Shown here piece by piece: positions 1-64,000 of a DNA stretch of 64,000 bases. The notes beneath the pieces were generated by a model. The model did not search any database and had not been told where the DNA came from. It saw only the letters and a program-made list of their open reading frames with translations. Made by a program: the position numbers and the translations under genes. This stretch comes from a virus. Within the stretch, counting starts at the first letter, position 1. Every line of letters begins with the position of its first letter. The DNA is taken from positions 1 through 64,000 of IMG/VR virus record IMGVR_UViG_3300033143_005193. One strand, given 5' to 3'.

Positions 1-173
1 ATTTTCAAAACATCATCTTCTATTCCATGTTTTTTAACTATATCAAGAAATTCATTCCAAGATTTCTTGAATGTGTCCTTAGCTCTTTTAAATGGATACC
101 TAGATATCTTTTTTAACGCATCAACGAACATACTTTTATTAAATGATTCATTTAAATATAACTCAAATTTCAT
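1..173 (-). CDS. Partial gene (runs off window start) with capsid-targeting-like N-terminus
   Basis: Manual translation from ATG at 173: MKFELYLNESFNKSMFVDALKK..., open to position 1; not in ORF track. Confidence 0.65.
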   Translation of the reverse strand, partial: MKFELYLNESFNKSMFVDALKKISRYPFKRAKDTFKKSWNEFLDIVKKHGIEDDVLK

Positions 174-236
174 ATCATAATTCCCCTACAATATTTATTT
201 ACATACTACTTTTATTTATTATTTATCACATTTTTT

Positions 237-244
237 TATAAATA
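237..244 (+). promoter_or_regulatory. T4-type late promoter TATAAATA (second copy 273-280)
   Basis: Exact gp55 consensus upstream of the 285-5529 gene run; gp55 is encoded in the window. Confidence 0.6.
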
Positions 245-284
245 ATATTAACATAAAAATAATTTAAGGAAATATAAATAATTT

Positions 285-884
285 ATGAGATTAAAAAATT
301 ATTTATCAGAAAAAAGAACAAATAATGTAATTGTTGTTGATATTCAACCCATGTATAAAAATTTTATATACATGAAAATGGATATGTTTAAATTTGTTGA
401 TTTTCTACAAAAACAAAGAAAAATATTATATTTTTACAATGGACCGGATACAGTTGGATCTGACAGAAAACAAGATATTATAGAATGGTTAATGGAATGT
501 TCTGATTATTCAGAACATCTTTACAACAAATTAACAAAAGAAACAATATGGTATGATAAAGGATATGGCTTCTTTAGATCTTGGATGGATATGGGTGCAG
601 ATAACGGATTCATAAAAAAAGCAATAAGATTTATGATAAACAAAAAAGTTTATGATTCAAGAGACATAGAACCAGAAGAATGGAAAGAAAAATTTCCCAA
701 TGATTGGATTGATAAATTTCAAGATGATATGATATACCTACCAGACATACCAATAAATAAACTTAAACAATTTTCTGGAAGCTATTTGGTCGGTGGTGGA
801 AAAAATGAATGTTTGAAAGAAATTAAAATATTAATGTCAGTTTTTAATATTAAATGCACTGAAGTTAAAGAATTTATATATTAA
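285..884 (+). CDS. Isochorismatase/cysteine-hydrolase-like protein, putative virion internal protein
   Basis: VIVVDIQ (hhhhDxQ) start and LVGGGKNEC near the end; N-terminus MRLKNYLSE. Confidence 0.45.
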   Translation: MRLKNYLSEKRTNNVIVVDIQPMYKNFIYMKMDMFKFVDFLQKQRKILYFYNGPDTVGSDRKQDIIEWLMECSDYSEHLYNKLTKETIWYDKGYGFFRSWMDMGADNGFIKKAIRFMINKKVYDSRDIEPEEWKEKFPNDWIDKFQDDMIYLPDIPINKLKQFSGSYLVGGGKNECLKEIKILMSVFNIKCTEVKEFIY

Positions 885-888
885 GAGA

Positions 889-1632
889 TTGATTTTGAAC
901 AAGAAAAACACAGAAAAATATAAATTTTGTCCATGTTGTAAAATGTTTCTATTAAGAAGTGAATTCAAATATTACAAAAGCAGATATGATAAATGTTCAC
1001 CTTATTGTATTAAATGTATTAAACAAAAACATATAAAAAAAGAATCAATAATACCGGATGGATATAAAAAATGTTCAGATTGTAAAAATATTTTACCAAT
1101 TACTGAATTCAACAAAAATAGATCAAACAAGGATTCATTGCAAAAAATTTGTAGAAAATGTCAAAATAACAGAGAAAAGATATATAAAAAAACCGAAAAT
1201 GGTAAAAAGAGAAATAAAAAATATGCTAATTCAGAAAAAGGAAAAATAACAAGAAAAAAATCATTAAAAAAATATAGAAAAACTGAAAAATACAGAAAAA
1301 ATTCATTATATAGAAATATCAGTAATATAATCAGATATTCATTAAAAGAAAGTAAAAAAGATGGTTCTTGGACAAACTTTGTTGATTTCACACTAGATGA
1401 ATTAAAAGAACATATTGAATCACAATTTAAAAACGGAATGTCTTGGAAAAATTATGGAACAAAATGGCATATTGATCATATAAGACCAATTGCTTCATTT
1501 AATATAACAGATTGTAAATGTGAAGATTTTAAAAAATGCTGGTCTTTAGATAATTTACAACCATTATTGGCCAAAGAGAACATTTCAAAAGGATGTAAAT
1601 GGCAGGGAAAAGATTGGAGGTATAATGAGTAG
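889..1632 (+). CDS. HNH endonuclease with N-terminal CxxC zinc-binding repeats
   Basis: WHIDHIRP...NLQPLLAKENISK; several CxxC pairs; Lys-rich linker. Confidence 0.85.
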   Translation: MILNKKNTEKYKFCPCCKMFLLRSEFKYYKSRYDKCSPYCIKCIKQKHIKKESIIPDGYKKCSDCKNILPITEFNKNRSNKDSLQKICRKCQNNREKIYKKTENGKKRNKKYANSEKGKITRKKSLKKYRKTEKYRKNSLYRNISNIIRYSLKESKKDGSWTNFVDFTLDELKEHIESQFKNGMSWKNYGTKWHIDHIRPIASFNITDCKCEDFKKCWSLDNLQPLLAKENISKGCKWQGKDWRYNE

Positions 1633-2359
1633 GTATAAAAACTTCTTAAATGAATTGAGTTCCATTTATGGTAAAGGAATAACGTTCATTGACATTGATG
1701 AAACCATATTTAAAACATTTGCAAAAATCTATGTTCTTGATAAAGAAACAAAAGAAATAAAACAAAAGCTAACAAATCAAGAATTTAATACATATAAATT
1801 AAAGGATAATGAAGAATTTGATTTCTGCGAATTCAAAGACGCTAAAACATTTAATGAAACATCCATACCTATTGAAAAAACCATAAAAAGAATAAAAAGA
1901 ATGTTCAAAAATATTGATAAAAGAGGATCAAAAGTTGTATTATTAACAGCAAGAGCGGATTTTAATGATAAAGAAACTTTTTTAGAAACATTTAGGAAAC
2001 ACGGCATACCTATTGACTCAATATATGTTGAAAGAGTAGGTAATTTTAAATCAAATCCTGCAATATATAAAAATATAATAAGAGCACATGGTATGCCAAA
2101 ATCAATTGCTGATGCTAAAGAAAAAGTTATAATTAATTATATAAATACTGGTGAATATCGTCGTGTTAGATTGATAGATGATGATATAAAAAATATTAAA
2201 ACATTTTTGAAAATAAAAGATAAATTATCAGATTCTATTATTCAAAAAATTAAAACGTTACATAAAATATCAGAAAGAGAAAGCATAGAACCTATAGAAT
2301 TTTATGGGTTATTGGTTCAAGAAAATGGAAAACTAAAGCAAATAAAAGGAAAAGAGTAA
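1625..2359 (+). CDS. HAD-superfamily phosphatase-like protein
   Basis: FIDIDETIF (motif I), VVLLTAR (motif II), K and LIDDDIKN (motifs III/IV); N-terminus MSRYKNFLNE. Confidence 0.75.
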   Translation: MSRYKNFLNELSSIYGKGITFIDIDETIFKTFAKIYVLDKETKEIKQKLTNQEFNTYKLKDNEEFDFCEFKDAKTFNETSIPIEKTIKRIKRMFKNIDKRGSKVVLLTARADFNDKETFLETFRKHGIPIDSIYVERVGNFKSNPAIYKNIIRAHGMPKSIADAKEKVIINYINTGEYRRVRLIDDDIKNIKTFLKIKDKLSDSIIQKIKTLHKISERESIEPIEFYGLLVQENGKLKQIKGKE

Positions 2360-2866
2360 ATGAAAAGTGATTGTAACTGTGTTATTAAAAATCCAGATAT
2401 TTTTACTAAAAACTTTTTAAACAATTTACCAATACCAATTGTTGTCATTACTATGGATAAAAAAATATATTATGTTAATGCTGCATTTGAAAATATTACA
2501 GGATATTATAAAGAAGAAGTTTTTGAAAAATTACCACCATATCCCTGGTGGCCAAAAAATGAATCTCAGAAATGTTATGGTTTATTTGATAAATGTTTTA
2601 ATGGTAGAAAAAAAATATGTAAAGAAATAAGATTTGTAACAAAAAATAAAAAAGATATATGGGTTGATATCATACCTAATATTGTTAGAGACAATGGTAA
2701 CAGTGTTTTTATTTCCATATGGTATGATGTCACCAAAGAAGTATTATCAAAGAAAAAATTAGAAGAAGAAATAAATAAAAGAATAATTCAATGGAATAAA
2801 GAAATAAAAGAAAAAGAAATTAAAATTCAAAAAAATTTTGAAAAAATAGGAAGTAATATATTATGA
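2360..2866 (+). CDS. Stand-alone PAS domain protein with C-terminal coiled coil
   Basis: IYYVNAAFENITGYYKEEV PAS core; TKNKKDIWV...WYDVT PAC end. Confidence 0.8.
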   Translation: MKSDCNCVIKNPDIFTKNFLNNLPIPIVVITMDKKIYYVNAAFENITGYYKEEVFEKLPPYPWWPKNESQKCYGLFDKCFNGRKKICKEIRFVTKNKKDIWVDIIPNIVRDNGNSVFISIWYDVTKEVLSKKKLEEEINKRIIQWNKEIKEKEIKIQKNFEKIGSNIL

Positions 2867-3414
2867 CTGATTCTATAAATATTGATCTTACAATAAAACT
2901 GTTTGATCAACTAAAAGATTCACATGAAAAAATGTCAAATCAAATAGAAAAATTATCAGATCTTTTATCAACATACATTTCATCTGAATATAAACCATCA
3001 AAACAAGAATTAAAAGATTTAATTATAAAAAATAAAAATGAATATCTTGAAAAGCTTAGAAATTTAGAAATAACAACAAAATCCATAGAAAACAATTTAA
3101 AAGAAATATCAGACATAATTGGTGTTGATGATGATACATTATTTCACCATATTGATAATATTGGTAGAATAAACGATACAAAAGAAGAAGTCACAAAGCT
3201 TGTTAATTATATAGATAATCTTAAAAAAATAGAATATAACGAAAATGATATTGAAAATTTAGGTGGATTTGTTAAAAAAATCAATGAAATATTAATATTT
3301 GTTAAATCAATAAAATCAAAAATAGCTATAATATTAGGATCTATTGGTTTATTAACATCAACATATGGTATAATAAAAGTTTTTGAATCTTTATCTAATC
3401 ATATAGGAAAATAA
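2863..3414 (+). CDS. Coiled-coil protein with C-terminal transmembrane helix
   Basis: Heptad-rich body; IAIILGSIGLLTSTYGII. Confidence 0.6.
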   Translation: MTDSINIDLTIKLFDQLKDSHEKMSNQIEKLSDLLSTYISSEYKPSKQELKDLIIKNKNEYLEKLRNLEITTKSIENNLKEISDIIGVDDDTLFHHIDNIGRINDTKEEVTKLVNYIDNLKKIEYNENDIENLGGFVKKINEILIFVKSIKSKIAIILGSIGLLTSTYGIIKVFESLSNHIGK

Positions 3415-3415
3415 A

Positions 3416-3613
3416 ATGAAATTTAATAAATTTTTAAAAGAAGCAACTACAACTTCTGATATAGCAATAAATACCGCTAAAAAATATATAAATACAAAAG
3501 ATAAAAAATGTAAAGAAGGGTATATATGGTGTCCAGAAAAGAAAAAATGTGTTAAAAAAGGATCTGGTGATGGAAACGGTATAAGAAGCTTTTTATTCGG
3601 AAGAAATAAATAG
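3416..3613 (+). CDS. Small protein, putative virion internal protein
   Basis: MKFNKFLKE N-terminus; C-x-x-G-Y-x-W-C motif. Confidence 0.55.
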   Translation: MKFNKFLKEATTTSDIAINTAKKYINTKDKKCKEGYIWCPEKKKCVKKGSGDGNGIRSFLFGRNK

Positions 3614-3615
3614 AA

Positions 3616-3846
3616 ATGTTTGAAGATATTTTAGAAGAATTATACGAAAATCTAAATAAGGAAAATATAAAATCTATTGATGATTTTATATGCCCAAACT
3701 GTAAATCAACAAATTTAGAACATTATATAGGATATTTTGCTTCAAGTAAAGAATACATTGCATTCTATAAATGTAATAATTGTAATAAAAAATGGAAAGT
3801 TTCAATTGGAGAAAATGTTGAAATAAAAAATATAAAGGAAATATAG
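3616..3846 (+). CDS. Zinc-ribbon protein
   Basis: CPNC...CNNC. Confidence 0.65.
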   Translation: MFEDILEELYENLNKENIKSIDDFICPNCKSTNLEHYIGYFASSKEYIAFYKCNNCNKKWKVSIGENVEIKNIKEI

Positions 3847-3856
3847 AGGTGAAAAA

Positions 3857-4093
3857 ATGAAAAATGAAAAAATTTACAAAGCATACGAAAGAAGTATATT
3901 AAAAGAATCTATGATAGATTCAAGTGATCCTGATGTAGCTTTGAACGCATTACATAACAAAGCAAAAGATCTATTAGATTCAATAAAATTTATTGAGAAA
4001 AAATTAAAATTAAAAGAATTAAAGAAATCAGAAAATTTAATGCATGATGTTTTACAATCTATTATTATTATTACAAATAAAAGAGGTGAATAA
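3857..4093 (+). CDS. Hypothetical protein
   Basis: GAGGTG RBS; tightly packed in operon. Confidence 0.6.
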   Translation: MKNEKIYKAYERSILKESMIDSSDPDVALNALHNKAKDLLDSIKFIEKKLKLKELKKSENLMHDVLQSIIIITNKRGE

Positions 4094-5529
4094 TGAATTT
4101 ATTAGAAAAATTGGATTTGTATGAAAAAGAAAATAATAAAATTTTATGCGAAAGTGGTATAAGAAATGTTCGTAATTGGGCTAAATATTTCAAGAAAGCA
4201 GTATGTTATTTTCATATTGATTTAGATGGTGTTACTTCAGCTTTAGGTATGAAAAACTATTTAGAACAATATGGAATAAAAACAATTAATGCAATTCCTA
4301 TTCAATATGGTCAAATGGAATTTGCTGTAAAAGTACCACCCAGAGGTGTATTAGTTTATTGTGTTGACTTTGCTCACGCAAAACCAATATTCCATATATG
4401 GACAGATCACCATGATTCTGAACATTTGGGAGCAACAAAAGATATGTCGGTTTCTTTTGTTAAATCACCAGCTAATGCAACTCATATTTCTATGATTATT
4501 TCACCAAGAGATATTTTTCCACAAAAAGACTTAAAAATAATTTCAACTGTGGATTCAGCAGATTTCGCATCTCAGGGATTAAAACCAGATGATATTATGA
4601 GAGCTGTATTTAAATTTGACCCAAATATTGATGTAGAAAAAAATCATAGAGCAATGGGACTTGTTGTTAATAAACTTCTTTTAGCTTACAAAAATAAACC
4701 AGACTTTTTAAAAGAACTTGTAATGACAGCAAAACCTTCTCTTATATCAATGTATAACGTAATTAAAAAACTAGCCAAGAAAAACGGATATGCTCCACCT
4801 GAAGAAATAAGCAGAAACCAAAAAGCTTATAATCAAGCTCAAAGAGAAAAAATAATAAAAGGCGGAACTATAAATGATATAAAAAGACTTAAAAACGGTG
4901 AGTCTATATTTATTGACGGTATTATTGTTCAATATGGTGGTGGTGATATGTCAAGAGGAAAACAATATGATAGATATACTGTTTTTAAAAACCATCCAGA
5001 TGCTCAATTTCTATGTATAGGATGGCAGCTTGGATTAATACAAGTTAGTAAAAACCCTTTTGAAAAAAGTGAACTTTCAATACATTTAGGTGAACTGGTC
5101 TTGGGTAAAGTAATGAAAAAATATAAATCAAAATTTAGAAATGAAATGATTTCTTTAAAAACACTAAAAAAAATGTATGAAAGTGATATAGGAAAAAAGA
5201 GATTAAGGGGTGCTGTTGGATTTACTTTTGATGATTTAATTAATACATTTAAATCAAATCAAATAAAAGGAATAAATATTAACAAAACAGGAACATGGAC
5301 CGATATTGTTAAAGATATAACAAACAAACGTTATAGATTCCTATCAAGAAAACAAAAAGCAATATTGGATAGAATAAAAATAAGTGTTTGGGATATTATC
5401 ATGAGCCAAAGTGGTGGACATAAATCCATCACGAATCTTACAAATCTAAATTTCCTTGGCAGTGATTACGTTGATAAAATGAAAGAAATAATGATAGATA
5501 TTGTAAAAGAGCTCCAAAAGCATGTATAA
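4093..5529 (+). CDS. DHH-family phosphoesterase
   Basis: HIDLDG, VDF, WTDHH, STVDS and C-terminal SGGHK motifs. Confidence 0.75.
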   Translation: MNLLEKLDLYEKENNKILCESGIRNVRNWAKYFKKAVCYFHIDLDGVTSALGMKNYLEQYGIKTINAIPIQYGQMEFAVKVPPRGVLVYCVDFAHAKPIFHIWTDHHDSEHLGATKDMSVSFVKSPANATHISMIISPRDIFPQKDLKIISTVDSADFASQGLKPDDIMRAVFKFDPNIDVEKNHRAMGLVVNKLLLAYKNKPDFLKELVMTAKPSLISMYNVIKKLAKKNGYAPPEEISRNQKAYNQAQREKIIKGGTINDIKRLKNGESIFIDGIIVQYGGGDMSRGKQYDRYTVFKNHPDAQFLCIGWQLGLIQVSKNPFEKSELSIHLGELVLGKVMKKYKSKFRNEMISLKTLKKMYESDIGKKRLRGAVGFTFDDLINTFKSNQIKGININKTGTWTDIVKDITNKRYRFLSRKQKAILDRIKISVWDIIMSQSGGHKSITNLTNLNFLGSDYVDKMKEIMIDIVKELQKHV

Positions 5530-5541
5530 ATAACTGGCTTA

Positions 5542-6609
5542 ATGAGTAGTTATATAAAAACCAAATCTGGTAAAAGATACAAAGATGAAAATAATATCTT
5601 TTATTATAAAATAAAATGTGAATCATGTGGTAAAATATTTTTCCATAAATTCAAACGAAAATATTGTAACAATTGTTTATCGACATTTAAGAAAGAATCA
5701 CAAAAACTATCAATTGATTATGTAAGAAAAGAATTTGAAAAAATTGGATATACCTTATTATCCGAAAATTACATTAATAACAATTCAAAATTAAAAGTAA
5801 AATGTAATAACGGACATATATATTATCCTACATATAATAATTTTAAAAAAGGTGAAAGGTGTTTATACTGTTCAAAAAATTCTCCCGTAAGTTGGGAAAA
5901 TGTTTTATATTTGTTTAATTTAAAAGGATGGAAAGTTTTAACTAAAAAAGATGAATTTGTAAATGCCAATACATATATAAAATTTTCATGTAAAAATAAT
6001 CATATTTACAGATACAAATATGTAACATTAAAATCAAGGTTTGAAACGATAGATTGTCCGTATTGTAATAAAACTATTCCAATAAAATTCGATGATATAA
6101 AAAAATCTTTTGAAAAAGAAGGATGGATAGTTCATACTAAAAAAGAAGAATATAAAACACAAAACACAACACCAATAGATTGTACTTGTCCTAACGGACA
6201 TAGACAATTTAAAAATGTAAGAAAATGGCGCGATGGTAGAAGATGCATATATTGTAATTCATCAGGTCCTGAAATATCATTAAGAAATTTCATAGAAAAA
6301 TTAAAAATAGAATGTATTTATAATGACAGAAAAATATTGAACGGAATTGAACTCGATTTCTATTTTCCAAAAATAAAAAAAGCAATAGAATTTAATGGTG
6401 AATATTGGCATTGTAGAAACACAAGATTTAGTCCATATGATATAAATAAAAATAAAGGATTGTATGCAAAAGAAATATGGATAAAAGATAGATTAAAAAA
6501 AATCAAGTGTAGAAGAAAAAAAATAGATTTAATGGTTATATGGGATAATGACTGGAAAAATTATACAAAACATTACAAAAAATTAATTAAAACTTTTCTA
6601 AATATTTAA
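5542..6609 (+). CDS. Homing-endonuclease-like protein (repeated zinc modules plus C-terminal PD-(D/E)xK/Vsr-like nuclease)
   Basis: Repeated C-x-x-G-H...CxYC units; ELDFYFP...AIEFNGEYWH; TATAAATA at 5525-5532. Confidence 0.75.
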   Translation: MSSYIKTKSGKRYKDENNIFYYKIKCESCGKIFFHKFKRKYCNNCLSTFKKESQKLSIDYVRKEFEKIGYTLLSENYINNNSKLKVKCNNGHIYYPTYNNFKKGERCLYCSKNSPVSWENVLYLFNLKGWKVLTKKDEFVNANTYIKFSCKNNHIYRYKYVTLKSRFETIDCPYCNKTIPIKFDDIKKSFEKEGWIVHTKKEEYKTQNTTPIDCTCPNGHRQFKNVRKWRDGRRCIYCNSSGPEISLRNFIEKLKIECIYNDRKILNGIELDFYFPKIKKAIEFNGEYWHCRNTRFSPYDINKNKGLYAKEIWIKDRLKKIKCRRKKIDLMVIWDNDWKNYTKHYKKLIKTFLNI

Positions 6610-6630
6610 AATTGTAAAAAAACTACAAAA

Positions 6631-6677
6631 ATACAAAGATGAAAATAATATCTTTTATTATAAAGTAAAGTGTGAAT
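6631..6677 (+). repeat. 47-bp direct repeat of 5577-5623 (2 mismatches)
   Basis: ATACAAAGATGAAAATAATATCTTTTATTATAAA(A/G)TAAA(A/G)TGTGAAT at both sites. Confidence 0.9.
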
Positions 6678-6705
6678 TATAATAAAAAGAAAGAGAAATA
6701 ATAAA

Positions 6706-7206
6706 ATGAAACTTAGAAAATATCTTAAAAATATTTATCATATAGAAATGATAGAAGAAGGTTTTTCTATTCCTATGAAAAATAAAGAAAAATATAAAAA
6801 ACTAAATCCAAAAACAAATAGAACTAAAACATATAAAAAAACAAAATATATAAAAACAGATATACCACCTGAAAAAAGAGATTTTGATAATATACCAAAA
6901 TACGCTGATGGTAGTTTCAAAGTAAGATTTCAAGATTGGCTGGAAATTGATACAAGTAAATCACCAGGAAAAAACTGGGGATGGTCAAAAAATGGAAAAT
7001 GTTATGGGTGGAGTCATAGAGCTGTATATGGTTTTAAAATTGGTGATGAAATTAAAGGTGATAGTTTAGGTAAAAAAGTAATATATCCAAAACTTCAAGA
7101 TGGTTCTTTTGATTTTGACAATGGAAAATTTGAACCAGATTTTGTTATTAAAACAAACAAACAAGCAGAAGAAGTCGCCAAAACATTTGCTGAAAATGTT
7201 GCATAA
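6706..7206 (+). CDS. Hypothetical protein, putative internal protein
   Basis: MKLRKYLK...MIEE N-terminus; GWSHRA motif. Confidence 0.6.
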   Translation: MKLRKYLKNIYHIEMIEEGFSIPMKNKEKYKKLNPKTNRTKTYKKTKYIKTDIPPEKRDFDNIPKYADGSFKVRFQDWLEIDTSKSPGKNWGWSKNGKCYGWSHRAVYGFKIGDEIKGDSLGKKVIYPKLQDGSFDFDNGKFEPDFVIKTNKQAEEVAKTFAENVA

Positions 7207-7220
7207 TAAAGAGGAATAAA

Positions 7221-7526
7221 ATGAAACTTAAAAAACATTTAATGAACGAGGCTCCTATCCAAACAAAGGGATGGACAAAACAATCCTTAGAAAAATTTGG
7301 TAAAACAATAGGTAAAATGCCTGATGAAAAAGGTTTTTTTGAAGTATGTGTAAATGAAATGAAAAACAAAGATGGTTTTAATGAAGAAAAAGCTAAAGGA
7401 TTTTGTGCCGCTATAAAAGATCGTCACTATAACAGCCCAATGTGGCGAGGAGCTAATAAAACAAAAAAAGAAATTGAACAGGATATAAAGAAAAAAAAAT
7501 TTAAAAAATCTTTACCAGAAAAATAA
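7221..7526 (+). CDS. Hypothetical protein, putative internal protein
   Basis: MKLKKHLMNE N-terminus; GAGGA RBS. Confidence 0.6.
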   Translation: MKLKKHLMNEAPIQTKGWTKQSLEKFGKTIGKMPDEKGFFEVCVNEMKNKDGFNEEKAKGFCAAIKDRHYNSPMWRGANKTKKEIEQDIKKKKFKKSLPEK

Positions 7527-7589
7527 TTATAAATAAAAAATATAAATAATACCAAGATGTAAAAATAAAAATTTGGAGGTGAAATCAGT

Positions 7590-7826
7590 ATGCAACTTTT
7601 TCTAGCAATCGTTAATCTTATCCCAAGCATTATTAAAATTATCACAGCTATCGAAGAAACATTTCCTCAATCCGGCATTGGTGAACAAAAACTTCAATTA
7701 GTTAAAGACATTTTAACCGAAGCTTACACTAATGTAAATGAAATATGGGGAAGTATTGAAAAAATTATTTCTGTTATAGTGTCTTTTGCTAATAAAATTG
7801 GTGCCTTCACTAAGTCATCAGATTAA
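7590..7826 (+). CDS. Small late protein, holin-like (LL-H type)
   Basis: Hydrophobic N-terminus then IEETF...GEQKLQLV; TATAAATA at 7528 and 7541; GGAGGTG RBS. Confidence 0.4.
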   Translation: MQLFLAIVNLIPSIIKIITAIEETFPQSGIGEQKLQLVKDILTEAYTNVNEIWGSIEKIISVIVSFANKIGAFTKSSD

Positions 7827-7852
7827 ATAACCACTAAAAACAGAACCACAAT

Positions 7853-7882
7853 AAAAAAGGTGGTATAAAAGCCACCTTTTTT
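7853..7882. terminator. Bidirectional intrinsic terminator
   Basis: AAAAAAGGTGG-tataaaag-CCACCTTTTTT between convergent genes. Confidence 0.85.
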
Positions 7883-7905
7883 ATATCCAAAGAATTATAT
7901 AATTT

Positions 7906-8772
7906 TTACTTAAAAAATGGATTACCAACTAATATATTATCTCTTAACAAATGAGTCTTACCCATTGGTTCCAAAAGAAATTCTATCTTTTTTATAAAGA
8001 ATTTATCTATCATCTTATTATAATCAATATCCACAACTTCATTAAATTCCTTTGGCCATCTATAAAATGTAATTGTTTCTATATTATATGGATTATCCTT
8101 TATATATAAAACCTTAGCTTTCATTGATTCATGAATATCTTCATAAAGATTTTCTATACCTAATTCTTTTAAAAGATAATTATAATTTGCAACACCTTTA
8201 ACGTGCCAAGGTGTTGATTTTATTGGTCTTCCATCTACTATATATTTTGAAAGATTGTTTATTCCAATATTAGCGGCTATTTCTTCTGGTGAAACTTTTT
8301 TTAATTCTTTCTTATATTGATTTATTTTCTTCACTAATTCCTTTTCATCAACATTTTTAAGAATCATATTCATTATAATTTTAAGTTTTTCTCTTATAGC
8401 TTCAGCACTATCAGATCTAACAATTTCAAGCCCTGTTACTGAAATCTTATCTACCGGTACACCTTCTTCATCAATACAATGATAAGCATATTTCTTTTTC
8501 TTAATAAAAAGAGCAGATTTTGCAATAATTTCTTGCTTTAGTTTTATCTTAAAATCTTCCACAACGGAATTATAATCAAGTTTTTGTGTTTCATTGAAAA
8601 TTCTATCATTTACATATTTTTCTATTTCTTTTGAAATTTTTCTAATATATTCAATCTTTTTTTCATCAGATAAACATATCCATTTATCTTTATTAGATAT
8701 ATTATCTAGTATAAATTTCTCAACACCAATATAACAACTATCAGTATCTCCATACAAAACATAATCATTCAT
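7906..8772 (-). CDS. Family B DNA polymerase, C-terminal subunit (gp43B-like)
   Basis: YGDTDS motif C, KKKYA, TGLEIVRSD; own GAGGA RBS. Confidence 0.92.
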   Translation of the reverse strand: MNDYVLYGDTDSCYIGVEKFILDNISNKDKWICLSDEKKIEYIRKISKEIEKYVNDRIFNETQKLDYNSVVEDFKIKLKQEIIAKSALFIKKKKYAYHCIDEEGVPVDKISVTGLEIVRSDSAEAIREKLKIIMNMILKNVDEKELVKKINQYKKELKKVSPEEIAANIGINNLSKYIVDGRPIKSTPWHVKGVANYNYLLKELGIENLYEDIHESMKAKVLYIKDNPYNIETITFYRWPKEFNEVVDIDYNKMIDKFFIKKIEFLLEPMGKTHLLRDNILVGNPFFK

Positions 8773-8820
8773 TGATAAATTCCTCTAATATTTTTAAACA
8801 TTTATCCTTTCATTAACATT

Positions 8821-10575
8821 TTAATCTATTTCATTTATAATATTTTTTATACTTTCTACTTTATCTATATTATTCAACATTTCATTGATAAAATTTTCAG
8901 TTTGTCGTATTGTTCTACGGCCACAACTTGTAATGGCTTCAGCAATATTTGTATTAAAATATCTTGAGTATGGAACAGAAGTAATACCAAATACAGCATT
9001 AAGAACGATCTTAATACTCCATTGTTTTGCAAATAATTGAGCAACTCTTTTATCTTTTGAATTTTTTCTTTTTATTTCCTTCATTTTATTTTTAGTTTCA
9101 ACTCTTTTATTAAAATATTCTCTCAAGACTCTAACTATAATACCTTCTTTTGTGTTGTTAAAAACCGAACCACAAGGAGCAATGGAAACCATTTTCTTTT
9201 CTACCATAAGATTGAATTTTTTTAACATTTTATTTTTAAATTCAATCCTATCACCGTTTATTTTATACATATTAAATGGAGGAAAATTATTATTCCGTGT
9301 ATAATATATAACCATATCTTCCGTTATACCAACAATTCTACCAACATAAGTTTCTGTTGACATATTAAGACAAATCATGTGTGAAGGATATGAGCTTGTT
9401 AAATCAACTGAAGAAACCCATTTATACATTCCCTTTTGTGGTTCTTTAACATAAGCAGCTTCAAAACCTTTTTGAGTACCACCTTCAAAAAACGGAGCAC
9501 ATAAATTATTTCTTCTATAATGTGTTAAAAGAGCACCTTCTATCAATTGTGTCATAGCATTATAATACTTCATCGGGCATTTTGTTAAAAGTGAAAGAGA
9601 TTGAACCAAATTTATATAACCTAATTTATTTTCTAACTGATTTACTCTTTCACAGTCAATAATGTTATATTCAACATATTTGTCATAATTTCCATTATAT
9701 AATTCATTAAGATTTTTATATTCAGAATAATCTAATTTACCTTCTTCAAGCTCTGTTTTAGAAACAAAATCAAGAGTATAACTTTCAAGTTTCTTTGGTG
9801 AATACCATCTATACAAATCATAATAATCAAGAATAGTTATACCAGCAATATCAATATTCATTGAATTATCTAATTTTGATCTCCATGTTCTAACAATATT
9901 AATTGGTGAAAGTTTATTATATTCATTTTCACCAACTATTTTAATCGAACGATTTATAATATATGGTAAGTCAAATAAAAAAATATTATAACCTGATATA
10001 ACATCAACACTACACTTATGAAAAAATGAAAGAAATTTCTTTATTAAAGAATACTCATCTTTACAATAAATGAACTTAACATTTTTCATTCTACCAGTAT
10101 ACGGTTTAGAACCAAATGTATAAGTTTTTCCTGTAGATCCATTTCTAATGGAAATAAGAGAAATTGGATCATTGGCGTCTTCTGGTTTTGGGAAACCATC
10201 ATAAGCTGCAACTTCAATATCTAAATAATAAATAGATAAATCAGGAACTTCTAAATCATCATCAGGAATAGTATGATATCTTTCAGATAAAAATTGAATT
10301 TCAGGTTTTACTTTATTTTCAAATATATCATATCTATCTTTAACAAAATCATAATAATCATTATAAGTATCAAAATCTCTTTTTACAACAGAAACACCAT
10401 TAAGTGTTTTGATATTACCTTTTTTACTCTTTAGAAAAACATAAGGCGTCCAGGGAATTTCAGTATAAAGGTTTTTACCATTCACTTGTTCCCATAAATG
10501 AATTTTACTCTTTTTTGTGTTATAAAAACAATTTTTAAAAATTTTTATCACCTCTCTTTCCATTATTATCTTCAT
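8821..10575 (-). CDS. Family B DNA polymerase, N-terminal subunit (gp43A-like: exonuclease, motifs A and B)
   Basis: DIEV ExoI, GYNIFLFD ExoII, YNIID ExoIII, DLTSSYPS motif A, KIVLNAVFG motif B. Confidence 0.92.
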   Translation of the reverse strand: MKIIMEREVIKIFKNCFYNTKKSKIHLWEQVNGKNLYTEIPWTPYVFLKSKKGNIKTLNGVSVVKRDFDTYNDYYDFVKDRYDIFENKVKPEIQFLSERYHTIPDDDLEVPDLSIYYLDIEVAAYDGFPKPEDANDPISLISIRNGSTGKTYTFGSKPYTGRMKNVKFIYCKDEYSLIKKFLSFFHKCSVDVISGYNIFLFDLPYIINRSIKIVGENEYNKLSPINIVRTWRSKLDNSMNIDIAGITILDYYDLYRWYSPKKLESYTLDFVSKTELEEGKLDYSEYKNLNELYNGNYDKYVEYNIIDCERVNQLENKLGYINLVQSLSLLTKCPMKYYNAMTQLIEGALLTHYRRNNLCAPFFEGGTQKGFEAAYVKEPQKGMYKWVSSVDLTSSYPSHMICLNMSTETYVGRIVGITEDMVIYYTRNNNFPPFNMYKINGDRIEFKNKMLKKFNLMVEKKMVSIAPCGSVFNNTKEGIIVRVLREYFNKRVETKNKMKEIKRKNSKDKRVAQLFAKQWSIKIVLNAVFGITSVPYSRYFNTNIAEAITSCGRRTIRQTENFINEMLNNIDKVESIKNIINEID

Positions 10576-10580
10576 ATGTT

Positions 10581-10609
10581 ATAATATAACAAACCACAAA
10601 AAATGTAAA
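10581..10609 (-). promoter_or_regulatory. Sigma70-type promoter for the polymerase genes
   Basis: TTTACA-17-TATTAT on minus strand. Confidence 0.5.
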
Positions 10610-10614
10610 TATTA

Positions 10615-10622
10615 TATAAATA
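10615..10622 (+). promoter_or_regulatory. Late promoter TATAAATA
   Basis: Exact consensus 35 bp upstream of 10657. Confidence 0.6.
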
Positions 10623-10656
10623 ATATATAAAGAACTTTAAAAGGAAAAATAAAAAG

Positions 10657-11463
10657 ATGGGTAAATTTATTAGATATTTAGATGAATCAATAGTTATAGA
10701 AAAAAAGATTGGTTATATGATAACAAAAAATTGTCAACCATTTCTTAAAGAAATAAAACAACATAATATCAAAAAATTCATTTATAGAGGAACTTACAAA
10801 AGGATTAATGATATAAAAAAAATAATACCAAGAAAAAATAGAAAACCAAAAGATATGTCACCAGATTTACAGAAATTATTTGATGAATTTTTCTATGAAA
10901 AATTTAGATGGAGACCGAGAAGCGAAGGAGTATTTACTATAGGAGATATAAAATCAATAAGAGGCATTTACGGGACACCATATATTTTTGTCCCAATTGG
11001 AGAATATGAATATTTATGGAGCCCTGATGTGGATGATCTTTATGAAGAAACCGATTGTGAAGACTATAGTGATGAATTTGATGATTTTGGTTTGGAAGAT
11101 GACTGGGAAAATAGATATGGTGAAGAAGAAAATGGAACATGGGAATATGACGGCGAACCATTAAATATACGTAATAAACATGAAGCTATAGAATATATAG
11201 AAAATGAAATTGATGAAAATTTTAATCCATCAAAACTTAAATGGATACCTGAAATGTCATATGAAGAATTTTATAATGAAACTAAAGAAGAATTTGAAGA
11301 AAAAAAAGAATATTTAATTAAAAATATTGTAGATAGTTACTTAGATACAGAATTATTAAGAAAAGCAATAAACAAAAAACATGAAATAATGTTTAAATGT
11401 GATTCCTATTATTTAATAAACGGGGAATACGAAGATTATTTAAAAACGTTTATGTTTGGATAA
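10657..11463 (+). CDS. ADP-ribosyltransferase-like paralogue 1 (acidic insert)
   Basis: IYRG...EGVFT...YG.PYIF...HEIMF; MGKFIRYLDE N-terminus. Confidence 0.5.
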   Translation: MGKFIRYLDESIVIEKKIGYMITKNCQPFLKEIKQHNIKKFIYRGTYKRINDIKKIIPRKNRKPKDMSPDLQKLFDEFFYEKFRWRPRSEGVFTIGDIKSIRGIYGTPYIFVPIGEYEYLWSPDVDDLYEETDCEDYSDEFDDFGLEDDWENRYGEEENGTWEYDGEPLNIRNKHEAIEYIENEIDENFNPSKLKWIPEMSYEEFYNETKEEFEEKKEYLIKNIVDSYLDTELLRKAINKKHEIMFKCDSYYLINGEYEDYLKTFMFG

Positions 11464-11469
11464 AAAACA

Positions 11470-12327
11470 ATGACAAAACTATACGAATATTTAAAAAAAG
11501 ATGAAAGTATCTTTCTTAATAAATTAAGTAAAGATATTCAGAAAAATTGTCAACCATTTATCAAAGAATTTAAATCATCTAATGTAAAATATTTTTTATA
11601 TAGAGCAACTAAAAAAAACATAAAATTCTATGATAAAATAATTCCAAGAAAAGATAGAAAACCAAGAGACACACCACTTCATATTCATAAATTAATTGAT
11701 GATATATTTAAGGATAAATTTGGATGGAAACCAAGAAGTGAAGGTGTATTTGTTAATCCTAATAAAACCGTAATATCAGAATATGGTAATGCTTATATTT
11801 TCATTCCAATAGGAAAATATGAATACTTATGGTCACCTAAAATAGATGATTTATATAATGAAATTAAATTAACAATAAGACTTAAATGCAATCTTCCAAT
11901 AAAAGAAATAACATTTGAAAAATTTAAAAACATTGATAAATTCAAAATAGAATATGAAAAATATAAAGAACCCGAATCTCTTGGTGGTTCCTGGTGGTAT
12001 AAAAACATAGACACAGGATATACTAAAAAATATAATGCAATAGATTATTTAAAAAAATTCAAAAATATTAAAGAAGATGAAATGGAAATATATATGTCAG
12101 ATGATTTTAGATGGATTCCAAAAATGACATTTGAAAAATTCATAGAAAAAAAATACAGAGAACTAATGAAAACAATTGAAAAAATTATAAAAGAAAAAGC
12201 AGAAACATATAAAACAAATAATTTAAAAGAACTGGTTTTAACTATTAATGAAGCAATGTTCAAATGTAATTCCTATTATCTTATAAATCCTAATTTTTTT
12301 GAAAAATTAAAAAATAATTTATTTTAA
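11470..12327 (+). CDS. ADP-ribosyltransferase-like paralogue 2
   Basis: LYRA...EGVFV...YG.AYIF...NEAMF; clear paralogue of 10657. Confidence 0.5.
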   Translation: MTKLYEYLKKDESIFLNKLSKDIQKNCQPFIKEFKSSNVKYFLYRATKKNIKFYDKIIPRKDRKPRDTPLHIHKLIDDIFKDKFGWKPRSEGVFVNPNKTVISEYGNAYIFIPIGKYEYLWSPKIDDLYNEIKLTIRLKCNLPIKEITFEKFKNIDKFKIEYEKYKEPESLGGSWWYKNIDTGYTKKYNAIDYLKKFKNIKEDEMEIYMSDDFRWIPKMTFEKFIEKKYRELMKTIEKIIKEKAETYKTNNLKELVLTINEAMFKCNSYYLINPNFFEKLKNNLF

Positions 12328-12333
12328 TAAAAA

Positions 12334-12607
12334 TTTTATGTTTACATTTTCTAAAATTCTGTTATAATAAGCATGGGTTCGCGCGGGGAAAGATATAGCA
12401 TTAGGGAATAGGATATTGTTAGTATGATAGAATAATGGAATGAAATAGGAATGAAATAATGATAGTATGATAGAATAATAAAATAATAAAATAATAAAAT
12501 AGAATGTTAGGATAGAATAGAATAGAATAGAATAGAATAGAATAGAATAGTGGAATAGAATGTTAGGATAGAATAATGGAATATTAGAATAGAATATTTT
12601 TAGAAAC
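12334..12607 (+). ncRNA. Promoter plus putative C-free non-coding transcript, copy 1
   Basis: GTTTAC-17-TATAAT with extended -10 TG (12340-12368); 12334-12447 identical to 30863-30976; no C from 12400 to 12607; (TAGAA)n run; no ORF. Confidence 0.5.
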
Positions 12608-12651
12608 AGTAATCCCTAAAGAATTAAACAAAGTTCAGTTCCATATTTATT

Positions 12652-12873
12652 TTAAATATAAATCACAAGAGCTTTTGTAAATGGATATACCAAAACAATA
12701 TATCCATTTTTTTCTAAATGTTTTTTTATATTTAAAGCGTGTTCATAATATTCTTCTTTATTATCAAATGAAAATTTCACATTTTTTTGTATTTTGTTCT
12801 TAACACCACTTTTAATTAATTCTGAATTAATCAAATCTAAAACATCAACATAAATTTCTCTAAAATTTCTCAA
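12652..12873 (-). CDS. Hypothetical protein
   Basis: ORF track; distant similarity to 12877 (F-x-N-(K/R)-E-x-Y...L...GY.V). Confidence 0.55.
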   Translation of the reverse strand: MRNFREIYVDVLDLINSELIKSGVKNKIQKNVKFSFDNKEEYYEHALNIKKHLEKNGYIVLVYPFTKALVIYI

Positions 12874-12876
12874 CTT

Positions 12877-13224
12877 CTATTTCTCCATATTATTATAAAG
12901 ATTTACCATACAATCCATACAACCTTCACAAGCCTTTTTATAGTTCTTTTCATTAAAACAAAATGATGAATCATCTACATCCCATGAAATATTCAAACAA
13001 TGATTAAAATTATTCATTTCAACGTCATAACCATAAACATGACTCAAAACATCAGCAATTCTCTTTCCATATAAATCATAAATTTCTCTATTTTTAAATT
13101 TATAAACAGTAGAAAATGAACCATTTTCTGACTTTATAAGATTATCAATTTCTTTAAAAATATCTTCAATAACATCTTCTTTATACTCCATTGATCTTTT
13201 AAATGCTTCTTTTGCTGTCAACAT
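12877..13224 (-). CDS. Hypothetical early protein
   Basis: AGGAG RBS and consensus promoter upstream. Confidence 0.65.
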   Translation of the reverse strand: MLTAKEAFKRSMEYKEDVIEDIFKEIDNLIKSENGSFSTVYKFKNREIYDLYGKRIADVLSHVYGYDVEMNNFNHCLNISWDVDDSSFCFNEKNYKKACEGCMDCMVNLYNNMEK

Positions 13225-13276
13225 TTTTTCAATCTCCTTTGTAATTAATTATGTAATATCTTTTTTTATAAAAATA

Positions 13277-13305
13277 ATTATACCAAATAATTCTTTTAAT
13301 GTCAA
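13277..13305 (-). promoter_or_regulatory. Consensus sigma70 promoter
   Basis: TTGACA-17-TATAAT. Confidence 0.85.
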
Positions 13306-13318
13306 CATGTAATTCTAA

Positions 13319-14419
13319 TTATTCATGTTTCTTCAACAAAAATGAACAAAAATCACCAGCATACACTTTAACTAAATTTAAATCATTTTTTACTCGTGTT
13401 GGTGTTAATCTATATTCTCTATCACCCAAACCCAATTGACCATAAACATTATTACCAAAAGCATATAATTCACCTAAATCATTTATAGCTAATGAATGAT
13501 ATCCACTACAAACTATTTCTTTCCAATTTGATTCGCTTCCTATTCGTATTGGTATTAATCTATCTTCTTCATCACCTAAGCCTAATTGACCACAATAATT
13601 ATCACCCCAGGCATACAATTCACCATTATCATTAATAGCCAATGAATGATATCTTCCACAAGCAATTTTCTTCCAATTAGATTCGCTTTCTATTTTTGTT
13701 GGTGTTAATTCATCTCCTTCATCACCTAAACCCAACTGACCACAATCATTATTACCACAGGCATACAATTTACCTAAATCATTGATAGCTAATGAATGAT
13801 ATCTTCCACAAGCAATTTTCTTCCAATTTGAATCATTCCCTACTTGTATTGGTGTTGATCTATATTCTCTATTATCTAATCCTAATTGACCATGAATATT
13901 ATCACCCCAAGCATATAATTCACCAGTATCATTGATTGCTAATGAATAACACCAACCACAAGATATTTTAACCCAATTTGATTCGCTTCCTACTCGTGTT
14001 AGTGTTAATCTATTTTCCTCATCACCTAAACCCAATTGACCACAATCATTATTACCACAAGCATATAATTCACCTAAATCATTGATAGCTAATGAATGAT
14101 ATCCACCACAAGCTATTTCTTTCCAATTTGATTCATTTCCTACACGTGTTGGTGTTAATCTATCTTCTTCATCACCTAAGCCCAACTGACCACAATCATT
14201 ATAACCCCAAGAATACAATTCACCACGATTATTAATAGCTAATGAATAATCATAACCACAAGCTATTTTAATTACACTATCAACGCTACCAAGTAATGTT
14301 AATTGCAATATATTTGGAAGACCTTCTAAATTCAATCTATACCCACAAGCATATAAATCATAAATGGTTTCATTGTCAGATCTATCCAAAATTTCATTTG
14401 TTTTATAATACAATGTCAT
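13319..14419 (-). CDS. RCC1-repeat beta-propeller protein, copy 8
   Basis: 50-aa repeats GELYAWGxNxxGQLGLG...IACGxxHSLAI. Confidence 0.95.
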   Translation of the reverse strand: MTLYYKTNEILDRSDNETIYDLYACGYRLNLEGLPNILQLTLLGSVDSVIKIACGYDYSLAINNRGELYSWGYNDCGQLGLGDEEDRLTPTRVGNESNWKEIACGGYHSLAINDLGELYACGNNDCGQLGLGDEENRLTLTRVGSESNWVKISCGWCYSLAINDTGELYAWGDNIHGQLGLDNREYRSTPIQVGNDSNWKKIACGRYHSLAINDLGKLYACGNNDCGQLGLGDEGDELTPTKIESESNWKKIACGRYHSLAINDNGELYAWGDNYCGQLGLGDEEDRLIPIRIGSESNWKEIVCSGYHSLAINDLGELYAFGNNVYGQLGLGDREYRLTPTRVKNDLNLVKVYAGDFCSFLLKKHE

Positions 14420-14431
14420 CTTTATTCACCT

Positions 14432-15502
14432 TTATTCATGCTTTTTCAACAAAAAGGAACAAAAATCACCAGCATACACTTCTACCCAATTTGAATTGCT
14501 TCCTACTCGTATTGGTGTTAATCTATTTTCTTTATCACCTAATCCTAATTGACCACGAGTATTATTACCCCAAGCATATAATTCACCATCATCATTAATA
14601 GCTAATGAATGTGACCTACCACAAGCAATTTTTTTCCAGTTTGATTCATTTCCTATTCGTGTTGGCTCTGATCTATCTATTTCATCACCAGATCCCAATT
14701 GACCATTATAATTACGACCCCAAGCATACAATTCACCTAAATCATCAATGGCTAATGAACAATATTTTCCACAAGTTATTTTAACCCAATTTGAATTATT
14801 CCCTACCCTTGTTGGTGTTAATCTATTTTCATTATCACCCAAACCTAATTCACCATCACCATTATAACCCCAAGCATATAATTCACCTAAATCATTGATT
14901 GCTAATGAATGATATCCACCACAAGCAATTTCTTTCCAATTTGATTCGCTTCCTACTTGTGTTGGTTCTAATCTATTTTCCTCATCACCTAAACCCAATT
15001 GACCATCACCATTATAACCCCAAGCATACAATTCACCCAAATCATTAATAGCTAATGAATGACTCCCACCACAAGCAATTTTCTTCCAATTTGAATTATT
15101 CCCTACTTGTGTTGGTTCTGATTTATATTCTCTATTATCTAATCCTAATTGACCATGAATATTATACCCCCAAGTGTATAATTCACCACGATCATTGATA
15201 GCCAATGAATGATATCCACCACAAGCTATTTCTTTCCAATTTGATTCATTCCCAACCCGTGATATTATATTATCTTTACTATCATAATTCAAAGTATATA
15301 ATTCACCACGATTATTAATAGCTAACAAATGATAATTACCATAAAATATTTTAATTACACCATTAATACTACCAAGTAATATTAATTTTGACCCAAAAAA
15401 TAAACCTTTTAAATTCAATTTACACCCACAAGCATATAAATCATAAATGGTTTCATTGTCAGATCTATCCAAAATTTCATTTATTTTATAATACAATGAC
15501 AT
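14432..15502 (-). CDS. RCC1-repeat protein, copy 7
   Basis: Same repeats; first full blade shortened. Confidence 0.95.
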   Translation of the reverse strand: MSLYYKINEILDRSDNETIYDLYACGCKLNLKGLFFGSKLILLGSINGVIKIFYGNYHLLAINNRGELYTLNYDSKDNIISRVGNESNWKEIACGGYHSLAINDRGELYTWGYNIHGQLGLDNREYKSEPTQVGNNSNWKKIACGGSHSLAINDLGELYAWGYNGDGQLGLGDEENRLEPTQVGSESNWKEIACGGYHSLAINDLGELYAWGYNGDGELGLGDNENRLTPTRVGNNSNWVKITCGKYCSLAIDDLGELYAWGRNYNGQLGSGDEIDRSEPTRIGNESNWKKIACGRSHSLAINDDGELYAWGNNTRGQLGLGDKENRLTPIRVGSNSNWVEVYAGDFCSFLLKKHE

Positions 15503-15514
15503 TTTTATTTACCT

Positions 15515-16618
15515 TTATTCATGTTTTTTCAACAAAAATGAACAAAAACCACCAGCATACACTTCTTTCCAATTCAAACTATTTCCTACCTGTATTGGTA
15601 TTGATCTATTTATTTCATCACCTAATCCTAATTGACCATGAGTATTATTGCCCCAAGCATACAATTCACCATCATCATTAATAGCTAATGAATGACACAA
15701 CCCACAAGATATTTTTTTCCAATTTGAATCACTTCCAACTCGCGTTGGTATTAATTTGTTTTCATTATCACCTAAGCCTAATTGACCATCGCCATTATAA
15801 CCCCAAGCATATAATTCACCATGATTATCAATAGCCAATGAATGATCATAACCACAAGCTATTTCTTTCCAATTTGATTCATTTTCTATCCGTGTTGGTG
15901 TTAATCTATTTTTCCTATTATCCAATCCTAATTGACCATAATAATTACGACCCCAAGCATACAATTCACCTAAATCATTGATAGCTAATGAATGGTATCT
16001 TCCACAAGCTATTTTAATCCAATTTGATTCATTTCCAACTTGTGTTGGTTCTAATCTATTTAAAATATCACCTAATCCTAATTGACCACAATAATTATCA
16101 CCCCAAGCATACAATTCACCATGATCATTGATAGCTAATGAATAATATCCTCCACAAGCAATTTCTTTTCAATTTGAATTATTCCCTACCCTTGTTGGTG
16201 TTAATCTATTTTCATTATCACCCAAACCTAATTCACCATCACAATTATAACCCCAAGCATATAATTCACCTAAATCATTGATAGATAATGAATGGTATCC
16301 ACCACAAGCAATTTCTTTCCAATTTGATTCATTTTCTACACGTGTTGGTTCTAATCTATCTTCTTCATCACACAATACCAATTGACCACAATCATTATAA
16401 CCCCAAGAATACAATTCACCACGATTATTAATAGCCAATGAATGAAATATACCACAAGCTATTTTAATTACATTATTAACGCTACCAAGTAGCAACGTTA
16501 ATTGTGATGTATCTGGAAAACCATTTAAATTTAATTTATACCCACAAGCATACAAATCATAAATGGTTTCATTGTCAAATTTATTCAAAATTTCATTTGT
16601 TTTATAATACAATGACAT
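15515..16618 (-). pseudogene. RCC1-repeat protein, copy 6, interrupted by one in-frame TGA
   Basis: ORFs 16169-16618 and 15515-16114 share a frame; TGA at 16169-16171 replaces the conserved Trp (NSN*KEIACG). Confidence 0.85.
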
Positions 16619-16632
16619 TTTCTTATTTACCT

Positions 16633-17733
16633 TTATTCATGCTTCTTCAACAAAAATGAACAAAAATCACCAGCATATATTTTGATCCAATTTGATTCAC
16701 TTCCTACTCGTGTTGGTGTTGATCTATTTTCATTATCACCTAATCCCAATTGACCACAATCATTATGACCCCAGTCATATAATTCACCACGATCATTAAT
16801 AGCTAATGAATGATCATAACCACAAGCTATTTTTTTCCAATTAGATTCATTTCCAACTCGTATTTGTTCTAATCTATCTTCTTCATCACCTAAACCTAAT
16901 TGACCATAATAATTATTACCACAAGCATACAATTCACCATAATTATTAATAGCCAATGAATGATCATAACCACAAACTATTTCTTTCCAATTTGAATTAT
17001 TTCCTACTCGTGTTGGTATTAATCTATTTTTCCTATTATCCAATCCTAATTGACCATGATAATTACGACCCCAAGCATACAATTCACCACAATCATTAAT
17101 AGCTAATGAATAATATCCACCACAAGATACATTAACCCAATTTGAATCATTCCCCACCCTTGTTGGTGTTAATCTATCCATTCTATTACCTAAGCCTAAT
17201 TGACCATAACTATTATAACCCCAAGCATACAATTCACCACGATCATTAATAGCCAATGAATGATATCCACCACAAACTATTTTAACCCAATTTGATTCAT
17301 TCCCTACTCGCGTTGGTGTTAATCTATCTATTCTATTACCTAAGCCTAATTGACCATAACCATTATAACCCCAAGAATATAATTCACCCAAATCATTAAT
17401 AGCTAACGAATAACACCACCCACAATCTATTTCTTTCCAATTTGATTCGCTTCCTACTCGTGTTGGTGTTAATCTATTTACTATATTACAAAGACCCAAT
17501 TGACCATAACCATTATAACCCCAAGAATATAATTCACCAGTATCATTAATAGCTAAAAAATGACTACCATTACAAGCTATTTTAATTACATTATCAACGC
17601 TACCGAGTAATGTTAATTGTGATATATTTGGAAAACCATTTAAATTTAATTTATACCCACAAGCATATAAATCATAAATGGTTTCATTGTCAGATCTATC
17701 CAAAATTTCATTTGTTTTATAATACAATGACAT
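16633..17733 (-). CDS. RCC1-repeat protein, copy 5
   Basis: 366 aa, same repeats. Confidence 0.95.
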   Translation of the reverse strand: MSLYYKTNEILDRSDNETIYDLYACGYKLNLNGFPNISQLTLLGSVDNVIKIACNGSHFLAINDTGELYSWGYNGYGQLGLCNIVNRLTPTRVGSESNWKEIDCGWCYSLAINDLGELYSWGYNGYGQLGLGNRIDRLTPTRVGNESNWVKIVCGGYHSLAINDRGELYAWGYNSYGQLGLGNRMDRLTPTRVGNDSNWVNVSCGGYYSLAINDCGELYAWGRNYHGQLGLDNRKNRLIPTRVGNNSNWKEIVCGYDHSLAINNYGELYACGNNYYGQLGLGDEEDRLEQIRVGNESNWKKIACGYDHSLAINDRGELYDWGHNDCGQLGLGDNENRSTPTRVGSESNWIKIYAGDFCSFLLKKHE

Positions 17734-17747
17734 TTTCTTATTTACCT

Positions 17748-18848
17748 TTATTCATGCTTTTTCAACAAAAATGAACAAAAATCACCAGCATATATTTTGA
17801 TCCAATTTGATTCACTTCCTACTCGTGTTAGTGTTGATCTATATTCTCTATCACCAAGACCCAATTGACCACATTCATTATGACCACAAGAATATAATTC
17901 ACCACTGTCATTAATAACTAACGAATGACATAACCCACAAGCTATTTTTTTCCAATTAGATTCATTTCCAACTCGTGTTAGTGTTGATCTATTTACTATA
18001 TCACCTAATCCTAATTGACTATAATAATTACTACCACAAGCATATAATTCACCTAAATCATTTATAGCTAATGAATAATATCTTCCACAAGCAATTTTCT
18101 TCCAATTTGAATTATTCCCTACTCGTGTTGGTGTTGATCTATTTTCATTATCACCCAATCCCAATTGACCATAATTATTATCACCCCAAGCATGTAATTC
18201 ACCACGATTATTAATAGCCAATGAATGAACTGAACCGCAAGCTACTTTAACCCAATTCGAACTATTTCCTACTTGTGTTGGTTCTAATCTATTTACTGTA
18301 TCACCAAGACCCAATTGACCATAATAATTACTACCCCAAGCATACAATTCACCAGTATCATTGATTGCTAATAAATGATATCTTCCACAAAATATATCAA
18401 CCCAATTTGATTCATTCCCTACTCGCGTTGGTGTTAATCTATTTACTGCATCACCAAGACCCAATTGACCATAACCATTATAACCCCAAGCATATAATTC
18501 ACCAATATTATTAATAGCTAATGAATGACTCCCACCACAAGATATTTCTCTCCAATTTGAATTATTTCCTACCCGCATTGGTGTTGATCTATTTACTATA
18601 TTACCAAGACCCAATTGACCATAACCATTATAACCCCAAGCATACAATTCACCATCATCATTAATAGCTAAAAAATGACTACCATTACAAGCTATTTTAA
18701 TTACATTATCAACACTACCAAGTAACGTTAATTGTGATGTATCTGGAAGACCATTTAAATTTAATTTATATCCACAAGCATACAAATCATAAATAGTTTC
18801 ATTATCAAATTTATTCAAAATTTCATTTGTTTTATAATATAATGACAT
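17748..18848 (-). CDS. RCC1-repeat protein, copy 4
   Basis: 366 aa, same repeats. Confidence 0.95.
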   Translation of the reverse strand: MSLYYKTNEILNKFDNETIYDLYACGYKLNLNGLPDTSQLTLLGSVDNVIKIACNGSHFLAINDDGELYAWGYNGYGQLGLGNIVNRSTPMRVGNNSNWREISCGGSHSLAINNIGELYAWGYNGYGQLGLGDAVNRLTPTRVGNESNWVDIFCGRYHLLAINDTGELYAWGSNYYGQLGLGDTVNRLEPTQVGNSSNWVKVACGSVHSLAINNRGELHAWGDNNYGQLGLGDNENRSTPTRVGNNSNWKKIACGRYYSLAINDLGELYACGSNYYSQLGLGDIVNRSTLTRVGNESNWKKIACGLCHSLVINDSGELYSCGHNECGQLGLGDREYRSTLTRVGSESNWIKIYAGDFCSFLLKKHE

Positions 18849-18860
18849 CTTTATCCGCCT

Positions 18861-19961
18861 TTATTCATGATTTTTCAACAAAAATGAACAAAAATCACCA
18901 GCATATATACAGACCCAATTTGATTCATTTCCTACTCGCGTTGGTATTAATCTATATTCTCTATCACCCAAACCCAATTGACCATAATTATTATCACCCC
19001 AAGTATATAATTCACCTAAATCATTAATAGATAATGAATGACACAACCCACAAGCTATTTTTTTCCAATTAGATTCATTTCCAACTCGTGTTGATATTGA
19101 TCTATTTTTCCTATCATCCAATCCCAATTGACCATAATAATTATCACCAAAAGCATATAATTCACCACGATCATTAATGGCTAATGAATGATTATAACCA
19201 CAAGCTATTTCTTTCCAATTTAATTCACTTCCTGTTCGTGTTGGTATCGATCTATTTTTCCTATCATCCAATCCCAATTGACCATAATAATTATCACCAA
19301 AAGCATACAATTCACCACGATCATTAATGGCTAATGAATGAAACCAACCACAAGATATTTTAACCCAATTTGATTCGCTTCCTACTCGTGTTGGTGTTAA
19401 TCTATCTTCTTTATCACCTAAACCCAATAGACCACAATCATTATAACCCCAAGTATATAATTCACCTAAATCATTTATAGCTAATGAATGATATCTTCCA
19501 CAAGCTATTTTAACCCAATTCAAACTATTTCCAACTCGTGTTGGTGTTAATCTATATTCTCTATCACCCAAACCCAATTGACCATAATAATTACGACCCC
19601 AAGCATATAATTCACCATGATTATTAATAGCTAATGAATAACACCAACCACAAGATATTTTAACCCAATTTGATTCACTTCCTACTCGTGTTGGTGTTGA
19701 TCTATTTTCTTTGTCACCTAATCCTAATTGACCGTAAGTGTTTTCACCACAAACATATAATTTACCAGAACCATCGATAGTTAATAAATGGTTACTACTA
19801 AAAGATATTTTAATCATGTTATTAATACTACCAATTAATGTTAATCCTGGTATAAAATATAAATCTTCTGGATTCAATTCATACCCACAAGCATATAAAT
19901 CATAAATGGTTTCATTATTAGATCTATCCAAAATTTCATTTGTTTTATAATACAATGTCAT
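18861..19961 (-). CDS. RCC1-repeat protein, copy 3
   Basis: 366 aa, same repeats. Confidence 0.95.
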   Translation of the reverse strand: MTLYYKTNEILDRSNNETIYDLYACGYELNPEDLYFIPGLTLIGSINNMIKISFSSNHLLTIDGSGKLYVCGENTYGQLGLGDKENRSTPTRVGSESNWVKISCGWCYSLAINNHGELYAWGRNYYGQLGLGDREYRLTPTRVGNSLNWVKIACGRYHSLAINDLGELYTWGYNDCGLLGLGDKEDRLTPTRVGSESNWVKISCGWFHSLAINDRGELYAFGDNYYGQLGLDDRKNRSIPTRTGSELNWKEIACGYNHSLAINDRGELYAFGDNYYGQLGLDDRKNRSISTRVGNESNWKKIACGLCHSLSINDLGELYTWGDNNYGQLGLGDREYRLIPTRVGNESNWVCIYAGDFCSFLLKNHE

Positions 19962-19973
19962 CTTTATTCACCT

Positions 19974-21077
19974 TTATTCATGCTTTTTCAACAAAAAGGA
20001 ACAAAAATCACCGGCATGTACTCCTACCCAATTTGATTCATTTCCTACTCGTGTTAGTGTTAATCTATTTATTTCATCACCTAAGCCTAATTGACCATAA
20101 ACATTATTACCAAAAGCATATAATTCACCACGATCATTAATAGCTAATGAATGACACACCCCACAAGATATTTTAATCCAATTTGATTTATTCCCTACTC
20201 GTGTTGGTAATAATCTTCTTTCTGTATCACCCAAACCTAACTGACCATCACCATTATAACCCCAAGCATATAATTCATCACTATCATTAATAGCTAATGA
20301 ATAATATTTTCCACAAGATATATTAACCCAATTTGATTCAATTCCTACCCTTGTTGGTGTTAACCTATCTTTCCTATCACCTAATCCTAATTGACCATAA
20401 TAATTACGACCCCAAGCATACAATTCACCACAATCATTAATAGCTAATGAATAATATCCACCACAAGATGCATTAACCCAATTTGAATCATTCCCCACCC
20501 TTGTTGGTGTTAATCTATCCATTCTATTACCTAAGCCTAATTGACCATAACTATTATAACCCCAAGCATACAATTCACCATTATTATTGATAGCCAATGA
20601 ATGATATCTTCCACAAAATACATCAACCCAATTTGAATCATTCCCTATTCTTGTTGGTGTTGATCTATCTTCTTTATCACCCAAACCTAACTGACCACAA
20701 TCATTATAACCCCAAGCATATAATTCACCATTATTATTGATAGCCAAAAAATAACACCACCCACAAGCTATTTCTTTCCAATTTGATTCACTTCCTATTC
20801 GTGTTGGTTCCGATCTATCTATTTTATCACCCAAACCCAATTGACCAAAAACATTATAACCACAAGCATATAATTCACCATGATTGTTTATTGCTAACGA
20901 ATTACTACTATTACAAGCTATTTTAATTACATTATCAATACTACCAAGTAGCGTTAATTGTAATATATCTGAAAAACCTTCTAAATTCAATTTAGATCCA
21001 CAAGCATACAAATCATAAATGGTTTCATTATTAAATCTATCCAATATTTCATTTGTTTTATACATTTTCTTATTCAC
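19974..21077 (-). CDS. RCC1-repeat protein, copy 2
   Basis: Same repeats; real start may be the downstream MYKTNE. Confidence 0.95.
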   Translation of the reverse strand: MNKKMYKTNEILDRFNNETIYDLYACGSKLNLEGFSDILQLTLLGSIDNVIKIACNSSNSLAINNHGELYACGYNVFGQLGLGDKIDRSEPTRIGSESNWKEIACGWCYFLAINNNGELYAWGYNDCGQLGLGDKEDRSTPTRIGNDSNWVDVFCGRYHSLAINNNGELYAWGYNSYGQLGLGNRMDRLTPTRVGNDSNWVNASCGGYYSLAINDCGELYAWGRNYYGQLGLGDRKDRLTPTRVGIESNWVNISCGKYYSLAINDSDELYAWGYNGDGQLGLGDTERRLLPTRVGNKSNWIKISCGVCHSLAINDRGELYAFGNNVYGQLGLGDEINRLTLTRVGNESNWVGVHAGDFCSFLLKKHE

Positions 21078-21079
21078 CT

Positions 21080-21880
21080 TTATTCATGCTTTTTCAACAA
21101 AAAAGAACAAAAATCACCAGCATATATTTCGACCCAATTTGATTCATTTCCTACTCGTGTTAGTGTTGATCTATTTTCTTTATCATCTAATCCCAACTGA
21201 CCATGATTATTATGACCACAGGCATACAACCCACCACGATCATTAATAGCTAACGAATGATTATAACCACAAGATATTTCTTTCCAATTTGATTCATTTC
21301 TAACTTGTGTTGGTTCTAATCTATTTAAAATATCACCTAAGCCTAATTGACCTTTATCATTATCACCCCAAGCATACAATTCACCACGATCATTAATAGC
21401 CAATAAATGATATTCACCACAAGCTATTTTTCTCCAATTTGAATCATTCCCTATTCGTGTTGGTTCTAATCTATTTAAAATATCACCTAAGCCTAATTGA
21501 CCATAATAATTATCACCCCAAGAATATAATTCACCACGATCATTAATAGCCAATGAATGATATCTTCCACAAAACACATCAACCCAATTTGAATCATTTC
21601 CTATTCTTATTAGTATTAATCTATTTACTGTATCACCAAGACCCAATTGACCATAACCATTATAACCACAAGAATATAATTCACCACGATCATTTATTGC
21701 TAATGAATTACTACTATTACAAGCTATTTTAATTACATTATTAACGCTACCGAGTAATGTTAATTGAGATCCAAAAAACAAATCCTGAGAATTTAATTTA
21801 TACCCACAAGCATACAAATCATAAATGGTTTCATTATTAGATCTATCCAAAATTTCATTTGTTTTATAACACAATAACAT
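21080..21880 (-). CDS. RCC1-repeat protein, copy 1 (266 aa, two blades fewer)
   Basis: Start reassigned to MLLCYKTNE (ATG 21880) by homology with paralogues; a promoter lies inside the longer ORF call. Confidence 0.9.
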   Translation of the reverse strand: MLLCYKTNEILDRSNNETIYDLYACGYKLNSQDLFFGSQLTLLGSVNNVIKIACNSSNSLAINDRGELYSCGYNGYGQLGLGDTVNRLILIRIGNDSNWVDVFCGRYHSLAINDRGELYSWGDNYYGQLGLGDILNRLEPTRIGNDSNWRKIACGEYHLLAINDRGELYAWGDNDKGQLGLGDILNRLEPTQVRNESNWKEISCGYNHSLAINDRGGLYACGHNNHGQLGLDDKENRSTLTRVGNESNWVEIYAGDFCSFLLKKHE

Positions 21881-21914
21881 TTTTTCAAAATACCCTTCGA
21901 TATATTTTTTCAAT

Positions 21915-21943
21915 ATTATACTATAAAACATGAAAAAAGTAAA
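21915..21943 (-). promoter_or_regulatory. Sigma70-type early promoter of the RCC1 operon
   Basis: TTTACT-17-TATAAT. Confidence 0.7.
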
Positions 21944-21993
21944 TTTTTTCATCAAAAAATGATAAATATACAAAAAATAGGAGGAATATATAA

Positions 21994-22455
21994 ATGTTCA
22001 AAAAAATCTTTTCAACTTTTTTATTAAAACCATTATTGGTTTGGATTGCAAAAAAGACTGATAATTATAAAACCATTATCGGATTGATTGGTTCTGTTTT
22101 TGTAATTATAGGTTATATAATAAATTATATGTATCCAGAAGTTACAAAATCAATCACACCGCTATTAACAGAAGATAAAATTAATGAAATACTGAATATA
22201 ATGCTTTTAATTTTCGGTGGTACAACAGTTGGTGGTGTTACTCATAAGATTGTAAAAACCCAAAAAGAAATTAAAAAAGTTTCTGATATAAAAGAAGATC
22301 TAAATGAAATCAAACAAGAAATAAAGAAGCAAAAACAAATAGAAGAAGATATTAAATTAGATAAAGTAACAAGAGAATTAGAACATCTTAAAGAAATCAT
22401 ACAAAATAACAAAGGAACAATAACATCAAATTACAATGATTACGAACAACATTGA
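21994..22455 (+). CDS. Membrane protein (2 TM plus coiled coil), holin-like
   Basis: Two hydrophobic segments; AGGAGG RBS. Confidence 0.55.
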   Translation: MFKKIFSTFLLKPLLVWIAKKTDNYKTIIGLIGSVFVIIGYIINYMYPEVTKSITPLLTEDKINEILNIMLLIFGGTTVGGVTHKIVKTQKEIKKVSDIKEDLNEIKQEIKKQKQIEEDIKLDKVTRELEHLKEIIQNNKGTITSNYNDYEQH

Positions 22456-22595
22456 AGACCATAAAAAAGATCCAAAATCAGTCATACCAGTCAAGGATAT
22501 AAGAGAAAAAAAATCTTTTAGAATTCTTAAAACATTTCGCTTCGATTGGGATATTTGGATAGCCAGAAAAATTAAATCATTGTTCAAAAGGCATT

Positions 22596-22626
22596 AAAAA
22601 ACCACTCTTTTAAAGAGTGGTTTTTT
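22596..22626. terminator. Bidirectional intrinsic terminator
   Basis: AAAAAACCACTCTTT-t-AAAGAGTGGTTTTTT between convergent genes. Confidence 0.85.
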
Positions 22627-22643
22627 CTTGAAAAATTCATCAC

Positions 22644-23000
22644 TTATTTTTCCTCCACAGTAAAATCACATCCACTTTTATTAAGTTCTTCTGTTATCTT
22701 ATTAAAGATTCTTTCCTTTTCTTTCGCATCATATATATCTACAATGTCAAAAAGTATTCTATCTCTATTAAATAAAGTACAAAACAACCAATTTCCTTCT
22801 TTTATATTAAATTTATGTTCATCATACATTTTTTTAAATGTTTTACTTTTATTATAAAATTCATTTATTATCATTAAATTATCATCATGAAATCCAATTT
22901 TCATAAAACAAATTAATTCAGCACACTTATAAATAAAAATACTAACGGATATATAAATTAAAACCTTTAAAATGTTTAAAATAAAAACAACAGGAATCAT
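22644..23000 (-). CDS. Hypothetical membrane-anchored protein
   Basis: N-terminal hydrophobic helix. Confidence 0.6.
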   Translation of the reverse strand: MIPVVFILNILKVLIYISVSIFIYKCAELICFMKIGFHDDNLMIINEFYNKSKTFKKMYDEHKFNIKEGNWLFCTLFNRDRILFDIVDIYDAKEKERIFNKITEELNKSGCDFTVEEK

Positions 23001-23203
23001 TTTTTAAGACCCCCATTATTCTTAATTCCATTAGTAATTAAACCAACAACAGATGTAACAAGAATAAAAAACATAAATAATGTAAAGCACAAAAGAGAGA
23101 AATTAATAATACCTTCGAAAAAAATCATAAGACATTTCGATATAACACCTAAAAAAGAGAAACCAATAAAACATTTTAGAAAAAACTTAACACGTTTACT
23201 CAT
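22997..23203 (-). CDS. Small membrane protein related to the MDFILEC family
   Basis: KCLMIFFEGIINFSLLCF resembles ECVMIFWKGVIGFSFLCF; AGGAGG RBS. Confidence 0.6.
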   Translation of the reverse strand: MSKRVKFFLKCFIGFSFLGVISKCLMIFFEGIINFSLLCFTLFMFFILVTSVVGLITNGIKNNGGLKK

Positions 23204-23329
23204 AATTATCCTCCTTAATTATTCGGTTTCTTATTCTACAATTCCAATTAATATATTATCATTATACTGTTAAAAAATCAAAATACTAGCAGCTATATAG
23301 ATCAAAACCTTTAAAATACAATTATTTTT

Positions 23330-23476
23330 TTAAATATCCTTCCTATATATAATTTCATTAATAATTAAACCAATGATACCCATAAAAACAGAAATTATAA
23401 ATAACATAAAACATAAAAAAGAAAAACCAATAACACCTTTCCAAAAAATCATAACACATTCTAATATAAAGTCCAT
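23330..23476 (-). CDS. 48-aa membrane protein (MDFILECVMIFWKG...)
   Basis: Manual translation; GGGAG RBS; paralogue of 24673 and 26147. Confidence 0.65.
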   Translation of the reverse strand: MDFILECVMIFWKGVIGFSFLCFMLFIISVFMGIIGLIINEIIYRKDI

Positions 23477-23680
23477 AGTTTTTAATTATCTCCCTTGATT
23501 TACATTTTTATCATCTATAAACACATAATCAAATATATATTTCAAAAAATATTTATCATTCTTTTTTCTTAAAGGAAATAAAAATATACCCAATAATGAC
23601 AGTAAAAAACCCGATAAGAAAACCAATAATTAATAAAATTGAATAACACGGTATTATAATCATTTTAATCTCTTAATTAA

Positions 23681-24166
23681 CTATTTTTTATTTAATTGTT
23701 TATATTTCAACCGTAGTTGATCCATAAGCTTTGCTTTTTCTTCTTCTTCCTCACTCATCCGCCAATTTTCAGCGTCCAGATCATCAGCAAATTCACAAGT
23801 TATATTCTGAGCAACCGCCAATATATCAATAAAATCATCATCCTGGTCATATTCCCTTGAACCAAATAAATTATTAAAAAAATAATTATTAATTCTTCCG
23901 TTTTTTCGTTCACCCAATTTCAATACATCCGGTATAGATATAAGAACATTATGTATTTTTTTGGTCATAGTAAAAAGATCAACTTCCGCTGTTCCAAACT
24001 TATCAAACTTATAAGGGATTCGATTATAAAATTCTTTCAAAATCTTTTCCAGATTATCAGGTACAATATACGGTGACTGTATCACCAACCATTTAGCCAA
24101 AGCTCCAGTAATATCTTTCTTTGAAAGCAATATTGTTCTGTTAAATCTTTCTTTTATACTATCCAT
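23681..24166 (-). CDS. Hypothetical protein
   Basis: 161-aa ORF with GAGGA RBS. Confidence 0.65.
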   Translation of the reverse strand: MDSIKERFNRTILLSKKDITGALAKWLVIQSPYIVPDNLEKILKEFYNRIPYKFDKFGTAEVDLFTMTKKIHNVLISIPDVLKLGERKNGRINNYFFNNLFGSREYDQDDDFIDILAVAQNITCEFADDLDAENWRMSEEEEEKAKLMDQLRLKYKQLNKK

Positions 24167-24614
24167 TGTATATCCTCTTATTTATTTTTTTTATCTTATT
24201 AAATATATCAGAAACAGTTTTACCACCAATATACATAGCAGCAAATTTTAGATTATTAAAAACAACGCCTCCATTACGATCAACCATTTTAGCCACAGCC
24301 ATAAGTGATTTCCATTGTCCTTCTGAAAAACGTAAATCTTCATCACATGATAATATCACTAAAATTGTTTTATCTGGTCTTTTATTGCTATCATCGATAA
24401 CTTCAGCAATAGAATAAACTCCTGTCATTTTTGGTGTAATTGTATAAAGAACAAAATCACAAGTTTCACGTTCTTTAATTTCACGCACCATACACTCTTC
24501 TGTCCAATCAGGAACAACAGGATTAAACCATTTACATCCTTCTTCGCGTAAATAAATTATCATTTTATCACGCCAGATACTATCATAAGTTCCACCAAGA
24601 AATACTTTTTTCAT
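24159..24614 (-). CDS. Nucleoside 2-deoxyribosyltransferase-like protein
   Basis: KVFLGGT...WRD...FNPVVPDW...E...CD...GVYSIAE. Confidence 0.75.
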   Translation of the reverse strand: MKKVFLGGTYDSIWRDKMIIYLREEGCKWFNPVVPDWTEECMVREIKERETCDFVLYTITPKMTGVYSIAEVIDDSNKRPDKTILVILSCDEDLRFSEGQWKSLMAVAKMVDRNGGVVFNNLKFAAMYIGGKTVSDIFNKIKKINKRIYNG

Positions 24615-24672
24615 TTTATTATTATATCCTTCTTTTCGTAATAATCAAAACAAACGTAATCATCTATCCTCA

Positions 24673-24807
24673 TTAATCCAGAAAACTATCAATAGATAAA
24701 CCAATAATTGCCATTATAATGAAAAGAAAAAACAACACAAAGCTAACCACAACCCAACCCAAAGATCCCTTCAAAAAAATCATAGCACATTCTAATATAA
24801 AGTCCAT
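24673..24807 (-). CDS. 44-aa membrane protein (MDFILECAMIFLKG...)
   Basis: Manual translation; AGGAG RBS. Confidence 0.65.
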   Translation of the reverse strand: MDFILECAMIFLKGSLGWVVVSFVLFFLFIIMAIIGLSIDSFLD

Positions 24808-24851
24808 TATTCTTGCTCCTTTCAATATTTTATTCTACACTTACAATATCA

Positions 24852-25052
24852 TTATGCTGTTTTTAATGTTTCTGGTTTATATTCAGAGCAAAGATGAACC
24901 CCCAAAATTGTATAAACACAGTTTTGCTTCGAATCCCAATCTCTTGAAAAATCATGTAAATTTTTATTTCTTGTGATTACCCAATTGCTACATTTACCTT
25001 GTATATTCCAGTAACAATTATTTACACCTGATTTTAATTCTATCCCATACAT
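24852..25052 (-). CDS. Small Cys-containing hypothetical protein
   Basis: GGAG RBS; four Cys. Confidence 0.55.
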   Translation of the reverse strand: MYGIELKSGVNNCYWNIQGKCSNWVITRNKNLHDFSRDWDSKQNCVYTILGVHLCSEYKPETLKTA

Positions 25053-25062
25053 GATTTCTCCA

Positions 25063-25890
25063 TTAATGATTATTATTCTTCACTACATTTTTTCCAATAA
25101 TCAAGAGTTCTTTATAATCTCCACGAAACTTCTTATTTGCTGAAATCAAACTTTTACGACAAACAAAATGTATCTCAAATTCATTTTCATATAATTCTAT
25201 AATGCTTTTATGGTGAGCATTTGTAGATATAATAAAAGCACCACGTTCGGATGCTTTTTTTAAACAATTTGATAAGCGAACCTGATCATCCCAAGAAAAC
25301 AATTTCTCGTTATACTTAATAAACGGATTACTACAATATTTAACAGTATAAGGCGGATCTACAAAAATCAAATCACCAGATGAAGCATCGTTAATTACTT
25401 CTTCAAAATCACAAGATTTTAGTTTCGCTTTCTTTAGTAATTTAGATATACCTTCAAAATCATCCTTTTTAAAAATAATATTTTTTCGATTACCACCATA
25501 CGGTACGTTAAATTCTCCCTTACGATTAACACGATATATCCCGTTAAAACAAGTTCTATTCAAATAAATAAAACGAGCAGCTCTTTCTACAAGAGATTCA
25601 GGCACAGAAGACCTTATAGTACAATAATAATCACTTGAATTGTTCTTTGCATGATAATTAAGAATTTCTGCAACTTTTTGCCAATCATCTCTGATTGCAA
25701 TATATGTATCTATAAGTTCAGTATTAATATCATTAAGAATGGCACAATCAGGAGCAAGATAAAAAAACACAGAACCACCGCCAAGAAATGGTTCTATATA
25801 CCTACCAGAAAATGAAGAAAAAATATCAGAATAACGTTTTATAAGCCAACGTTTTCCACCAGCCCATTTAAGAAATGGTGAAATACACAT
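25063..25890 (-). CDS. dam: DNA adenine methyltransferase, Dam/D12 family
   Basis: LKWAGGK, EPFLGGGSV, YLNRTCFNG.YRVN, FVDPPY. Confidence 0.92.
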   Translation of the reverse strand: MCISPFLKWAGGKRWLIKRYSDIFSSFSGRYIEPFLGGGSVFFYLAPDCAILNDINTELIDTYIAIRDDWQKVAEILNYHAKNNSSDYYCTIRSSVPESLVERAARFIYLNRTCFNGIYRVNRKGEFNVPYGGNRKNIIFKKDDFEGISKLLKKAKLKSCDFEEVINDASSGDLIFVDPPYTVKYCSNPFIKYNEKLFSWDDQVRLSNCLKKASERGAFIISTNAHHKSIIELYENEFEIHFVCRKSLISANKKFRGDYKELLIIGKNVVKNNNH

Positions 25891-25965
25891 TATTTTGTAC
25901 CTCTTTGGTAATTATACTTTTTATTTCCGAAGCAATAGAGTTCTTTTGTCATTTCAACACATCAT

Positions 25966-26154
25966 CTATAAGTTCTGTACTAATGTTACTAAGAATAGTA
26001 TAAAGATAGAAAAACATAAAACCACCAATAAATAGTTCCATATTTTCATCAAAAAACGAAAATTTTCTATCACGGACTCCAATTCTTTTACAAAATCATT
26101 AGCTTGATCAATCTCTTCTTTTATTTGTAAATTTTTTGGTTCTTCATTAATCAT
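25966..26154 (-). CDS. Small membrane protein
   Basis: C-terminal TM helix. Confidence 0.55.
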   Translation of the reverse strand: MINEEPKNLQIKEEIDQANDFVKELESVIENFRFLMKIWNYLLVVLCFSIFILFLVTLVQNL

Positions 26155-26287
26155 TTTCCCTTTTCCTGTTTATCACTTTATCTATAAGCACTAAAGAGCA
26201 AAAAATCAAAGATAACATAAAAAGTAAAGCAGCACAACCCCACATACATTTTAAAAAAGTTAAAATACATTCTATTATAAAGTCCAT
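26147..26287 (-). CDS. 46-aa membrane protein (MDFIIECILTFLKC...)
   Basis: Manual translation; GAGGA RBS. Confidence 0.6.
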   Translation of the reverse strand: MDFIIECILTFLKCMWGCAALLFMLSLIFCSLVLIDKVINRKREND

Positions 26288-26411
26288 TATTTTTCCTCTA
26301 TCTTAATAAATTATTGTTTCATTTTCTTTATCAAAATACTGGTAACAACAAACCCAAAAACAAACGAAACAACAAACGTAACAATTAAAAGTATAGAATA
26401 TAGTATCATAA

Positions 26412-26648
26412 TTAATCCTTTTCTATCATATGACTCCAATATAAAACAACAGGATACTTAGCCCACGCCCAATTATTTTCATTTAATTGTTCTATTTTCC
26501 GTAAAAACATTCCTCTTTTATCATCTATATTCTTTAAAAGTAACCAAGTATTCCCCATACCATCACCCAAATCATCCACATCAGCTAGATACCTATAATA
26601 TTTAAAAACAAAAGGATTATCTATTAAAGAATCATAATCTGTTACCAT
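26412..26648 (-). CDS. Hypothetical protein
   Basis: ORF track. Confidence 0.55.
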   Translation of the reverse strand: MVTDYDSLIDNPFVFKYYRYLADVDDLGDGMGNTWLLLKNIDDKRGMFLRKIEQLNENNWAWAKYPVVLYWSHMIEKD

Positions 26649-26681
26649 TCATTTCTTTTCCTATTTTTCTGAAGAAGTTTA

Positions 26682-27164
26682 CTATTTACCCAAAAACACA
26701 ACTTTAATGTTTTTCCTCTTCCCTATCTCCATAGCCTCTTTTTTCTTCCCAACATATATATCCAAACTTTTCTTATAACGTCTATTCATTAAATCATTAA
26801 CATACCTTACACCATACCCCTGTATATATACACGACCACCAAGCCAGTGCATATAGTCCATACTAACAGCACATGTTTTACCAGATACAGGTTTTTCCAT
26901 TATAGCAGTATTATTATTGTCATCATTTGTTTCATTCTTGGCATTAGTATATGCTGTTATGGTCATATCAGCAGAAATATACTGCATAGGTACAGTATTC
27001 TCTTCAATTTTTTTAACCATTTCATATATATTATTATTTATCTTATATATATTACTATCCATTTCATGTATATTTTTATTTATCTTATATATATTATTGA
27101 TTATACCACCACTAATAATAATACAGATTACAATTGCTATTGTAATAAATTTATTTGATATCAT
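26682..27164 (-). CDS. Membrane-anchored 3D-domain (MltA-like) cell-wall protein
   Basis: N-terminal TM; ITAYT...CAVS...RVYIQGYG..YVND...LDIYV. Confidence 0.75.
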   Translation of the reverse strand: MISNKFITIAIVICIIISGGIINNIYKINKNIHEMDSNIYKINNNIYEMVKKIEENTVPMQYISADMTITAYTNAKNETNDDNNNTAIMEKPVSGKTCAVSMDYMHWLGGRVYIQGYGVRYVNDLMNRRYKKSLDIYVGKKKEAMEIGKRKNIKVVFLGK

Positions 27165-27397
27165 TATATTTCAAGATCCTGTAGGACGTCACGGAAAATG
27201 TTCTGTTTGTTTATATAAACAATATCATTTACAGGCCATTTATACTTGTTTTCCTCTACTTTAAAATATTTTTTATCTTCATCATATTTTTGAAATGTCA
27301 TGGATTTTTTAAGGAATTGTTTCATATTTTCTGTAAGTCCGATAAACTTATAATGTTTTGTATCACCACCCATTCTAACAGTATATCCTTCTTTCAT
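27164..27397 (-). CDS. Small hypothetical protein, paralogue of 28036
   Basis: GL...M....K.MTF.K...F.VEEN...WP..DI shared. Confidence 0.65.
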   Translation of the reverse strand: MKEGYTVRMGGDTKHYKFIGLTENMKQFLKKSMTFQKYDEDKKYFKVEENKYKWPVNDIVYINKQNIFRDVLQDLEI

Positions 27398-27811
27398 ATT
27401 ACTATCTCCTTCTCTTTTTCATTATCATAATACTTTAGAATAAATTAAATTCTTTTATAAATAAAACCATTATATATACATATACAGGCATAATAAAAAA
27501 TGCAAAAAGTAACATCATTCCGATAACATCATTATTTATAGGATTTTTTCTTGCAATAATAATAGTTATTATTGGCCATAATAGTGTCGGTATTACTATT
27601 TCCCAATACATTATATTTATTTCTCCGAAAGTAAAACAGCCATTGCTATACCAGCAAATATGATACCAGCAACGGTGATTACAGTTAATGGTGCTTCACT
27701 CAACTTTTGTAATGGAAGAGATCCAAGCAAATACTTGTTTACACCTATTAAAATTAAATACACAAATATAAGATCAACAATTTTTTTTATCATTATATCC
27801 TCTCAAATCTT

Positions 27812-28003
27812 TTAATTTTTAATGGTCTTATATACTACTTTAATCATCCAAATCAAAAGTAAAAGTTTAATAGTTGTAACAACAGGTTTATCCTCAAATC
27901 TATTAGTCCAGGAATCTAACAAAGTCTCGATCTTATCTTCGAATTTACCGATTCCACTTTTTTCTGTGTTTTCCATTTTTTTATATTCTCCTTTCATTAT
28001 CAT
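27812..28003 (-). CDS. Small protein with C-terminal hydrophobic helix
   Basis: Probable start MENTEK after AGGAG; TTTACA-17-TATTAT upstream. Confidence 0.55.
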   Translation of the reverse strand: MIMKGEYKKMENTEKSGIGKFEDKIETLLDSWTNRFEDKPVVTTIKLLLLIWMIKVVYKTIKN

Positions 28004-28035
28004 AATACCAAAAATAACATTTTTTGTAAACTTCT

Positions 28036-28296
28036 TTATATTCTTAATTCCTTTTCTAAATCAATGTTAAATATATTTTTTTTACTATACCATATAATAT
28101 CTTTTGTAGGCCAAGTCCAATAATTTTCTTCTACATAAAATCTATCTTTTTCATATCCAAATTTTTTAAAAGTCATTGTTTTATCACGCCAACTATACAT
28201 TTTTTTACTTAATCCTATAATAGGCCAATTACCACAATTGTTATAATATTCTTTTTTTAACCCTACTTTTATTTTGTCACCTGGATTGATTTTCAT
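28036..28296 (-). CDS. Small KOW/SH3-like hypothetical protein
   Basis: INPGDKIKV; paralogue of 27164. Confidence 0.65.
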   Translation of the reverse strand: MKINPGDKIKVGLKKEYYNNCGNWPIIGLSKKMYSWRDKTMTFKKFGYEKDRFYVEENYWTWPTKDIIWYSKKNIFNIDLEKELRI

Positions 28297-28393
28297 ATAT
28301 CATTCCTTTCAAAATCAATGTTTTATTATGTATATTTACCATATATAATACAATATGTAAATATGGAATGTTTTAAAGAGATTAGAATTGAAA

Positions 28394-28745
28394 TGATGTA
28401 TTGTTTTAAAAAAGATTGGGGTTGAAATAGAAAATGGCCCCGCATTGATGTATTGTTTTAAAAAAGATTGGGGTTGAAATAGAAAATGGCCCCGCATCGC
28501 AAAATTTTATTGAAAGAGATTGGAGCTAAAATGGAAAATGGCCCCGCATCAATGTATTGTTTTAAAAAAGATTGGGGCTGAAATAGAAAATGGCCCCGCA
28601 TCGCAAAATTTTACATGTGAGTATGCCTTAAAAAAGATTGGGGCTGAAATAGAAAATGGCCCCGCATCGCAAAATTATATTGAAAAAGATTGTGACCAGA
28701 ACCCAAAATGGCCCCGCATTGCAAAATTTTACATGTGAGTATGTG
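28394..28745. repeat. Six 52-bp-period repeats with core AAAATGGCCCCGCAT
   Basis: Cores at 28431, 28483, 28535, 28587, 28653, 28705. Confidence 0.95.
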
Positions 28746-28775
28746 CCCCCGTTGATCCCCATACCCCCACCCCCC
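28746..28775 (-). other. G-quadruplex-forming motif
   Basis: Minus strand G6-T-G5-TAT-G4-ATCAAC-G5. Confidence 0.7.
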
Positions 28776-28862
28776 AAAACTTTTTCCACCCCGGACTATT
28801 TTTTCCTAATGATTTCAATTATTTATCAAATTCGCATAAAATTAGGTTTTTTTTGGTATTTA

Positions 28863-28928
28863 TTAATTTTTTCTTAATTTTTTCTTAATTTTTTCTTAAT
28901 TTTTTCTTAATTTTTTCTTAATTTTTTT
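28863..28928. repeat. 11-bp tandem repeat TTAATTTTTTC, five copies plus a partial
   Basis: Direct reading. Confidence 0.95.
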
Positions 28929-28930
28929 AC

Positions 28931-29182
28931 TGAATGTAATATTGCATTCATTAGTTGAATGGTATTCATTAGCTGAATGGTATTCATTAGCTGAATGGTA
29001 TTCATTAGCTGAATGGTATTCATTAGTTGAATGGTATTCATTAGTTGAATGGTATATGAACATCATACATTGACTGAATGGTATTCATTAATTGAATGTA
29101 ATTCATTAATTGAATAGTATTCACCGACTGAATGTAATTCATACCAACGGCTGAATGTAATTCATTAATTGAATGGTATTAT
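28931..29182. repeat. 18-bp-period array of palindromic boxes TGAAT-N3-ATTCA
   Basis: Intact boxes at 28956, 28974, 28992, 29010, 29028, 29075, 29093, 29111, 29129, 29152. Confidence 0.92.
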
Positions 29183-29205
29183 ATTACTTTAAATCAACCT
29201 AAAGA

Positions 29206-29228
29206 CGCTTAGTAGTAACTACTAAGCG
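29206..29228. repeat. Perfect palindrome with 11-bp arms
   Basis: CGCTTAGTAGT-A-ACTACTAAGCG. Confidence 0.95.
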
Positions 29229-29304
29229 AAGTAAATTTTTAGAGAAGACTTCTTTACTTCCAAGAGAAGACTTCCCCCTAGGTAAGAAATTTTTTATCTG
29301 ATGG

Positions 29305-29451
29305 TTTATGCGCCTATAGGGGAAAATGAGACCAATTTACCCTAATTTGAGCTTATTTCCTTAAAATACAAAAGAATTAGATCAAATTAATATATTTTTT
29401 ATACCATATTATACCATAATTTTTTATGCGCCCATAGGGAAAAATGAGACC
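29305..29451 (-). repeat. Two inverted relatives of the 118-bp repeat unit
   Basis: TTTATGCGCC(T/C)ATAGGG(G/A)AAAATGAGACC at 29305 and 29423; resembles reverse complement of CCCTATGGCGGCATAAA. Confidence 0.75.
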
Positions 29452-29574
29452 CTTATAACACCTTTTCTTTATTTTATAAGGATTTCCTAAATTTGATCTA
29501 AAAACATTGAAAACAAAGAAAAAGATAACCAAAACTTGTTAAGAAAAATATAGCATTTTTTATTGATTTTAGAC

Positions 29575-30402
29575 TTTTATTGATATTAAAGGAAAATGGA
29601 TCAAGTGGGTGAGGTTTGGCCCTATGGCAGAGACCAGTATATAAGGAAAATTCCTTAGTAAAAAATACTAAATTTGGTCTGATTTTATTAATATTAAAGG
29701 AAATAAGCTTAATTTTAGCTAAAAAAGTGAGGTCTGGCCCTATGGCGGCATAAAATGATGAAAAATTGAAAAACATTGATATTAAAGGAAAATGGATTAA
29801 GTGGGTAAGGTTTGGCCCTATGGCAGAGACAAAAATATGGTTAAGTGGGTTTAGTATTTTTTACTAAGCTTAATCTGATTTTATTAATATTAAAGGAATT
29901 GAGCTTAATTTAAGCTAAATTTGGTTAGATTTGGCCCTATGGCAGAGACCAGGATATAAGAGATCTTTTTTAGTATTTTTTACTTAATTTAATCTGATTT
30001 TATTAATATTAAAGGAATTGAGCTTAATTTAAGCTAAATTTGGTTAGATTTGGCCCTATGGTGGCATAAAATGATGAAAAATACTTAATTTGGTCTGATT
30101 TTATTAATATTAAAGGAATTGAGCTTAATTTAAGCTAAATTTGGTTAGGTTTGGCCCTATGGCAGTTACCGGATTAATAAAAATTTTCCTTAGTAAAAAA
30201 TACTAAATTTAATCTAAAAATGTTGAAAATAAAGAAATTGAGCTTAAATTAAGCTAAAAAAGTGAGGTTTGGCCCTATGGCGGAGACAAAAATATGACCA
30301 GGGAGGCTTAGTATTTTTTACTAAGCTTAATCTGATTTTATTAATATTAAAGGAATTGAGCTTAATTTAAGCTCAATTTGGTTAGGTTTGGCCCTATGGC
30401 AG
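29575..30402 (+). repeat. Eight-unit array, period about 118 bp, core TGGCCCTATGG
   Basis: Cores at 29617, 29735, 29813, 29932, 30051, 30152, 30270, 30389. Confidence 0.95.
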
Positions 30403-30676
30403 TTAACCAACTACCCAACTACCCCGTTACACAGTTAACCAATTAACACGTTTAAGTAAATGAAGTATGTTTTGTGAACAATATTCATTAAATGAACTTG
30501 AGATGGAAAATGAGTTCTATGTGTTGTTTGGGTGGGTGAAGATTATACAGTGTCCCAATTTTTCCAATAATTTTCGACATTTACAACATTTTTAACAATT
30601 AATCCAACAATTTTTCCAACAATAGCCACAATTTTTCTAATAATTTCCAATAGTTACAACAATTTTAACAATTAAT

Positions 30677-30727
30677 CCAGCCAATAATACCAGCCAATAA
30701 TACCAGCCAATAATACCAGCCAATAAA
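30677..30727. repeat. 13-bp tandem repeat CCAGCCAATAATA, about four copies
   Basis: Direct reading. Confidence 0.95.
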
Positions 30728-30862
30728 TCATATTATATTATATTACTTTATTTGCTTAAAAAAAATCTAACAATACCTTTTCACCATCATAATCATTATA
30801 ACAACATCCATTATAATACTTGTTTTATTTGACTTAAAGAAAATTAAATAAAAATAATTATT

Positions 30863-31118
30863 TTTTATGTTTACATTTTCTAAAATTCTGTTATAATAAG
30901 CATGGGTTCGCGCGGGGAAAGATATAGCATTAGGGAATAGGATATTGTTAGTATGATAGAATAATGGAATGAAATATATTAGAATAATGTTAGGATGATA
31001 GAATGAAATATTAGATTGTTAGAAGAATATTAGGATATGATTGTTAGGATATTAATATTGTTAGAATGTTAGGGGGGATTTTAAGATAATATGAATGTTA
31101 GAATATTAGGATGTTGGA
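30863..31118 (+). ncRNA. Promoter plus putative C-free non-coding transcript, copy 2
   Basis: First 114 bp identical to 12334-12447; no C from 30929 to 31118; no ORF. Confidence 0.5.
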
Positions 31119-31121
31119 CTC

Positions 31122-31367
31122 TCAATAATTATTCTTTAGAATATCATAACTTTTGTTCTTTACATATAAGGCGAATTCTTTAGATGTTTTCTCATCAAAT
31201 CCATCATTATAATATGATCTAAATACCTCATCTTGTATAATACTTATCATTTTACCATAACCATTCTTTCCTATAAAATTTGGAATTTTATTCTTTATAA
31301 GTGATTTTATATATATAGATGTTATGGTATCAAGTTCTTCTTTTCTTTCTTTTGATAAATCTTTCAT
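31122..31367 (-). CDS. Hypothetical protein
   Basis: ORF track; coupled to 31367. Confidence 0.55.
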   Translation of the reverse strand: MKDLSKERKEELDTITSIYIKSLIKNKIPNFIGKNGYGKMISIIQDEVFRSYYNDGFDEKTSKEFALYVKNKSYDILKNNY

Positions 31368-31615
31368 TAAAAATCTTTTCCTTTTATAATAAGATCACAT
31401 GAGGGAAAATCTACATAAGATGGACTTTCGATTTCATAAGAAGATTTATCTTGATAAAAACATTCTAGTATAGGATCTTCTTGTAGAATCATTCTACGTT
31501 TAGGTAATCTATAATCTTTTATATCATTATCATATAAATCTTTTTGTATAATATTCAAATACCTTTTAAACATTTCTAATAATTGTTGTTTGATTATTAT
31601 ATCGTAATAACCCAT
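31367..31615 (-). CDS. Hypothetical protein
   Basis: ORF track; AAGGA RBS. Confidence 0.55.
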   Translation of the reverse strand: MGYYDIIIKQQLLEMFKRYLNIIQKDLYDNDIKDYRLPKRRMILQEDPILECFYQDKSSYEIESPSYVDFPSCDLIIKGKDF

Positions 31616-31630
31616 ATTATAAAATCCTTA

Positions 31631-31876
31631 TTATAATAATACAATGTCTTCAATAATATCTGGATAAATACTACAATGTTCACTATAATAATACATTAGA
31701 TTTCCAGTATCATCAAATTCTGTAGTACATTTTTTTAGGTGAAATTGATCTGTTTTAACATAAAAATATTGATCACCGTATTGATCGTAACCAATACCAT
31801 CTACTATGAGAAAATCATAATGAATATGATTATTACTTATTGGTCTTACTTTATCACCTTTTTTAAATTTTCCCAT
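31631..31876 (-). CDS. Small SH3/KOW-like protein
   Basis: KFKKGDKVR; AGGAG RBS. Confidence 0.6.
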   Translation of the reverse strand: MGKFKKGDKVRPISNNHIHYDFLIVDGIGYDQYGDQYFYVKTDQFHLKKCTTEFDDTGNLMYYYSEHCSIYPDIIEDIVLL

Positions 31877-31924
31877 AATTTTATCTCCTTATTATGATAG
31901 AAAATATGGTATCACAATATGGGT

Positions 31925-32659
31925 TTAAAGTAAACGTGGATCATAAATATCTGGATCTATTAGATAGAATCCATCTTTTTGGCAATTAAAGATTACTTCT
32001 TCGTTTGTGACTAAGTTAAGATTTTTATCAGTGTATTTATTTTTCATAATAGCGTAAGTTATTCCGTCAAGAATTTTCTTTGTTAATTCTTTCTTTTTAC
32101 GTTCTATTTTTGTATTTGAGACATTTTCATCATCTATCATATCATACAAGCTTTTAATTTCTTTAAAAAGCTTTTCATCATTTAAACGATTTAATTGTAA
32201 GAATTTTTTAAACTTTTCAAATTTATACATTGATTCAACGTTTATATACTTCCAGGTGTCATGTACATATAAGATAACGTTTTCTAAATCATTAGTTAAT
32301 TCAATAGAATCACTCATACCTGGAGCGTATATATACTTCCATGATGAACCTATTGGAAGGAAAATATATGGTAATCCATATGATTTTGCTTCTGAATATA
32401 TTGGTGATGTAAATGTTCCTTGGGAACGACATGGCCAACCGAAGATCTTTTTAGAAGCTTTATCTAGAGATTTAGATCCTATTGGGTTTGAATTAAGTGG
32501 TTCGCGGTCTTTTCTTGGCATAAATTTATTTATAGTAAATAGTTTCTTATATCCACGATATAAAGTAAGCCTAGGGTATTTGTTTAGGAAATAGGAACAA
32601 TCGTTTTTTATTGCTTGAAGTTGTTTATCTTCATTTATAAAATTTTTTAGCCCTGTCAT
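31925..32659 (-). CDS. ADP-ribosyltransferase-like paralogue 6
   Basis: Start reassigned to MTGLKNFINE (AGGAG RBS); LYRG...GTFTSPIYSEAKSYG...NEEVIF. Confidence 0.55.
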   Translation of the reverse strand: MTGLKNFINEDKQLQAIKNDCSYFLNKYPRLTLYRGYKKLFTINKFMPRKDREPLNSNPIGSKSLDKASKKIFGWPCRSQGTFTSPIYSEAKSYGLPYIFLPIGSSWKYIYAPGMSDSIELTNDLENVILYVHDTWKYINVESMYKFEKFKKFLQLNRLNDEKLFKEIKSLYDMIDDENVSNTKIERKKKELTKKILDGITYAIMKNKYTDKNLNLVTNEEVIFNCQKDGFYLIDPDIYDPRLL

Positions 32660-32661
32660 TG

Positions 32662-33366
32662 TTACTCCTTGATGAATTCTTGGAAGACTTCGATATTTAT
32701 TAGATAATAGCCTTCTTTTTGGCAATTAAAGATTACTTCTTCGTTTGTGATTTTGTTGAAATTTTTATCTATATATAATTCTTTCATAATTATTAGAGCC
32801 GATACATAAAGAATTTCTTTTATTTGATCTTTTCTTATATGTTCCGTTTTTTTATTTAAGATATTATTATTAATAATAATATCATCAAAAACAGTTTTAT
32901 AATGGATAAAACGTCCTAAAAATTCTCTTAATTCTTTAATAATATCTGAATATCTTTTTTTATCATTTTCATATACAACTATATCATATAAATCTTCTGT
33001 AAATTTTATTGAATCTTGTGTAATGGGTGTGTATATATACTTCCATGAAGATCCTATAGGAAGGAAGATATATGGTAATCCATACATGCTTGCTTCTGAA
33101 TATACTGGTGATGTAAATGTACCTTGGGATCTACATGGCCAACCAAAAACTTCTTTTGAGGCCCTATCGAAAGCTTTTGATACTATCATACTTGTATGTA
33201 GTGGTTCACGGTCTTTTCTTGGCATGAATTTTTTTATATATATATCTTTTTTCTTACGATATCCACGATATAGAGTAATATTTGGATATTTAGTTAGGAA
33301 ATGATGACAATCATCTTTTACTTTTTGTATTTCATTTTCTTTTATAAAGTTTTCTAATCTTGTCAT
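32662..33366 (-). CDS. ADP-ribosyltransferase-like paralogue 5
   Basis: LYRG...GTFTSPVYSEASMYG...NEEVIF. Confidence 0.55.
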   Translation of the reverse strand: MTRLENFIKENEIQKVKDDCHHFLTKYPNITLYRGYRKKKDIYIKKFMPRKDREPLHTSMIVSKAFDRASKEVFGWPCRSQGTFTSPVYSEASMYGLPYIFLPIGSSWKYIYTPITQDSIKFTEDLYDIVVYENDKKRYSDIIKELREFLGRFIHYKTVFDDIIINNNILNKKTEHIRKDQIKEILYVSALIIMKELYIDKNFNKITNEEVIFNCQKEGYYLINIEVFQEFIKE

Positions 33367-33380
33367 TTTTTAAAACCTCT

Positions 33381-34109
33381 TTAAATTAGAAAATAAGGAT
33401 TTTCTATCCATTTTTGGTAAATATCTGGATTTATTAGATAATAACCTTCTTTTTGACAATTGAATATAACTTCTTCTATAGTGACTAAGTTAAGATTTTT
33501 ATCAGTGTATTTATTTTTCAATACTCTATAAGATAGAATATCTAAAATTTTTAAAGAAACTTTGTTTTTTAGATCTGTGAGATTTTTATCAGTGGAGAAT
33601 TTCATATTATATTTGAATGATGCCATCATGTTATTGATATCTTTATCATGGATATTATGATCTGATAAAATATTTTTATAAACAGCATAAATTTCACTAT
33701 ATCTTGCATTTGAATTAATATATTTAGCAATTATATTCATATCGTATGTTAAGTTTATGGAATCTCTTATATCTGGCGCGTATATATACTTCCAGGAAGA
33801 TCCTATAGGAAGGAAGACATATGGATCACCATATTCTTTGGCTTGTCGTATGATTTTGGTTACAAATGTTCCTTGGGATCTACAGGGCCAACCGAAGATC
33901 TTTTTGGAATCTCTATCTAGAATTTTTGATACTATTGGGTTCATATCAACAGGTTTTCTGTCTTTACGAGGCATTACTTTTAAAACACTAATATGTTTTT
34001 TAACACCTCTGTAGAAAATATTTCTTGGGAATTTTTCTAAATAAAAAGAACAGTCTCTTTTAACCGATATCATATCATTTACTAAGTATTCTTTTAATTT
34101 CATAGTCAC
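33381..34109 (-). CDS. ADP-ribosyltransferase-like paralogue 4
   Basis: FYRG...GTFVTKIIRQAKEYG...IEEVIF. Confidence 0.55.
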   Translation of the reverse strand: MTMKLKEYLVNDMISVKRDCSFYLEKFPRNIFYRGVKKHISVLKVMPRKDRKPVDMNPIVSKILDRDSKKIFGWPCRSQGTFVTKIIRQAKEYGDPYVFLPIGSSWKYIYAPDIRDSINLTYDMNIIAKYINSNARYSEIYAVYKNILSDHNIHDKDINNMMASFKYNMKFSTDKNLTDLKNKVSLKILDILSYRVLKNKYTDKNLNLVTIEEVIFNCQKEGYYLINPDIYQKWIENPYFLI

Positions 34110-34114
34110 ACCTT

Positions 34115-34822
34115 TTAAAGATAAATATCAGGATCTATTAGATAATAGCCTTCTTTTTGACAATTGAATATAACTTCTTCATTTTTAGTTTTATCTAAGT
34201 TTTTGTTTGTGTATTTATTTTTTATAAGTACAATAGCATATTCTTCTGCGATTCTTTTTGTTAATTGTTTTTTTATTGATTCTATTTTTGAAGGGTTTTC
34301 ATTTTTTAAAACCATATCATACCAATTGTCCAAATCTTTATTGAGATTTTTATCATATATTAATTTTTTTTCTGATAGAGATGATTTAAGAATATTAAAA
34401 ACATAATTATAATCTTTTGATTGAGTAGGAATAGCAAATAAATAACCTAAATTATTTATTGTTTCCACAGAATCATCTAATCCCGGAGAATAAATATACT
34501 TCCAGGAAGATCCTATAGGAAGAAAAAAGTATGGCTTACCATAGAATCTTGCATATTCTATATTTTTAGTTACGAATGTTCCTTGGGAACGACATGGCCA
34601 ACCGAAGATCTTTTTGGAGGCTTTGTCTAGAGCTTTAGATCCTATTGGGTCTGAATCAAGTGGTACACGGTCTTTTCTTGGCATGAATTTTTCTATAGTA
34701 AATAGTTTCTTATATCCACGATATAGAATAAGGTTAGGGTATTTATTTAGGAAATAGGAACAGTCTTTTTTCACTGTTCCGAAGCTGATATTGTTTTCTG
34801 TTAAATAATTTTTGAATTTCAT
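34115..34822 (-). CDS. ADP-ribosyltransferase-like paralogue 3
   Basis: MKFKNYLTE; LYRG...GTFVTKNIEYARFYG...NEEVIF. Confidence 0.55.
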   Translation of the reverse strand: MKFKNYLTENNISFGTVKKDCSYFLNKYPNLILYRGYKKLFTIEKFMPRKDRVPLDSDPIGSKALDKASKKIFGWPCRSQGTFVTKNIEYARFYGKPYFFLPIGSSWKYIYSPGLDDSVETINNLGYLFAIPTQSKDYNYVFNILKSSLSEKKLIYDKNLNKDLDNWYDMVLKNENPSKIESIKKQLTKRIAEEYAIVLIKNKYTNKNLDKTKNEEVIFNCQKEGYYLIDPDIYL

Positions 34823-34858
34823 ACTAATATTTATTAAAAAATGAATGAAAAAATAATT

Positions 34859-35128
34859 TTATAATAATAGAGTAAAGTAATGTAGAAGAGAATAATCATC
34901 TTGGATTTCAGAAAGATTTGTCAATAAGGATTTGTAATAATTATCATTATCATTATTATATATTTTTCTGCAAAAATTTCTAATGTCATTTGTGTATTTT
35001 TTTAATATTCTTGGTGATTTATTAACGAAATTAACAATAAATTCTTTTAAAAAATCATATTCATCAATATTATATATATTTATATCATAATATAGGTTCC
35101 ATTTATTAATTAATATAGAAATTTTCAT
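34859..35128 (-). CDS. Hypothetical protein
   Basis: AAGGA RBS; TTTACA-16-TACAAT upstream. Confidence 0.5.
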   Translation of the reverse strand: MKISILINKWNLYYDINIYNIDEYDFLKEFIVNFVNKSPRILKKYTNDIRNFCRKIYNNDNDNYYKSLLTNLSEIQDDYSLLHYFTLLL

Positions 35129-35211
35129 TAGAATTTTCCTTTCATTGGCTTTCTATGTGAATTGTAACAGAAAAATAGAAAATGTAAATGAAAAAAATAA
35201 AATTTTTTATA

Positions 35212-35219
35212 TATAAATA
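35212..35219 (+). promoter_or_regulatory. Late promoter TATAAATA for the baseplate operon
   Basis: Exact consensus upstream of structural genes. Confidence 0.6.
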
Positions 35220-35310
35220 CTATAAAATAGAATAAAAATAATTATAATTATTTATGTTTACTTTTTAGTAAAAAATTATGATAATTATCATTATAAGGAG
35301 AAATGGATAA

Positions 35311-35661
35311 ATGGATTTTTATGGTATTAATATGAAAGGTCCTTTTTATGGTGAAAGAGTTTCTACTTTACCTGTATGGACATCTATCGATGAGGGTAGA
35401 GAAGTTTATTGTCTTGATACAAATAAACGATATTATGGTAATAGCACTGGATGGGTTGAAATACCAGACATAATAAATGCTTCTGTAAAAACGACACCTG
35501 TTGATAATGATTATATACCTATCATAGATTCAGAAGATAATAATACATTAAAGAAAATACGAGTATCAACCATTACTGTTGATTATGATATATTTATATC
35601 TTCAAGTGTACCAACTGGTGGTGATGGAGAAAATAATGATATATGGATACAATACACGTAA
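35311..35661 (+). CDS. Putative structural (fibre-like) protein
   Basis: ISSSVPTGGDGENNDIWIQY motif typical of tail-fibre modules. Confidence 0.55.
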   Translation: MDFYGINMKGPFYGERVSTLPVWTSIDEGREVYCLDTNKRYYGNSTGWVEIPDIINASVKTTPVDNDYIPIIDSEDNNTLKKIRVSTITVDYDIFISSSVPTGGDGENNDIWIQYT

Positions 35662-35978
35662 TAAAACTTTGTTCTCAAAGAAAATCTGATCATTTTAAAA
35701 TAAATGATATTGTTTATTATTTAAAAGATAATGAAATAACAAAAGGATATATAGAAAAAGTGTTTGAAAATTTATATTTTTCTGCTAATATAAATAACAA
35801 ATCCTATGTTTTTTTTATTATTTCACCTTATTTTGTTCTAGAAAAAGAATTTAATCTTCTTTCTGAAAGTAAAGAAAATTGGTATAGTTGGTGTAATCAA
35901 TATAATATAAATATACCATATGAAAAAGCTTTAAGTAATAACTTATCCATAGACATCGAAAAAGATTTATTAATATAA
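35643..35978 (+). CDS. Hypothetical protein
   Basis: ORF track. Confidence 0.5.
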   Translation: MDTIHVIKLCSQRKSDHFKINDIVYYLKDNEITKGYIEKVFENLYFSANINNKSYVFFIISPYFVLEKEFNLLSESKENWYSWCNQYNINIPYEKALSNNLSIDIEKDLLI

Positions 35979-35989
35979 CGGGAGTAAAA

Positions 35990-36376
35990 ATGGCTATTGT
36001 AAATCCAAATAAAACATATTATCAAATTAAAAATAAAAAACTTAGTAATCTTAGTATGCTTAAACTTTATAATATTCTGAAAGACACTGATGATAGAAAT
36101 TACTTCATGAATATTTTTAGATCTTTTGATGTAAATGAAGAAGCATCCAGAAATGTTCTATATTATTCAACATATGAAGTAGGTGAAAATGATATTTTTT
36201 TGGATAACATTTCTTATAAAATATACAAAACACCTCATTTATGGTGGGTCATTGCATTGATAAATAACATACAAAATCCATTTGAAGATTTAAATGTTGG
36301 TGATAATATAAAAGTATTAAAAAACGAATATATATCTCAAGTACTAAAAGACGTTGAAACTATTGGTAGCTTATAA
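35990..36376 (+). CDS. Baseplate wedge protein, gp53-like (LysM-like)
   Basis: LDNISYKIYKTPHLWWVIALINNIQNP; position before hub and gp5. Confidence 0.8.
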   Translation: MAIVNPNKTYYQIKNKKLSNLSMLKLYNILKDTDDRNYFMNIFRSFDVNEEASRNVLYYSTYEVGENDIFLDNISYKIYKTPHLWWVIALINNIQNPFEDLNVGDNIKVLKNEYISQVLKDVETIGSL

Positions 36377-37638
36377 TGAATAATCTTGATGAAAAAAGAA
36401 GGGATGATTTTTCAGCACATTTAACAGTATTTTTATCATTAGAATCTGGTGTTTTTCAATTATCACCAGAAAAGATAATAGATTGTTATTTTATAGAAGA
36501 TATATTTTCCTATAATATGTTAGGGAAACTAAGATTTATTGATTCAGAAGGTATATTTGAAATAGGTCCGTTTACTGGAAATGAAGCTATTGTTTTATCA
36601 TATGGAACTGATCAAAAAGTTTCTATGATTTTTAATATTTGGAAAGTATCTGATATATCACAACAATCAAATGTTGATGCTTCAGCTGGTTCTGTTATAA
36701 GTGTTGATTTTGTTGATATATCTTTTAATATTTTCTTTTTAAGAAAATTTAGTAGAAGCTGGCCTATAAGAACATTATATAGTGATGTGGCTAAAGATAT
36801 TTTAAATAAAGTCGGTTCTTTAAAAAAACTTGATATAGATTTAAATGTAGAAGAAAGTTTAAATAGAATAGAAAAAGAACCTTTAAGTTTTCCATATTTA
36901 ACTGTTATAGAATCATTGAAATATCTCTCGAAAAGAATAGTAAGTAAAGAAATGAAAACAAGCGGTTATCTATGTTATACTAACATAATAGATGGGAAAC
37001 AAACGGTAAACTATCGTTCTATGAATTGGTTATTAAGTGATTTGAATTATCAAGAACCCGACGAATATTCATTTATTACAAATGATATAAATGATAAGAA
37101 TAGAATTTATGAATATTCGATAAATGGTATTGATAAGCTTTCTTATAAGGTATTAAAAGGTGGAAGATGGTTGGGTTTTGATTTTGATACTAAATCTTTT
37201 TTAACATATGAATCTACATATGAAAATGAATTAAAAAGAACTTCTGTATTGGGTAACTACTCTCTTTTTAGTGATGTTAGTAGTACTGAAATAACTAATA
37301 ATTTGATTGGTTGTAGAAGTTTATATGATTTAAAACAATATGCTAATGCTGAATGGCAACAAAGATATAATAAACAACAATTAATAACAATTATTGTTAT
37401 GGGAAAAGAATATAGATATGCTGGTATGCAAATAAAAATATCGAAATGGCCTAGTTATCATCATGAAAATAAAGTTAATGAACTTTTAAATGGAAAATTT
37501 TTAATTAAAAGTATTAAGCATAGATTAGCTGAAGGAAACAGAATATCATATTCTCAAGAAATTGTATTAATAAAGAATGGATATGAGAATTTACAAACAA
37601 ATTGGTTACAAAAGAGTACTACAAAGAATATTATATAA
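36376..37638 (+). CDS. Baseplate hub protein (gp27-like)
   Basis: Size and position; GKFLIKSIKH C-terminal motif. Confidence 0.65.
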   Translation: MNNLDEKRRDDFSAHLTVFLSLESGVFQLSPEKIIDCYFIEDIFSYNMLGKLRFIDSEGIFEIGPFTGNEAIVLSYGTDQKVSMIFNIWKVSDISQQSNVDASAGSVISVDFVDISFNIFFLRKFSRSWPIRTLYSDVAKDILNKVGSLKKLDIDLNVEESLNRIEKEPLSFPYLTVIESLKYLSKRIVSKEMKTSGYLCYTNIIDGKQTVNYRSMNWLLSDLNYQEPDEYSFITNDINDKNRIYEYSINGIDKLSYKVLKGGRWLGFDFDTKSFLTYESTYENELKRTSVLGNYSLFSDVSSTEITNNLIGCRSLYDLKQYANAEWQQRYNKQQLITIIVMGKEYRYAGMQIKISKWPSYHHENKVNELLNGKFLIKSIKHRLAEGNRISYSQEIVLIKNGYENLQTNWLQKSTTKNII

Positions 37639-37652
37639 AGGAATAAGAAATA

Positions 37653-39485
37653 ATGATTTTAAAAAATCATCCAGATGATGTAAAGGTTTTTGATGGAAGA
37701 TTTAATGGTATTTATAGGGGTGTTGTTGAAGACAACAATCCAGTTGATGAAAATGGAAATCCTTATAAAGATGGTAGAATAAGGGTAAGAATTTTTGGAT
37801 TACATACACCTAATAAAATTTCTTCCGAAACTGATGGAATACCAACAGAACATTTACCGTTAGCAGAACCTGTTTTTTCTCTTTTTGAGGGAAGTATAAG
37901 CGGACATGGGTGTTGGTCGGTGCCATTGAATGGATCTCATGTAATGTGTTTCTTTGAAAATGGTAATATAAATCAATTGAAATATTTTGGTACTGTTCCA
38001 GGAATTCCAACATCAACACCTGATAAAACTATTGGTTTTAATGATCCTGATGGTGTTTTTCCTGAATCTGATAGAATAAACGAACCCGATGTTAATAGGT
38101 TAGCAAGAGAAGAAGTTGTGGATACACAAATATCACACAGAACAGGATCATTGGTTAAAGGTGTATATCAATCAAATGCTGAAACATGGGATGAACCTTT
38201 TCCATCATATAATACTGAATATCCTCATAATATAGTTTTAAATACTCATGGTGGTATGTTAATAGAAATTGATTCAACACCAAATAATGAAAGGTATCAT
38301 ATCTTCCATCCATCCAATACTTTTATAGAAGTAGATCCAAGTGGTAATGTTATAATAAAAAATAAATCAAACAAATATGAAATTGTTTGTGGTGATAGAT
38401 ATTCACAGTTTTCTAAAAATAATAGTAAAACAATCAGTGGTAATGAAATGGTAAAAATTTTTGGTGAAAAAATAGATGAAATAGATACAGATTTAACAAT
38501 AACAATAGGTAATAGTAGAGATGAAAGTGTTGAATCGGATTATTTATTGAATATAGGTGGTTCATGTAATATAAATGTTGGAAGCAATTGTAAAATTTCT
38601 TCTGATTCAAGTGTAACTGTTGTTGCTCCTTCTGTTAATGTAAGTGGTCTTAATGGATGTACTATAGCTTCTGATACAAGTGTTACTATAAAAGCTCCTT
38701 CTGTTAATATAAATGAAGGTGGATCAGCTACAGTATCAACCGAAACAGTAATAACAAGAGAACCAGGTGGTTCCCCGGTTGAATGTATTAATAATGTTTA
38801 TACGGAAGTTGATTATGGAAATATTGATGATGAACCAGATGTTGATGATGGTTTAAATATCTATCCACCAACGAGTAATCCAACATCAGAAGATATTGCT
38901 AGATCTGAAAAATTAGATGTTTCACCAACAGAAACCAAGGGGGAAGATAGCGTAGAACCAACACAAGCGGAGACATTTCAAGCCGATTGTAGTGATATTG
39001 AGTCACCACCTAGTTCATCATTACAACTTTCGAGTAATTTTACTTTAGATCAATTGACTACAAACACATCTTTATCTAGTTATACATTAAAGAGTCAAGC
39101 TGGACTTGAGGATTATCAAATTGCTTGTAATTTAAGAGCTTTGTGTGAAAATGTATTAGAACCAATTGTTAGTGAATATGGAAAAAGTTCTTTTATTATA
39201 ACATCTGGATTTAGACATGGTTCTGGTAAATCACAACACGAAAAAGGACAAGCTGTTGATATTCAATTTCCATCAAAATCAAATGCTTTAGTTTATAATA
39301 TAGCTGTATGGATAAAGGATAATCTTAATTTTGATCAGTTAATACTTGAATATGGTGGTAATAAACCTTGGATTCATATATCATATAATCAAGATGGTAA
39401 TAGACCAGTATCACATGGAGCTAAATTCGGAACAAGAATTTCTGCTGGTAATTATGTATGGCGTGTATTGAAATATATGGAATAG
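37653..39485 (+). CDS. Baseplate central spike gp5-like with C-terminal peptidase M15 domain
   Basis: YRGVVEDNNP..GRIRVR OB fold; beta-helix repeats; TSGFR..SQHEKGQAVD..WIHIS. Confidence 0.88.
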   Translation: MILKNHPDDVKVFDGRFNGIYRGVVEDNNPVDENGNPYKDGRIRVRIFGLHTPNKISSETDGIPTEHLPLAEPVFSLFEGSISGHGCWSVPLNGSHVMCFFENGNINQLKYFGTVPGIPTSTPDKTIGFNDPDGVFPESDRINEPDVNRLAREEVVDTQISHRTGSLVKGVYQSNAETWDEPFPSYNTEYPHNIVLNTHGGMLIEIDSTPNNERYHIFHPSNTFIEVDPSGNVIIKNKSNKYEIVCGDRYSQFSKNNSKTISGNEMVKIFGEKIDEIDTDLTITIGNSRDESVESDYLLNIGGSCNINVGSNCKISSDSSVTVVAPSVNVSGLNGCTIASDTSVTIKAPSVNINEGGSATVSTETVITREPGGSPVECINNVYTEVDYGNIDDEPDVDDGLNIYPPTSNPTSEDIARSEKLDVSPTETKGEDSVEPTQAETFQADCSDIESPPSSSLQLSSNFTLDQLTTNTSLSSYTLKSQAGLEDYQIACNLRALCENVLEPIVSEYGKSSFIITSGFRHGSGKSQHEKGQAVDIQFPSKSNALVYNIAVWIKDNLNFDQLILEYGGNKPWIHISYNQDGNRPVSHGAKFGTRISAGNYVWRVLKYME

Positions 39486-39494
39486 AGGGAAAAA

Positions 39495-39851
39495 ATGGAA
39501 ATAGTGAAACATAAAAAAGGTGTTATAGAAAGTAAATTTGATGAAAATACAAATACTTTATACATTGATTTTCTTAATAAAAATATAAATATAGTTGTTA
39601 ATGGTAATCTTTCATTTTGTTTTGATGGTGAGCTAAGTTGTGTGACAAATAATAACAATATATGTTTGGATTCAATAAATGGCGCGATTTATTTGAATTC
39701 ACGATGGGGTAAAAATATAAGAAATCTACCAGAAAGTATTGAATATAGAGAAGAACAAAGTAAAAATAATTTTTATTTAAGATTAAAAAAACTTGAAGAA
39801 GAAATAAGGATTTTAAAAGATGTCATACAAAGGAATAGTAAGGAAAACTGA
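39495..39851 (+). CDS. Hypothetical protein between gp5 and PAAR
   Basis: ORF track; GAGGG RBS. Confidence 0.6.
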   Translation: MEIVKHKKGVIESKFDENTNTLYIDFLNKNINIVVNGNLSFCFDGELSCVTNNNNICLDSINGAIYLNSRWGKNIRNLPESIEYREEQSKNNFYLRLKKLEEEIRILKDVIQRNSKEN

Positions 39852-40116
39852 TAATTGTTCAGGACATGGTTGTTGGCCACCAAGACCATCTGCTGAAGCT
39901 TCTACTGATGTTCTTATTAATGGAATAGGTGTTGTTAGATATGGTGATACAATGGAAATTCATTGTTGCCCGCCTGATATAGATTGTCATGGTGGAACAC
40001 ATATTGGTGTTCGTGATGTATATGCTAATGGTCTTTCTATTCAAGTTACCGGTGATCCTATTGATTGTGGTTCAGTTTGTGATGAATGTTCACCAGATAC
40101 ATTCATTGGTTCGTGA
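39820..40116 (+). CDS. PAAR spike-tip protein (gp5.4-like)
   Basis: DNCSGHGCWPPRP...VLING.GVVRYGD...H...GDPIDCGS. Confidence 0.9.
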   Translation: MSYKGIVRKTDNCSGHGCWPPRPSAEASTDVLINGIGVVRYGDTMEIHCCPPDIDCHGGTHIGVRDVYANGLSIQVTGDPIDCGSVCDECSPDTFIGS

Positions 40117-40197
40117 AAAAAAAATGTTGTGTATGTGTGTGGAAAAACAGGGTTTTTTGGGGATATTTTTGGGTAAAAATATTAAGGAGATGTAATA

Positions 40198-40575
40198 ATG
40201 GCAACGAATATATATTCTGACATAGATATTGAATTAACTAGAGATTCTACTGGTGATATAAAAAAAGACACAGATAAAGATGCTATCCTTAATAGTATAT
40301 CAAATATCATGGAAACAATGAGAGGCAGTAGAAGAATGCTTCCTGAATTTGCTGATAACCCAACAACACTACTTTTTGAACCAATAGACGAGAGAACAGC
40401 AGCGAAAATAGGAGAAATTTTAATAGATTCAATAGAAATTTGGGATGATAGAATAAACATAAATGGATTGAAAATACAACCAGTTCCTGATAAAAATATG
40501 TATGTTTGTAGATTATCAATGACAGTTAAGTCAAGTAATAAAACAGAAACAATTGATTTCATTTTAAGGAGTTAA
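40198..40575 (+). CDS. Baseplate wedge protein gp25-like
   Basis: YSDID...AILNSISNIMET.RGSRRMLPEF...IEIWDDRI. Confidence 0.9.
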   Translation: MATNIYSDIDIELTRDSTGDIKKDTDKDAILNSISNIMETMRGSRRMLPEFADNPTTLLFEPIDERTAAKIGEILIDSIEIWDDRININGLKIQPVPDKNMYVCRLSMTVKSSNKTETIDFILRS

Positions 40576-40576
40576 A

Positions 40577-42256
40577 ATGGCAAATATATTAAAACCAGAA
40601 TATGTTTCTTTAGATTATAATACTATAATAAGTAACATAAAAACCGAACTTTCGAAAAGTGATATTTTTCGTGATTATGATTATGAAGGATCTAATATAG
40701 CCGTATTAATAGAGTTGATGGCTTATATAGGTGAATTAAATACTTATTTTCTTAATAAAATTGCTAAAAATGCATATATTGATACAGCTGATCAGTATGA
40801 AAACGTTCATAGATTAGCTACTTTTATAGGATATGATCCTAAAGGATATATTTCAGCACAAACAACACTTTCAATAACAGTATCAGCAGCTACTTGTGAT
40901 CCCGGTGATCATTTGATCATAAGTGGTTGGCATCAAATATCAACTGATGAAACTGATAGTGATGGTAATGTTATAAAATATGCAACAACCGCTCCTCATG
41001 TAGAACAAATACCATTAAGCGCAACTTTTCCATATACTTTTGGTGTTAATGTAAGACAAGGTATTATAAAAACATATAATTATACAGGTAGAGATATTAT
41101 AAATAATGAGATAATTTTACCTTTAAACGTAAATTACGCTTATGATAATGTTTTGGAAGATGAAAATGAATCGATTCTTTTAATAGTTGATGGTACTCCG
41201 TGGTCAAGAGTATCGGATTTTTATGATGAAATATCTGGTTTGTATAATGAATCAAATGTTTATAAATTTGAGTTTGATAAGTATCAGAGATATAAAATAG
41301 TTTTCAATACTTCCAGAAGTGTTCCAACAGAAAATCAAGAAATAGAAATAAAGTTACTGGAAACATTAGCTGAAGAAGGCAGTGTTGGTATAGGGAAGAT
41401 AATATCACCTGATAATAATTTTATTTATAACAATATGAAAGATAGATATCTTTTAAATAGTGAATTTAGTGTTACAAATTTATCAGAAACAACATCTTCA
41501 GCTGAAAAAGAAAATATATTGACAATTAAATCCAATGCTAAAAGTGCTTTACATACACAATTTAGAAATGTTACATCATCTGATTATATTTCTTATTTAG
41601 AGGCTCGTTCTGATGTTAATGTTGCAAATGTTTGGGGTGAAAAAGAAATAGCACCATCCGGTGATATAAGTGAATATAATAAAGTTCATATTTGTGTAAT
41701 TCCAAATGAATGGGGATCGGGAACTATTGAAACGACAACAACAAGTGCTGGTTATAATGTTCCAACAGCGTATTCTTCTACATATGTGAATAATTTAAAA
41801 GATTATTTAGAGCCAAGAAAAATGTTATCAACATACGAGCAATTTGAATTACCTGATTTGGTATATTTTGTTTTTGATATAGGTATCAGAATAAGTAGAT
41901 CATATTCATTTGCTGATGTTGTTAGTGATGTAAGAAACAAATTAGAGTTTTATTTTACAAACGGTGAAAGAGAATTTAATGAAACATTAAGTTTCATGAA
42001 TATTGAAGAATTTTTGTTAGATTCCACAAATGTTTCTGATGATGATAATTTTGAAAATATTGCTGGTATAAGAAATTTAGTTATTAGAGATATTGATATA
42101 TTAACTCATAATATTTATGATTATAATTCATCATTATTTCCTAGATATTTGGTTGATGTATATACTGGTGATAATAATTTAAGAGAAATAAAATTAGGAT
42201 ATAACCAATATCCAATAATTTTAATAGATGGTTGTACGTTTACACAGGAGACATAA
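40577..42256 (+). CDS. Baseplate wedge protein gp6-like
   Basis: LDYNTI...FRDYDYEGSNIAVLIELMAY; RNVTSSDY. Confidence 0.9.
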   Translation: MANILKPEYVSLDYNTIISNIKTELSKSDIFRDYDYEGSNIAVLIELMAYIGELNTYFLNKIAKNAYIDTADQYENVHRLATFIGYDPKGYISAQTTLSITVSAATCDPGDHLIISGWHQISTDETDSDGNVIKYATTAPHVEQIPLSATFPYTFGVNVRQGIIKTYNYTGRDIINNEIILPLNVNYAYDNVLEDENESILLIVDGTPWSRVSDFYDEISGLYNESNVYKFEFDKYQRYKIVFNTSRSVPTENQEIEIKLLETLAEEGSVGIGKIISPDNNFIYNNMKDRYLLNSEFSVTNLSETTSSAEKENILTIKSNAKSALHTQFRNVTSSDYISYLEARSDVNVANVWGEKEIAPSGDISEYNKVHICVIPNEWGSGTIETTTTSAGYNVPTAYSSTYVNNLKDYLEPRKMLSTYEQFELPDLVYFVFDIGIRISRSYSFADVVSDVRNKLEFYFTNGEREFNETLSFMNIEEFLLDSTNVSDDDNFENIAGIRNLVIRDIDILTHNIYDYNSSLFPRYLVDVYTGDNNLREIKLGYNQYPIILIDGCTFTQET

Positions 42257-42261
42257 TTATA

Positions 42262-45018
42262 ATGCCTAAATTTTCAGATTCTTCTTTTAATATACTAAAC
42301 ACATATTTCGGTGAAGCTAATTATAAAACAAATAGTTCCACAAAAAGCGGATCTTTGGTTGGTGGAAACACTGGTATAGTAGCGAGTGGTGGTTATTGGT
42401 TTGTTTTTTATATATTACATGATAACGAATTCAAAAAAATTCGTTTTAGAATGGATAATGATAATTATGTTTCTGGTAATGGATTTATCTTTACAAAACA
42501 CCCAGAAGATGAAGATTTTGAAAGTGGATCTGAAGTATATTTCAAGATAGGTGATTATTTTTATAATTGGTTAATAAAAAACGAAACATTATATAAAAAC
42601 TATATAAATACAAGATTTCCATTCCTGTATTTTGGTAATATTTATCCAAATGTTAGTGGTGGATATATTATAAATTTTTATGGAATGAAAGATTATGTAA
42701 TGGATGCTCTTCCAGAACATAATAGAACACCAAATTTGTCTGAATTTTTTAAATTGTATTTTGATATGATTTATCAAAAAATATATAATTCGGCTAAAAA
42801 TGTAAAAACTCTCTTAGATCCAAGTGAAGTTGATATAAACTATATAGGTTATATAGCAGATATGTATAATGTATCAATAAGAGATAGTTTAAATGAAATC
42901 GAAAAGAGAGAATTTGTTAAAAATGTTATATATTTATTAAAAAGAGTTGGAACATATTCATCTATCTATATTGTTTGGAAATTAATTTCCAGAGATCCAT
43001 ATAATAATATAAATGTGTATGAAAGATGGCATGAAGAAAAAAATCCAACAGCACCTGTTTTACCATATTTTAGAGACTATCTTTATACAACATTTTATGA
43101 TCCATTCTTATATAAAAGAGGATGTGCTGGTGATAGTTTTTATAATAATAGTAATGGTTTTGATTATACTAGTAATATAGCAGTTAGATCTGGTGTTTAT
43201 TTTCATAATGAGGAAACTATAAAATCTGATATATGGGATGTTGATAATATTTTTAGTAACAAACAAATTTTGGTTCAGTGTTTTAATATTATAGAAGCCA
43301 TAAATCCACAAAATATAGAATTAACTGATGATAAAGTTTATATAGAATATAATGGAAGCGAAGAATGTTATGTAATTTTAACTGAATCTGATTATACACA
43401 TACTCAATCAATTAATAGTTCTACATGGAATATAAATCATGGATTAAATAGCAAAGAAGTTATATTAAATGTTTATGATTCTAATAACAAATTTATTTTT
43501 TCATATGAAGCTGAATTAATCGATGAAAATAATTGTAATGTATATTTTGGAGATGATAATATATCTGGTTATGTTAATGTATTAAAACCAGATTATATAT
43601 ATGAGCAATTGTATGGTACCGAATGTTGGAATATAAATCATGGATTAGGATATGATATTTCATTTATACAATGTTATGACTTAAATTATAAAAAAATACA
43701 TCCATCGAGTATAATTTCAATAGATAGTAATAATATAGAAATTTCGTTTAATGAAATAACAAGTGGTTATGCTTTTATATATTCTGCTGCTGAAATTTCA
43801 TATTATCCAAAAATGCCTGATGATGGTTATTTATCACCACATTATAGAGTTGAAGTAGATTTAAATTGTTCACCACTTGGAAATGATTATATAATAGATA
43901 AAGAAACAATAAATGGATTATATGAATATTGGGAAATAACAAGACCTGTTAGTAAGGTTTCACATTACAATTTACTTTTAGCACCAAAAACCAATTTTAA
44001 AAAGAATTTTACATCAAATTATAATTATTATTCTATAGAAAATAGAGGAAAAATAGAAACAAAATGTTGTAAAGATGTGTTTAGTTTCTCTGAAGATATT
44101 GATGTTTATACACAAAGAACAAGATCAAATAGATGGGTTTTTCTTCATAGATTAAATACTAAAGATGTAATTGTTCAATGTTATGATTGGGATAAAAATC
44201 AAATTTTACCTGAAGATATATATCTGGTATCAAATAGTGTTATTATAGTAACATTTTCATCTTCTCAAAATGGTTATATGATTGTTAAAAAAGTTGATTA
44301 TGATCATGATCAAACTATTCTTGCATCAACATGGAATATAAATCATTCATTAAACCATAGAAAAAATATTTCTCAAGTTTATGATGAAAATGATTATAGA
44401 GAACTTCCTTTAGAAATTAATTTATTAGATGATAATAATGAAACAATAACATTTTCAGAAAACACAAGTGGTAGTGCTGAAATATTAAAAGCTGATTATG
44501 TATATACAGGTAATAATTCAAAAACATGGAATATATTTCATGAACTAGAATCAGAGCTTATTTTAGTTCAATGCTACGATTTAGATCATAATATGATATT
44601 ACCTGATAATATATACTTGAAAAGTGAAAATAATTGTATAATAACATTTAAAAATAATGTTTCTGGATATGCTTTAATAGATAGAGTTGGTGATGCTTCA
44701 ACACAAAGTGATTTAATGTCAACCATTGTAAGCGGTGGTTATATAAAGATAGGAACAGGAAAAACTGGAAGGTATTTTAATACAGAAAAACATAATGATT
44801 TAGAAAATCCAGTATATACTATAACAGATATAGAAGTGGATTATGATGAAAACAATTATTATATAGAAGGTGAAACTGTTGGATATAAAGCCGAAGCTGA
44901 TATAACTGAATTTGGTGTTTTTAACTATGAAAATGATTTAATATGGTACACATATTGTGATACAGTATATAAAATAGAAGATTTTGATATAAAATTATAC
45001 TATAGGATAGCGAGGTAA
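42262..45018 (+). CDS. Large baseplate wedge protein (gp7-like) with repeated W-N-I-N-H-x-L-N modules
   Basis: LLDPSEVD..YI.YIA...KRVGT.SSI; follows gp6; ATG start at 42262 preferred. Confidence 0.65.
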   Translation: MPKFSDSSFNILNTYFGEANYKTNSSTKSGSLVGGNTGIVASGGYWFVFYILHDNEFKKIRFRMDNDNYVSGNGFIFTKHPEDEDFESGSEVYFKIGDYFYNWLIKNETLYKNYINTRFPFLYFGNIYPNVSGGYIINFYGMKDYVMDALPEHNRTPNLSEFFKLYFDMIYQKIYNSAKNVKTLLDPSEVDINYIGYIADMYNVSIRDSLNEIEKREFVKNVIYLLKRVGTYSSIYIVWKLISRDPYNNINVYERWHEEKNPTAPVLPYFRDYLYTTFYDPFLYKRGCAGDSFYNNSNGFDYTSNIAVRSGVYFHNEETIKSDIWDVDNIFSNKQILVQCFNIIEAINPQNIELTDDKVYIEYNGSEECYVILTESDYTHTQSINSSTWNINHGLNSKEVILNVYDSNNKFIFSYEAELIDENNCNVYFGDDNISGYVNVLKPDYIYEQLYGTECWNINHGLGYDISFIQCYDLNYKKIHPSSIISIDSNNIEISFNEITSGYAFIYSAAEISYYPKMPDDGYLSPHYRVEVDLNCSPLGNDYIIDKETINGLYEYWEITRPVSKVSHYNLLLAPKTNFKKNFTSNYNYYSIENRGKIETKCCKDVFSFSEDIDVYTQRTRSNRWVFLHRLNTKDVIVQCYDWDKNQILPEDIYLVSNSVIIVTFSSSQNGYMIVKKVDYDHDQTILASTWNINHSLNHRKNISQVYDENDYRELPLEINLLDDNNETITFSENTSGSAEILKADYVYTGNNSKTWNIFHELESELILVQCYDLDHNMILPDNIYLKSENNCIITFKNNVSGYALIDRVGDASTQSDLMSTIVSGGYIKIGTGKTGRYFNTEKHNDLENPVYTITDIEVDYDENNYYIEGETVGYKAEADITEFGVFNYENDLIWYTYCDTVYKIEDFDIKLYYRIAR

Positions 45019-45022
45019 TGAA

Positions 45023-45547
45023 ATGAGGGTTAAATATTGGAGTTATTTATTAAATGACGAAGGACAACCAATAGAAAATGCTAATGTTTATATATATGAA
45101 GCAGGAACATTAAATAGTGCTAGTGTTTTTACTACTGAAATTGGTGGAACAGCTGTATCGTCAGCACCACAAGTAATAACGGATTCTGATGGATATTTTG
45201 AATTTTGGATAGCTGATAATAATGAAACTGATGGATATAGTAGATCACAAAAATTTAGAATTAAATGGTTTAAAGCTAATGTTGCTGAAGGTGATATAGA
45301 TAATGTTTCTATTTTACCAATGGGTCCTGGATATTATTATGATACCACAGATAGTTGGACGCTTGGGGCATCTGGATATTATTATGATGTAAATCATGGT
45401 TTAGGTGTAAATTTTCCTGTTGTTCAATTTTATGATACTACAGAAAGAAAAAAAAGAGATTTAACAACATATTCAATATCTGAAAACGTTTTAAGAGTAT
45501 GGAATGATACTGATTCAGAAAATTTTGAAATAGTTGTAATAGGATAA
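45023..45547 (+). CDS. Tail/fibre attachment protein
   Basis: GQPIENANVYIY...TDSDGYFEFW. Confidence 0.6.
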   Translation: MRVKYWSYLLNDEGQPIENANVYIYEAGTLNSASVFTTEIGGTAVSSAPQVITDSDGYFEFWIADNNETDGYSRSQKFRIKWFKANVAEGDIDNVSILPMGPGYYYDTTDSWTLGASGYYYDVNHGLGVNFPVVQFYDTTERKKRDLTTYSISENVLRVWNDTDSENFEIVVIG

Positions 45548-45562
45548 AAGGAGAAAAATATA

Positions 45563-47488
45563 ATGAAATCACATGGTTTAACAATGTATGGTGATTTTAA
45601 TACCAATAATATTAAAGCACAAGATGGTACAACTTTTGCTACTTTATCTGATACAACTGGTGAGATGGAAACATCTGCGAGTTTGAAGATAGGTTCTGAT
45701 TTTAAAACTGATAATATTAAATCAAAAGATGGTGTAGATGCTATAGAAATAGCTAATATTACTGGTAATACATCAATAAAAAATAATTTAATAATTAATG
45801 GTGATTTAAATACAAATGATATAAAATCATATATTGGTACTAGCGCAATAACAATAGATAATTCTGGTAACATACAAATAATAAAAGATTTATGGACGGA
45901 TGATATAAAATCATATACAGGTACTAGTGCAATAACAATAGGTAATACAAGTGGAAATGTTACTATAAACAATCAATTAAGGACTTCAATTATCGGTTCA
46001 AAAGATGGTGTTACATCTATAACAATATCAGATTCAACTGGAGATGCTACAATAAATAATGATTTAATAATTGATGGTGATTTAAAAACTAATAATATTA
46101 AATCAATTGCTGATAATAATGCTTTGTTAATTAATGACGATGGATGTGTAACAGTTTCAAATCAATTAAGAACATCTAATGTAAAATCTGAAGTTGGATC
46201 TTCAGCTATTTCTATTAACAGCTCTGGTAAAGTAACAGTATCACAGTTTCAGTTTATTGGATCATCGCCTGGTGATGGAAAAGTTATTGTGTCAGATAAC
46301 AGTGGTAATTTTTCATGGGGTTCTGGTTCTATTCCATCTGGTGAAATTATTCTTTTTGAAAAAAATACTGCTGTTTTTGGATATACATTAAAAACAGATT
46401 TGGATGATATGTTGGTATATATTACAAAAGGATCGGCTGCTGGTGGTGAAACCGGTGGTTCTTTAAAATCTGGTGGTACTTGGACACAACCAAGCCATGC
46501 TCATACTGGTCCAAGCCATAGACATACAGGACCAAGCCATAGACATACTGGGCCAAGCCATACACATACGGTTTCAGGTCATACACATACAGGACCAAGC
46601 CATACACATACGATTTCAGATCATAGACACACAGGCCCAAACCATACACATACAATTTCAAATCATAGGCATACCGGTCCAAGCCATACACATACGATAC
46701 CAAGCCATGCTCATACCGGTCCAAGTCATACACATACGATACCAAGCCATGCTCATACTGGTCCAAGTCATACACATACGATTTCAGATCATAGACACAC
46801 AGGCCCAAATCATACACATACGATACCAAGCCATGCCCACACAACAGGTGATTGTACTCTAACAATAGATCAAATGCCGAGGCATAGACATTTTATTGCT
46901 AGTTATGCTAGTTATGAGGGTATGGGACATAATTTAGCTAAAGATGCTGGTGGTTATGGTGGTGGTTTATATACTCAATATACAGGTGGTGATCCATCAA
47001 CATATGAAACACAACCACATAATCACGGTAGTACTGGACTTGGAGGGTCAGGTAATACCGGAACATCAGGAACAGGATATACTGGATATAGTGGTGTTGG
47101 TAATACTGGAGCGTCGGGAACTGGTAATACTGGGCTTGGTGGTGGTGGTAATACTGGAACATCAGGAACAGGTCTAACAGGAGAAAGTGGTGCTGGTAAT
47201 ACCGGAGCATCAGGAAACGGATATACTGGATATAGTGGAGCCGGTAATACCGGGACATCAGGAGACGGATATACCGGATATAGTGGAGCGGGTAATACCG
47301 GAGCATCAGGAACTGGTTTAACAGGAGAAAGTGGTGCTGGTAATACAGGAGCATCAGGAAACGGATATACTGGATATAGTGGAACAGATTTAACAGGATA
47401 TAGTGGAACTGGTTTGACTGGAACATCAGCCACGGTAAATACTTGGCGACCAAAAGGTAGAAATTTTACAAGACAACAAAAATTATAA
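45563..47488 (+). CDS. Tail fibre with extended His-x-His needle tip
   Basis: N-terminal beta repeats; 17 HxHT heptads; LTIDQMPRHRH...PHNH; 17 Gly octads. Confidence 0.8.
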   Translation: MKSHGLTMYGDFNTNNIKAQDGTTFATLSDTTGEMETSASLKIGSDFKTDNIKSKDGVDAIEIANITGNTSIKNNLIINGDLNTNDIKSYIGTSAITIDNSGNIQIIKDLWTDDIKSYTGTSAITIGNTSGNVTINNQLRTSIIGSKDGVTSITISDSTGDATINNDLIIDGDLKTNNIKSIADNNALLINDDGCVTVSNQLRTSNVKSEVGSSAISINSSGKVTVSQFQFIGSSPGDGKVIVSDNSGNFSWGSGSIPSGEIILFEKNTAVFGYTLKTDLDDMLVYITKGSAAGGETGGSLKSGGTWTQPSHAHTGPSHRHTGPSHRHTGPSHTHTVSGHTHTGPSHTHTISDHRHTGPNHTHTISNHRHTGPSHTHTIPSHAHTGPSHTHTIPSHAHTGPSHTHTISDHRHTGPNHTHTIPSHAHTTGDCTLTIDQMPRHRHFIASYASYEGMGHNLAKDAGGYGGGLYTQYTGGDPSTYETQPHNHGSTGLGGSGNTGTSGTGYTGYSGVGNTGASGTGNTGLGGGGNTGTSGTGLTGESGAGNTGASGNGYTGYSGAGNTGTSGDGYTGYSGAGNTGASGTGLTGESGAGNTGASGNGYTGYSGTDLTGYSGTGLTGTSATVNTWRPKGRNFTRQQKL

Positions 47489-47497
47489 AATAGGAGA

Positions 47498-47848
47498 ATG
47501 ATTAATATGTTAAATAAGAAAAAAGATGAAAACAAAGGATTATGTCCATTTAATAATCTTAAACCATGTAATGAAAAGTGTGCTTTTTTTAGATCTGGAG
47601 TGAGATATACTGAAATAAATGGTGAACCATTTCCATTTAAAGAATGTGCTATAAATATCATAGCTGATAATTTGGAATCAATGCATAATAGAACTTATAT
47701 GATGCAAAAAGAAGTTGGTGAAACTAAAAATACAATAGCAATGAAAATTCTTTCGGATCTTGGTGTTGGATCTATTGAAGAAACAACAAGATTGGCTGTA
47801 AGGGTTTTGGGTCTTGATAAAAAAGAAGAAACAAAAAAATTAGAATAG
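47498..47848 (+). CDS. Hypothetical Cys-containing protein downstream of fibre
   Basis: CPF...C...CAFF...CAI. Confidence 0.6.
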   Translation: MINMLNKKKDENKGLCPFNNLKPCNEKCAFFRSGVRYTEINGEPFPFKECAINIIADNLESMHNRTYMMQKEVGETKNTIAMKILSDLGVGSIEETTRLAVRVLGLDKKEETKKLE

Positions 47849-47850
47849 TG

Positions 47851-47879
47851 TTTACATCCACTTAAAAATGTTTTATACT
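47851..47879 (+). promoter_or_regulatory. Sigma70-type promoter upstream of gp55
   Basis: TTTACA-17-TATACT. Confidence 0.65.
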
Positions 47880-47911
47880 TATAAAAAAATAAAAGGATGG
47901 TATGAAACATC

Positions 47912-48331
47912 ATGGGTGAAGATTATGTAAATAACGAAGAATTATTAGAAGAAATTAAAAAATTCAAGAAAACTAATAAGTATTCAGAAAGATTAGGTGA
48001 AATGATTCTTTTAATAGCTACCAATTATTCTAACCTCGGTAGTTTCAATGGCTATACCTGGAAAGATGATATGATAGGTGAAGCTGTTTTAACTTGTTTG
48101 AAATATCTTCATAATTTTAATCCTGATAAACAGATAAAACCAAATCCATTTGCTTATATAGGAACAATCGTTCATAGATCTTTTGTAAACTTTATAAAAA
48201 AACAAAAAAAACATAGATATATAAAGGATTATTGTTATAAAAATCTATCTTTATTGGATGGTAATGAATATTATTTTATGAAATCAATAAATTATGAATC
48301 AATGAAACCTGTTAGTGGGAGGAAAAAATGA
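47912..48331 (+). CDS. Late-transcription sigma factor, T4 gp55-like
   Basis: YVNNEEL...FNGYTWKDDMIGEA...NFNP...NPFAY. Confidence 0.92.
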   Translation: MGEDYVNNEELLEEIKKFKKTNKYSERLGEMILLIATNYSNLGSFNGYTWKDDMIGEAVLTCLKYLHNFNPDKQIKPNPFAYIGTIVHRSFVNFIKKQKKHRYIKDYCYKNLSLLDGNEYYFMKSINYESMKPVSGRKK

Positions 48332-48672
48332 CATTTTTTGTTTTAGGTATGTACACAATGGCAACGATTATTATGGTTATATCAGTTGTGTATAATTTTT
48401 ATCTTGTCAATAAAATTAAAAAAAAGAGTAATGAAGAATTGGAAAAAATAAAATCTCTTAGAAATGAGGAACTTAAAGATATTAATAATAATAAAATAGA
48501 AATAGATGAAATTATTGAAGAAATGAAAAATAGAATAGATAAAATACAAACAGAAAATACTTCTTTTAAAGAAACTTTTAAAAAAGATATTGATAATAGT
48601 ATAGTTATTGTAAATGAAAATATTAAAAATATAGAAAAAGAAATAAGCGAAATAAAATCAATGATTCAATAA
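48328..48672 (+). CDS. Membrane-anchored coiled-coil protein
   Basis: N-terminal TM. Confidence 0.6.
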   Translation: MTFFVLGMYTMATIIMVISVVYNFYLVNKIKKKSNEELEKIKSLRNEELKDINNNKIEIDEIIEEMKNRIDKIQTENTSFKETFKKDIDNSIVIVNENIKNIEKEISEIKSMIQ

Positions 48673-48689
48673 CATAGAAAGGATAATTT

Positions 48690-49685
48690 GTGAAATTTTT
48701 ACTTGTTTCAGATACACATTTAGGATTATATAATGATTCCGATATATGGTTAGATGTAACTACTAATCTTTTTAACGAAATAATAGATACTTGTGTAAAA
48801 GAAAATATAAATAAAATAATACATTTGGGTGATTTTTTTCATAATCACAAAGCCATAAACACAAAAACATTAGATGTTTCAAAGAAAATTGCTGAAAATT
48901 TAGAAGAAGAAAAAATAACAACGTACATGATAGTAGGTAATCATGATTGTTATTACAGAAATACAATAAAACCAAACACTCTAAGCGTATTTAAAAAACA
49001 CAAATATATCAAGATTATAGAAGAACCATATATTTTGGAAAATATTCTTCTCCTTCCTTGGGGTTTCTATCCAGAACAAGAATCAAAATACTGTATGGGA
49101 CATTTTGAAATATCTGGATTTCTTATGAATGATAATTTTACCTGTAAAACAGGTTTAAGTTATAAATCATTTGAGAAATTCGATAGGGTATTTTCTGGTC
49201 ATTTCCATAAATCATCAACAAATTATAATATAACATATCTTGGTAATCCATTTCAACAAGATTTTCATGATTCCGAACATATTAAAGGATATTATATATT
49301 TGACAACGAAAGCGGTGAATTAAGATTTATAGAATTTACAGATTATCCAAAATTTGTTACTATAAGAATAGAGAATTATAAAGATACTGATGTTACTGGA
49401 AATATTATAAAAATTCTTTTCGAAAAAGATTATGGTACAAATAAAAATAATAAACTTATTGATGAATTATATAAATTAAATCCTTTAAAGATAAAAAGCA
49501 CTAGAATATTGAATAGTGAAGATGAAGAATCTCTTGAAAGAGAAGAAAATGAAGAAGAAATTGTTCTTGATAATAAAAAATTGATGTTAGAATATATTGA
49601 AAAATATGAGAAAATACCGAAAAATATTAAAAAAGTTGTATTGAAAAATATGTTTAATACAATAGTTAATAATTTAGAGGAATAA
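48690..49685 (+). CDS. Recombination nuclease gp47 (Mre11/SbcD-like)
   Basis: SDTHLG, LGDFF, GNHD, GHFE, SGHFH. Confidence 0.93.
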   Translation: MKFLLVSDTHLGLYNDSDIWLDVTTNLFNEIIDTCVKENINKIIHLGDFFHNHKAINTKTLDVSKKIAENLEEEKITTYMIVGNHDCYYRNTIKPNTLSVFKKHKYIKIIEEPYILENILLLPWGFYPEQESKYCMGHFEISGFLMNDNFTCKTGLSYKSFEKFDRVFSGHFHKSSTNYNITYLGNPFQQDFHDSEHIKGYYIFDNESGELRFIEFTDYPKFVTIRIENYKDTDVTGNIIKILFEKDYGTNKNNKLIDELYKLNPLKIKSTRILNSEDEESLEREENEEEIVLDNKKLMLEYIEKYEKIPKNIKKVVLKNMFNTIVNNLEE

Positions 49686-49832
49686 ATATGTCATCTTATA
49701 GTTTTATTAGTTATAGAGAACTGCCAAGAAAACCCCGTTCGCTTGCGGCGGGGATGAATTGGCATAATATTTTTAAAAAATAACTTGATAAACACTGAAT
49801 ATAATAGTATATTATACATGTAAATAGGTGGT

Positions 49833-49985
49833 GTGGATAATGAATATAGCTCAAAGGAACGGAAAAGAGAGTTAGAGAGACTTACCAGAGTCTTCTCTAT
49901 TGAGGAAGAGAATATATTAACTTATTTTGATTTAATTAGACTGGCAATTAAAGAAAAATATGGTTTGGAAGAAATAGGAAAATGA
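49833..49985 (+). CDS. 50-aa passenger gene, ribbon-helix-helix-like
   Basis: GTG start after AGGTGG; ...TYFDLIRLAIKEKYGL; ATGA overlap with tnpA. Confidence 0.5.
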   Translation: MDNEYSSKERKRELERLTRVFSIEEENILTYFDLIRLAIKEKYGLEEIGK

Positions 49986-50385
49986 GAGAATATAAGTCAA
50001 CATCACATTGTAAATATTTATGTCAGTACCACATCATTTTCTGCCCAAAATTTCGATATTCTGTTTAAAGGGAGATATTGAAATCAGTTTAAAAGAAATA
50101 TTGGTAGATGTGGCAAATAGATACGAATATGAAATAATCCAAATGGAAGTGATACCAGACCATATTCATATATTTGTTGGCGCTAAACCAACTGTTGCTC
50201 CGATAGATATAGTAAGGATTTTTAAAAGTATTACAGCTATTGAATTGTTTAAGAAATATCCAAAGTTGAAATCTTTTTATTGGAGATGTGGTTCTCTTTG
50301 GTCAGTGGGAAAATTCATATCAACTATTGGTAATGTTTCTGCAGAAACAATCAAAAAATATATTGCAGAGCAAAAAGGGAAGTAA
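49982..50385 (+). pseudogene. tnpA: Y1 HUH transposase, frameshifted
   Basis: MREYKSTSHCKYLCQYHIIFCPKFRYSV* then continues in -1 frame (LKGDIE...PDHIHIF...KKYIAEQ); one base missing near 50065. Confidence 0.85.
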
Positions 50386-50388
50386 AAT

Positions 50389-51462
50389 ATGTTGGTGCGA
50401 AGAGGCTATAAATATAGAATAATACCAACTAAAGAACAAGAGAAATCCTTGCTTCAACATGGCGGTAATACCAGATTCTTATGGAATTATGCTCTTAAAA
50501 CAAACCAAGATTATTATAAAGAAACTGGTAAATTTAAGTTTTATTATGAATTAGCTGCTTCATTACCAAAGCTTAAGGAAGAGTATCCCTTCCTTAAGAA
50601 ATCATTCTCACAGTCTTTACAAATGGTTTTAAGACAATTTGATAAGGCATTGAAAGATTTTTTTAAAAAAGAGAAAGGATTCCCAACTTTTAAAAAGAAA
50701 ATGTTGTTAAATGATAGCTTTACTTGCCCTCAAAAATGGCGATTGGGAAAAGGCTTTATTTTTATACCTAAGATAGGAGAAGTAAAATGGATAAAGCATA
50801 GGGCTATGAAAGGCAATCCTAAATCAATAACCATCTCACAGGATGGCAATAAATGGTATTGTTCTGTTTTATGTGAATATGAAATAATTGAAAAAGAAAA
50901 AGGTTTTACTGATATTGTAGGTTGCGATGTTGGGTTAAAAGAATTTGCCACACTATCTAATGGAACTATTATAAGCAATCCCAAACATATAAAAAAATAT
51001 GAAAAGAAGTTGGTAAAAGAACAAAGAAAACTAAGCAAGAAGAAAAAAGGAAGTAAAAACAGATTTAAACAAAGGCTTAAAGTTAGGAAGATTCAAAACA
51101 AAATAAGAAATGTTCGTAGAGATTTTCTACATAAAACATCTAATTCGATAGCCAAGAATTACGATGGAATATGTTTAGAAGATTTGAATATTAAAGGAAT
51201 GATGAAAAACCACTATCTCGCTAAGTCAATCAGTGATGTTTCGTGGTCGGAATTTAATAGACAACTTGAATACAAATGTAAGTGGAATTTTAAACATTAT
51301 ATTAAAATTGGAAGATTTGAACCAACAAGTAAAAAATGTTCAAATTGCGGATGTATTCAAGAAATGCCTTTGAGTAAAAGAATATTTAATTGTCCTGATT
51401 GTGGAGTGTCAATTGACAGGGATTTAAATGCATCTATAAATATCAAAAATATAGGATTTTAG
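50389..51462 (+). CDS. tnpB: RNA-guided nuclease TnpB
   Basis: GCDVG (RuvC I), CLEDL (RuvC II), TSKKCSNCG..CPDCG, DRDLNAS (RuvC III) all intact. Confidence 0.95.
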   Translation: MLVRRGYKYRIIPTKEQEKSLLQHGGNTRFLWNYALKTNQDYYKETGKFKFYYELAASLPKLKEEYPFLKKSFSQSLQMVLRQFDKALKDFFKKEKGFPTFKKKMLLNDSFTCPQKWRLGKGFIFIPKIGEVKWIKHRAMKGNPKSITISQDGNKWYCSVLCEYEIIEKEKGFTDIVGCDVGLKEFATLSNGTIISNPKHIKKYEKKLVKEQRKLSKKKKGSKNRFKQRLKVRKIQNKIRNVRRDFLHKTSNSIAKNYDGICLEDLNIKGMMKNHYLAKSISDVSWSEFNRQLEYKCKWNFKHYIKIGRFEPTSKKCSNCGCIQEMPLSKRIFNCPDCGVSIDRDLNASINIKNIGF

Positions 51463-51593
51463 TAAACTAAGCAGAAGCCACGGGGCTTGCCCTGTGGAGT
51501 GTCACGGAATGATTTTCTATGCAATAAATATTTTTCAACAAAACAAGAAGAAAAAAATAAATCATTGATTATTGAGGAAATTGATTTAACTAT

Positions 51594-51809
51594 ATGAAAA
51601 AAATAATAATTCTTATAATATCATTGTTTTTGTTTACTGGTTGTGCTTCTACTTATGATAGAACTGAATCAATAATGATTGGTACTGGTGTTGGTATGAT
51701 ATCAGGAGTATTATTATTGAGCGGACCCGGTTCTATTGTTTTAAGTGGTGCTGCTGGTGGTTTAACTGGTTACACATATTACAAAATAAACGATAAGGAA
51801 AGGAAATAA
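51594..51809 (+). CDS. Small lipoprotein with glycine zipper
   Basis: Signal peptide and FTGC lipobox; GxxxG repeats. Confidence 0.75.
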   Translation: MKKIIILIISLFLFTGCASTYDRTESIMIGTGVGMISGVLLLSGPGSIVLSGAAGGLTGYTYYKINDKERK

Positions 51810-51812
51810 AAT

Positions 51813-52265
51813 ATGGGAAAATTTGAAGATGTTACTGATGATGTTTATGAAATGTTGAGATCTATTATTAAAGATCATTTTCCTGAATTGGTAAACGCGG
51901 GGTTCAAGATTCTTTTTAGTACAAAGAAAAAAACATCTGGTGGTAAAATTTGTTTTGCTTGGATTCAGAAAACAAACGAATTAATTAGACACTTAACAAC
52001 CGAAGAATCCGGTAGCGAAGATGGTTATGATTATATTATATATATTGATAAACTTATATGGGATAATATAGAAGAGGCGGATAAAATTAGACTTTTGAGA
52101 CATGAATTAAGACATACTCATGTTGATTTAGAATCAAATAATCCTTATAAGATAAGAGGACATAGCATAGAAGATTTTTATTCTGAAATAGAATTAAATA
52201 AAGATGATCCGAGATGGGCTCAACGTGTTTCTGTTATAGCAGAAAGTCTTTATACTAGGGAATAA
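51813..52265 (+). CDS. Putative phage metallopeptidase
   Basis: LLRHELRH...HSIEDF. Confidence 0.75.
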   Translation: MGKFEDVTDDVYEMLRSIIKDHFPELVNAGFKILFSTKKKTSGGKICFAWIQKTNELIRHLTTEESGSEDGYDYIIYIDKLIWDNIEEADKIRLLRHELRHTHVDLESNNPYKIRGHSIEDFYSEIELNKDDPRWAQRVSVIAESLYTRE

Positions 52266-52267
52266 TA

Positions 52268-54448
52268 ATGAAAATAGAATTAAATTCCATTAAATTTAGA
52301 AATTTTTTATCATATGGTTCTAGATGGAATGAAGTTGATATTCTACCTGGAATGAATATTGTTTTAGGTAAAGATAAAGATACTGATATGAGCAATGGGG
52401 TTGGTAAGAGTGTGTTTTTAGAAACAATTCCATTTGCTTTATATGGTAAAGTAATAAGAGATATTAATAAAGCTGATATAGTAAATTGGAAAAATAGAAG
52501 AAATTGTGAAGTTGTATTAAATTTCACTAAAGGTAATAACAAATATACAATATTAAGAGCTATTAAGCCTGATAAATTTGAAATATATAAGAATGATGTA
52601 TTATTACCGAAAATGAATGCTAATGATTATCAAGATTTTTTAACTAATGAAATCATTGGTTATAATCTTGAGACATTTAAATCACTTATGCATACAAATA
52701 TAAAGAATAATACATCCATTCTTAAAATGAAAAAGCCTGAAAAAAGAAAAATGCTTGAATATATATTTGGGCTTGATTTGTTTACATTAGTTAATAAAGA
52801 AATAAACGATAAGATTAACTATACAGAAAATAAGATATATGATTATAACAATAAAATAGCTTTTAATGATACAAATATTTCAAATAGTTCATCTTTGATA
52901 GAAGATTATAAAAGAAGAATTAGAAACGTTGGTAATTCAAAAGATGAATTAGATGATTTAAAAGAAAAAATCAATAAGCTTCAAAAAAATCTCCAAGAAA
53001 CAGAATATGATAAGAAAGATGTTCAATTTATTCTTGATAATTTAAATCTTGAATATAATAACAATGACATAAAAATTAAAAATATAAATAATAAAATAAA
53101 AATAGCAAAGACTAAGAAATCTTCATCTCTTTCTTTTATAGAAAAATCCAAGAAAATGATAGAGAATGAAAGAAAGAGAAAAAAAGAAATAGAAGAAATA
53201 CAAAGTAAATATGGTGATCGTGAAAACATTGAGTCTAAAATAAAAGATATCAAAAAAATAATAGAAGAGTTAGAAAAAAATAAAGAGTCACTAAAGGATA
53301 AGATAGATAAACAATCAAAAGAAGAAAATCTTCTTTCATATAAAATAAAAGAAATAGAAAAATTATTGAATAAATTGGGTGATAATAATAATTGTCCTCT
53401 TTGTGGTGCTGATCTAAAAAATAATAATCTATTAAACAAAAAGAAAGAAGAGTATAAAGTAATTATAAAGAATAAAGAAGAAATAAATGAAATATTAAAA
53501 AAACTTAAAGAAGACTTCAATACTAATAAAAAAGAAATAAAGAAAAATGAAGAAAATTTAAGAATTCATTCAAATATATTAACTAATTTATCATATCTCG
53601 AAAAGAATGAAATGAAAAATGATGAAAATATACCATCTATTGACAAAATTAAAAGATATGATAAAGCTATTAGAATTTTAGAGAATCTTATAAATGAAAT
53701 AGAAGAAAAGAATAAGAAAATATTGACAGACATAAATCTTAAAAATGAAATTCTTAATGATATCAATAAAATAGAAAAAGGTATTGAAATTTTAGAAAGA
53801 AAAATACAAGAAGTAAACATTAAAATAGAAAACGAAGAAAATCGTAAAAAAGAACTAAATGATATGATAAAAAATGAAGAAAAGAAGATTATATCATATC
53901 GTTCAGAAAATAAAGAATATCAGAAAAAATTAAAAAAATTAATTGAAATATTAGATCATTTTAAATTCTTAAAAGAATTATGTAAAGATGAAAATATCAA
54001 ACAATATGCTATATCATCTTTTATTCCGGGAATAAATAAAAGAACAAATGAATATCTTAATACAATAGGTCATAGTTTTTATACTACAATGAATAATTGG
54101 ATGGATATAACAATAAAAGGGCCTGGTAAACCAAATATTCCATATGATTCATTGTCAGGTGGTGAAAGTTGCTCGATTGATATGGCATTAAAACTTGCTA
54201 TGCTTGATTTTACCAGAATGGTATCAGAATCATATCCAGATCTTATTGTATTTGATGAATTGTTGGATACTTCTGTTGACAGTATAGGAATTACAAATAT
54301 GTTAAAAATTGTTGAACAGAAACAAAAAAGAGAAAATGGTAAGTTTTTTATTATAAGCCATAGAACAGAAATAGGTGAATTATTGGAACCTGATAATGTT
54401 TATTTTGTTGAGAAGTCCAATGGCTTTTCAACTATTACGATTCGATGA
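52268..54448 (+). CDS. Recombination ATPase gp46 (Rad50/SbcC-like)
   Basis: FRNFLSYG, NGVGKS, CPLCG hook, LSGGE, VFDELLD. Confidence 0.93.
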   Translation: MKIELNSIKFRNFLSYGSRWNEVDILPGMNIVLGKDKDTDMSNGVGKSVFLETIPFALYGKVIRDINKADIVNWKNRRNCEVVLNFTKGNNKYTILRAIKPDKFEIYKNDVLLPKMNANDYQDFLTNEIIGYNLETFKSLMHTNIKNNTSILKMKKPEKRKMLEYIFGLDLFTLVNKEINDKINYTENKIYDYNNKIAFNDTNISNSSSLIEDYKRRIRNVGNSKDELDDLKEKINKLQKNLQETEYDKKDVQFILDNLNLEYNNNDIKIKNINNKIKIAKTKKSSSLSFIEKSKKMIENERKRKKEIEEIQSKYGDRENIESKIKDIKKIIEELEKNKESLKDKIDKQSKEENLLSYKIKEIEKLLNKLGDNNNCPLCGADLKNNNLLNKKKEEYKVIIKNKEEINEILKKLKEDFNTNKKEIKKNEENLRIHSNILTNLSYLEKNEMKNDENIPSIDKIKRYDKAIRILENLINEIEEKNKKILTDINLKNEILNDINKIEKGIEILERKIQEVNIKIENEENRKKELNDMIKNEEKKIISYRSENKEYQKKLKKLIEILDHFKFLKELCKDENIKQYAISSFIPGINKRTNEYLNTIGHSFYTTMNNWMDITIKGPGKPNIPYDSLSGGESCSIDMALKLAMLDFTRMVSESYPDLIVFDELLDTSVDSIGITNMLKIVEQKQKRENGKFFIISHRTEIGELLEPDNVYFVEKSNGFSTITIR

Positions 54449-54519
54449 ATTGTATGAATCCGTACAATGAGTTTTTTGATAATATATTATTACTAATATA
54501 AAAAGGGGAATAAAATTAA

Positions 54520-55671
54520 ATGACTGATAATGTTTTTAACGCTTTAAAAGATAAAATAAACAAGAATATAAAAGGAGCCCATGTATCAATCTTAGAGGAT
54601 TCTGATATTGCTTCGAGAAGAACATGGATAAAAACACCTGCTTATGATTTGAATAGAGTTTTGTCAGGTGATCTTTTTAAAGGAATTCAAAGTAGAAATC
54701 TTGTTGCTATTGTTGGTCCTGAACACACAATGAAATCTTCTTTCATGGTTTTATGTATGGCTGAAGCTCAAAAAAATGGTTTAAAACCAATAATTATAGA
54801 TACAGAAGGTGGAATAACAAGTGATTTTTGCAAAAGATGGGGATTGGATACAAAAAATATTCTATATATTTATACACCTTGGATACATGAAGTAAAATCT
54901 ATTTTAGCTCAAATAAGAGAATCGGGTGAAGAAAATTATATCATAGGACTTGATTCCGTTGGTGGTTTAGATAAAATTAAATCATATGAAGATGCTCTTT
55001 CTGGTGATCCAAAAGCAGATCAAGGCGCTCTTCAAAAAGAAATAAGAAGTACTTTAAAACTATTTCTCAATATATGTATCGCTCAAAATTCTATGGGGAT
55101 ATGTACTGGTCACTTATATGGATCACCCGGTGGTTTTTTTCCTATGCCTGATCAAATTGGTGGTGGAAAAGCTATGAAGCTCTTTCCTTCTGTAATAATA
55201 AGTCTAAAAAAGTCAAATATTGTTTCTGAAAAAAAGGTAATAGGTAGTGAAATCAAAGCAACTACATTAAAAAATAGATTATATCCACCATTTCAAGAAG
55301 CTACGGTAAAATTAAATTATATAGAGGGAATTGATCCTTTTGCTGGGTTGATTGATTTGGCCTTAAAAGCTGGTATTATAGAAAAAAGTGGTTCTTGGTA
55401 TTCTATGGGTAATGTAAAGCTTGGTCAGGGTGTTGATAATGCAATGAAAACATTAACTAATAGTGATGTTGGTGATAAATTTCTTATAAAATTGAATTCT
55501 TGGTTATCCAAAACAGGATATTCTTCAATTAATAAAGAACTAAAAGAAGCAGCTGAAGATTTAATGAAAGACATTTCTGAAGAATCTAAAGACGTTTCTG
55601 GTGAATCTAAAGATGTTTCTGAAGAAAAAAATATAAAAAAATCTAAAATAAAAATAAATAAAGATAAATAG
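54520..55671 (+). CDS. uvsX: RecA-like recombinase UvsX
   Basis: GPEHTMKS P-loop, IIDTEG, LDSVG, GGGKA, KNR. Confidence 0.88.
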   Translation: MTDNVFNALKDKINKNIKGAHVSILEDSDIASRRTWIKTPAYDLNRVLSGDLFKGIQSRNLVAIVGPEHTMKSSFMVLCMAEAQKNGLKPIIIDTEGGITSDFCKRWGLDTKNILYIYTPWIHEVKSILAQIRESGEENYIIGLDSVGGLDKIKSYEDALSGDPKADQGALQKEIRSTLKLFLNICIAQNSMGICTGHLYGSPGGFFPMPDQIGGGKAMKLFPSVIISLKKSNIVSEKKVIGSEIKATTLKNRLYPPFQEATVKLNYIEGIDPFAGLIDLALKAGIIEKSGSWYSMGNVKLGQGVDNAMKTLTNSDVGDKFLIKLNSWLSKTGYSSINKELKEAAEDLMKDISEESKDVSGESKDVSEEKNIKKSKIKINKDK

Positions 55672-55699
55672 AAACGAGTGTTAAAATGGAAGTAATATA

Positions 55700-55903
55700 A
55701 TGAAAAAAGAAACATATTTAAAATTAAAAAAAATAAGCTTAGACGAAATCAATAGTTTCGTTAATATTTTAAATATAGGTGATAAATTTTCATTAAAAAA
55801 GACGGATAATTTAAAAAAAGGTAATTATATAACTTATTTAGAAGTTATAAATATAAAAAAGAATTCTGTAGAATACATTATAAAAACAGAAAAATTAGAA
55901 TAA
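55700..55903 (+). CDS. Hypothetical protein
   Basis: ORF track. Confidence 0.5.
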   Translation: MKKETYLKLKKISLDEINSFVNILNIGDKFSLKKTDNLKKGNYITYLEVINIKKNSVEYIIKTEKLE

Positions 55904-55908
55904 GGAGA

Positions 55909-56292
55909 ATGAAAAATATGGCTATTGAGGTATTTAAAATTAAGTACACAAGACCTTTGTTAGACAAGAATATTAATTGGACTGCTCATATTGCAGCGTA
56001 TTCTTTTCAAGAAGCACAAAATTATCTTTTGAAAACAGTTGGAACTAAAGTGTATATCAATGAATATACATCTGTTTGTAGATTAGATGCTATTTCTGAT
56101 GAGGTAAGGAGTAAAATTGTTGGGAAGTCTGTTCAAAACGAACCAAAAAGTCAGGATAAAAGTGTTAGTAAAACCGAAGAAACTAATAATGAAGAAAAAA
56201 GAGTTGGTAGGCCATCTGGTCCATCTAGTGTTAAAAAAGATACTAAAAGGATTTCAATAGGTAGTAATAAAACCGAAAAGAAAGAAGACTAA
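55909..56292 (+). CDS. Hypothetical protein with basic disordered tail
   Basis: AGGAG RBS; KRVGRP AT-hook-like motif. Confidence 0.6.
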   Translation: MKNMAIEVFKIKYTRPLLDKNINWTAHIAAYSFQEAQNYLLKTVGTKVYINEYTSVCRLDAISDEVRSKIVGKSVQNEPKSQDKSVSKTEETNNEEKRVGRPSGPSSVKKDTKRISIGSNKTEKKED

Positions 56293-56298
56293 TAATAT

Positions 56299-56790
56299 GT
56301 GAATATTAGAAAGGAATTTGTAATGAGTGAAATAAGATTTTTTAAAGGTGATAATAATTGGTTATCTAATTTTTATCCATGTGAATTTGTCGATAAGTTT
56401 GGTAATAAATGGAAATCAGTAGAACATTATTATCAGGCAAATAAATGCGCAGATAAAAAAGATTTTGAAATGATTATGAATGCTAAAACAGCTAAAGAAG
56501 CAAAACGTTTAGGTAAAAAGGTTAAATTAAACGAAGATTGGAATTCAATAAAGTTGACAATTATGTTCGAATGTGTTAATATGAAATTTAATCAAAATCT
56601 TTTTTTGAAAAAAATGTTACTATCTACTAATTGTGTAAAATTAATCGAAGGTAATTATTGGCATGATAATTACTGGGGAAATTGTTATTGTTCCAAATGC
56701 TATGAAATTGATGGTAAAAATTATCTCGGAAAAATCTTAATGATGGTAAGAAAAAATATAGGAAAACAATATAATGATAGGTGCTTTTAA
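56299..56790 (+). CDS. NADAR (YbiA-like) family protein
   Basis: LSNFYP...SVEHYYQA.K...AKRLGK...KFNQN...LIEGNYWHDNYWG...GKNYLGKILM; probable start MSEIRFF. Confidence 0.92.
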   Translation: MNIRKEFVMSEIRFFKGDNNWLSNFYPCEFVDKFGNKWKSVEHYYQANKCADKKDFEMIMNAKTAKEAKRLGKKVKLNEDWNSIKLTIMFECVNMKFNQNLFLKKMLLSTNCVKLIEGNYWHDNYWGNCYCSKCYEIDGKNYLGKILMMVRKNIGKQYNDRCF

Positions 56791-57610
56791 TATAGAAAAC
56801 AAAATGTTTTCAAAATTATCAGAACAAATATCATTGATTGATATAACTGATAATATTAACAAAAAGGTTGATGGTATAATATTAAAATGGATACCATTAT
56901 CTCAAAATGAATTATCTATAAAACAAATTCAGTTAATAGAAAAATATGTTAAAAAAATGCCAATTATAGTTATAGATAAATCAATGACAATTAATAGTAA
57001 AGAATATAATTGGCTCAAAAAATTTAAAGTTAAATTATATGAACCAGCTGTAAAAAATAGAGAATGTTTTAATTTTTTACCTGACTTTATTGATTTTTCT
57101 GAAATATCATTTAATAATGAAAGTAAAAAATATGATATAGCATATGAAAATGATGTTATATTGGATAATTTTGAGAAATACTATTGCTTGTTAAGTGATA
57201 AATATTCAATAAAAATTCCATGTAAAATATATAATATATCAAAGGAAAAAAAAGAAGTTTATAAAAAACTAAATATAGATTTTGAGATACCTTTTGATTG
57301 GAAAGATGTATCAACAACTGTAGTTATTGGTACAAAAAAAGATTATAAAATAGGTAACCTAAACGTTAATTTATTTAGTAAAATTAAATATGGTTGTTTA
57401 CCTTTAATACCAGAAGAACATAGATTTTTTGGTTCTTTGATGGAAACTTTAATAAAAAACCACCGTGATGTTTATTATTATTTAGGATATGATAAAAAAA
57501 TAAGATCAATATTATTGAATGATGTTTTAAAAAGATTAAAACATCATTATCCAGAATTTACAATAGAATATCAAATAGATGAATTAACAAATTTTTTTAA
57601 AAAATCTTAA
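56774..57610 (+). CDS. Hypothetical protein, possibly glycosyltransferase-related
   Basis: Context; weak YGCLPLI motif. Confidence 0.4.
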   Translation: MIGAFNIENKMFSKLSEQISLIDITDNINKKVDGIILKWIPLSQNELSIKQIQLIEKYVKKMPIIVIDKSMTINSKEYNWLKKFKVKLYEPAVKNRECFNFLPDFIDFSEISFNNESKKYDIAYENDVILDNFEKYYCLLSDKYSIKIPCKIYNISKEKKEVYKKLNIDFEIPFDWKDVSTTVVIGTKKDYKIGNLNVNLFSKIKYGCLPLIPEEHRFFGSLMETLIKNHRDVYYYLGYDKKIRSILLNDVLKRLKHHYPEFTIEYQIDELTNFFKKS

Positions 57611-57614
57611 AATA

Positions 57615-57947
57615 TTGTGGAAAGGAATAAAAAAAATGGGAAAATGTGATATAACAATTAATAAGGGACTTACAATTAACGATGGTAATTATGAATCATT
57701 AAGACCAGATGTAAGTGTAACATTTAAAGATGTTGATGTTGAAACATTGAATTCATTCTATGAAAAAGCAGATGATTTGGTTGGTGATTTGTTGGTATTG
57801 AATACCGCTTCCTTGAAAAATATTAAAAATGTTATAAAATATGAAAATCTTGAAAATGTTGTGAATGATATTTTAAAAAATGTTATAAAACATGAAAATC
57901 TTGAAAATGTTGTTGATGATGTTTTAAAAAATTTTGAAAAGTTATAA
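57615..57947 (+). CDS. Hypothetical protein with a 17-aa C-terminal duplication
   Basis: KNVIK(Y/H)ENLENVV(N/D)D(I/V)L twice. Confidence 0.6.
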   Translation: MWKGIKKMGKCDITINKGLTINDGNYESLRPDVSVTFKDVDVETLNSFYEKADDLVGDLLVLNTASLKNIKNVIKYENLENVVNDILKNVIKHENLENVVDDVLKNFEKL

Positions 57948-57971
57948 AATTAATATTGTAAAAAATATAGT

Positions 57972-58634
57972 ATGAATAAAATAAAAATCATTAAATGTGA
58001 TAAAAACCCAAAAGTTCTTATAGTCACTCCTTTATTACCAAAAGATAAAATAAGCAAAGAAACAAGAAAAAGTATAAAAAAGACAAAAACATCTATATTT
58101 TGGATATCATCCTCTGGTGATAATAATATACCAACAAATGCCAGAATTGGCATAGATTGGTATAAAGAAAAATATGGTAAGTTACCACCATATTATATAA
58201 TGATTGATAATGATATAATTGCCAATAAAGGAATGATTGATAAACTGGTTAGAACTTTAGATGAATGTAAAGATGAAAATGTAGCATATGCTTATGCTTC
58301 TTTTGAATTTAAAGGATATGTTAATATCAAATTTATTGCTAAAAAATTTGATGTAAAAAGACTATTGAATAATAATTATATATCATCCAATAGTCTTATA
58401 AAAACATCTATAATTGAAAAAATAGATTTTGTTTATGATAATAAATATAAAAGGTTACTTGATTGGGCTTATTGGTTAAAACTTCTTAAAAATGGATATA
58501 TAGGAATATCCTGTCCTGAAGCTCATTTTATAGCCAAATCAAGCGCTAATGATGTTTCAGCTGGATCTTCAAAAGATTTTAATTTAAAGAGAAATAGAGT
58601 AGTAAAAGATTTTATTTTACCTATGTCAAATTAG
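57972..58634 (+). CDS. GT-A fold glycosyltransferase (GT2-like)
   Basis: IMIDND DxD motif; RLLDWAYWLKL. Confidence 0.75.
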   Translation: MNKIKIIKCDKNPKVLIVTPLLPKDKISKETRKSIKKTKTSIFWISSSGDNNIPTNARIGIDWYKEKYGKLPPYYIMIDNDIIANKGMIDKLVRTLDECKDENVAYAYASFEFKGYVNIKFIAKKFDVKRLLNNNYISSNSLIKTSIIEKIDFVYDNKYKRLLDWAYWLKLLKNGYIGISCPEAHFIAKSSANDVSAGSSKDFNLKRNRVVKDFILPMSN

Positions 58635-58761
58635 ACCAGACAAAATCATTTGAATTATTAGTCCAAACGTTAGAATTTTCCCACTCATCTTCCATAAGAT
58701 CTTCCATCAAATCTTCTGTTTCTTGAATTTCTAAAATACTATCAAGGATATCATCAAACAT
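58621..58761 (-). CDS. 46-aa highly acidic protein
   Basis: Manual translation MFDDILDSILEIQETEDLMEDLMEDEWENSNVWTNNSNDFVWSNLT; AAGGA RBS. Confidence 0.55.
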   Translation of the reverse strand: MFDDILDSILEIQETEDLMEDLMEDEWENSNVWTNNSNDFVWSNLT

Positions 58762-58780
58762 TTTTCAATTCCTTTCCTTT

Positions 58781-59326
58781 TTATATTTTTATAGTTTTAT
58801 ATTGGTTATAATACAAATACAAAGTAATCATATCAACACATTCTTTAACATTAAAAATCTCTGTATCACATATTATATCAAATTCTTTTGGGTCATCAAA
58901 AGGATCTTGAATTCCGGTCATATTAGTGATTTCTCCATTCAAAGCCTTTTTATATAGACCCTTAACATCTCTTTTTATACAAGTTTCTAAGGAAGATTTT
59001 ACCCATACACCAACATAATTTTCTATACTTTTTTTATTTTCAACCCTCATTTCTTCATACGGTGTTATAACCGAAACTATTACATTTATACCATTTCTAT
59101 TTAATAAGTTACATACCCATCTTATTCTTTTGATATTATTAATTCTATCCTGTCTATTAAAACCTAAATTTGATAAATTTTCTCTTATTTCATCACCATC
59201 CAATAATTCTACTGGTTTTTTTACGCGATCAATTAATTCTTTTGATATTGTTGTTTTTCCAGAACATGGTAAACCAAATAACCATATTGTTTTACCTGTT
59301 TTCATTAAACCATTTTGCTGTTTCAT
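58781..59326 (-). CDS. cysC: Adenylyl-sulfate kinase
   Basis: IWLFGLPCSGKTT, LLDGDEIR, RDVKGLYKKA..GEI.NMTGI. Confidence 0.93.
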   Translation of the reverse strand: MKQQNGLMKTGKTIWLFGLPCSGKTTISKELIDRVKKPVELLDGDEIRENLSNLGFNRQDRINNIKRIRWVCNLLNRNGINVIVSVITPYEEMRVENKKSIENYVGVWVKSSLETCIKRDVKGLYKKALNGEITNMTGIQDPFDDPKEFDIICDTEIFNVKECVDMITLYLYYNQYKTIKI

Positions 59327-60230
59327 TTAAACCTTTCTCCAAATCAGTGAATTCGAATCCTTTAAAAGTGTTCATGAATTTTTTGTTATTAATAAACACA
59401 TTTTTAACTTCACCTTTTCTCATTGGTTTGTAAACCAATTTTATTGTATTCTTATTATATTTATCCATTATACTTGATAAAATATTTAAAACATTATTTA
59501 TTTCATAATATTTACCAGAAGCTAATTGATATATTTCACCTTTTTTTGTTTCACTGTTAGAGAATAAATATAATGCTTTTACTAAATCTTTTACGTATAT
59601 AAAATCTCTTGTTTGTTTACCATCACCATACACACAAAATTCTTTATTTTGTAATAATCTATCCATAATATATTTTGGTATTAAATTAAGTTTTTTATGA
59701 AGAGAATAGGGACCATAAACATTTGAAAATCTTAATATTGTTGTGTTCAAACCAAAAGATTTAGCAAAAGCCAAACAATATGCTTCTCCGGCTAATTTAC
59801 TGGCTGCATAAGGTGATTCTGGTTTTGCAACCATTTCTTCATGTAATAATTCTGGTTTTTCACCTAAAACAGCACCTGATGAAGCAAAAATGAATTTTTT
59901 TACATTACTCATTAATGATGCGTTTAAATAATTAAATGTACCATCTATATTATATTTCTTATCAAGTTTTGGGTTTTTCAAAGAAGGAATAACACCTGAA
60001 TTTGCAGCAAGATGTATAACAACATCAACATTTTTACATAACTTCATTGCAAGAATATCATTAGATATATCATCATTTATAAAATTAATTTTTTCGCTTT
60101 TTATATAATCATCTGTTTTAAAAAGTAAATTATCGATTACAGTTATTTTACTGGCTTTATCTTTTTTTAATATATAATTAATTAAATTGGAACCAATAAA
60201 ACCAGCACCACCAGTTATTAAATAATGCAT
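59292..60230 (-). CDS. NAD-dependent nucleotide-sugar epimerase/dehydratase
   Basis: ITGGAGFIGS, YAASK, RFSNVYGP, GDGKQTRDF. Confidence 0.93.
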   Translation of the reverse strand: MHYLITGGAGFIGSNLINYILKKDKASKITVIDNLLFKTDDYIKSEKINFINDDISNDILAMKLCKNVDVVIHLAANSGVIPSLKNPKLDKKYNIDGTFNYLNASLMSNVKKFIFASSGAVLGEKPELLHEEMVAKPESPYAASKLAGEAYCLAFAKSFGLNTTILRFSNVYGPYSLHKKLNLIPKYIMDRLLQNKEFCVYGDGKQTRDFIYVKDLVKALYLFSNSETKKGEIYQLASGKYYEINNVLNILSSIMDKYNKNTIKLVYKPMRKGEVKNVFINNKKFMNTFKGFEFTDLEKGLNETAKWFNENR

Positions 60231-60231
60231 T

Positions 60232-61104
60232 TTAACGCTTCCTTTTCATATTGTAAATTAAATTTATAGCCGGTTTCACATCATCTATACCAAAACCATT
60301 ACCATTTAAAATGTCTTTATATACTGAAATATGAAGATCTTCAAAAACATCATCAAATCTTATTTTTTCATTATCTATTTTTAATTCTCTATATTTTTTA
60401 CCTTCAGGGGCATATTTTTTATTTGTTGATAAAAACCATTCTATCCAAGCGTTTTCCATTTTAATAAAACCTGAAGCTAAATCTTTTTCATATTTTTCTA
60501 GGGAAAACTTTTTAATATCTGTATCAAATAACCATAATAATAAATCAAAAAAATGAATACCAATATTTATCATTATACCACCAGATTTTTCTTCTATTCC
60601 TTTCCAAGAATAATCATACCATAAACCTCTTGGTGTTATATAAGTTAATTTTACATCATAATGTTTGTCTTTTTTTATTCTTTTCTTTAGATTTATTAAA
60701 GAAGGATGAAGTCTAAGTTGAAGAACATTATAAATTTTTTTACCTGTTTCCTTTTCTACTATTTTTAATTGATCAAGATTCCAAGGATTTACTGATAATG
60801 GTTTTTCACAAATAACATCAGCATTGGATCTTAAACCCAATCTACAATGAGAATCATGAAGATAATTTGGGGTACAAACTACTAAGTAATCTATTCCTTC
60901 ATCTTTTTTTCTTAAAAGTTCCAAATGTCTTTCGAATCTTTCAGTTTCGGTAAAAAAACTAGCTTCTGGAAAATAACTATCTATTACACCAACAGAATCA
61001 GATATATCCATAGCAGCGACAAGTTTATTACCAGTTTCTTTTATAGCTTTCATGTGTCGTGGTGCAACATATCCAGCTGCACCTATTAATGCAAATTTTT
61101 TCAT
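60232..61104 (-). CDS. Gfo/Idh/MocA oxidoreductase, WbpB-like UDP-GlcNAcA 3-dehydrogenase
   Basis: FALIGAAGYVAPRH, TPNYLHDSH, CEKP, KSGG..NIGIHFFD. Confidence 0.85.
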   Translation of the reverse strand: MKKFALIGAAGYVAPRHMKAIKETGNKLVAAMDISDSVGVIDSYFPEASFFTETERFERHLELLRKKDEGIDYLVVCTPNYLHDSHCRLGLRSNADVICEKPLSVNPWNLDQLKIVEKETGKKIYNVLQLRLHPSLINLKKRIKKDKHYDVKLTYITPRGLWYDYSWKGIEEKSGGIMINIGIHFFDLLLWLFDTDIKKFSLEKYEKDLASGFIKMENAWIEWFLSTNKKYAPEGKKYRELKIDNEKIRFDDVFEDLHISVYKDILNGNGFGIDDVKPAINLIYNMKRKR

Positions 61105-61526
61105 TTCATTGGCCTCGCGGGATTTCCAATAACTTTTTCATTTTCTTTTATATCTTTTGTTACAACGGAACCAGCTGCAATAAAACAATTTTTTCCTAGT
61201 TTTATACCTGGCAAAATTGTTACACTACCACCAATAGTTACATTATCCTCAACAATAATTTTCATCCAATATTTTCCTTTAGATGGTGGATATTTATCAT
61301 TAAGAAATGTCGTGTTTGGTCCAATAAAAACATTGTTTCCTATTTCTACACCAGATGGTATAAAAACAAATGATTGGATTTTACAATTATCACCTATTAT
61401 AACATCTTTACATATTTCGACAAAATTACTTATTTTTACATTGTTTCCTATTTTACAATTATATAAGTTTATAAGGTTTTCATCATATATTATTAAATTT
61501 TCACCTATTATACAATCTTTTATCAT
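61101..61526 (-). CDS. Hexapeptide-repeat acyltransferase (WbpD/FdtC-like)
   Basis: IG.N repeats; FLNDKYP; AGSVVTKD; GNPAR. Confidence 0.88.
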   Translation of the reverse strand: MIKDCIIGENLIIYDENLINLYNCKIGNNVKISNFVEICKDVIIGDNCKIQSFVFIPSGVEIGNNVFIGPNTTFLNDKYPPSKGKYWMKIIVEDNVTIGGSVTILPGIKLGKNCFIAAGSVVTKDIKENEKVIGNPARPMK

Positions 61527-62410
61527 AGAAAACTCTCTATATGTTTATATAATTGTTTTATTCTTATGTTATCAGTATGTTTTTCTTCTATTTCATTTCT
61601 CGCATTTTTTGACATTTCAATAGCTAATTCTCTATTAAATAATACTTTTCTTGTGTTTTTGACTATATCTGTCATATCTTCATTGTATGTTATATAACAA
61701 TCTGTTTTAAAAAGTGTTTTTTCGTTTTCATTGAGTGAATTTATTAAAGGAATTGAACCACTTGCCATGATTTCAAATGTTTTAGCATGAATAGAATTTT
61801 TTTCAGCAGATGATAACATACAAACATATTTTCTTAATATTTCTGGATATTCACTTAAAACTCTACCATGATCTTTTAATAAATTACTTTTATACAATAC
61901 TTCTATAGCTTTTTTTCTTATTTTATAAGTATTGGTGCAAGTACCAGCAAAACCAACTTTTTTTATTTTATTATCAAAATTTTCTATTGGATAAAATTCA
62001 CTAGTATCAGCTGACCATGGCAACCATATTGTAGGAATACCTAATTTTATTCTATATTTTTCAGGAATATATCCTCTATAAAAAATAACATCAAAATCAT
62101 TATTTTCATAAAAATCAAATCTATTTTTTTCTATTATTTTCCAAAAATCAACAGCAATAATTATTTTCAAACAAGGTAAATTCTTAAAAAAACCATTAAG
62201 AAGATCATGTTGAGAATGGCACATAATTACGTCTGGTTTGTATTTTTCATATAAATCTTTTGGTTGTACCAGAAGCTTATTATTTTTCTTATCAAAAGCT
62301 TCTATTATATTAAATTTATTACATAAAGGCCCTATTTTCCTAATAAAATCAATATTAATTCTACTGTTATAGAGATTTTTATTTTTTTTAGTTATTAAAA
62401 TAATTTTCAC
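61523..62410 (-). CDS. GT-B glycosyltransferase (CgeB-like)
   Basis: VGFAGT...KTFEIMASG...EKHT...R. Confidence 0.75.
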   Translation of the reverse strand: MKIILITKKNKNLYNSRINIDFIRKIGPLCNKFNIIEAFDKKNNKLLVQPKDLYEKYKPDVIMCHSQHDLLNGFFKNLPCLKIIIAVDFWKIIEKNRFDFYENNDFDVIFYRGYIPEKYRIKLGIPTIWLPWSADTSEFYPIENFDNKIKKVGFAGTCTNTYKIRKKAIEVLYKSNLLKDHGRVLSEYPEILRKYVCMLSSAEKNSIHAKTFEIMASGSIPLINSLNENEKTLFKTDCYITYNEDMTDIVKNTRKVLFNRELAIEMSKNARNEIEEKHTDNIRIKQLYKHIESFL

Positions 62411-63023
62411 GTTTTATCACAGCTGGACACCCAGCAACCATTACATTATCAGGAACATCTTTTGTAACAACAGAACCAGCAGCAATGATACTGTTTTTTC
62501 CTATTTTTATATTTGGAATAATTACACTTCCTGTAAAAATATATGAATATCTACCAACAGTTACACCACCTGCCATTTTAACACCTGGTGCTATATTAAC
62601 AAAATCATCTATAATACAATCATGTTCTATACTAACACCAGAATGTATCATACAAAAACAACCAATATCAGAATAAGGGCCAATGTTAGCAAATGGATTT
62701 ATCAAAACACCTTGTCTAATAAAAGAAGATTTTGATATACTTGCTCTTATAGAAATAAATTTTGGATATATTATGCTTTTTTCTTTTTTAAAAAGATCTA
62801 TATATATATATTCCTTCTTTATATTATTACCATTTGATATAAAAACTTTACAATTTTCAGTTGGTTGAAATTCTTTCAAATCATTGATTTTTATAAATCC
62901 AATAGATTTTCCTATTTTTTTCTTATTATCACTGTAAATATTAATATTTTTATAACTATTAGAATTAGTCATATCTAAAACATATTTAGCTTGAGCACCA
63001 GCACCAATTATATTAAGACTCAT
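62388..63023 (-). CDS. PglD/NeuD-family sugar acetyltransferase
   Basis: IIGAGAQAK; IEHDC; AGSVVTKDVP; GCPA. Confidence 0.9.
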   Translation of the reverse strand: MSLNIIGAGAQAKYVLDMTNSNSYKNINIYSDNKKKIGKSIGFIKINDLKEFQPTENCKVFISNGNNIKKEYIYIDLFKKEKSIIYPKFISIRASISKSSFIRQGVLINPFANIGPYSDIGCFCMIHSGVSIEHDCIIDDFVNIAPGVKMAGGVTVGRYSYIFTGSVIIPNIKIGKNSIIAAGSVVTKDVPDNVMVAGCPAVIKRENYFNN

Positions 63024-63033
63024 TCAATCCCTC

Positions 63034-64000
63034 CTAGAAAGAATTTACTACATCAATAATTCTATTAAGATCTTTTGTTGATAGATTTGGATGATTTGGT
63101 AGTCCAACAACTCTTTTACTGAAATGTTCAGCTCTCGGATGTAAAATACTATCATATTTTTTCTTAAATATAGGTTGTTTATATAATGGTTCATTATATC
63201 TATGCCTGAATCCAATACCATTTTCCTTCAAGTGTTTCAGAAAATCATCTCTTTCATCATATATTGTAATAACAGGACACCAAAAGAAAACACATTCCTT
63301 GTTAGTTTCTATTATGTCCTTATAAAGAGGCATTACCTTTGTAGATTTTATGTTATTGTAAATATATAAGGAATTTTCAAATCTTTTTTCATTAAAAGAA
63401 TCAAGTTTTTTCAACTGTTCTAATCCAATAACACCAGATACTTCATTCATTCTATAATTATATCCTAAATAAGTATGAGTGTGTCTATCAGTCATACCAT
63501 GAGATCTTATTTGTTTCAATCTTTCATACATTTCTTTACTGTTTGTAGTAATCATACCACCCTCTATAGTGGTCATATTTTTAGTAGCGAAAAATGAAAA
63601 ACAACCAGCATTACCAAAAGAACCTACTGTTTTTCCATCAATTTTGGCCCCATGAGCTTGAGCACAATCTTCTATAACAACAAGACCATATTTTTTAGCA
63701 ATATTCATTATTTTATCCATATCACATGGCATACCAAAATAATGAACAGGCATAATAATCTTTGTATTTTCAGTTATATGCTGTTCAATATCATCAGCGT
63801 TTATATTACATTCATCATTAACATCAACAAAAATTGGATCAGCATTTCTCATCAAAATAGGTGAAATTGTTGCAAAAAATGTCATGGACGGAACAATAAC
63901 TTCATTACCCCATTCAATATTGTAATAAATAAGAGCCAAATGAATAGCAGCTGTTCCAGAATTACATGCAACAGCATATTTTGTTCCAACATAATCGGCA
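63034..64000 (-). CDS. DegT/DnrJ/EryC1/StrS sugar aminotransferase (5' end outside window)
   Basis: NSGTAAIHLA, EDCAQAHG, FSFFATKNMTTIEGG; frame open to window edge. Confidence 0.93.
   Translation of the reverse strand, partial: ADYVGTKYAVACNSGTAAIHLALIYYNIEWGNEVIVPSMTFFATISPILMRNADPIFVDVNDECNINADDIEQHITENTKIIMPVHYFGMPCDMDKIMNIAKKYGLVVIEDCAQAHGAKIDGKTVGSFGNAGCFSFFATKNMTTIEGGMITTNSKEMYERLKQIRSHGMTDRHTHTYLGYNYRMNEVSGVIGLEQLKKLDSFNEKRFENSLYIYNNIKSTKVMPLYKDIIETNKECVFFWCPVITIYDERDDFLKHLKENGIGFRHRYNEPLYKQPIFKKKYDSILHPRAEHFSKRVVGLPNHPNLSTKDLNRIIDVVNSF

Follow-up and report, generated by a model that had tools for sequence, protein, structure and literature searches.

At least 14 genes from about nine families on a contig of a T4-related phage begin with the same short peptide, M-(K/R)-hydrophobic-x-x-aromatic-(L/I)-x-E, and this peptide is most likely a capsid-targeting sequence (CTS) of the T4 type. 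The best explanation overall is that a T4-type CTS loads the tagged cohort into heads for injection, a reading to which we assign a probability of about 0.65. The tagged set comprises an isochorismatase-like Cys hydrolase, a HAD phosphatase, six ART-fold paralogues, a Tad6-like protein, a SAM-lyase-like protein, a phrog_1462 protein, two small basic proteins and an ORF cut by the edge of the window (Table 1).

The window, i.e., the whole 64,000-nt stretch of DNA that was analysed, is part of a source contig of 110.8 kb with 158 ORFs, a GC content of about 25% and a CheckV completeness of about 46%. The contig carries a T4-type DNA polymerase gene, whose product is about 32% identical to those of T4-like cyanophages, along with gp5/gp6/gp27-like baseplate genes. 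It is a fragment of an uncultivated, probably jumbo-sized phage related to T4, with a full genome that is probably about 240 kb. Genes for prohead protease, capsid protein, portal and scaffold were not found on the ~46%-complete contig, from which the whole head module is missing. The searches returned neither a cultured relative of the phage nor a virion proteome; a close relative, L004, has a polymerase that is 86% identical.

The shared N-terminal peptide

The peptide comes in 9- and 10-residue versions. All the N-termini quoted in an earlier reading of this DNA, made from the nucleotides only (the sequence-only reading), were present where that reading had placed them. Its description of the bearers as unrelated proteins holds for about nine families, but six of the ORFs (10657, 11470, 31925, 32662, 33381 and 34115) are paralogues of one another. 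A looser instance that it assigned to 34109 does have a loose motif, but the better start is the ATG at 34103, behind AAAGGTG, rather than the GTG at 34109. Loose forms were seen in 6706, 11470 and 33381.

N-terminal enrichment was measured with the pattern [FYH][LI]x(1-2)E starting at residue 6 or 7, the expectation being taken from an internal rate of 0.0026 per position. Eleven of the 158 contig ORFs matched vs. 0.84 expected (Poisson p 1.6e-9), and p was 2.8e-6 when the six paralogues were counted once, giving eight families; the edge ORF, 3-173, is one extra instance beyond the 11. The observation made in the sequence-only reading is borne out. The positional profile of the pattern had a sharp peak at residues 6-7, and of 500 internal Met residues used as a control just 2 were followed by the pattern. 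Lys at residue 2 was enriched 2.4-fold. The codons of the peptide differ between genes, which rules out a DNA repeat. All-against-all BLAST, Pfam and AF2 place the peptide on unrelated folds, and by BLAST and fold the cargo proteins have only the peptide in common. None of the baseplate, RCC1, sugar-pathway or replication ORFs of the contig carries the motif, in agreement with the sequence-only reading.

Table 1. TATAAATA boxes and ORFs with the peptide or a related N-terminus, numbered from the first nucleotide of the window
Feature	Position	Strand	N-terminus or remarks
Two TATAAATA boxes, possible T4-type late promoter	237-244, 273-280	+	ahead of co-directional block 285-7826
TATAAATA box	10615-10622	+	35 nt upstream of 10657; divergent region shared with DNA polymerase gene
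Edge ORF, 5' part, cut by window edge	3-173	-	MKFELYLNE
Isochorismatase-like cysteine hydrolase, 199 aa	285-884	+	MRLKNYLSE at 285-311
HAD-family phosphatase, 244 aa	1625-2359	+	MSRYKNFLNE, linker, then DIDET (residues 23-27)
Small basic protein, 65 aa, mature pI 9.8	3416-3613	+	MKFNKFLKE, then ATTT
Two ORFs, 3857-4093 and 4093-5529 (weakly DHH-like)	3857-5529	+	ILKE/ILCE at residues 14-20
Tad6-like protein, 166 aa	6706-7206	+	loose motif, MKLRKYLKN...IEMIEE
Small basic protein, 101 aa, mature pI 9.7	7221-7526	+	MKLKKHLMNE, then APIQ
Two ART-fold paralogues	10657-12327	+	10657-11463, MGKFIRYLDE; 11470-12327, MTKLYEYLKKDE
Four tandem ART-fold paralogues	31925-34822	-	34115-34822, MKFKNYLTE; 33381-34103, MKLKEYLVND; 32662-33366, MTRLENFIKE; 31925-32659, MTGLKNFINE
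phrog_1462 ORF, beyond window	76234-77349	-	MKFKEFITE
Sigma-region-4/HTH protein, beyond window	80560-80880		MSLRDYITKEE
SAM-lyase-like ORF, beyond window	86345-87025	-	MKFEEYINE

Match to the T4 capsid-targeting sequence

[quoted passage not shown] The CTS of T4 IPIII is MKTYQEFIAE; mutagenesis showed that targeting needs residues 4 and 7 and processing residues 8 and 10, and Asp at position 10 blocks cleavage while targeting is retained (PMC9026906). Three of the peptides on the contig, MSRYKNFLNE, MGKFIRYLDE and MTRLENFIKE, have a hydrophobic residue at 4, an aromatic residue at 7, L/I at 8 and E at 10, exactly as in the T4 CTS, and the 9-residue versions have the same spacing. Two ORFs are exceptions to the pattern, 33381 having Asp in place of the Glu and 6706 having no Glu there. 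As a positive control, the identical regular expression was applied to the 265 ORFs of T4. It recovered ipII, ipIII and inh, all head-internal, and also returned gp61.1, alt.-3 and gp43, the last a clear false match.

The tagged proteins

The sequence-only reading listed a hydrolase among the cargo, and the evidence for the product of 285 agrees with this. Residues D19, K92 and C176, the D-K-C triad, and E9 of the peptide were invariant in 20 homologues with identities down to 38%, and among the matches listed for its 132 homologues the motif was present in 95 of 120. The best Foldseek matches were to N-carbamoylsarcosine amidase, a cysteine hydrolase and nicotinamidases (probability 0.98-0.99, E ~0.01, TM ~0.42). 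Pfam and PHROG gave no match for this protein, and given the lack of a Pfam match it is a distant isochorismatase-like member at best. The AF2 model had a mean pLDDT of 89.8, with residues 1-9 below 50. For the family A (ART-fold) model the mean was 86.7 and the value for residues 1-10 was 55; the peptide thus lies outside the confident fold in both models, although low terminal pLDDT is common and weak evidence.

For 1625, assignment as a HAD phosphatase is upheld by the DxDxT motif and a phrog_415 score of 4.5e-6; Pfam Acid_phosphat_B (PF03767) scored 19.6 bits, under its cut-off of 27. Many of its 620 HAD homologues open with sequences like MKTFQEYLNE or MKSFKQFLTE, from which a linker of 6-12 aa leads to DxDxT.

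Family A, the six ART-fold paralogues, was recognised by all-against-all BLAST; phrog_11975 (3.5e-28) was matched at 10657-12327. R44 (YRG), R62 and E243 (E-I/V-M/I-F) were invariant, and S89 (RSEG) was present in at least 90% of 13 sequences. With VIA-align the closest structure was 2aua (uncharacterised BC2332), at Z 5.7, and Arr, exotoxin A, cholix, DarT, PARP10/15, CopC and OspC3 followed at Z 2.9-4.2; Foldseek gave no match at E<=0.001. The earlier description of six ART-like enzymes fits the consistency of these fold matches and the conserved R/S/E, but the matches are weak (Z 3-5.7). In sequence, family A showed no detectable likeness to Alt, ModA or ModB.

The product of 6706 matched Pfam PF25188 (Tad6) at 50.3 bits (cut-off 27), over residues 92-165 and profile positions 70-144 of 145, and had no PDB or Atlas match. 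This Tad6 (Thoeris inhibitor) domain had been missed by the sequence-only reading. Beyond the window, 86345-87025 scored 31.2 bits against S-AdoMet lyase PF23780 over residues 45-165, a marginal match (cut-off 28), and had no sequence match in the phage database or the PDB. The possible DHH phosphoesterase of the sequence-only reading, 4093, fell short of the profile threshold: Pfam DHH scored 26.4 bits vs. a cut-off of 28.1 and only for the N-terminal domain. The 3857 and 4093 ORFs might conceivably bear longer propeptides; the L004 orthologue of 4093 aligns from residue 53 onward only. The motif on 80560-80880 is probably due to chance.

Promoters

Several motif genes had also been said to lie behind TATAAATA. 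This is so for 285, 10657 and 80560, the only ones with a copy at most 45 nt upstream, but in the window the box is no commoner than chance predicts (33 copies vs. 31.1 +/- 4.8 in shuffles) and the link is weak. Of the 33 copies, 10 are sense-strand copies within the first 11 kb, vs. about 2.8 expected there. The baseplate genes are not behind TATAAATA either. Being at chance frequency and absent ahead of the baseplate genes, the box does not show that the motif genes are late. A sigma70-like promoter, TTTACA-N17-TACAAT, is found upstream of ORF 34859-35128, which precedes the four-gene ART cluster.

Conservation and association with T4-type heads

Conservation of the motif extends to homologues encoded by genomes of 31-44% GC. 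The motif is retained by family A members at 31-33% identity, by the HAD family and by phrog_1462, and the Glu is invariant in the hydrolases. Family A homologues start with, for example, MSKFNEYLKE, MIFRNYLKE, MKTYKKFILE or MKSNEFIIE. In L004 the tag is kept on orthologues and the cargo is swapped: the orthologues of 1625, 3416 and 7221 begin MSRYKNFINE, MKFNKYIEE and MKLKDYLLNE, the last protein being 83% identical, and that of the edge ORF (18394-18930) reads MKFESYLNE from an internal ATG. T-even IP loci likewise vary in cargo (PMC3012670). An apparent presence or absence of the peptide within phrog_1462 was rejected as a gene-calling artefact, so modularity inside a single family is unsupported.

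The motif is associated with genomes that encode T4-type heads. Among eight phage records at least 90% complete with a hydrolase homologue, seven encode an S77 (gp21-type) protease, and a gp23-type capsid protein was found in four of the five tested. N-terminal enrichment was seen in G013 (12 observed vs. 2.0 expected), G001 (10 vs. 1.9), G005 (5 vs. 1.2) and T4 (5 vs. 1.1). It was absent in G004 (3 vs. 1.6), the sole negative genome of the co-variation test; G004, the eighth record, has neither S77 nor gp23, and its hydrolase homologue begins MIKKYSALSKGK, without the motif. Phage Atu_ph07 has a family A homologue (MKWHQLTE) plus S77. In G001 and G013 some motif ORFs are within or adjoin the head module, and the capsid-protein propeptides hold L-x-E sites, e.g., RFLNE|V and VLGE|A.

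Interpretation and alternative explanations

The interpretation given in the sequence-only reading is upheld in part, in that the peptide has the behaviour of a portable targeting and propeptide signal of the T4 type. If the peptide is a CTS, it would dock its protein on the scaffolding core of the prohead late in infection, and a gp21-type (S77) prohead protease would cut after the Glu. The mature protein would then remain in the head with the DNA and be ejected into the next host cell, where the cargo, already made, may serve counter-defence or host takeover from the first minute. Some of the cargo would be sensible for a first response: the Tad6-like protein (PMC13728456), the SAM-lyase-like protein and the putative ART fold, which would resemble that of packaged T4 Alt. 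The "NAD/nucleotide kit" of the sequence-only reading is plausible as a label and is not a result. A more ambitious proposal is that an uncultivated large T4-superfamily lineage pre-loads its heads via the CTS with a double-digit arsenal of ARTs, a NAD-related amidase-like hydrolase, a phosphatase, a Thoeris inhibitor and a SAM lyase; we offer it tentatively, at somewhat short of even odds. If true, the sequence of the 9-10-residue tag could serve quite generally to pick out, in metagenomes, counter-defence proteins that are injected as a first response.

The peptide might instead be a short linear motif with some other role, such as docking to a partner (a chaperone, the membrane or a replication factory), a degron or a site of regulatory cleavage, the proteins acting only in the producing cell. 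A conserved and probably unstructured N-terminal segment would suit such a role, nothing within the contig links the motif to heads, one cluster follows an early-type promoter, and SAM lyase and Tad6-like types are known in other phages as ordinary expressed proteins. We nevertheless regard this as unlikely: the positions that are conserved are those that mutagenesis identified in the T4 CTS, the identical pattern picks out T4 head-internal proteins, and enrichment tracks gp21/gp23-type heads, being absent in the one genome without them.

There is also a slim chance that the tagged proteins reach the prohead but that some of them, chiefly 3416 and 7221, belong to the scaffold or core or are lost to degradation in maturation, with only part of the cohort injected. 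These two are small, basic and without enzymatic features, motif ORFs of G001 and G013 lie inside head modules, and the T4 prohead also takes up gp67, gp68, gp22 and inh, which are cut at L/I-x-E (PMC9026906). The small basic IPs of T4, however, are themselves injected, and most of the tagged proteins have enzyme folds of full size whose catalytic residues are conserved, so that a purely structural or sacrificial role is hard to credit. That the pattern reflects no function, but only AT-rich 5'-end codon bias (MK..., Lys/Asn/Phe/Ile/Leu/Glu-rich) together with paralogy, is very unlikely. The low GC, the excess of Lys at residue 2 and the six paralogous instances would fit such a bias, but the enrichment persists with paralogues collapsed and is not seen at internal Met residues, the motif is conserved in genomes of higher GC, and the Glu is invariant.

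Comparison with known systems

Variable cargo sharing only a CTS is already established for T-even phages; new here are the lineage, the larger scale and the enzymatic cargo of a known T-even mechanism. Like IPI, IPII and IPIII of T4, the contig proteins have an N-terminal 9-10-residue peptide in which a hydrophobic or aromatic residue, an aromatic residue, I/L and Glu are spaced as in the IPIII CTS, their cargo is otherwise unrelated and is swapped between close relatives, and a first-response counter-defence role is proposed. The contig lineage is, however, very distant from T4 in polymerase, GC content and probable genome size; it has 11-12 tagged per 158 ORFs in half a genome vs. 3-5 in all of T4; and its cargo consists mostly of full-size enzymes rather than small basic proteins.

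T4 Alt is a packaged, injected and gp21-processed ART. Family A has conserved Arg, Ser and Glu, a putative ART-type fold like that of Alt and a candidate head-targeting propeptide, and the six paralogues would be its functional analogues; they differ in their copy number, a hypervariable insert, the IP-type tag and the weakness of the fold match. The 6706 protein is above the Pfam threshold for Tad6, a type I Thoeris inhibitor, but its match is confined to the C-terminal half of that profile, and 86345-87025 is just above the family threshold for T3-type SAM lyase. Unlike Tad6 and SAM lyase, the two proteins have extra tag-bearing N-terminal sequence, the tag being loose in 6706. The ejection (E) proteins of phiKZ, 201phi2-1 and SPN3US offer another parallel, in that these are large phages with S77-related proteases that cut after Glu and with many packaged proteins, including enzymes (PMC5694885). 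Their cleavage motif is A/S/G-x-E and their propeptides are mostly longer than 100 residues (PMC5694885), whereas the contig motif is the T4-type aromatic-L/I-x-E inside a 9-10-residue peptide.

The N-terminal peptide

All the N-termini quoted in the sequence-only reading were found in the sequence. The motif was scored as [FYH][LI]x(1-2)E over the 158 ORFs called on the whole contig. The positional profile showed a sharp peak at residues 6-7, where the motif begins in 11 ORFs when its internal frequency predicts 0.84 (p 1.6e-9); as a control, the motif followed an internal Met in only 2 of 500 cases. The earlier reading called the tagged proteins unrelated. Six of them (10657, 11470, 31925, 32662, 33381 and 34115, ORFs being named by start coordinate) form one paralogous family, here family A, but the motif is found in eight families, and the count by family gives p 2.8e-6. 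As that reading also stated, the motif is missing from all baseplate, RCC1, sugar-pathway and replication ORFs. One further instance lies in an edge ORF (Table).

The T4 capsid-targeting sequence (CTS) is MKTYQEFIAE, in which suppressor mutagenesis tied residues 4 and 7 to targeting and residues 8 and 10 to processing; Asp at residue 10 blocks cleavage and leaves targeting intact (PMC9026906). The 10-residue forms here (MSRYKNFLNE, MGKFIRYLDE, MTRLENFIKE, MTGLKNFINE) share hydrophobic-4, aromatic-7, L/I-8 and E-10 with the CTS, and the 9-residue forms (MKFKNYLTE, MKFNKFLKE, MRLKNYLSE, MKFKEFITE, MKFEEYINE) keep the spacing one residue nearer Met. The products of 3416 and 7221, which are small and basic (pI ~9.7), have the same ...E|A reading at the predicted site as the T4 internal proteins. 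As a positive control, the same ORF caller and regex were applied to T4. Matches at residues 5-8 were ipII, ipIII, inh, gp61.1, alt.-3 and gp43. Because ipII, ipIII and inh are annotated as internal virion proteins or minor head protein, the pattern picks out true head-internal proteins, plus a few extras such as gp43, an evident false positive. T4 gave 5 matches in 265 ORFs, whereas the half-genome here gave 11 in 158. The hypothetical T4 proteins gp61.1 and alt.-3 have CTS-like N-termini.

A DNA-level repeat or cassette might also place one peptide on many genes, but the codons and residues 2-5 vary between motif copies, which rules out that explanation and argues for selection at the protein level. 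Chance probably accounts for the motif in one 106-aa HTH/sigma-70 region-4 protein. Its ORF has a TATAAATA box, the candidate T4-type late-promoter element, 38 nt ahead and a 1791-aa ORF just downstream, and the protein may be a phage transcription factor. In the phrog_1462 family, the apparent presence or absence of the peptide proved to be a gene-calling artefact: the peptide is upstream in frame behind GTG or an earlier ATG, reading (GTG)LRFKRFLLE-KA-M... or MLRFKTYLEE-KA-M.... Similar-looking "peptide-less" HAD forms were left out of the argument. In phrog_1462 relatives (loci L117-L126) a Met is conserved 2-3 residues past the predicted cleavage Glu (...FLLE-KA-M..., ...YLEE-KA-M..., ...LLE-RD-M...), and gene callers begin there, hence the truncated forms in databases. 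This Met could also mark a genuine internal start, from which an isoform without the tag would be made.

The peptide is also set apart from the folds that carry it. An AF2 model of the 285 protein (20-sequence alignment) had a mean pLDDT of 89.8; residues 1-9, exactly the motif, were below 50 and all later residues above 80-90. The family A model scored 86.7 overall and 55 over residues 1-10. Since low pLDDT is common at termini, these models are supportive only. Among the hydrolase homologues of the 285 protein, Glu9 is invariant down to 38% identity, and the motif is present in 95 of the 120 matches listed. Family A homologues (31-53% identity) begin MSKFNEYLKE, MIFRNYLKE, MKTYKKFILE or MKSNEFIIE, with a variable linker between the peptide and a conserved CQPFLKE block; HAD homologues begin MKTFQEYLNE, MQTFKEYLLE or MKSFKQFLTE, with a linker of 6-12 residues between the peptide and DxDxT. 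Such strong conservation without a structural role, on unrelated folds, gives the peptide the character of a portable signal. We put at roughly 65% the probability that the tag is a T4-type capsid-targeting/propeptide signal marking proteins for packaging and injection. The 285 protein would then be cut right after the Glu, its mature chain beginning KRTNNVIVVDIQP....

A second N-terminal pattern, MF(E/D)DIL..., recurs in three ORFs. Relatives have the version M(D/T)I(I/L/V)(D/N/K)(K/R)I(D/E)(R/K)xL(x)xE, for example MDIIKKIDRYLNE, in one ORF of L004, a close relative contig, and several ORFs of L008, L009 and L010. The pattern may represent a longer kind of propeptide with the same L-x-E site at its end.

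Features of the window, the contig and related genomes
Feature	Coordinates	Strand	Remarks
Edge ORF	window 3-173		motif
Isochorismatase-like cysteine hydrolase	window 285-884
EndoVII/HNH-like gene	window 889-1632	+
HAD phosphatase	window 1625-2359		tagged
MF(E/D)DIL... ORF	window 3616-3846
HNH homing-endonuclease-like gene	window 5542-6609	+	355 aa
Tad6-like protein	window 6706-7206
DNA polymerase, second ORF	window 7906-8772	-
DNA polymerase, first ORF	window 8821-10575	-	sigma70-type promoter
Sigma70-type promoter	window 12877-13224	-
Eight RCC1-repeat ORFs	window 13319-21952	-	in tandem
Sigma70-type promoter	window 35311	+
Sigma70-type promoter	window 47912	+
MF(E/D)DIL... ORF	window 58621-58761	-
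phrog_1462 protein	contig 76234-77349		MKFKEFITE; outside window
HTH/sigma-70 region-4 protein	contig 80560-80880	-	MSLRDYITKEE; outside window
SAM-lyase-like protein	contig 86345-87025		MKFEEYINE; outside window
Sigma70-type promoters	contig 90632, 99392
MF(E/D)DIL... ORF	contig 100435-100680	-
Relatives' second-pattern ORF	L004 19731-20468
gp61.1, hypothetical	T4 NC_000866 18966-19130		MKTFKEFIKE
alt.-3, hypothetical	T4 NC_000866 122742-123032		MKSSLRFLGQE

Possible association with T4-type heads

The contig is a linear IMG/VR viral record of 110,776 bp, whose first 64 kb form the window, with GC ~25% and a CheckV completeness of 46%. It encodes gp5/gp27/gp6-like baseplate proteins and a T4-type DNA polymerase that shares ~32% identity with the polymerases of T4-like cyanophages. 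Profile searches of this 46%-complete contig with PF03420 (S77, the gp21-type prohead protease) and PF07068 (the gp23-type capsid protein) found none, which would place the head module on the missing half. Seven polymerase relatives, sought as closer relatives with head genes, were all contigs of at most 36 kb, and S77 was not found on five hydrolase-bearing contigs of 47-59 kb.

Of eight phage records with a 285-hydrolase homologue and a completeness of at least 90%, seven had S77, and all four S77-positive records tested had a gp23-type capsid protein. The exception, the IMG/VR record G004 (224 kb, 90% complete), had no S77 and no gp23-type match, and its hydrolase homologue begins MIKKYSALSKGK, without the motif. 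The comparison of enrichment at residues 6-7 covered five genomes or contigs of T4 type and a single other genome. Observed vs expected counts were 12 vs 2.0 (p 1.6e-6) and 10 vs 1.9 in the phage records G013 and G001, and 5 vs 1.2 in record G005 and 5 vs 1.1 in T4, all four significant; in G004 the enrichment was not significant (3 vs 1.6, p 0.23). Motif ORFs are located inside or beside the portal-protease-capsid module of G001 and G013, whose capsid propeptides hold L-x-E sites, e.g., RFLNE|V and VLGE|A. Atu_ph07, alone among cultured phages in having a homologue of family A (MKWHQLTE...), also has S77. That motif enrichment tracks T4-type heads is suggestive, with one negative genome only. 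Provided that its head type is borne out, G004 (L030, L135-L146) would serve well as a natural negative control.

Candidate cargo

The known T4 injected proteins are a handful, of which IPI and IPIII proved to be anti-defence factors. To our knowledge, injected proteins, which precede all phage gene expression, are a phage's sole answer to defences striking at DNA entry. Should the tag act as it does in T4, dozens of proteins with recognisable enzymatic folds would become candidates for injection by this phage and its relatives, and the range of cargo known to be deliverable by T4-type heads would widen; searching uncultivated phages, T4-type and jumbo alike, for the tag would also be a simple, testable route to counter-defence genes. 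The principle of tag-marked packaged cargo is already established in T-even phages (PMC3012670, PMC9026906); the novelty here lies in the lineage, in the scale and in candidate cargo that is enzymatic.

In the 285 protein the triad D19-K92-C176 is invariant, and the best Foldseek matches were N-carbamoylsarcosine amidase, cysteine hydrolase and nicotinamidases (probability 0.98-0.99, E ~0.01). Structural matches of family A were mostly ARTs (2aua, Z 5.7; Arr, exotoxin A, cholix, DarT, PARPs, CopC and OspC3, Z 2.9-4.2), and R44, S89 and E243 are conserved, but the fold Z scores are low and Foldseek gave nothing significant for the family, so that the earlier label "ART-like" is reasonable but weakly supported. 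For 4093, proposed as a possible DHH phosphoesterase, the DHH match is below threshold. The C-terminal half of the 6706 protein scores 50 bits against Pfam Tad6; a PDB sequence search and the ESM Atlas returned nothing for it. Tad6 binds ThsB and blocks the active site (PMC13728456). The match of the 226-aa SAM-lyase-like protein to the S-AdoMet lyase family only just exceeds the threshold. The Atlas gave viral hypotheticals only for the 371-aa phrog_1462 protein, and HpaII/HaeIII restriction-enzyme families, scored 0.86, are a lead only. In tblastn searches for cultured phages with the cargo families, neither the 285 protein nor the SAM-lyase-like protein had a match, the HAD protein matched an uncultured phage only, and family A matched Atu_ph07 only. 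With the 285, SAM-lyase-like and HAD proteins as queries, these searches thus brought up no relative in culture.

Expression timing

The sequence-only reading had also linked motif genes to TATAAATA. The box immediately precedes 285 and 10657, and within the first 11 kb its sense-strand copies are in local excess (10 vs ~2.8 expected), but window-wide it is at chance frequency (33 copies vs 31.1 +/- 4.8 in shuffles), and it was set aside as a late-promoter link. Because, in addition, the baseplate genes are not behind TATAAATA and the 34822-31925 cluster follows a sigma70-like promoter, it is not established that the motif genes are expressed late. Clear sigma70-type promoters (TTTACA/TTGACA-N17-TATAAT) occur in several intergenic regions, and since one or more precede the baseplate block, TATAAATA may not be the main late promoter of the phage.

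Cargo turnover and local gene organisation

L004, whose polymerase is 86% identical, retains the tag on orthologues. It has no 285 gene, another tagged ORF (168 aa, MTKLQDYIEE) in a different slot, and four family A copies adjoining the polymerase. These differences in cargo resemble the variable IP loci of T-even phages (PMC3012670). Two endonuclease-like genes lie within the tagged-gene block; L004 is without either, having no counterpart of 943-1632 and a GIY-YIG-like ORF beside the HAD gene. Mobile endonucleases may be behind the turnover of cargo at the tagged locus.

The polymerase gene is a single 850-aa ORF in L004, unlike the split gene in the window, where a 48-nt gap separates two ORFs, the second beginning just ahead of the YGDTDS motif with its own GAGGA ribosome-binding site. 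Of the tandem RCC1-repeat ORFs, five are of 356-366 aa (55-78% mutual identity), one is of 363 aa, one is truncated (149 aa) and one, of 290 aa, differs at its N-terminus; a ATGAATAAAGGTGAATAA leader precedes each of the eight.

Follow-up and report, generated by a model that had tools for sequence, protein, structure and literature searches.

A duplicated promoter cassette with a cytosine-free downstream tract in an uncultured T4-like phage and its cytosine-poor counterparts in related phages

The window, i. e. the whole 64-kb stretch of DNA that was analyzed, harbors two copies of a block of 114 bp on the plus strand (12334–12447 and 30863–30976), each of which leads into a tract devoid of cytosine (C). 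This stretch forms the first 64 kb of a phage record of 110,776 bp with a G+C content of 27% and a CheckV completeness estimate of 46%. The record encodes a split family B polymerase of the T4 type with 30–32% identity to gp43 of T4-like cyanophages and rhizobiophages, as well as a gp32 homologue, 22 tRNAs and a tmRNA. The phage is therefore a distant, uncultured relative of T4, and the DNA sequencing runs that contain it are sediment samples; no RNA run is listed for the locus. Genes for gp59, CsrA, TRAP and Hfq were not found within the 46%-complete fragment. The split of the polymerase is located at 8700–10575 on the minus strand, where a 584-aa ORF ends at 8821 and a second ORF, starting about 60 nt downstream, begins with MNDYVLYGDTDS and hence carries the catalytic YGDTDS motif. 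The 22 tRNA genes and the tmRNA gene (tag ADDYYTELAKAA) lie beyond the window at 102707–110161 of the record, all on the minus strand, with one tRNA-Gln directly following a consensus TTTACT-N17-TATAAT promoter.

The two copies of the block match exactly at an offset of 18,529 bp, as had been stated in an initial reading made from the sequence only, and comprise an AT-rich upstream part, a promoter, a GC-rich start region and the first 48 nt of the C-free tract. The predicted σ70-type promoter of copy 1 (12341–12368) is composed of TTTACA at 12341–12346, a 16-nt spacer and TATAAT at 12363–12368, preceded by TG at 12360–12361; copy 2 has the same TTTACA-16-TATAAT sequence at 30870–30897. Both thus match 11 of the 12 σ70 consensus positions and exhibit an extended −10 element (TG one base before the −10), and the GTTTAC-17-TATAAT promoter proposed earlier is the same site in a shifted register. 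The segment from the −10 to GCATT (12363–12402 in copy 1, 30892–30931 in copy 2) is identical in the two copies and, according to an alignment (A2) and pattern matches, near-invariant in all relatives described below. It contains a GC block, GGGTTCGCGCGGGG, at 12375–12388 and 30904–30917, a sequence that was not found in a literature search. Transcription is predicted to start near G12375–12377, as judged from the distance to the −10 only, and both units are probably transcribed. A short frame (MGSRGE...) begins at an ATG within the invariant start region (CATGGG) and spans 10–12 codons in the window and in the related locus L002 and 32 codons in L012, while in L001 (2453–2537, minus strand) it continues in frame into the downstream gene. 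Since the length of this frame is not conserved, it probably does not encode a leader peptide.

Tract 1 (12400–12606, plus strand) spans 207 nt with 106 A, 58 T and 43 G, and tract 2 (30929–31118, plus strand) 190 nt with 75 A, 68 T and 47 G. The length given previously for tract 2 was accurate, that for tract 1 was one nucleotide too long (208 nt), given that C occurs at 12399 and 12607. Both tracts open with the same 48-nt seed, which is followed by 159 nt of reiterated seed words in tract 1, including (TAGAA)8 and (ATAAAATA)4, and by 142 nt in tract 2 with eight irregularly spaced TTAGRA units and no clean tandem array. They are the longest C-free runs on either strand of the whole record; the next longest measures 103 nt and corresponds to a minus-strand gene's promoter region. 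Among 124,578 sense-strand windows of 200 nt within ORFs of this phage and two relatives, none contains three or fewer C. A 146-nt C-free run does occur at 1856–2001 of L014 within an ordinary 122-aa ORF that is unlinked to the leader, and coding sequence of this clade can go approximately 150 nt without C, leader or not. In agreement with the sequence-only reading, the tracts contain no ORF (none of at least 20 aa on the plus strand of either tract) and run into convergent minus-strand genes, whose ends lie at 12652 and 31122. The gene facing tract 2 (31122–31367) has its stop codon 3 nt beyond the tract.

Several origins of the tracts could be dismissed. Coding under another reading was rejected, as there is no ORF, no start codon on the minus strand (because that strand lacks G throughout the tracts) and no suppressor among the 22 tRNAs. 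A hypermutated pseudogene was likewise rejected: Smith-Waterman comparisons of both tails with the leader-driven gene of L002 and L014, with that of L001 and L012 (type A) and with five paralogues, run once with raw sequences and once with C collapsed to T, returned no score above shuffles. Nor is the C-terminal motif of the leader-driven gene's family left in 12560–12700. A known RNA family was excluded, since neither gathering nor E-value thresholds yielded an Rfam match for the tracts.

When the start region was used as an exact and as a degenerate query, at least four further loci emerged in three or four phages, i. e. L001, L002 (= L013), L012 (= L049) and L014. Tract, seed, leader and terminator were searched in viral, metagenome, genome and GenBank phage collections. 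Among the matches listed, the other hits to the leader and the remaining queries were chance matches in GC-rich or AT-rich genomes, the tract was not found elsewhere in the collections searched, and polymerase relatives at about 52% identity do not carry the leader. All true loci agree in the −35, the −10 and 34 of the 40 positions that extend from the −10 to GCATT, the promoter spacer varies among the four relatives, and everything downstream differs (alignment A2). In L002 and L014 (type B), the module drives a 197-aa protein of the phrog_11975 family, in L001 and L012 an unrelated protein of 223 aa.

The plus-strand gene upstream of copy 1 (11470–12327), itself a member of the phrog_11975 family with 58% amino acid identity to 2208–3146 of L002, is a synteny anchor with L002, L014 and L009, and the convergent gene facing the unit (12652–12873) lies at the end of a minus-strand block and has homologues in L002 and L014 that are likewise directed towards the leader-driven gene. 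As both of these relatives carry homologues of 11470–12327, 12652–12873 and 12877–13224 in the same order, the C-free tract occupies the place of their 197-aa gene. Since this promoter with its start region precedes two unrelated genes in the relatives, and one of these loci is syntenic with copy 1, the units in the window represent gene-less variants of an otherwise ordinary transcription unit. Copy 1 ends with a terminator-like hairpin at 12681–12713 (9-bp stem followed by T7), the only hairpin with a T-run on the plus strand. It is conserved in L002 and L014, where it closely follows the stop codon that terminates the leader-driven gene, with a compensatory change in the stem (AT..AT versus AC..GT; alignment A1). 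Promoter and terminator are thus kept and the reading frame is gone, so that an RNA of approximately 340 nt is predicted for copy 1. For copy 2, no terminator was found before ~32.4 kb, and its transcript would run antisense into 31122–31876.

The initial reading had held that homologous loci should not show normal C content. Homologues with ordinary genes do exist, but their first ~200 nt are poor in C. Counted in 50-nt bins after the GC block, C occurs 1, 2, 1, 1 and 1 times in L001 before rising to 4, 4, 2, 4 and 6, in L012 1, 4, 0, 0 and 3 times before 8 and 6, in L002 3, 1, 2 and 2 times before 7, 4, 5 and 7, and in L014 4, 2, 2 and 2 times before the same 7, 4, 5 and 7. The first ~200 nt of the relatives, though coding, accordingly hold 5, 5, 8 and 10 C per 200 nt versus a mean of about 21 (2–4% versus 10%). 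Maximum-likelihood change-points in C content fall at +239 (L001), +198 (L012), +206 (L002) and +206 (L014), compared to +205 and +188 for the two units of the window. When C was counted from +25 to +225 at 32 consensus-type promoter sites of five records, the six leader loci ranked lowest (1, 3, 5, 5, 8 and 10 versus 11–39). Strong promoters as a general cause of low C were therefore rejected, for only the leader-bearing sites among the 32 have the zone. Control ORF starts were as C-poor as the zone in 0 of 252 cases for type A and in 1 of 252 for type B, and the zone differs from the remainder of the same gene with p = 0.0013 and 0.0048 in the two genes. This extends to the encoded proteins: residues with C in every codon (P, H, Q, T, A) account for 3 of 60 and 3 of 55 positions in the zone versus 15–18% in the remainder. 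In type A, a C content of 2% is held in two relatives that differ at 20% of the zone positions.

The other properties of the zone are less uniform. In the relatives it is not rich in G (16–18%), and the base that takes the place of the missing C is T in one gene but A in the other (not T in type B). Because the replacement base differs between the genes, simple deamination is not a sufficient account. Avoidance of RNA structure as a common property was rejected, since the folding of the L001 and copy 2 zones is comparable to that of controls, with the L001 zone surpassing 85% of them. As the homologous loci are C-poor downstream of this start region, a strand-specific zone linked to the promoter is conserved, which fits an R-loop or a nascent-RNA module. 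The conserved unit is the predicted promoter with the GC start block and a low-C zone of about 200 nt, whatever its content. Taken together, these comparisons show that a small clade of uncultured T4-like phages shares a putative early transcription start module that is transferable.

How the tails of the window came about can be read from their words. Of the unique tails, 89% and 75% are covered by 6-mers of the seed (38% and 32% in Markov controls) and 57% and 46% by its 8-mers (8% and 6% in the controls). The claim that composition is conserved and sequence is not thus holds insofar as the tails differ, but it needs qualification, as both are made of words of the same 48-nt seed. This seed starts with the ribosome-binding region of the lost gene, which is also present in L002 (TTAGGGAATA). 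Tail 1 contains nested tandem arrays with periods of 5, 8, 11 and 43, and in tail 2 none were scored by TRF. In contigs of a close strain, the end of tail 2 carries a locally duplicated segment with an 11-nt insert devoid of C; the contigs of other strains break at the repeat. The tails, which fill the zone in this phage as a fast-changing array, have therefore grown by repeated local duplication and inherited most of their freedom from C from a C-free seed, the length of which (48 nt) is ordinary for this genome. The evidence for a continued exclusion of C in the tails is modest: variant copies include 9–15 A/G contexts and no T/C, where ~3–4.5 T/C would be expected from the T/C:A/G ratio of 0.3 measured between relatives. 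Sense-strand A/G differences also exceed C/T differences by approximately 3.4:1 between G001 and L012 and between G002 and L014, including positions outside the low-C zone, which points to a general strand asymmetry of substitution in the clade.

A tentative first place among the explanations is given to a promoter-proximal R-loop zone similar to oriF and oriG of T4, because this reading alone makes use of all three of the G-cluster start, the zone with G over C and the T4-type replisome. T4 origins pair a promoter with an unwinding element downstream of it, their transcripts persist in R-loops and prime leading-strand synthesis, and the origins can overlap genes.(PMC3016281) Several origins exist per genome, with oriF(uvsY) and oriG(34) depending on MotA-dependent middle promoters and oriE combining an early promoter with iterons; the origins have no common sequence motif, and their unwinding element of ~50 bp needs no strand asymmetry.(PMC3016281) By analogy, the host RNA polymerase would fire early from the promoter, and the G-cluster start of the RNA would stay on, or re-anneal to, the template. 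The strongly G-over-C, purine-rich zone could then let the hybrid spread over ~200 bp, leaving a C-free, single-stranded non-template strand as entry site for the replisome, with the RNA serving as primer as at oriF and oriG. The gene-less units might in this case be the module pared down to the job of priming and entry.

This reading draws on several similarities. As in oriF and oriG, a promoter of the early or middle type that by its sequence would be read by the host polymerase precedes a putative easily opened zone and can also serve a gene, and the phage possesses both a gp43-like polymerase and gp32. Like oriE, copy 2 is located at the edge of a 2.5-kb gene-free repeat field, which it closes near a local minimum of cumulative GC skew. 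The hybrid-minus-duplex energy, an approximate nearest-neighbour estimate, is favourable for the tracts of the window (top 0.3% and 2.6% of windows for tracts 1 and 2, respectively), and their purine content amounts to 73% and 64%. Concerning duplex stability, tail 1 includes duplex that ranks among the weakest 0.2–0.4% of the genome and tail 2 reaches only the 3–14% range, in a genome that is A+T-rich as a whole. On the other hand, the phage deviates from the T4 origins by its invariant GC start block, a ~200-nt zone defined by low C and a plain σ70 promoter. It also departs from the established rule for R-loop formation, QmRLFS, which demands three clusters of at least three G or two of at least four G spaced by 1–10 nt, followed by at least 100 nt with at least 40% G.(PMC4489302) G clusters at the 5' end of the transcript and a long non-template stretch of G over C are indeed shared with GC-skew R-loop promoters. 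Yet there are only two clusters (GGG-N7-GGGG, i. e. G3 and G4), the next GGG being 15 nt off in the window and absent in L001 and L012, and the G content is 21% and 25% in the window and 16–18% in the relatives. The model was trained on mammalian loci, and the genome of this phage has 27% G+C. The R-loop origin suggested in the sequence-only reading has been somewhat strengthened by the conserved promoter-linked low-C zone; its specific claims are weaker, given G density and clusters that fall short of the R-loop rule, as well as hybrid-versus-duplex energies in the zones of the relatives that are unexceptional (q 0.12–0.18). Two further aspects count against it: conservation concerns the low C itself rather than a high content of G or purines, and the absence of C in the tails is largely inherited from the seed.

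A rather doubtful alternative is a neutral orphan cassette, i. e. a recombination-prone element that has lost its gene, carries filler grown by slippage from the C-free seed and gives rise to an RNA that, if made, does nothing. It has a precedent in the promoter-early stem-loop cassettes (PeSLs) of T4-like phages, repeated strong σ70-like promoters that mediate gene gain, loss and replacement and precede various genes, most of them orphans, in related phages.(PMC2839356, PMC4122927) The module shares with PeSLs a near-identical strong σ70-like promoter (two copies here, four in the relatives), an AT-rich upstream part and a G-run element, and it marks points of gene replacement, as the cassette precedes a phrog_11975 gene, the unrelated 223-aa gene or none. 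It differs in the position of its GC block: PeSLs have a GGGG...CCCC stem-loop terminator upstream of the promoter, whereas the block is found downstream of the −10, lacks a C-run to pair with and is unpaired in folds. No recombination between the two copies was observed in this phage. Moreover, PeSLs have not been reported to impose a base composition downstream, while this module is followed by the low-C zone. The gene at the tract position in the syntenic relatives, the coverage of the tails by seed 6-mers and 8-mers far above Markov controls, the local duplication with the 11-nt insert in the close strain and the lack of the tract elsewhere in the collections searched all favor neutrality, and the low C of the relatives would then have to be a mutational footprint or a by-product of the amino acid composition of two N-termini. 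However, this leaves unexplained why the zone is equally ~200 nt long in six loci with three unrelated contents and why it is restricted to leader-bearing promoters. The perfect promoter in both gene-less copies and the terminator retained in copy 1 are also not expected, and the C of type B is not replaced by T, contrary to plain deamination.

The remaining explanations assign a function to the RNA or to the opposite strand. An untranslated early RNA of ~340 nt, largely unstructured and proof against Rho, might act as a decoy, with 11–19 UAGRA units titrating an RNA-binding factor of host or phage, the 30S subunit or a nuclease; some of these units (UAGGA) resemble weak ribosome-binding sites. 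The strong promoter and the conserved terminator of copy 1 would suit such an RNA, and folding of the predicted RNAs does not surpass that of shuffled sequence (z +1.6 for copy 1, +0.9 for copy 2). From the building units originally proposed, TAGAA, TTAGG and GAAT, it is TAGRA that proved to be enriched in both tails, about 6-fold (19 in tract 1 and 11 in tract 2 versus 2–3 expected, p<0.0005), and AGGAT, AGGAA and TAGGA are enriched 6–8-fold upstream of the start codons of this phage. Motif enrichment would, however, be expected anyway from duplication of one seed, and stop codons in the tails are not enriched over dinucleotide content. Known RNAs of this type offer limited guidance. A TRAP site comprises 9–11 (G/U)AG triplets with 2–3-nt spacers, and CsrB/RsmZ sponges contain many GGA, mostly in hairpin loops. 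Like these, the predicted noncoding RNAs have many short purine-rich repeat units, including eight UAG with 2-nt spacers in copy 1. The TRAP-type UAG-NN pattern invoked initially does not stand, though, as its 2-nt spacers are confined to the (TAGAA)8 run of copy 1 (eight consecutive UAG-UAG gaps), and copy 2 has spacers of 4–26 nt with none of 2–3 nt. Unlike in CsrB/RsmZ, GGA is at the level expected from dinucleotides (8 and 9 versus 5.8 and 7.1, p>0.2), stable hairpins and an Rfam match are lacking, and no gene for CsrA, TRAP or another matching RNA-binding protein was found in the fragment. As the decoy also leaves the low C in the translated zones of the relatives unexplained, we consider it unlikely.

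Rho utilization needs C-rich, G-poor and unstructured RNA, so that Rho cannot load on an RNA without C. By sequence, the plus-strand RNA is thus the exact opposite of a Rho site and immune, and the minus-strand RNA would be an ideal one. A Rho loading site or transcription boundary on the minus strand, which would stop read-through of the minus-strand gene blocks with the aid of the convergent promoter, can be argued from this. On that strand, the tracts are free of G with 21–25% C and contain 37 and 38 YC dinucleotides (one per ~5 nt), their excess of C over G is in the top 0.1% of windows, and they begin 3 nt (tract 2) and 45 nt (tract 1) after minus-strand stop codons, with no minus-strand intrinsic terminator found at either site. 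The C-rich, G-poor stretch of at least ~80 nt after the last gene that characterizes rut sites is present. Still, the low-C zone of the relatives lies inside plus-strand genes and accompanies the start region of that strand rather than the ends of minus-strand genes, and this explanation is accordingly regarded as quite improbable. Slightly better prospects, though still distinctly poor, are assigned to a portable module that imposes exclusion of C on the first ~200 nt of whatever it drives, in response to a C-dependent host activity on the nascent RNA or the displaced strand (Rho, a C-specific nuclease or a deaminase), the gene-less copies then being a pure decoy or origin. An evasion of Rho is much less needed in the relatives, whose zone is translated, than in an untranslated RNA. 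Finally, the duplex itself might be a field of protein-binding half-sites (TTAGNA), reminiscent of iterons or a centromere. TTAGRA occurs eight times in tail 2 and four times in tail 1 in a single orientation, and other iteron-like arrays adjoin copy 2. With irregular spacing (8–37 bp), spacers that are also free of C, which a duplex site does not require, no such array in the relatives and no enrichment of the motif elsewhere in the genome, this is the least credible proposal.

The gene-less units are best described as a variant of the promoter-linked cassettes of T4-like phages, combined with an undescribed composition rule. Irrespective of whether an origin is involved, the leader-linked low-C zone of ~200 nt needs a cause, as it bends the amino acid composition of two unrelated proteins. 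Candidates are evasion of Rho, evasion of a nuclease or strand-specific deamination at a promoter-proximal hybrid. To our knowledge, sequence does not allow the origins of uncultured T4-like phages to be located. Should the module be an R-loop origin, it would represent the first T4-type origin recognizable by a motif and a composition rule, in a minimal, gene-free form that would be easy to test on a plasmid. At the same time, the mechanical origin of a C-free tract from a reiterated short C-free seed calls for caution in reading similar tracts as selected.

Other parts of the genome display unusual repeats or composition as well. The ORF-free region of 2.5 kb upstream of copy 2 (28300–30860) is made up of distinct repeat families without Rfam match, namely 52-nt units with GGGGC...GCCCC hairpins (28395–28743), six copies of TTTCTTAATTT (28859–28927), twelve 18-nt palindromic boxes ATTCATTAGCTGAATGGT (28946–29180), about eight units of 101–110 nt (29560–30405) and four copies of CCAGCCAATAATA (30673–30726). 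Many rearrangement joints fall into this region in contigs of close strains, and it may function as an origin, as a control region or as a field of small RNAs. For every window size tried, the least stable duplex in the 110-kb record is located at 35066–35295, where minus-strand transcription gives way to plus-strand transcription; this site is a candidate for an alternative origin or divergent promoters. Between the two copies of the module, 13319–21973 accommodates seven or eight head-to-tail genes of ~366 aa each, which encode a full RCC1-repeat propeller (Pfam RCC1, E 2e-92) and contain internal 150-nt repeats, with joints between copies in strain contigs.

Follow-up and report, generated by a model that had tools for sequence, protein, structure and literature searches.

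An uncultured T4-like phage carries eight genes for RCC1-like propellers, arranged head-to-tail on the minus strand at positions 13319–21880 of the window (the whole 64,000-nt stretch of DNA analysed here), and the array constitutes an optional accessory cassette of 8.6 kb. We tentatively favour the reading that this cassette has its own promoter, that its propeller genes evolve by birth and death, and that the copies act as soluble intracellular binders of variable host proteins. A cytoplasmic counter-defence role is plausible but unproven.

Results

Eight tandem RCC1 genes

All RCC1 repeat matches in the 110.8-kb record fall inside the array (45 of 45, within 13334–21685), and the 150-bp internal repeats of the original prediction are present as a blade periodicity with 45 copies. 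Also borne out are the near-constant gene ends, which are conserved under purifying selection (pN 0.08–0.10 vs pS 0.18–0.29), and the short conserved spacers, which are 12–14 nt long and have the form TAA-AGGTGAATAAAG-ATG. The predicted set of eight head-to-tail genes of about 1.11 kb stands as regards the tandem copies on the minus strand (Table 1), but not for every gene: g1 is short of two blades and g6 is broken by an in-frame TGA, and the intact seven-blade genes are therefore only six of the eight. The TGA (16169–16171) stands for the Trp of SNW (TGG to TGA), and g6 is, judging from its sequence, a probable pseudogene or split gene. Reading of TGA as Trp under an alternative code was ruled out, because seven other genes in the window terminate at TGA and the genetic code is therefore standard. 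For g2, the GTG start listed at 21077 is probably wrong, with an ATG start used instead.

Table 1 Coordinates of the array genes, the surrounding cassette and nearby features in the window
Feature	Position	Strand	Description
Accessory cassette	13235..21930 (approximate)	−	Array and both promoter candidates; segment absent from the syntenic relative L045
Perfect TTGACA-17-TATAAT	13277..13305	−	TG extension; just past the g8 stop; faces gene 12877–13224; within the cassette
g8	13319..14419	−	366-aa RCC1 paralog; final gene of the array
g7	14432..15502	−	356-aa RCC1 paralog; blade 1 lacks 10 aa; orthologue of second-phage copy c2
g6	15515..16618	−	Full-length RCC1 frame interrupted by TGA at 16169–16171
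g5	16633..17733	−	366-aa RCC1 paralog; sister of g4
g4	17748..18848	−	366-aa RCC1 paralog; copy used for the seven-blade AlphaFold2 model
g3	18861..19961	−	366-aa RCC1 paralog; orthologue of second-phage copy c5 (support 98/97)
g2	19974..21065	−	363-aa RCC1 paralog; probable ATG start, N-terminus MYKTNEIL
g1	21080..21880	−	266-aa RCC1 paralog, five blades; two 50-aa blades missing
Sigma-70-like promoter candidate TTTACT-17-TATAAT	21915..21943	−	Upstream of g1, within a divergent intergenic region of 113 nt; 10/12 match
Intrinsic-terminator-like hairpin	22596..22626	−	Closes the minus-strand operon upstream of the array
Tad5-family Thoeris inhibitor homologue	23681..24166	−	PF25190, E 5.5e-28, 98 bits vs cut-off 27; 1.8 kb upstream of the array

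The array is unlikely to be a gross assembly artefact, because its longest exact repeat is 110 nt (an identical tract of this length is common to g2 and g5) and because Logan contigs from another sample connect both array flanks to RCC1 gene ends; these contigs, in which the array is split into pieces of 150–430 nt with many inter-paralog joints, bear on the flank joins only. The runs listed as containing the array are DNA, with no RNA run among them.

Presence and absence in relatives

In the close relative L045, whose PolB is 86% identical, the entire array is absent at the same site, where homologues of 21994–22455 and 12877–13224 flank just one 123-aa ORF; the array is therefore accessory. 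Five RCC1 copies are carried by another uncultured phage (the second phage), whose array was found solely via the DNA pattern of the spacers, so that the copy number in the compared phages is eight, five and zero. Two clear orthologue pairs link the arrays (g3-c5 and g7-c2), and the genes of the latter pair are 80% identical and have the same 10-aa deletion (support 100/100). Apart from the arrays, the two phage fragments have only three genes in common, at 29–45% identity. Searches with the g4 protein reached a best identity of 53% in 5.8 billion proteins and of 42% in IMG/VR. When the phage collection was searched for near-identical DNA, no match was obtained, and two metagenome scans, with family-specific peptides and with the junction DNA pattern, likewise gave none.

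Predicted fold

Membership of the RCC1 family was judged by the curated Pfam cut-offs for PF00415 and PF25390. Every array gene matches RCC1 (E 1e-57 to 1e-92, with four to six repeats per gene), the PF25390 whole-domain model gives 285–404 bits compared with a cut-off of 150, and RCC1 families are the only Pfam matches of the array genes. The AlphaFold2 model of g4 (pLDDT 92, pTM 0.89) contains 28 strands, i.e., seven sets of four, and matches UVR8, HERC2, RPGR and RCC1 with TM scores of 0.83–0.88. The modeling supports the assignment of the array proteins, g1 excepted, as standalone RCC1-like seven-blade propellers closed by N- and C-terminal strands. When superposed on seven-blade domains, the model of g1 (pLDDT 89.5) covers 5/7 of them (TMq 0.82, rmsd 2.4), and g1 is therefore predicted to form an open partial ring.

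The N-terminal residues 1–19 are conserved in 13 of 13 genes of the two phages and are disordered in the g4 model, and the N-terminal peptide, M(S/T)LYYKTNEIL..., is confined to the 13 RCC1 genes of both records. No signal peptide is apparent in the RCC1 proteins, as judged by the hydrophilic N-terminus alone. Cysteine accounts for 2.5–4.1% of the array-protein residues, whereas the median of 120 homologues is 0.81% and the tail proteins of the same phage have 0.3–1.6%.

Hypervariable blade positions

The ten most variable blade positions are 7, 8, 16, 24, 26, 27, 35–37 and 47. All except 47 agree with the expectation of a fixed scaffold with variation concentrated in four named motifs, and the pattern is repeated in the genes of the second phage. 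When five sister pairs are pooled, pN/pS at the hypervariable positions is 1.81 (p 4e-4) vs about 0.35 elsewhere, with three of the five pairs individually non-significant, and a split-sample check gives 1.2–2.1 at the hypervariable positions and 0.37–0.42 at the others. In the g4-g5 pair, the hypervariable codons have Nd 56.5 and Sd 0.5. The genes of the second phage, which took no part in choosing the positions and serve as an independent check, behave in the same manner: in c3-c4, 72% of the hypervariable residues differ compared with 20% elsewhere (pN/pS 2.5 vs 0.34). Even between the orthologues g7 and c2, the proportions are 47% and 15%.

Seven of the ten positions map to the protein-contact face of UVR8, where W285/R286, D96 and D107, which belong to the dimer interface (PMC5091643), align with blade positions 7/8, 26 and 37, respectively, whereas strand topology puts positions 16 and 47 on the other side of the propeller. 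With faces assigned from strand topology and alignment to UVR8 interface residues, not from measured geometry, the variable sites thus appear to lie mostly, not wholly, on one face, and the single face originally proposed needs to be qualified to this extent.

Relaxed constraint on the loops would also account for a pN/pS that is only modestly above 1. The array might be decaying or selfish repeat DNA that serves no function at present, its loop variability being a consequence of absent constraint. The premature stop in g6, the two missing blades and open-ring model of g1, the fact that L045 does without the array, and a variable-site pN/pS not far above 1 would all agree with such decay; however, intact frames persist in six of the eight genes, the scaffold (pN/pS 0.32–0.42) and the termini are conserved at a synonymous divergence of about 0.3, and orthologues are retained in the second phage. 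We consider decay highly improbable.

The variable codons are mostly NNT, with changes in the first two positions, which is reminiscent of loops diversified by a diversity-generating retroelement. NNT codons are, however, expected from AT-biased codon use, the variation extends beyond would-be template adenines, synonymous sites differ throughout, and the 110.8-kb record, which is 46% complete, contains no match to a reverse transcriptase (PF00078). A retroelement was rejected on these grounds, its probability being close to negligible.

Age and gene conversion

The array paralogs are 65–78% identical to each other, with a DNA identity of 77–86% and dS of 0.20–0.43 (about 0.3). The paralogs are mosaic, with support for gene conversion (p<0.05) in 14 of the 15 gene pairs, and g2 and g5 agree over a run of 42 polymorphic sites. 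From these sequence comparisons, the family appears to be an old one that evolves by birth and death with gene conversion. The array is not a recent accordion, because dS is about 0.3 and two paralogs have orthologues in another phage; the accordion of the original prediction is, in the strict sense, also at variance with the length of the longest exact repeat.

In a bolder reading, the array would be a phage counterpart of an immune-receptor repertoire, in which more than 50 near-identical blades swap loop cassettes by gene conversion and neutralise different defence proteins, while the cassette moves between divergent phages. We regard this as unlikely; if true, the RCC1 fold would be a new class of anti-defence protein.

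Promoter candidates

A terminator-like hairpin ends the operon upstream of the array (Table 1), which therefore needs its own promoter. The TTTACT-17-TATAAT sequence proposed earlier is present, in the segment missing from L045, but its description as an early promoter is not supported, since statistically it is an ordinary 10/12 match: sites of this type are not enriched relative to shuffles (104 found, 127 expected in DNA of 25% GC). The narrower pattern TTTAC-N17-19-TATAAT occurs five times in the window vs 1.7 expected. The TTGACA-17-TATAAT sequence at the other end of the array is the sole 12/12 site in the 64 kb and is likewise absent from L045.

The T4 late motif TATAAATA does not occur between 10623 and 22927, which would be consistent with non-late expression of the array; this is weak evidence, because the 33 occurrences of the motif in the window hardly exceed the 31 expected. 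One occurrence lies 35 nt upstream of the neighbour gene at 10657, the product of which has a capsid-targeting-like N-terminus.

Genomic context and location of the products

The array is found among non-structural genes, away from the structural module, in both phages, and in the second phage it adjoins DUF932 and replication genes similar to gp44/62/45, with which it is co-oriented. In the present phage, a Dam methylase and a deoxyribosyltransferase-like gene are found near the array, in addition to the homologue of Tad5, which binds ThsB (review PMC13728456). The counter-defence reading is plausible because of the non-structural neighbourhood in both phages and the nearby Tad5-like and Dam genes. 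Elsewhere, the same phage genome encodes a large glycan pathway.

Neighbouring gene families resemble packaged enzymes, and neighbouring genes begin with M.(L/F)KN(Y/F)L.E, which is capsid-targeting-like according to the criterion used here, a T4-type internal-protein N-terminal peptide of ~10 residues ending in (L/I)xE. This type of start, including the (Y/F)(L/I)xE motif, is absent from the N-termini of the RCC1 genes, in agreement with the earlier statement that they lack a capsid-targeting peptide. An intracellular, cytoplasmic location is plausible because no signal peptide, capsid-targeting or late-promoter motif is apparent and the proteins are rich in cysteine.

The products may, on the other hand, be virion-associated modules, either interchangeable adhesins docked via the N-terminal peptide or proteins packaged and ejected with the DNA, roles of the kind proposed for the RCC1-like arrays that occur in jumbo phages of the Rak2-like and Asteriusvirus groups. 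The nearest published precedent does, by analogy, point against a cytoplasmic reading: purified phAPEC6 virions hold eight RCC1-like paralogs of about 40 kDa (gp003, 005, 006, 007, 009, 010, 549 and 551; PMC7247149). Furthermore, GAP32 gp1 is a structural protein, the closest phage homologues of the array lie in tail modules (phiCD211 and cyanophage S-SRM01), and RCC1 domains of other phages adjoin tail-fibre proteins or are fused to them. The conserved, disordered residues 1–19 could be a docking or loading signal, and the resemblance of neighbouring families to packaged enzymes would also fit. Against a place in the virion stand the position outside the structural module in both phages, the lack of the T4-type late motif at the array and of the neighbours' (Y/F)(L/I)xE motif in the RCC1 genes, an N-terminal peptide that, unlike the Asteriusvirus tag, occurs on no other fold in either record, the cysteine content, and a close relative without any array; similarity to the phAPEC6 proteins is at the repeat level only. 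A virion role is in our judgment somewhat unlikely.

Intracellular binders need not act in counter-defence. As adaptors, they might recruit or sequester housekeeping proteins of the host, or they might organise phage machinery such as the glycan pathway. The evidence from fold, location and cysteine content is the same for such roles, and RCC1-like domains are general protein–protein platforms (HERC2, RPGR and UVR8 complexes). However, the fast change of orthologues at the binding face and the presence or absence of the array in close relatives fit a conflict interface better, and roles of this kind seem to us decidedly unlikely.

Discussion

According to the tentatively favoured mechanism, a cassette with its own promoter would encode standalone RCC1-like propellers of seven blades that evolve by birth and death, in which both termini and the scaffold stay constant while about ten positions in the loops of each blade would change fast by point substitution and by gene conversion among blades and genes. 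These positions belong mainly to the A-B loop and to the two ends of the C-D loop, and would together make up one face. Each copy, expressed from a host-type promoter, would be a soluble intracellular binder with its own specificity, and the targets may be variable host proteins, e.g., components of defence systems or other takeover targets.

To our knowledge, no RCC1-fold protein is known as an anti-defence factor. A literature search returned no paper tying RCC1 and phage to anti-defense, and PADLOC gave no match. A literature match for 'RCC1' proved to be a false positive consisting of Roscoff Culture Collection strain numbers.

Rak2-like jumbo phages were already known to carry tandem RCC1 arrays, and RCC1-like 'DNA condensation protein' arrays include phAPEC6 gp001-010 and gp549-551, 121Q_234-248, PBECO4 and GAP32 gp1; what is new here is the accessory status, the second array, the mosaicism and the old birth-and-death history. 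Like the present array, those of Rak2-like phages and Asteriusvirus consist of head-to-tail genes for standalone propellers of ~40 kDa in large myophages, and each family has its own conserved N-terminus. Their paralogs are, however, only 25–35% identical and are thus more diverged than the mosaic copies described here, and the Asteriusvirus leader, MLPF(A/G)RM.KYGN, is carried by other folds too, whereas the present leader is restricted to RCC1 genes. The phAPEC6 proteins have been found in virions, and, unlike the Rak2-like arrays, the present one is missing from a close relative and lies amid non-structural and counter-defence genes.

The eukaryotic domains of UVR8, the HERC2 RLDs, RPGR and RCC1 share the seven-blade fold and its closure by both termini, and the UVR8 face for dimer, COP1 and RUP2 contacts matches the present variable loops. 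Sequence identity to the array proteins is just 22–30%, and the latter have no extra domains. RCC1 proper acts in guanine-nucleotide exchange on Ran or in chromatin binding, but nothing in the array sequences indicates exchange activity, and bacteria have neither Ran nor chromatin. BLIP-II, a secreted β-lactamase inhibitor of Streptomyces, is a small seven-blade propeller that inhibits via the loops of one face. The concept is the same as that proposed here, although BLIP-II is secreted whereas the array proteins have no apparent signal peptide; BLIP-II is absent from the best 50 structural matches to the g4 model.

Poxvirus gene accordions (K3L) and the F-box-RCC1/ankyrin families of giant viruses are comparable as tandem expansions of binding proteins whose copy number varies among relatives, but the poxvirus accordion consists of transient, near-identical copies, and those of the present array are old and diverged, with orthologues across phages. 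For Tad3–Tad6, which bind ThsB, the parallel is the mode of action proposed here, in which a defence protein would be bound directly, and a Tad5-family gene is found close by, but the array proteins are unrelated to them in sequence and fold.

Multi-copy RCC1 propeller genes are recurrent in large phages and giant viruses, and the present array gives an unusually clear evolutionary signal, i.e., a frozen scaffold, one face that changes fast even between orthologues, exchange of blades, and presence or absence of the whole cassette. It offers soluble candidates of small size (about 40 kDa) with ~ten defined positions per blade. If these proteins are located in the virion, the idea of swappable binding modules would apply not only to jumbo coliphages but also to a T4-like lineage distant from them, and if their targets are defence components, the RCC1 fold would be a further scaffold of phage counter-defence.

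Organization of the array

The array consists of eight head-to-tail RCC1 genes (g1–g8 in order of transcription) on the minus strand from 21880 to 13319, all with a strong Pfam RCC1 match, and every one of the 45 RCC1 repeat matches in the whole record lies inside it. The 150-bp periodicity is exact and the intergenic spacers read TAA-AGGTGAATAAAG-ATG, which confirms the anatomy described in the original prediction, i.e., tandem RCC1 genes with 150-bp internal repeats and short conserved spacers. Contigs of another sample link both array flanks to RCC1 gene ends with 97–99.5% identity, and fragment within the array. Recoding of the in-frame TGA in g6 was considered and rejected, since TGA terminates seven other genes in the window; this leaves a genuine nonsense mutation or an error in the sequence as the explanation.

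The source IMG/VR virus record is linear (110,776 bp; CheckV completeness 46%), with the window as its first 64 kb (GC ~25%). It derives from an uncultured, distant T4-like myophage, because the window carries genes for T4-like baseplate hub and wedge proteins, UvsX, an SbcC-like nuclease and a family-B DNA polymerase that is just 30–32% identical to polymerases of cyanophages and other T4-like phages. The polymerase is split here; in a close relative (L045, 86% identical polymerase), it is a single 850-aa gene.

Coordinates of features in the window and in a second uncultured phage (G001)
Feature	Position	Strand	Remarks
Family-B DNA polymerase, split	7906–10575	−	two ORFs, 584 aa and 288 aa, gap of 48 nt
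phrog_11975 paralog family	10657–12327	+	capsid-targeting-like N-termini, e.g., MTKLYEYLKKDE
TTGACA-17-TATAAT with TG extension	13277–13305	−	only perfect such site in 64 kb
g1	21080–21880	−	exactly two 50-aa blades deleted, in frame
g2		−	363 aa with ATG start that restores the conserved 14-nt spacer
g3, g4, g5, g8		−	366 aa each
g6		−	366 aa if read through stop; in-frame TGA replaces Trp of SNW motif
g7		−	10-aa deletion
TTTACT-17-TATAAT promoter candidate	21943–21915	−	10/12 match
Intrinsic terminator	22626–22596	−	with a divergent gene, between upstream operon and array
Tad5-family gene	23681–24166	−	161 aa; PF25190 (Type I Thoeris inhibitor), E 5.5e-28
Deoxyribosyltransferase-like gene	24159–24614	−	follows Tad5-family gene
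Dam methylase	25063–25890	−	follows deoxyribosyltransferase-like gene
Five-copy RCC1 tandem array	G001 4492–10024		copies c1–c5

History of the cassette

The array and both promoter candidates form an accessory cassette, because L045 is syntenic on both sides without the array and its homology to the window stops at ~21930 and ~13235; between its homologues of 21994–22455 and 12877–13224, L045 has only a 123-aa ORF. A search with the spacer pattern led to G001, a 67-kb fragment (28% complete) with a five-copy array. In a maximum-likelihood tree, g7–c2 (100/100, common 10-aa deletion) and g3–c5 (98/97) are cross-phage orthologues, and g4–g5, g6–g8 and c3–c4 are sister pairs within one phage. 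Either the RCC1 family had several copies before the lineages split, or arrays were exchanged between lineages, and members have been gained and lost since. Other genes common to the two records are few and 29–45% identical, and transfer of the cassette between the two phages is possible. In c2 (G001 5605–6687) and c4 (7803–8915) the usual TAA is lost and four codons are read into the spacer (...KKHENKGK), ending at a TAA that overlaps the ribosome-binding region of the next gene.

The paralogs of the window are 65–78% identical in protein and 77–86% in DNA, with gene-wide dN/dS of 0.46–0.78 and dS of 0.20–0.43. In a stack of 43 complete blades, DNA identity is 80.2% for blades of the same index across genes versus 78.5% for different indices, the best match has the same index in just 16 of 43 cases, and one out-of-register pair, g6 blade 2/g7 blade 4, reaches 97% identity. 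When runs of agreeing polymorphic sites were tested by permutation, 14 of 15 gene pairs were significant at p<0.05, and six remained so after Bonferroni correction; the strongest, g2–g5, has a run of 42 agreeing sites. Given the weak index effect and the significant runs, the array is a mosaic, the product of gene conversion and unequal exchange. The term accordion, used previously, is better given up in favor of a birth-and-death family that undergoes gene conversion and is carried on an accessory cassette. The phrog_11975 family adjoining the array varies in copy number too, with two copies in the window and four in L045 (4895–8030).

Propeller structure and hypervariable positions

The AlphaFold2 model of g4 (pLDDT 92, pTM 0.89) has seven four-stranded blades, the last completed by N-terminal strands, and a disordered segment (residues 1–15); Foldseek gave TM 0.83–0.88 to UVR8, the RCC1-like domains of HERC2 and HERC1, RPGR and RCC1. 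The five-blade AlphaFold2 model of g1 is also confident. Since it overlays five-sevenths of seven-blade structures (rmsd 2.4), the model implies an open arc rather than a closed five-blade ring, which makes the function of g1 doubtful: it would be either an open arc requiring a partner or a dead copy.

Counted from strand A (KKIACG...), the hypervariable blade positions are 7, 8, 16, 24, 26, 27, 35, 36, 37 and 47, with a lower degree of variability at 1, 2 and 4; they coincide exactly with the motifs named in the original prediction. Synonymous diversity is alike along the blade and non-synonymous diversity is concentrated, with pN/pS of 1.75 at variable versus 0.32 at remaining positions. Because selecting sites on their amino-acid entropy makes this comparison circular, three checks were made. 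With positions picked on half of the genes and measured on the other half, the values are 1.2–2.1 versus 0.37–0.42 elsewhere. For c3–c4, not used in site choice, 72% of variable residues differ versus 20% elsewhere (pN/pS 2.5 versus 0.34), and for the orthologues g7–c2 47% versus 15% (1.40 versus 0.33). Five non-overlapping sister pairs give a pooled pN/pS of 1.81 (one-sided binomial p 4e-4), only two of the five being individually significant. The pattern fits diversifying selection, with weakly constrained loops plus cassette exchange as a residual alternative.

In the g4 model, strands A–D span positions 1–6, 9–14, 19–23 and 38–43. In an antiparallel meander, A–B and C–D loops lie on one face, and B–C and D–A loops on the opposite one. 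In a sequence alignment, UVR8 W285/R286 correspond to positions 7/8, D96 to 26 and D107 to 37, residues engaged in salt bridges at the interface of the UVR8 dimer (PMC5091643). From topology and this alignment, seven of the ten hypervariable positions would map to the face serving protein contacts in UVR8, with positions 16 and 47 and the strand A start on the opposite face, so that the proposed single variable face holds for the majority of positions. The hypervariable face is confirmed; its role in binding is predicted.

Expression, genomic context and proposed function

The TTTACT-17-TATAAT element, originally proposed as an early promoter, is present, but 10/12-grade matches are not enriched in this AT-rich DNA; the looser TTTAC-N17-19-TATAAT occurs five times versus 1.7 expected. 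The array requires a promoter of its own, because the terminator and the divergent gene cut off the upstream operon. The perfect promoter lies inside the cassette directly after the g8 stop, facing gene 12877–13224, and no promoter was found at the corresponding site of L045.

The Tad5-family gene lies 1.8 kb upstream of the array on the same strand, and with the two genes that follow looks like a counter-defence cluster; Tad5 is among the Thoeris inhibitors that bind ThsB (review, PMC13728456). The G001 array follows a DUF932 gene and has the same orientation as gp44/62/45-like clamp-loader and clamp genes. Downstream of these, a ThiF (E1-like) gene beside a JAB-domain gene (G001 13984–16235) could together serve the phage in ubiquitin-like conjugation or deconjugation, and two ORFs of short tandem peptide repeats, proline/glutamine-rich or (S/N)LTEP(Y/H), occupy the contig start (294–1120).

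Tandem RCC1-like arrays are known in Rak2-like jumbo phages, with 11 copies in phAPEC6 (verified in its GenBank record), 13 in 121Q and six in PBECO4. Eight RCC1-like proteins were detected in phAPEC6 virions (PMC7247149), and other phage RCC1 domains are located within tail proteins or adjoin them; virion association is a serious rival, only somewhat less probable than the intracellular repertoire proposed below. The phAPEC6 proteins have in common an N-terminus different from that of g1–g8, share only 25–35% mutual identity, compared with 65–78%, and resemble g1–g8 only at the repeat level. As originally noted, the RCC1 genes carry no capsid-targeting peptide; it is flanking paralog families that begin with M.(L/F)KN(Y/F)L.E, resembling that of T4, and TATAAATA, located 35 nt upstream of one such neighbor, was not found near the array. 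The N-terminal peptide of the RCC1 genes is conserved in all 13 copies of both phages and occurs on no other protein in either record. Each paralog has 9–15 cysteines (2.5–4.1%; median of 120 homologues 0.81%; own tail proteins 0.3–1.6%), which hints weakly at a reducing environment inside the cell.

The array is a further variant of the tandem phage RCC1 arrays already known, and an intracellular repertoire of binders aimed at variable host proteins is, tentatively, its best-supported mechanism.
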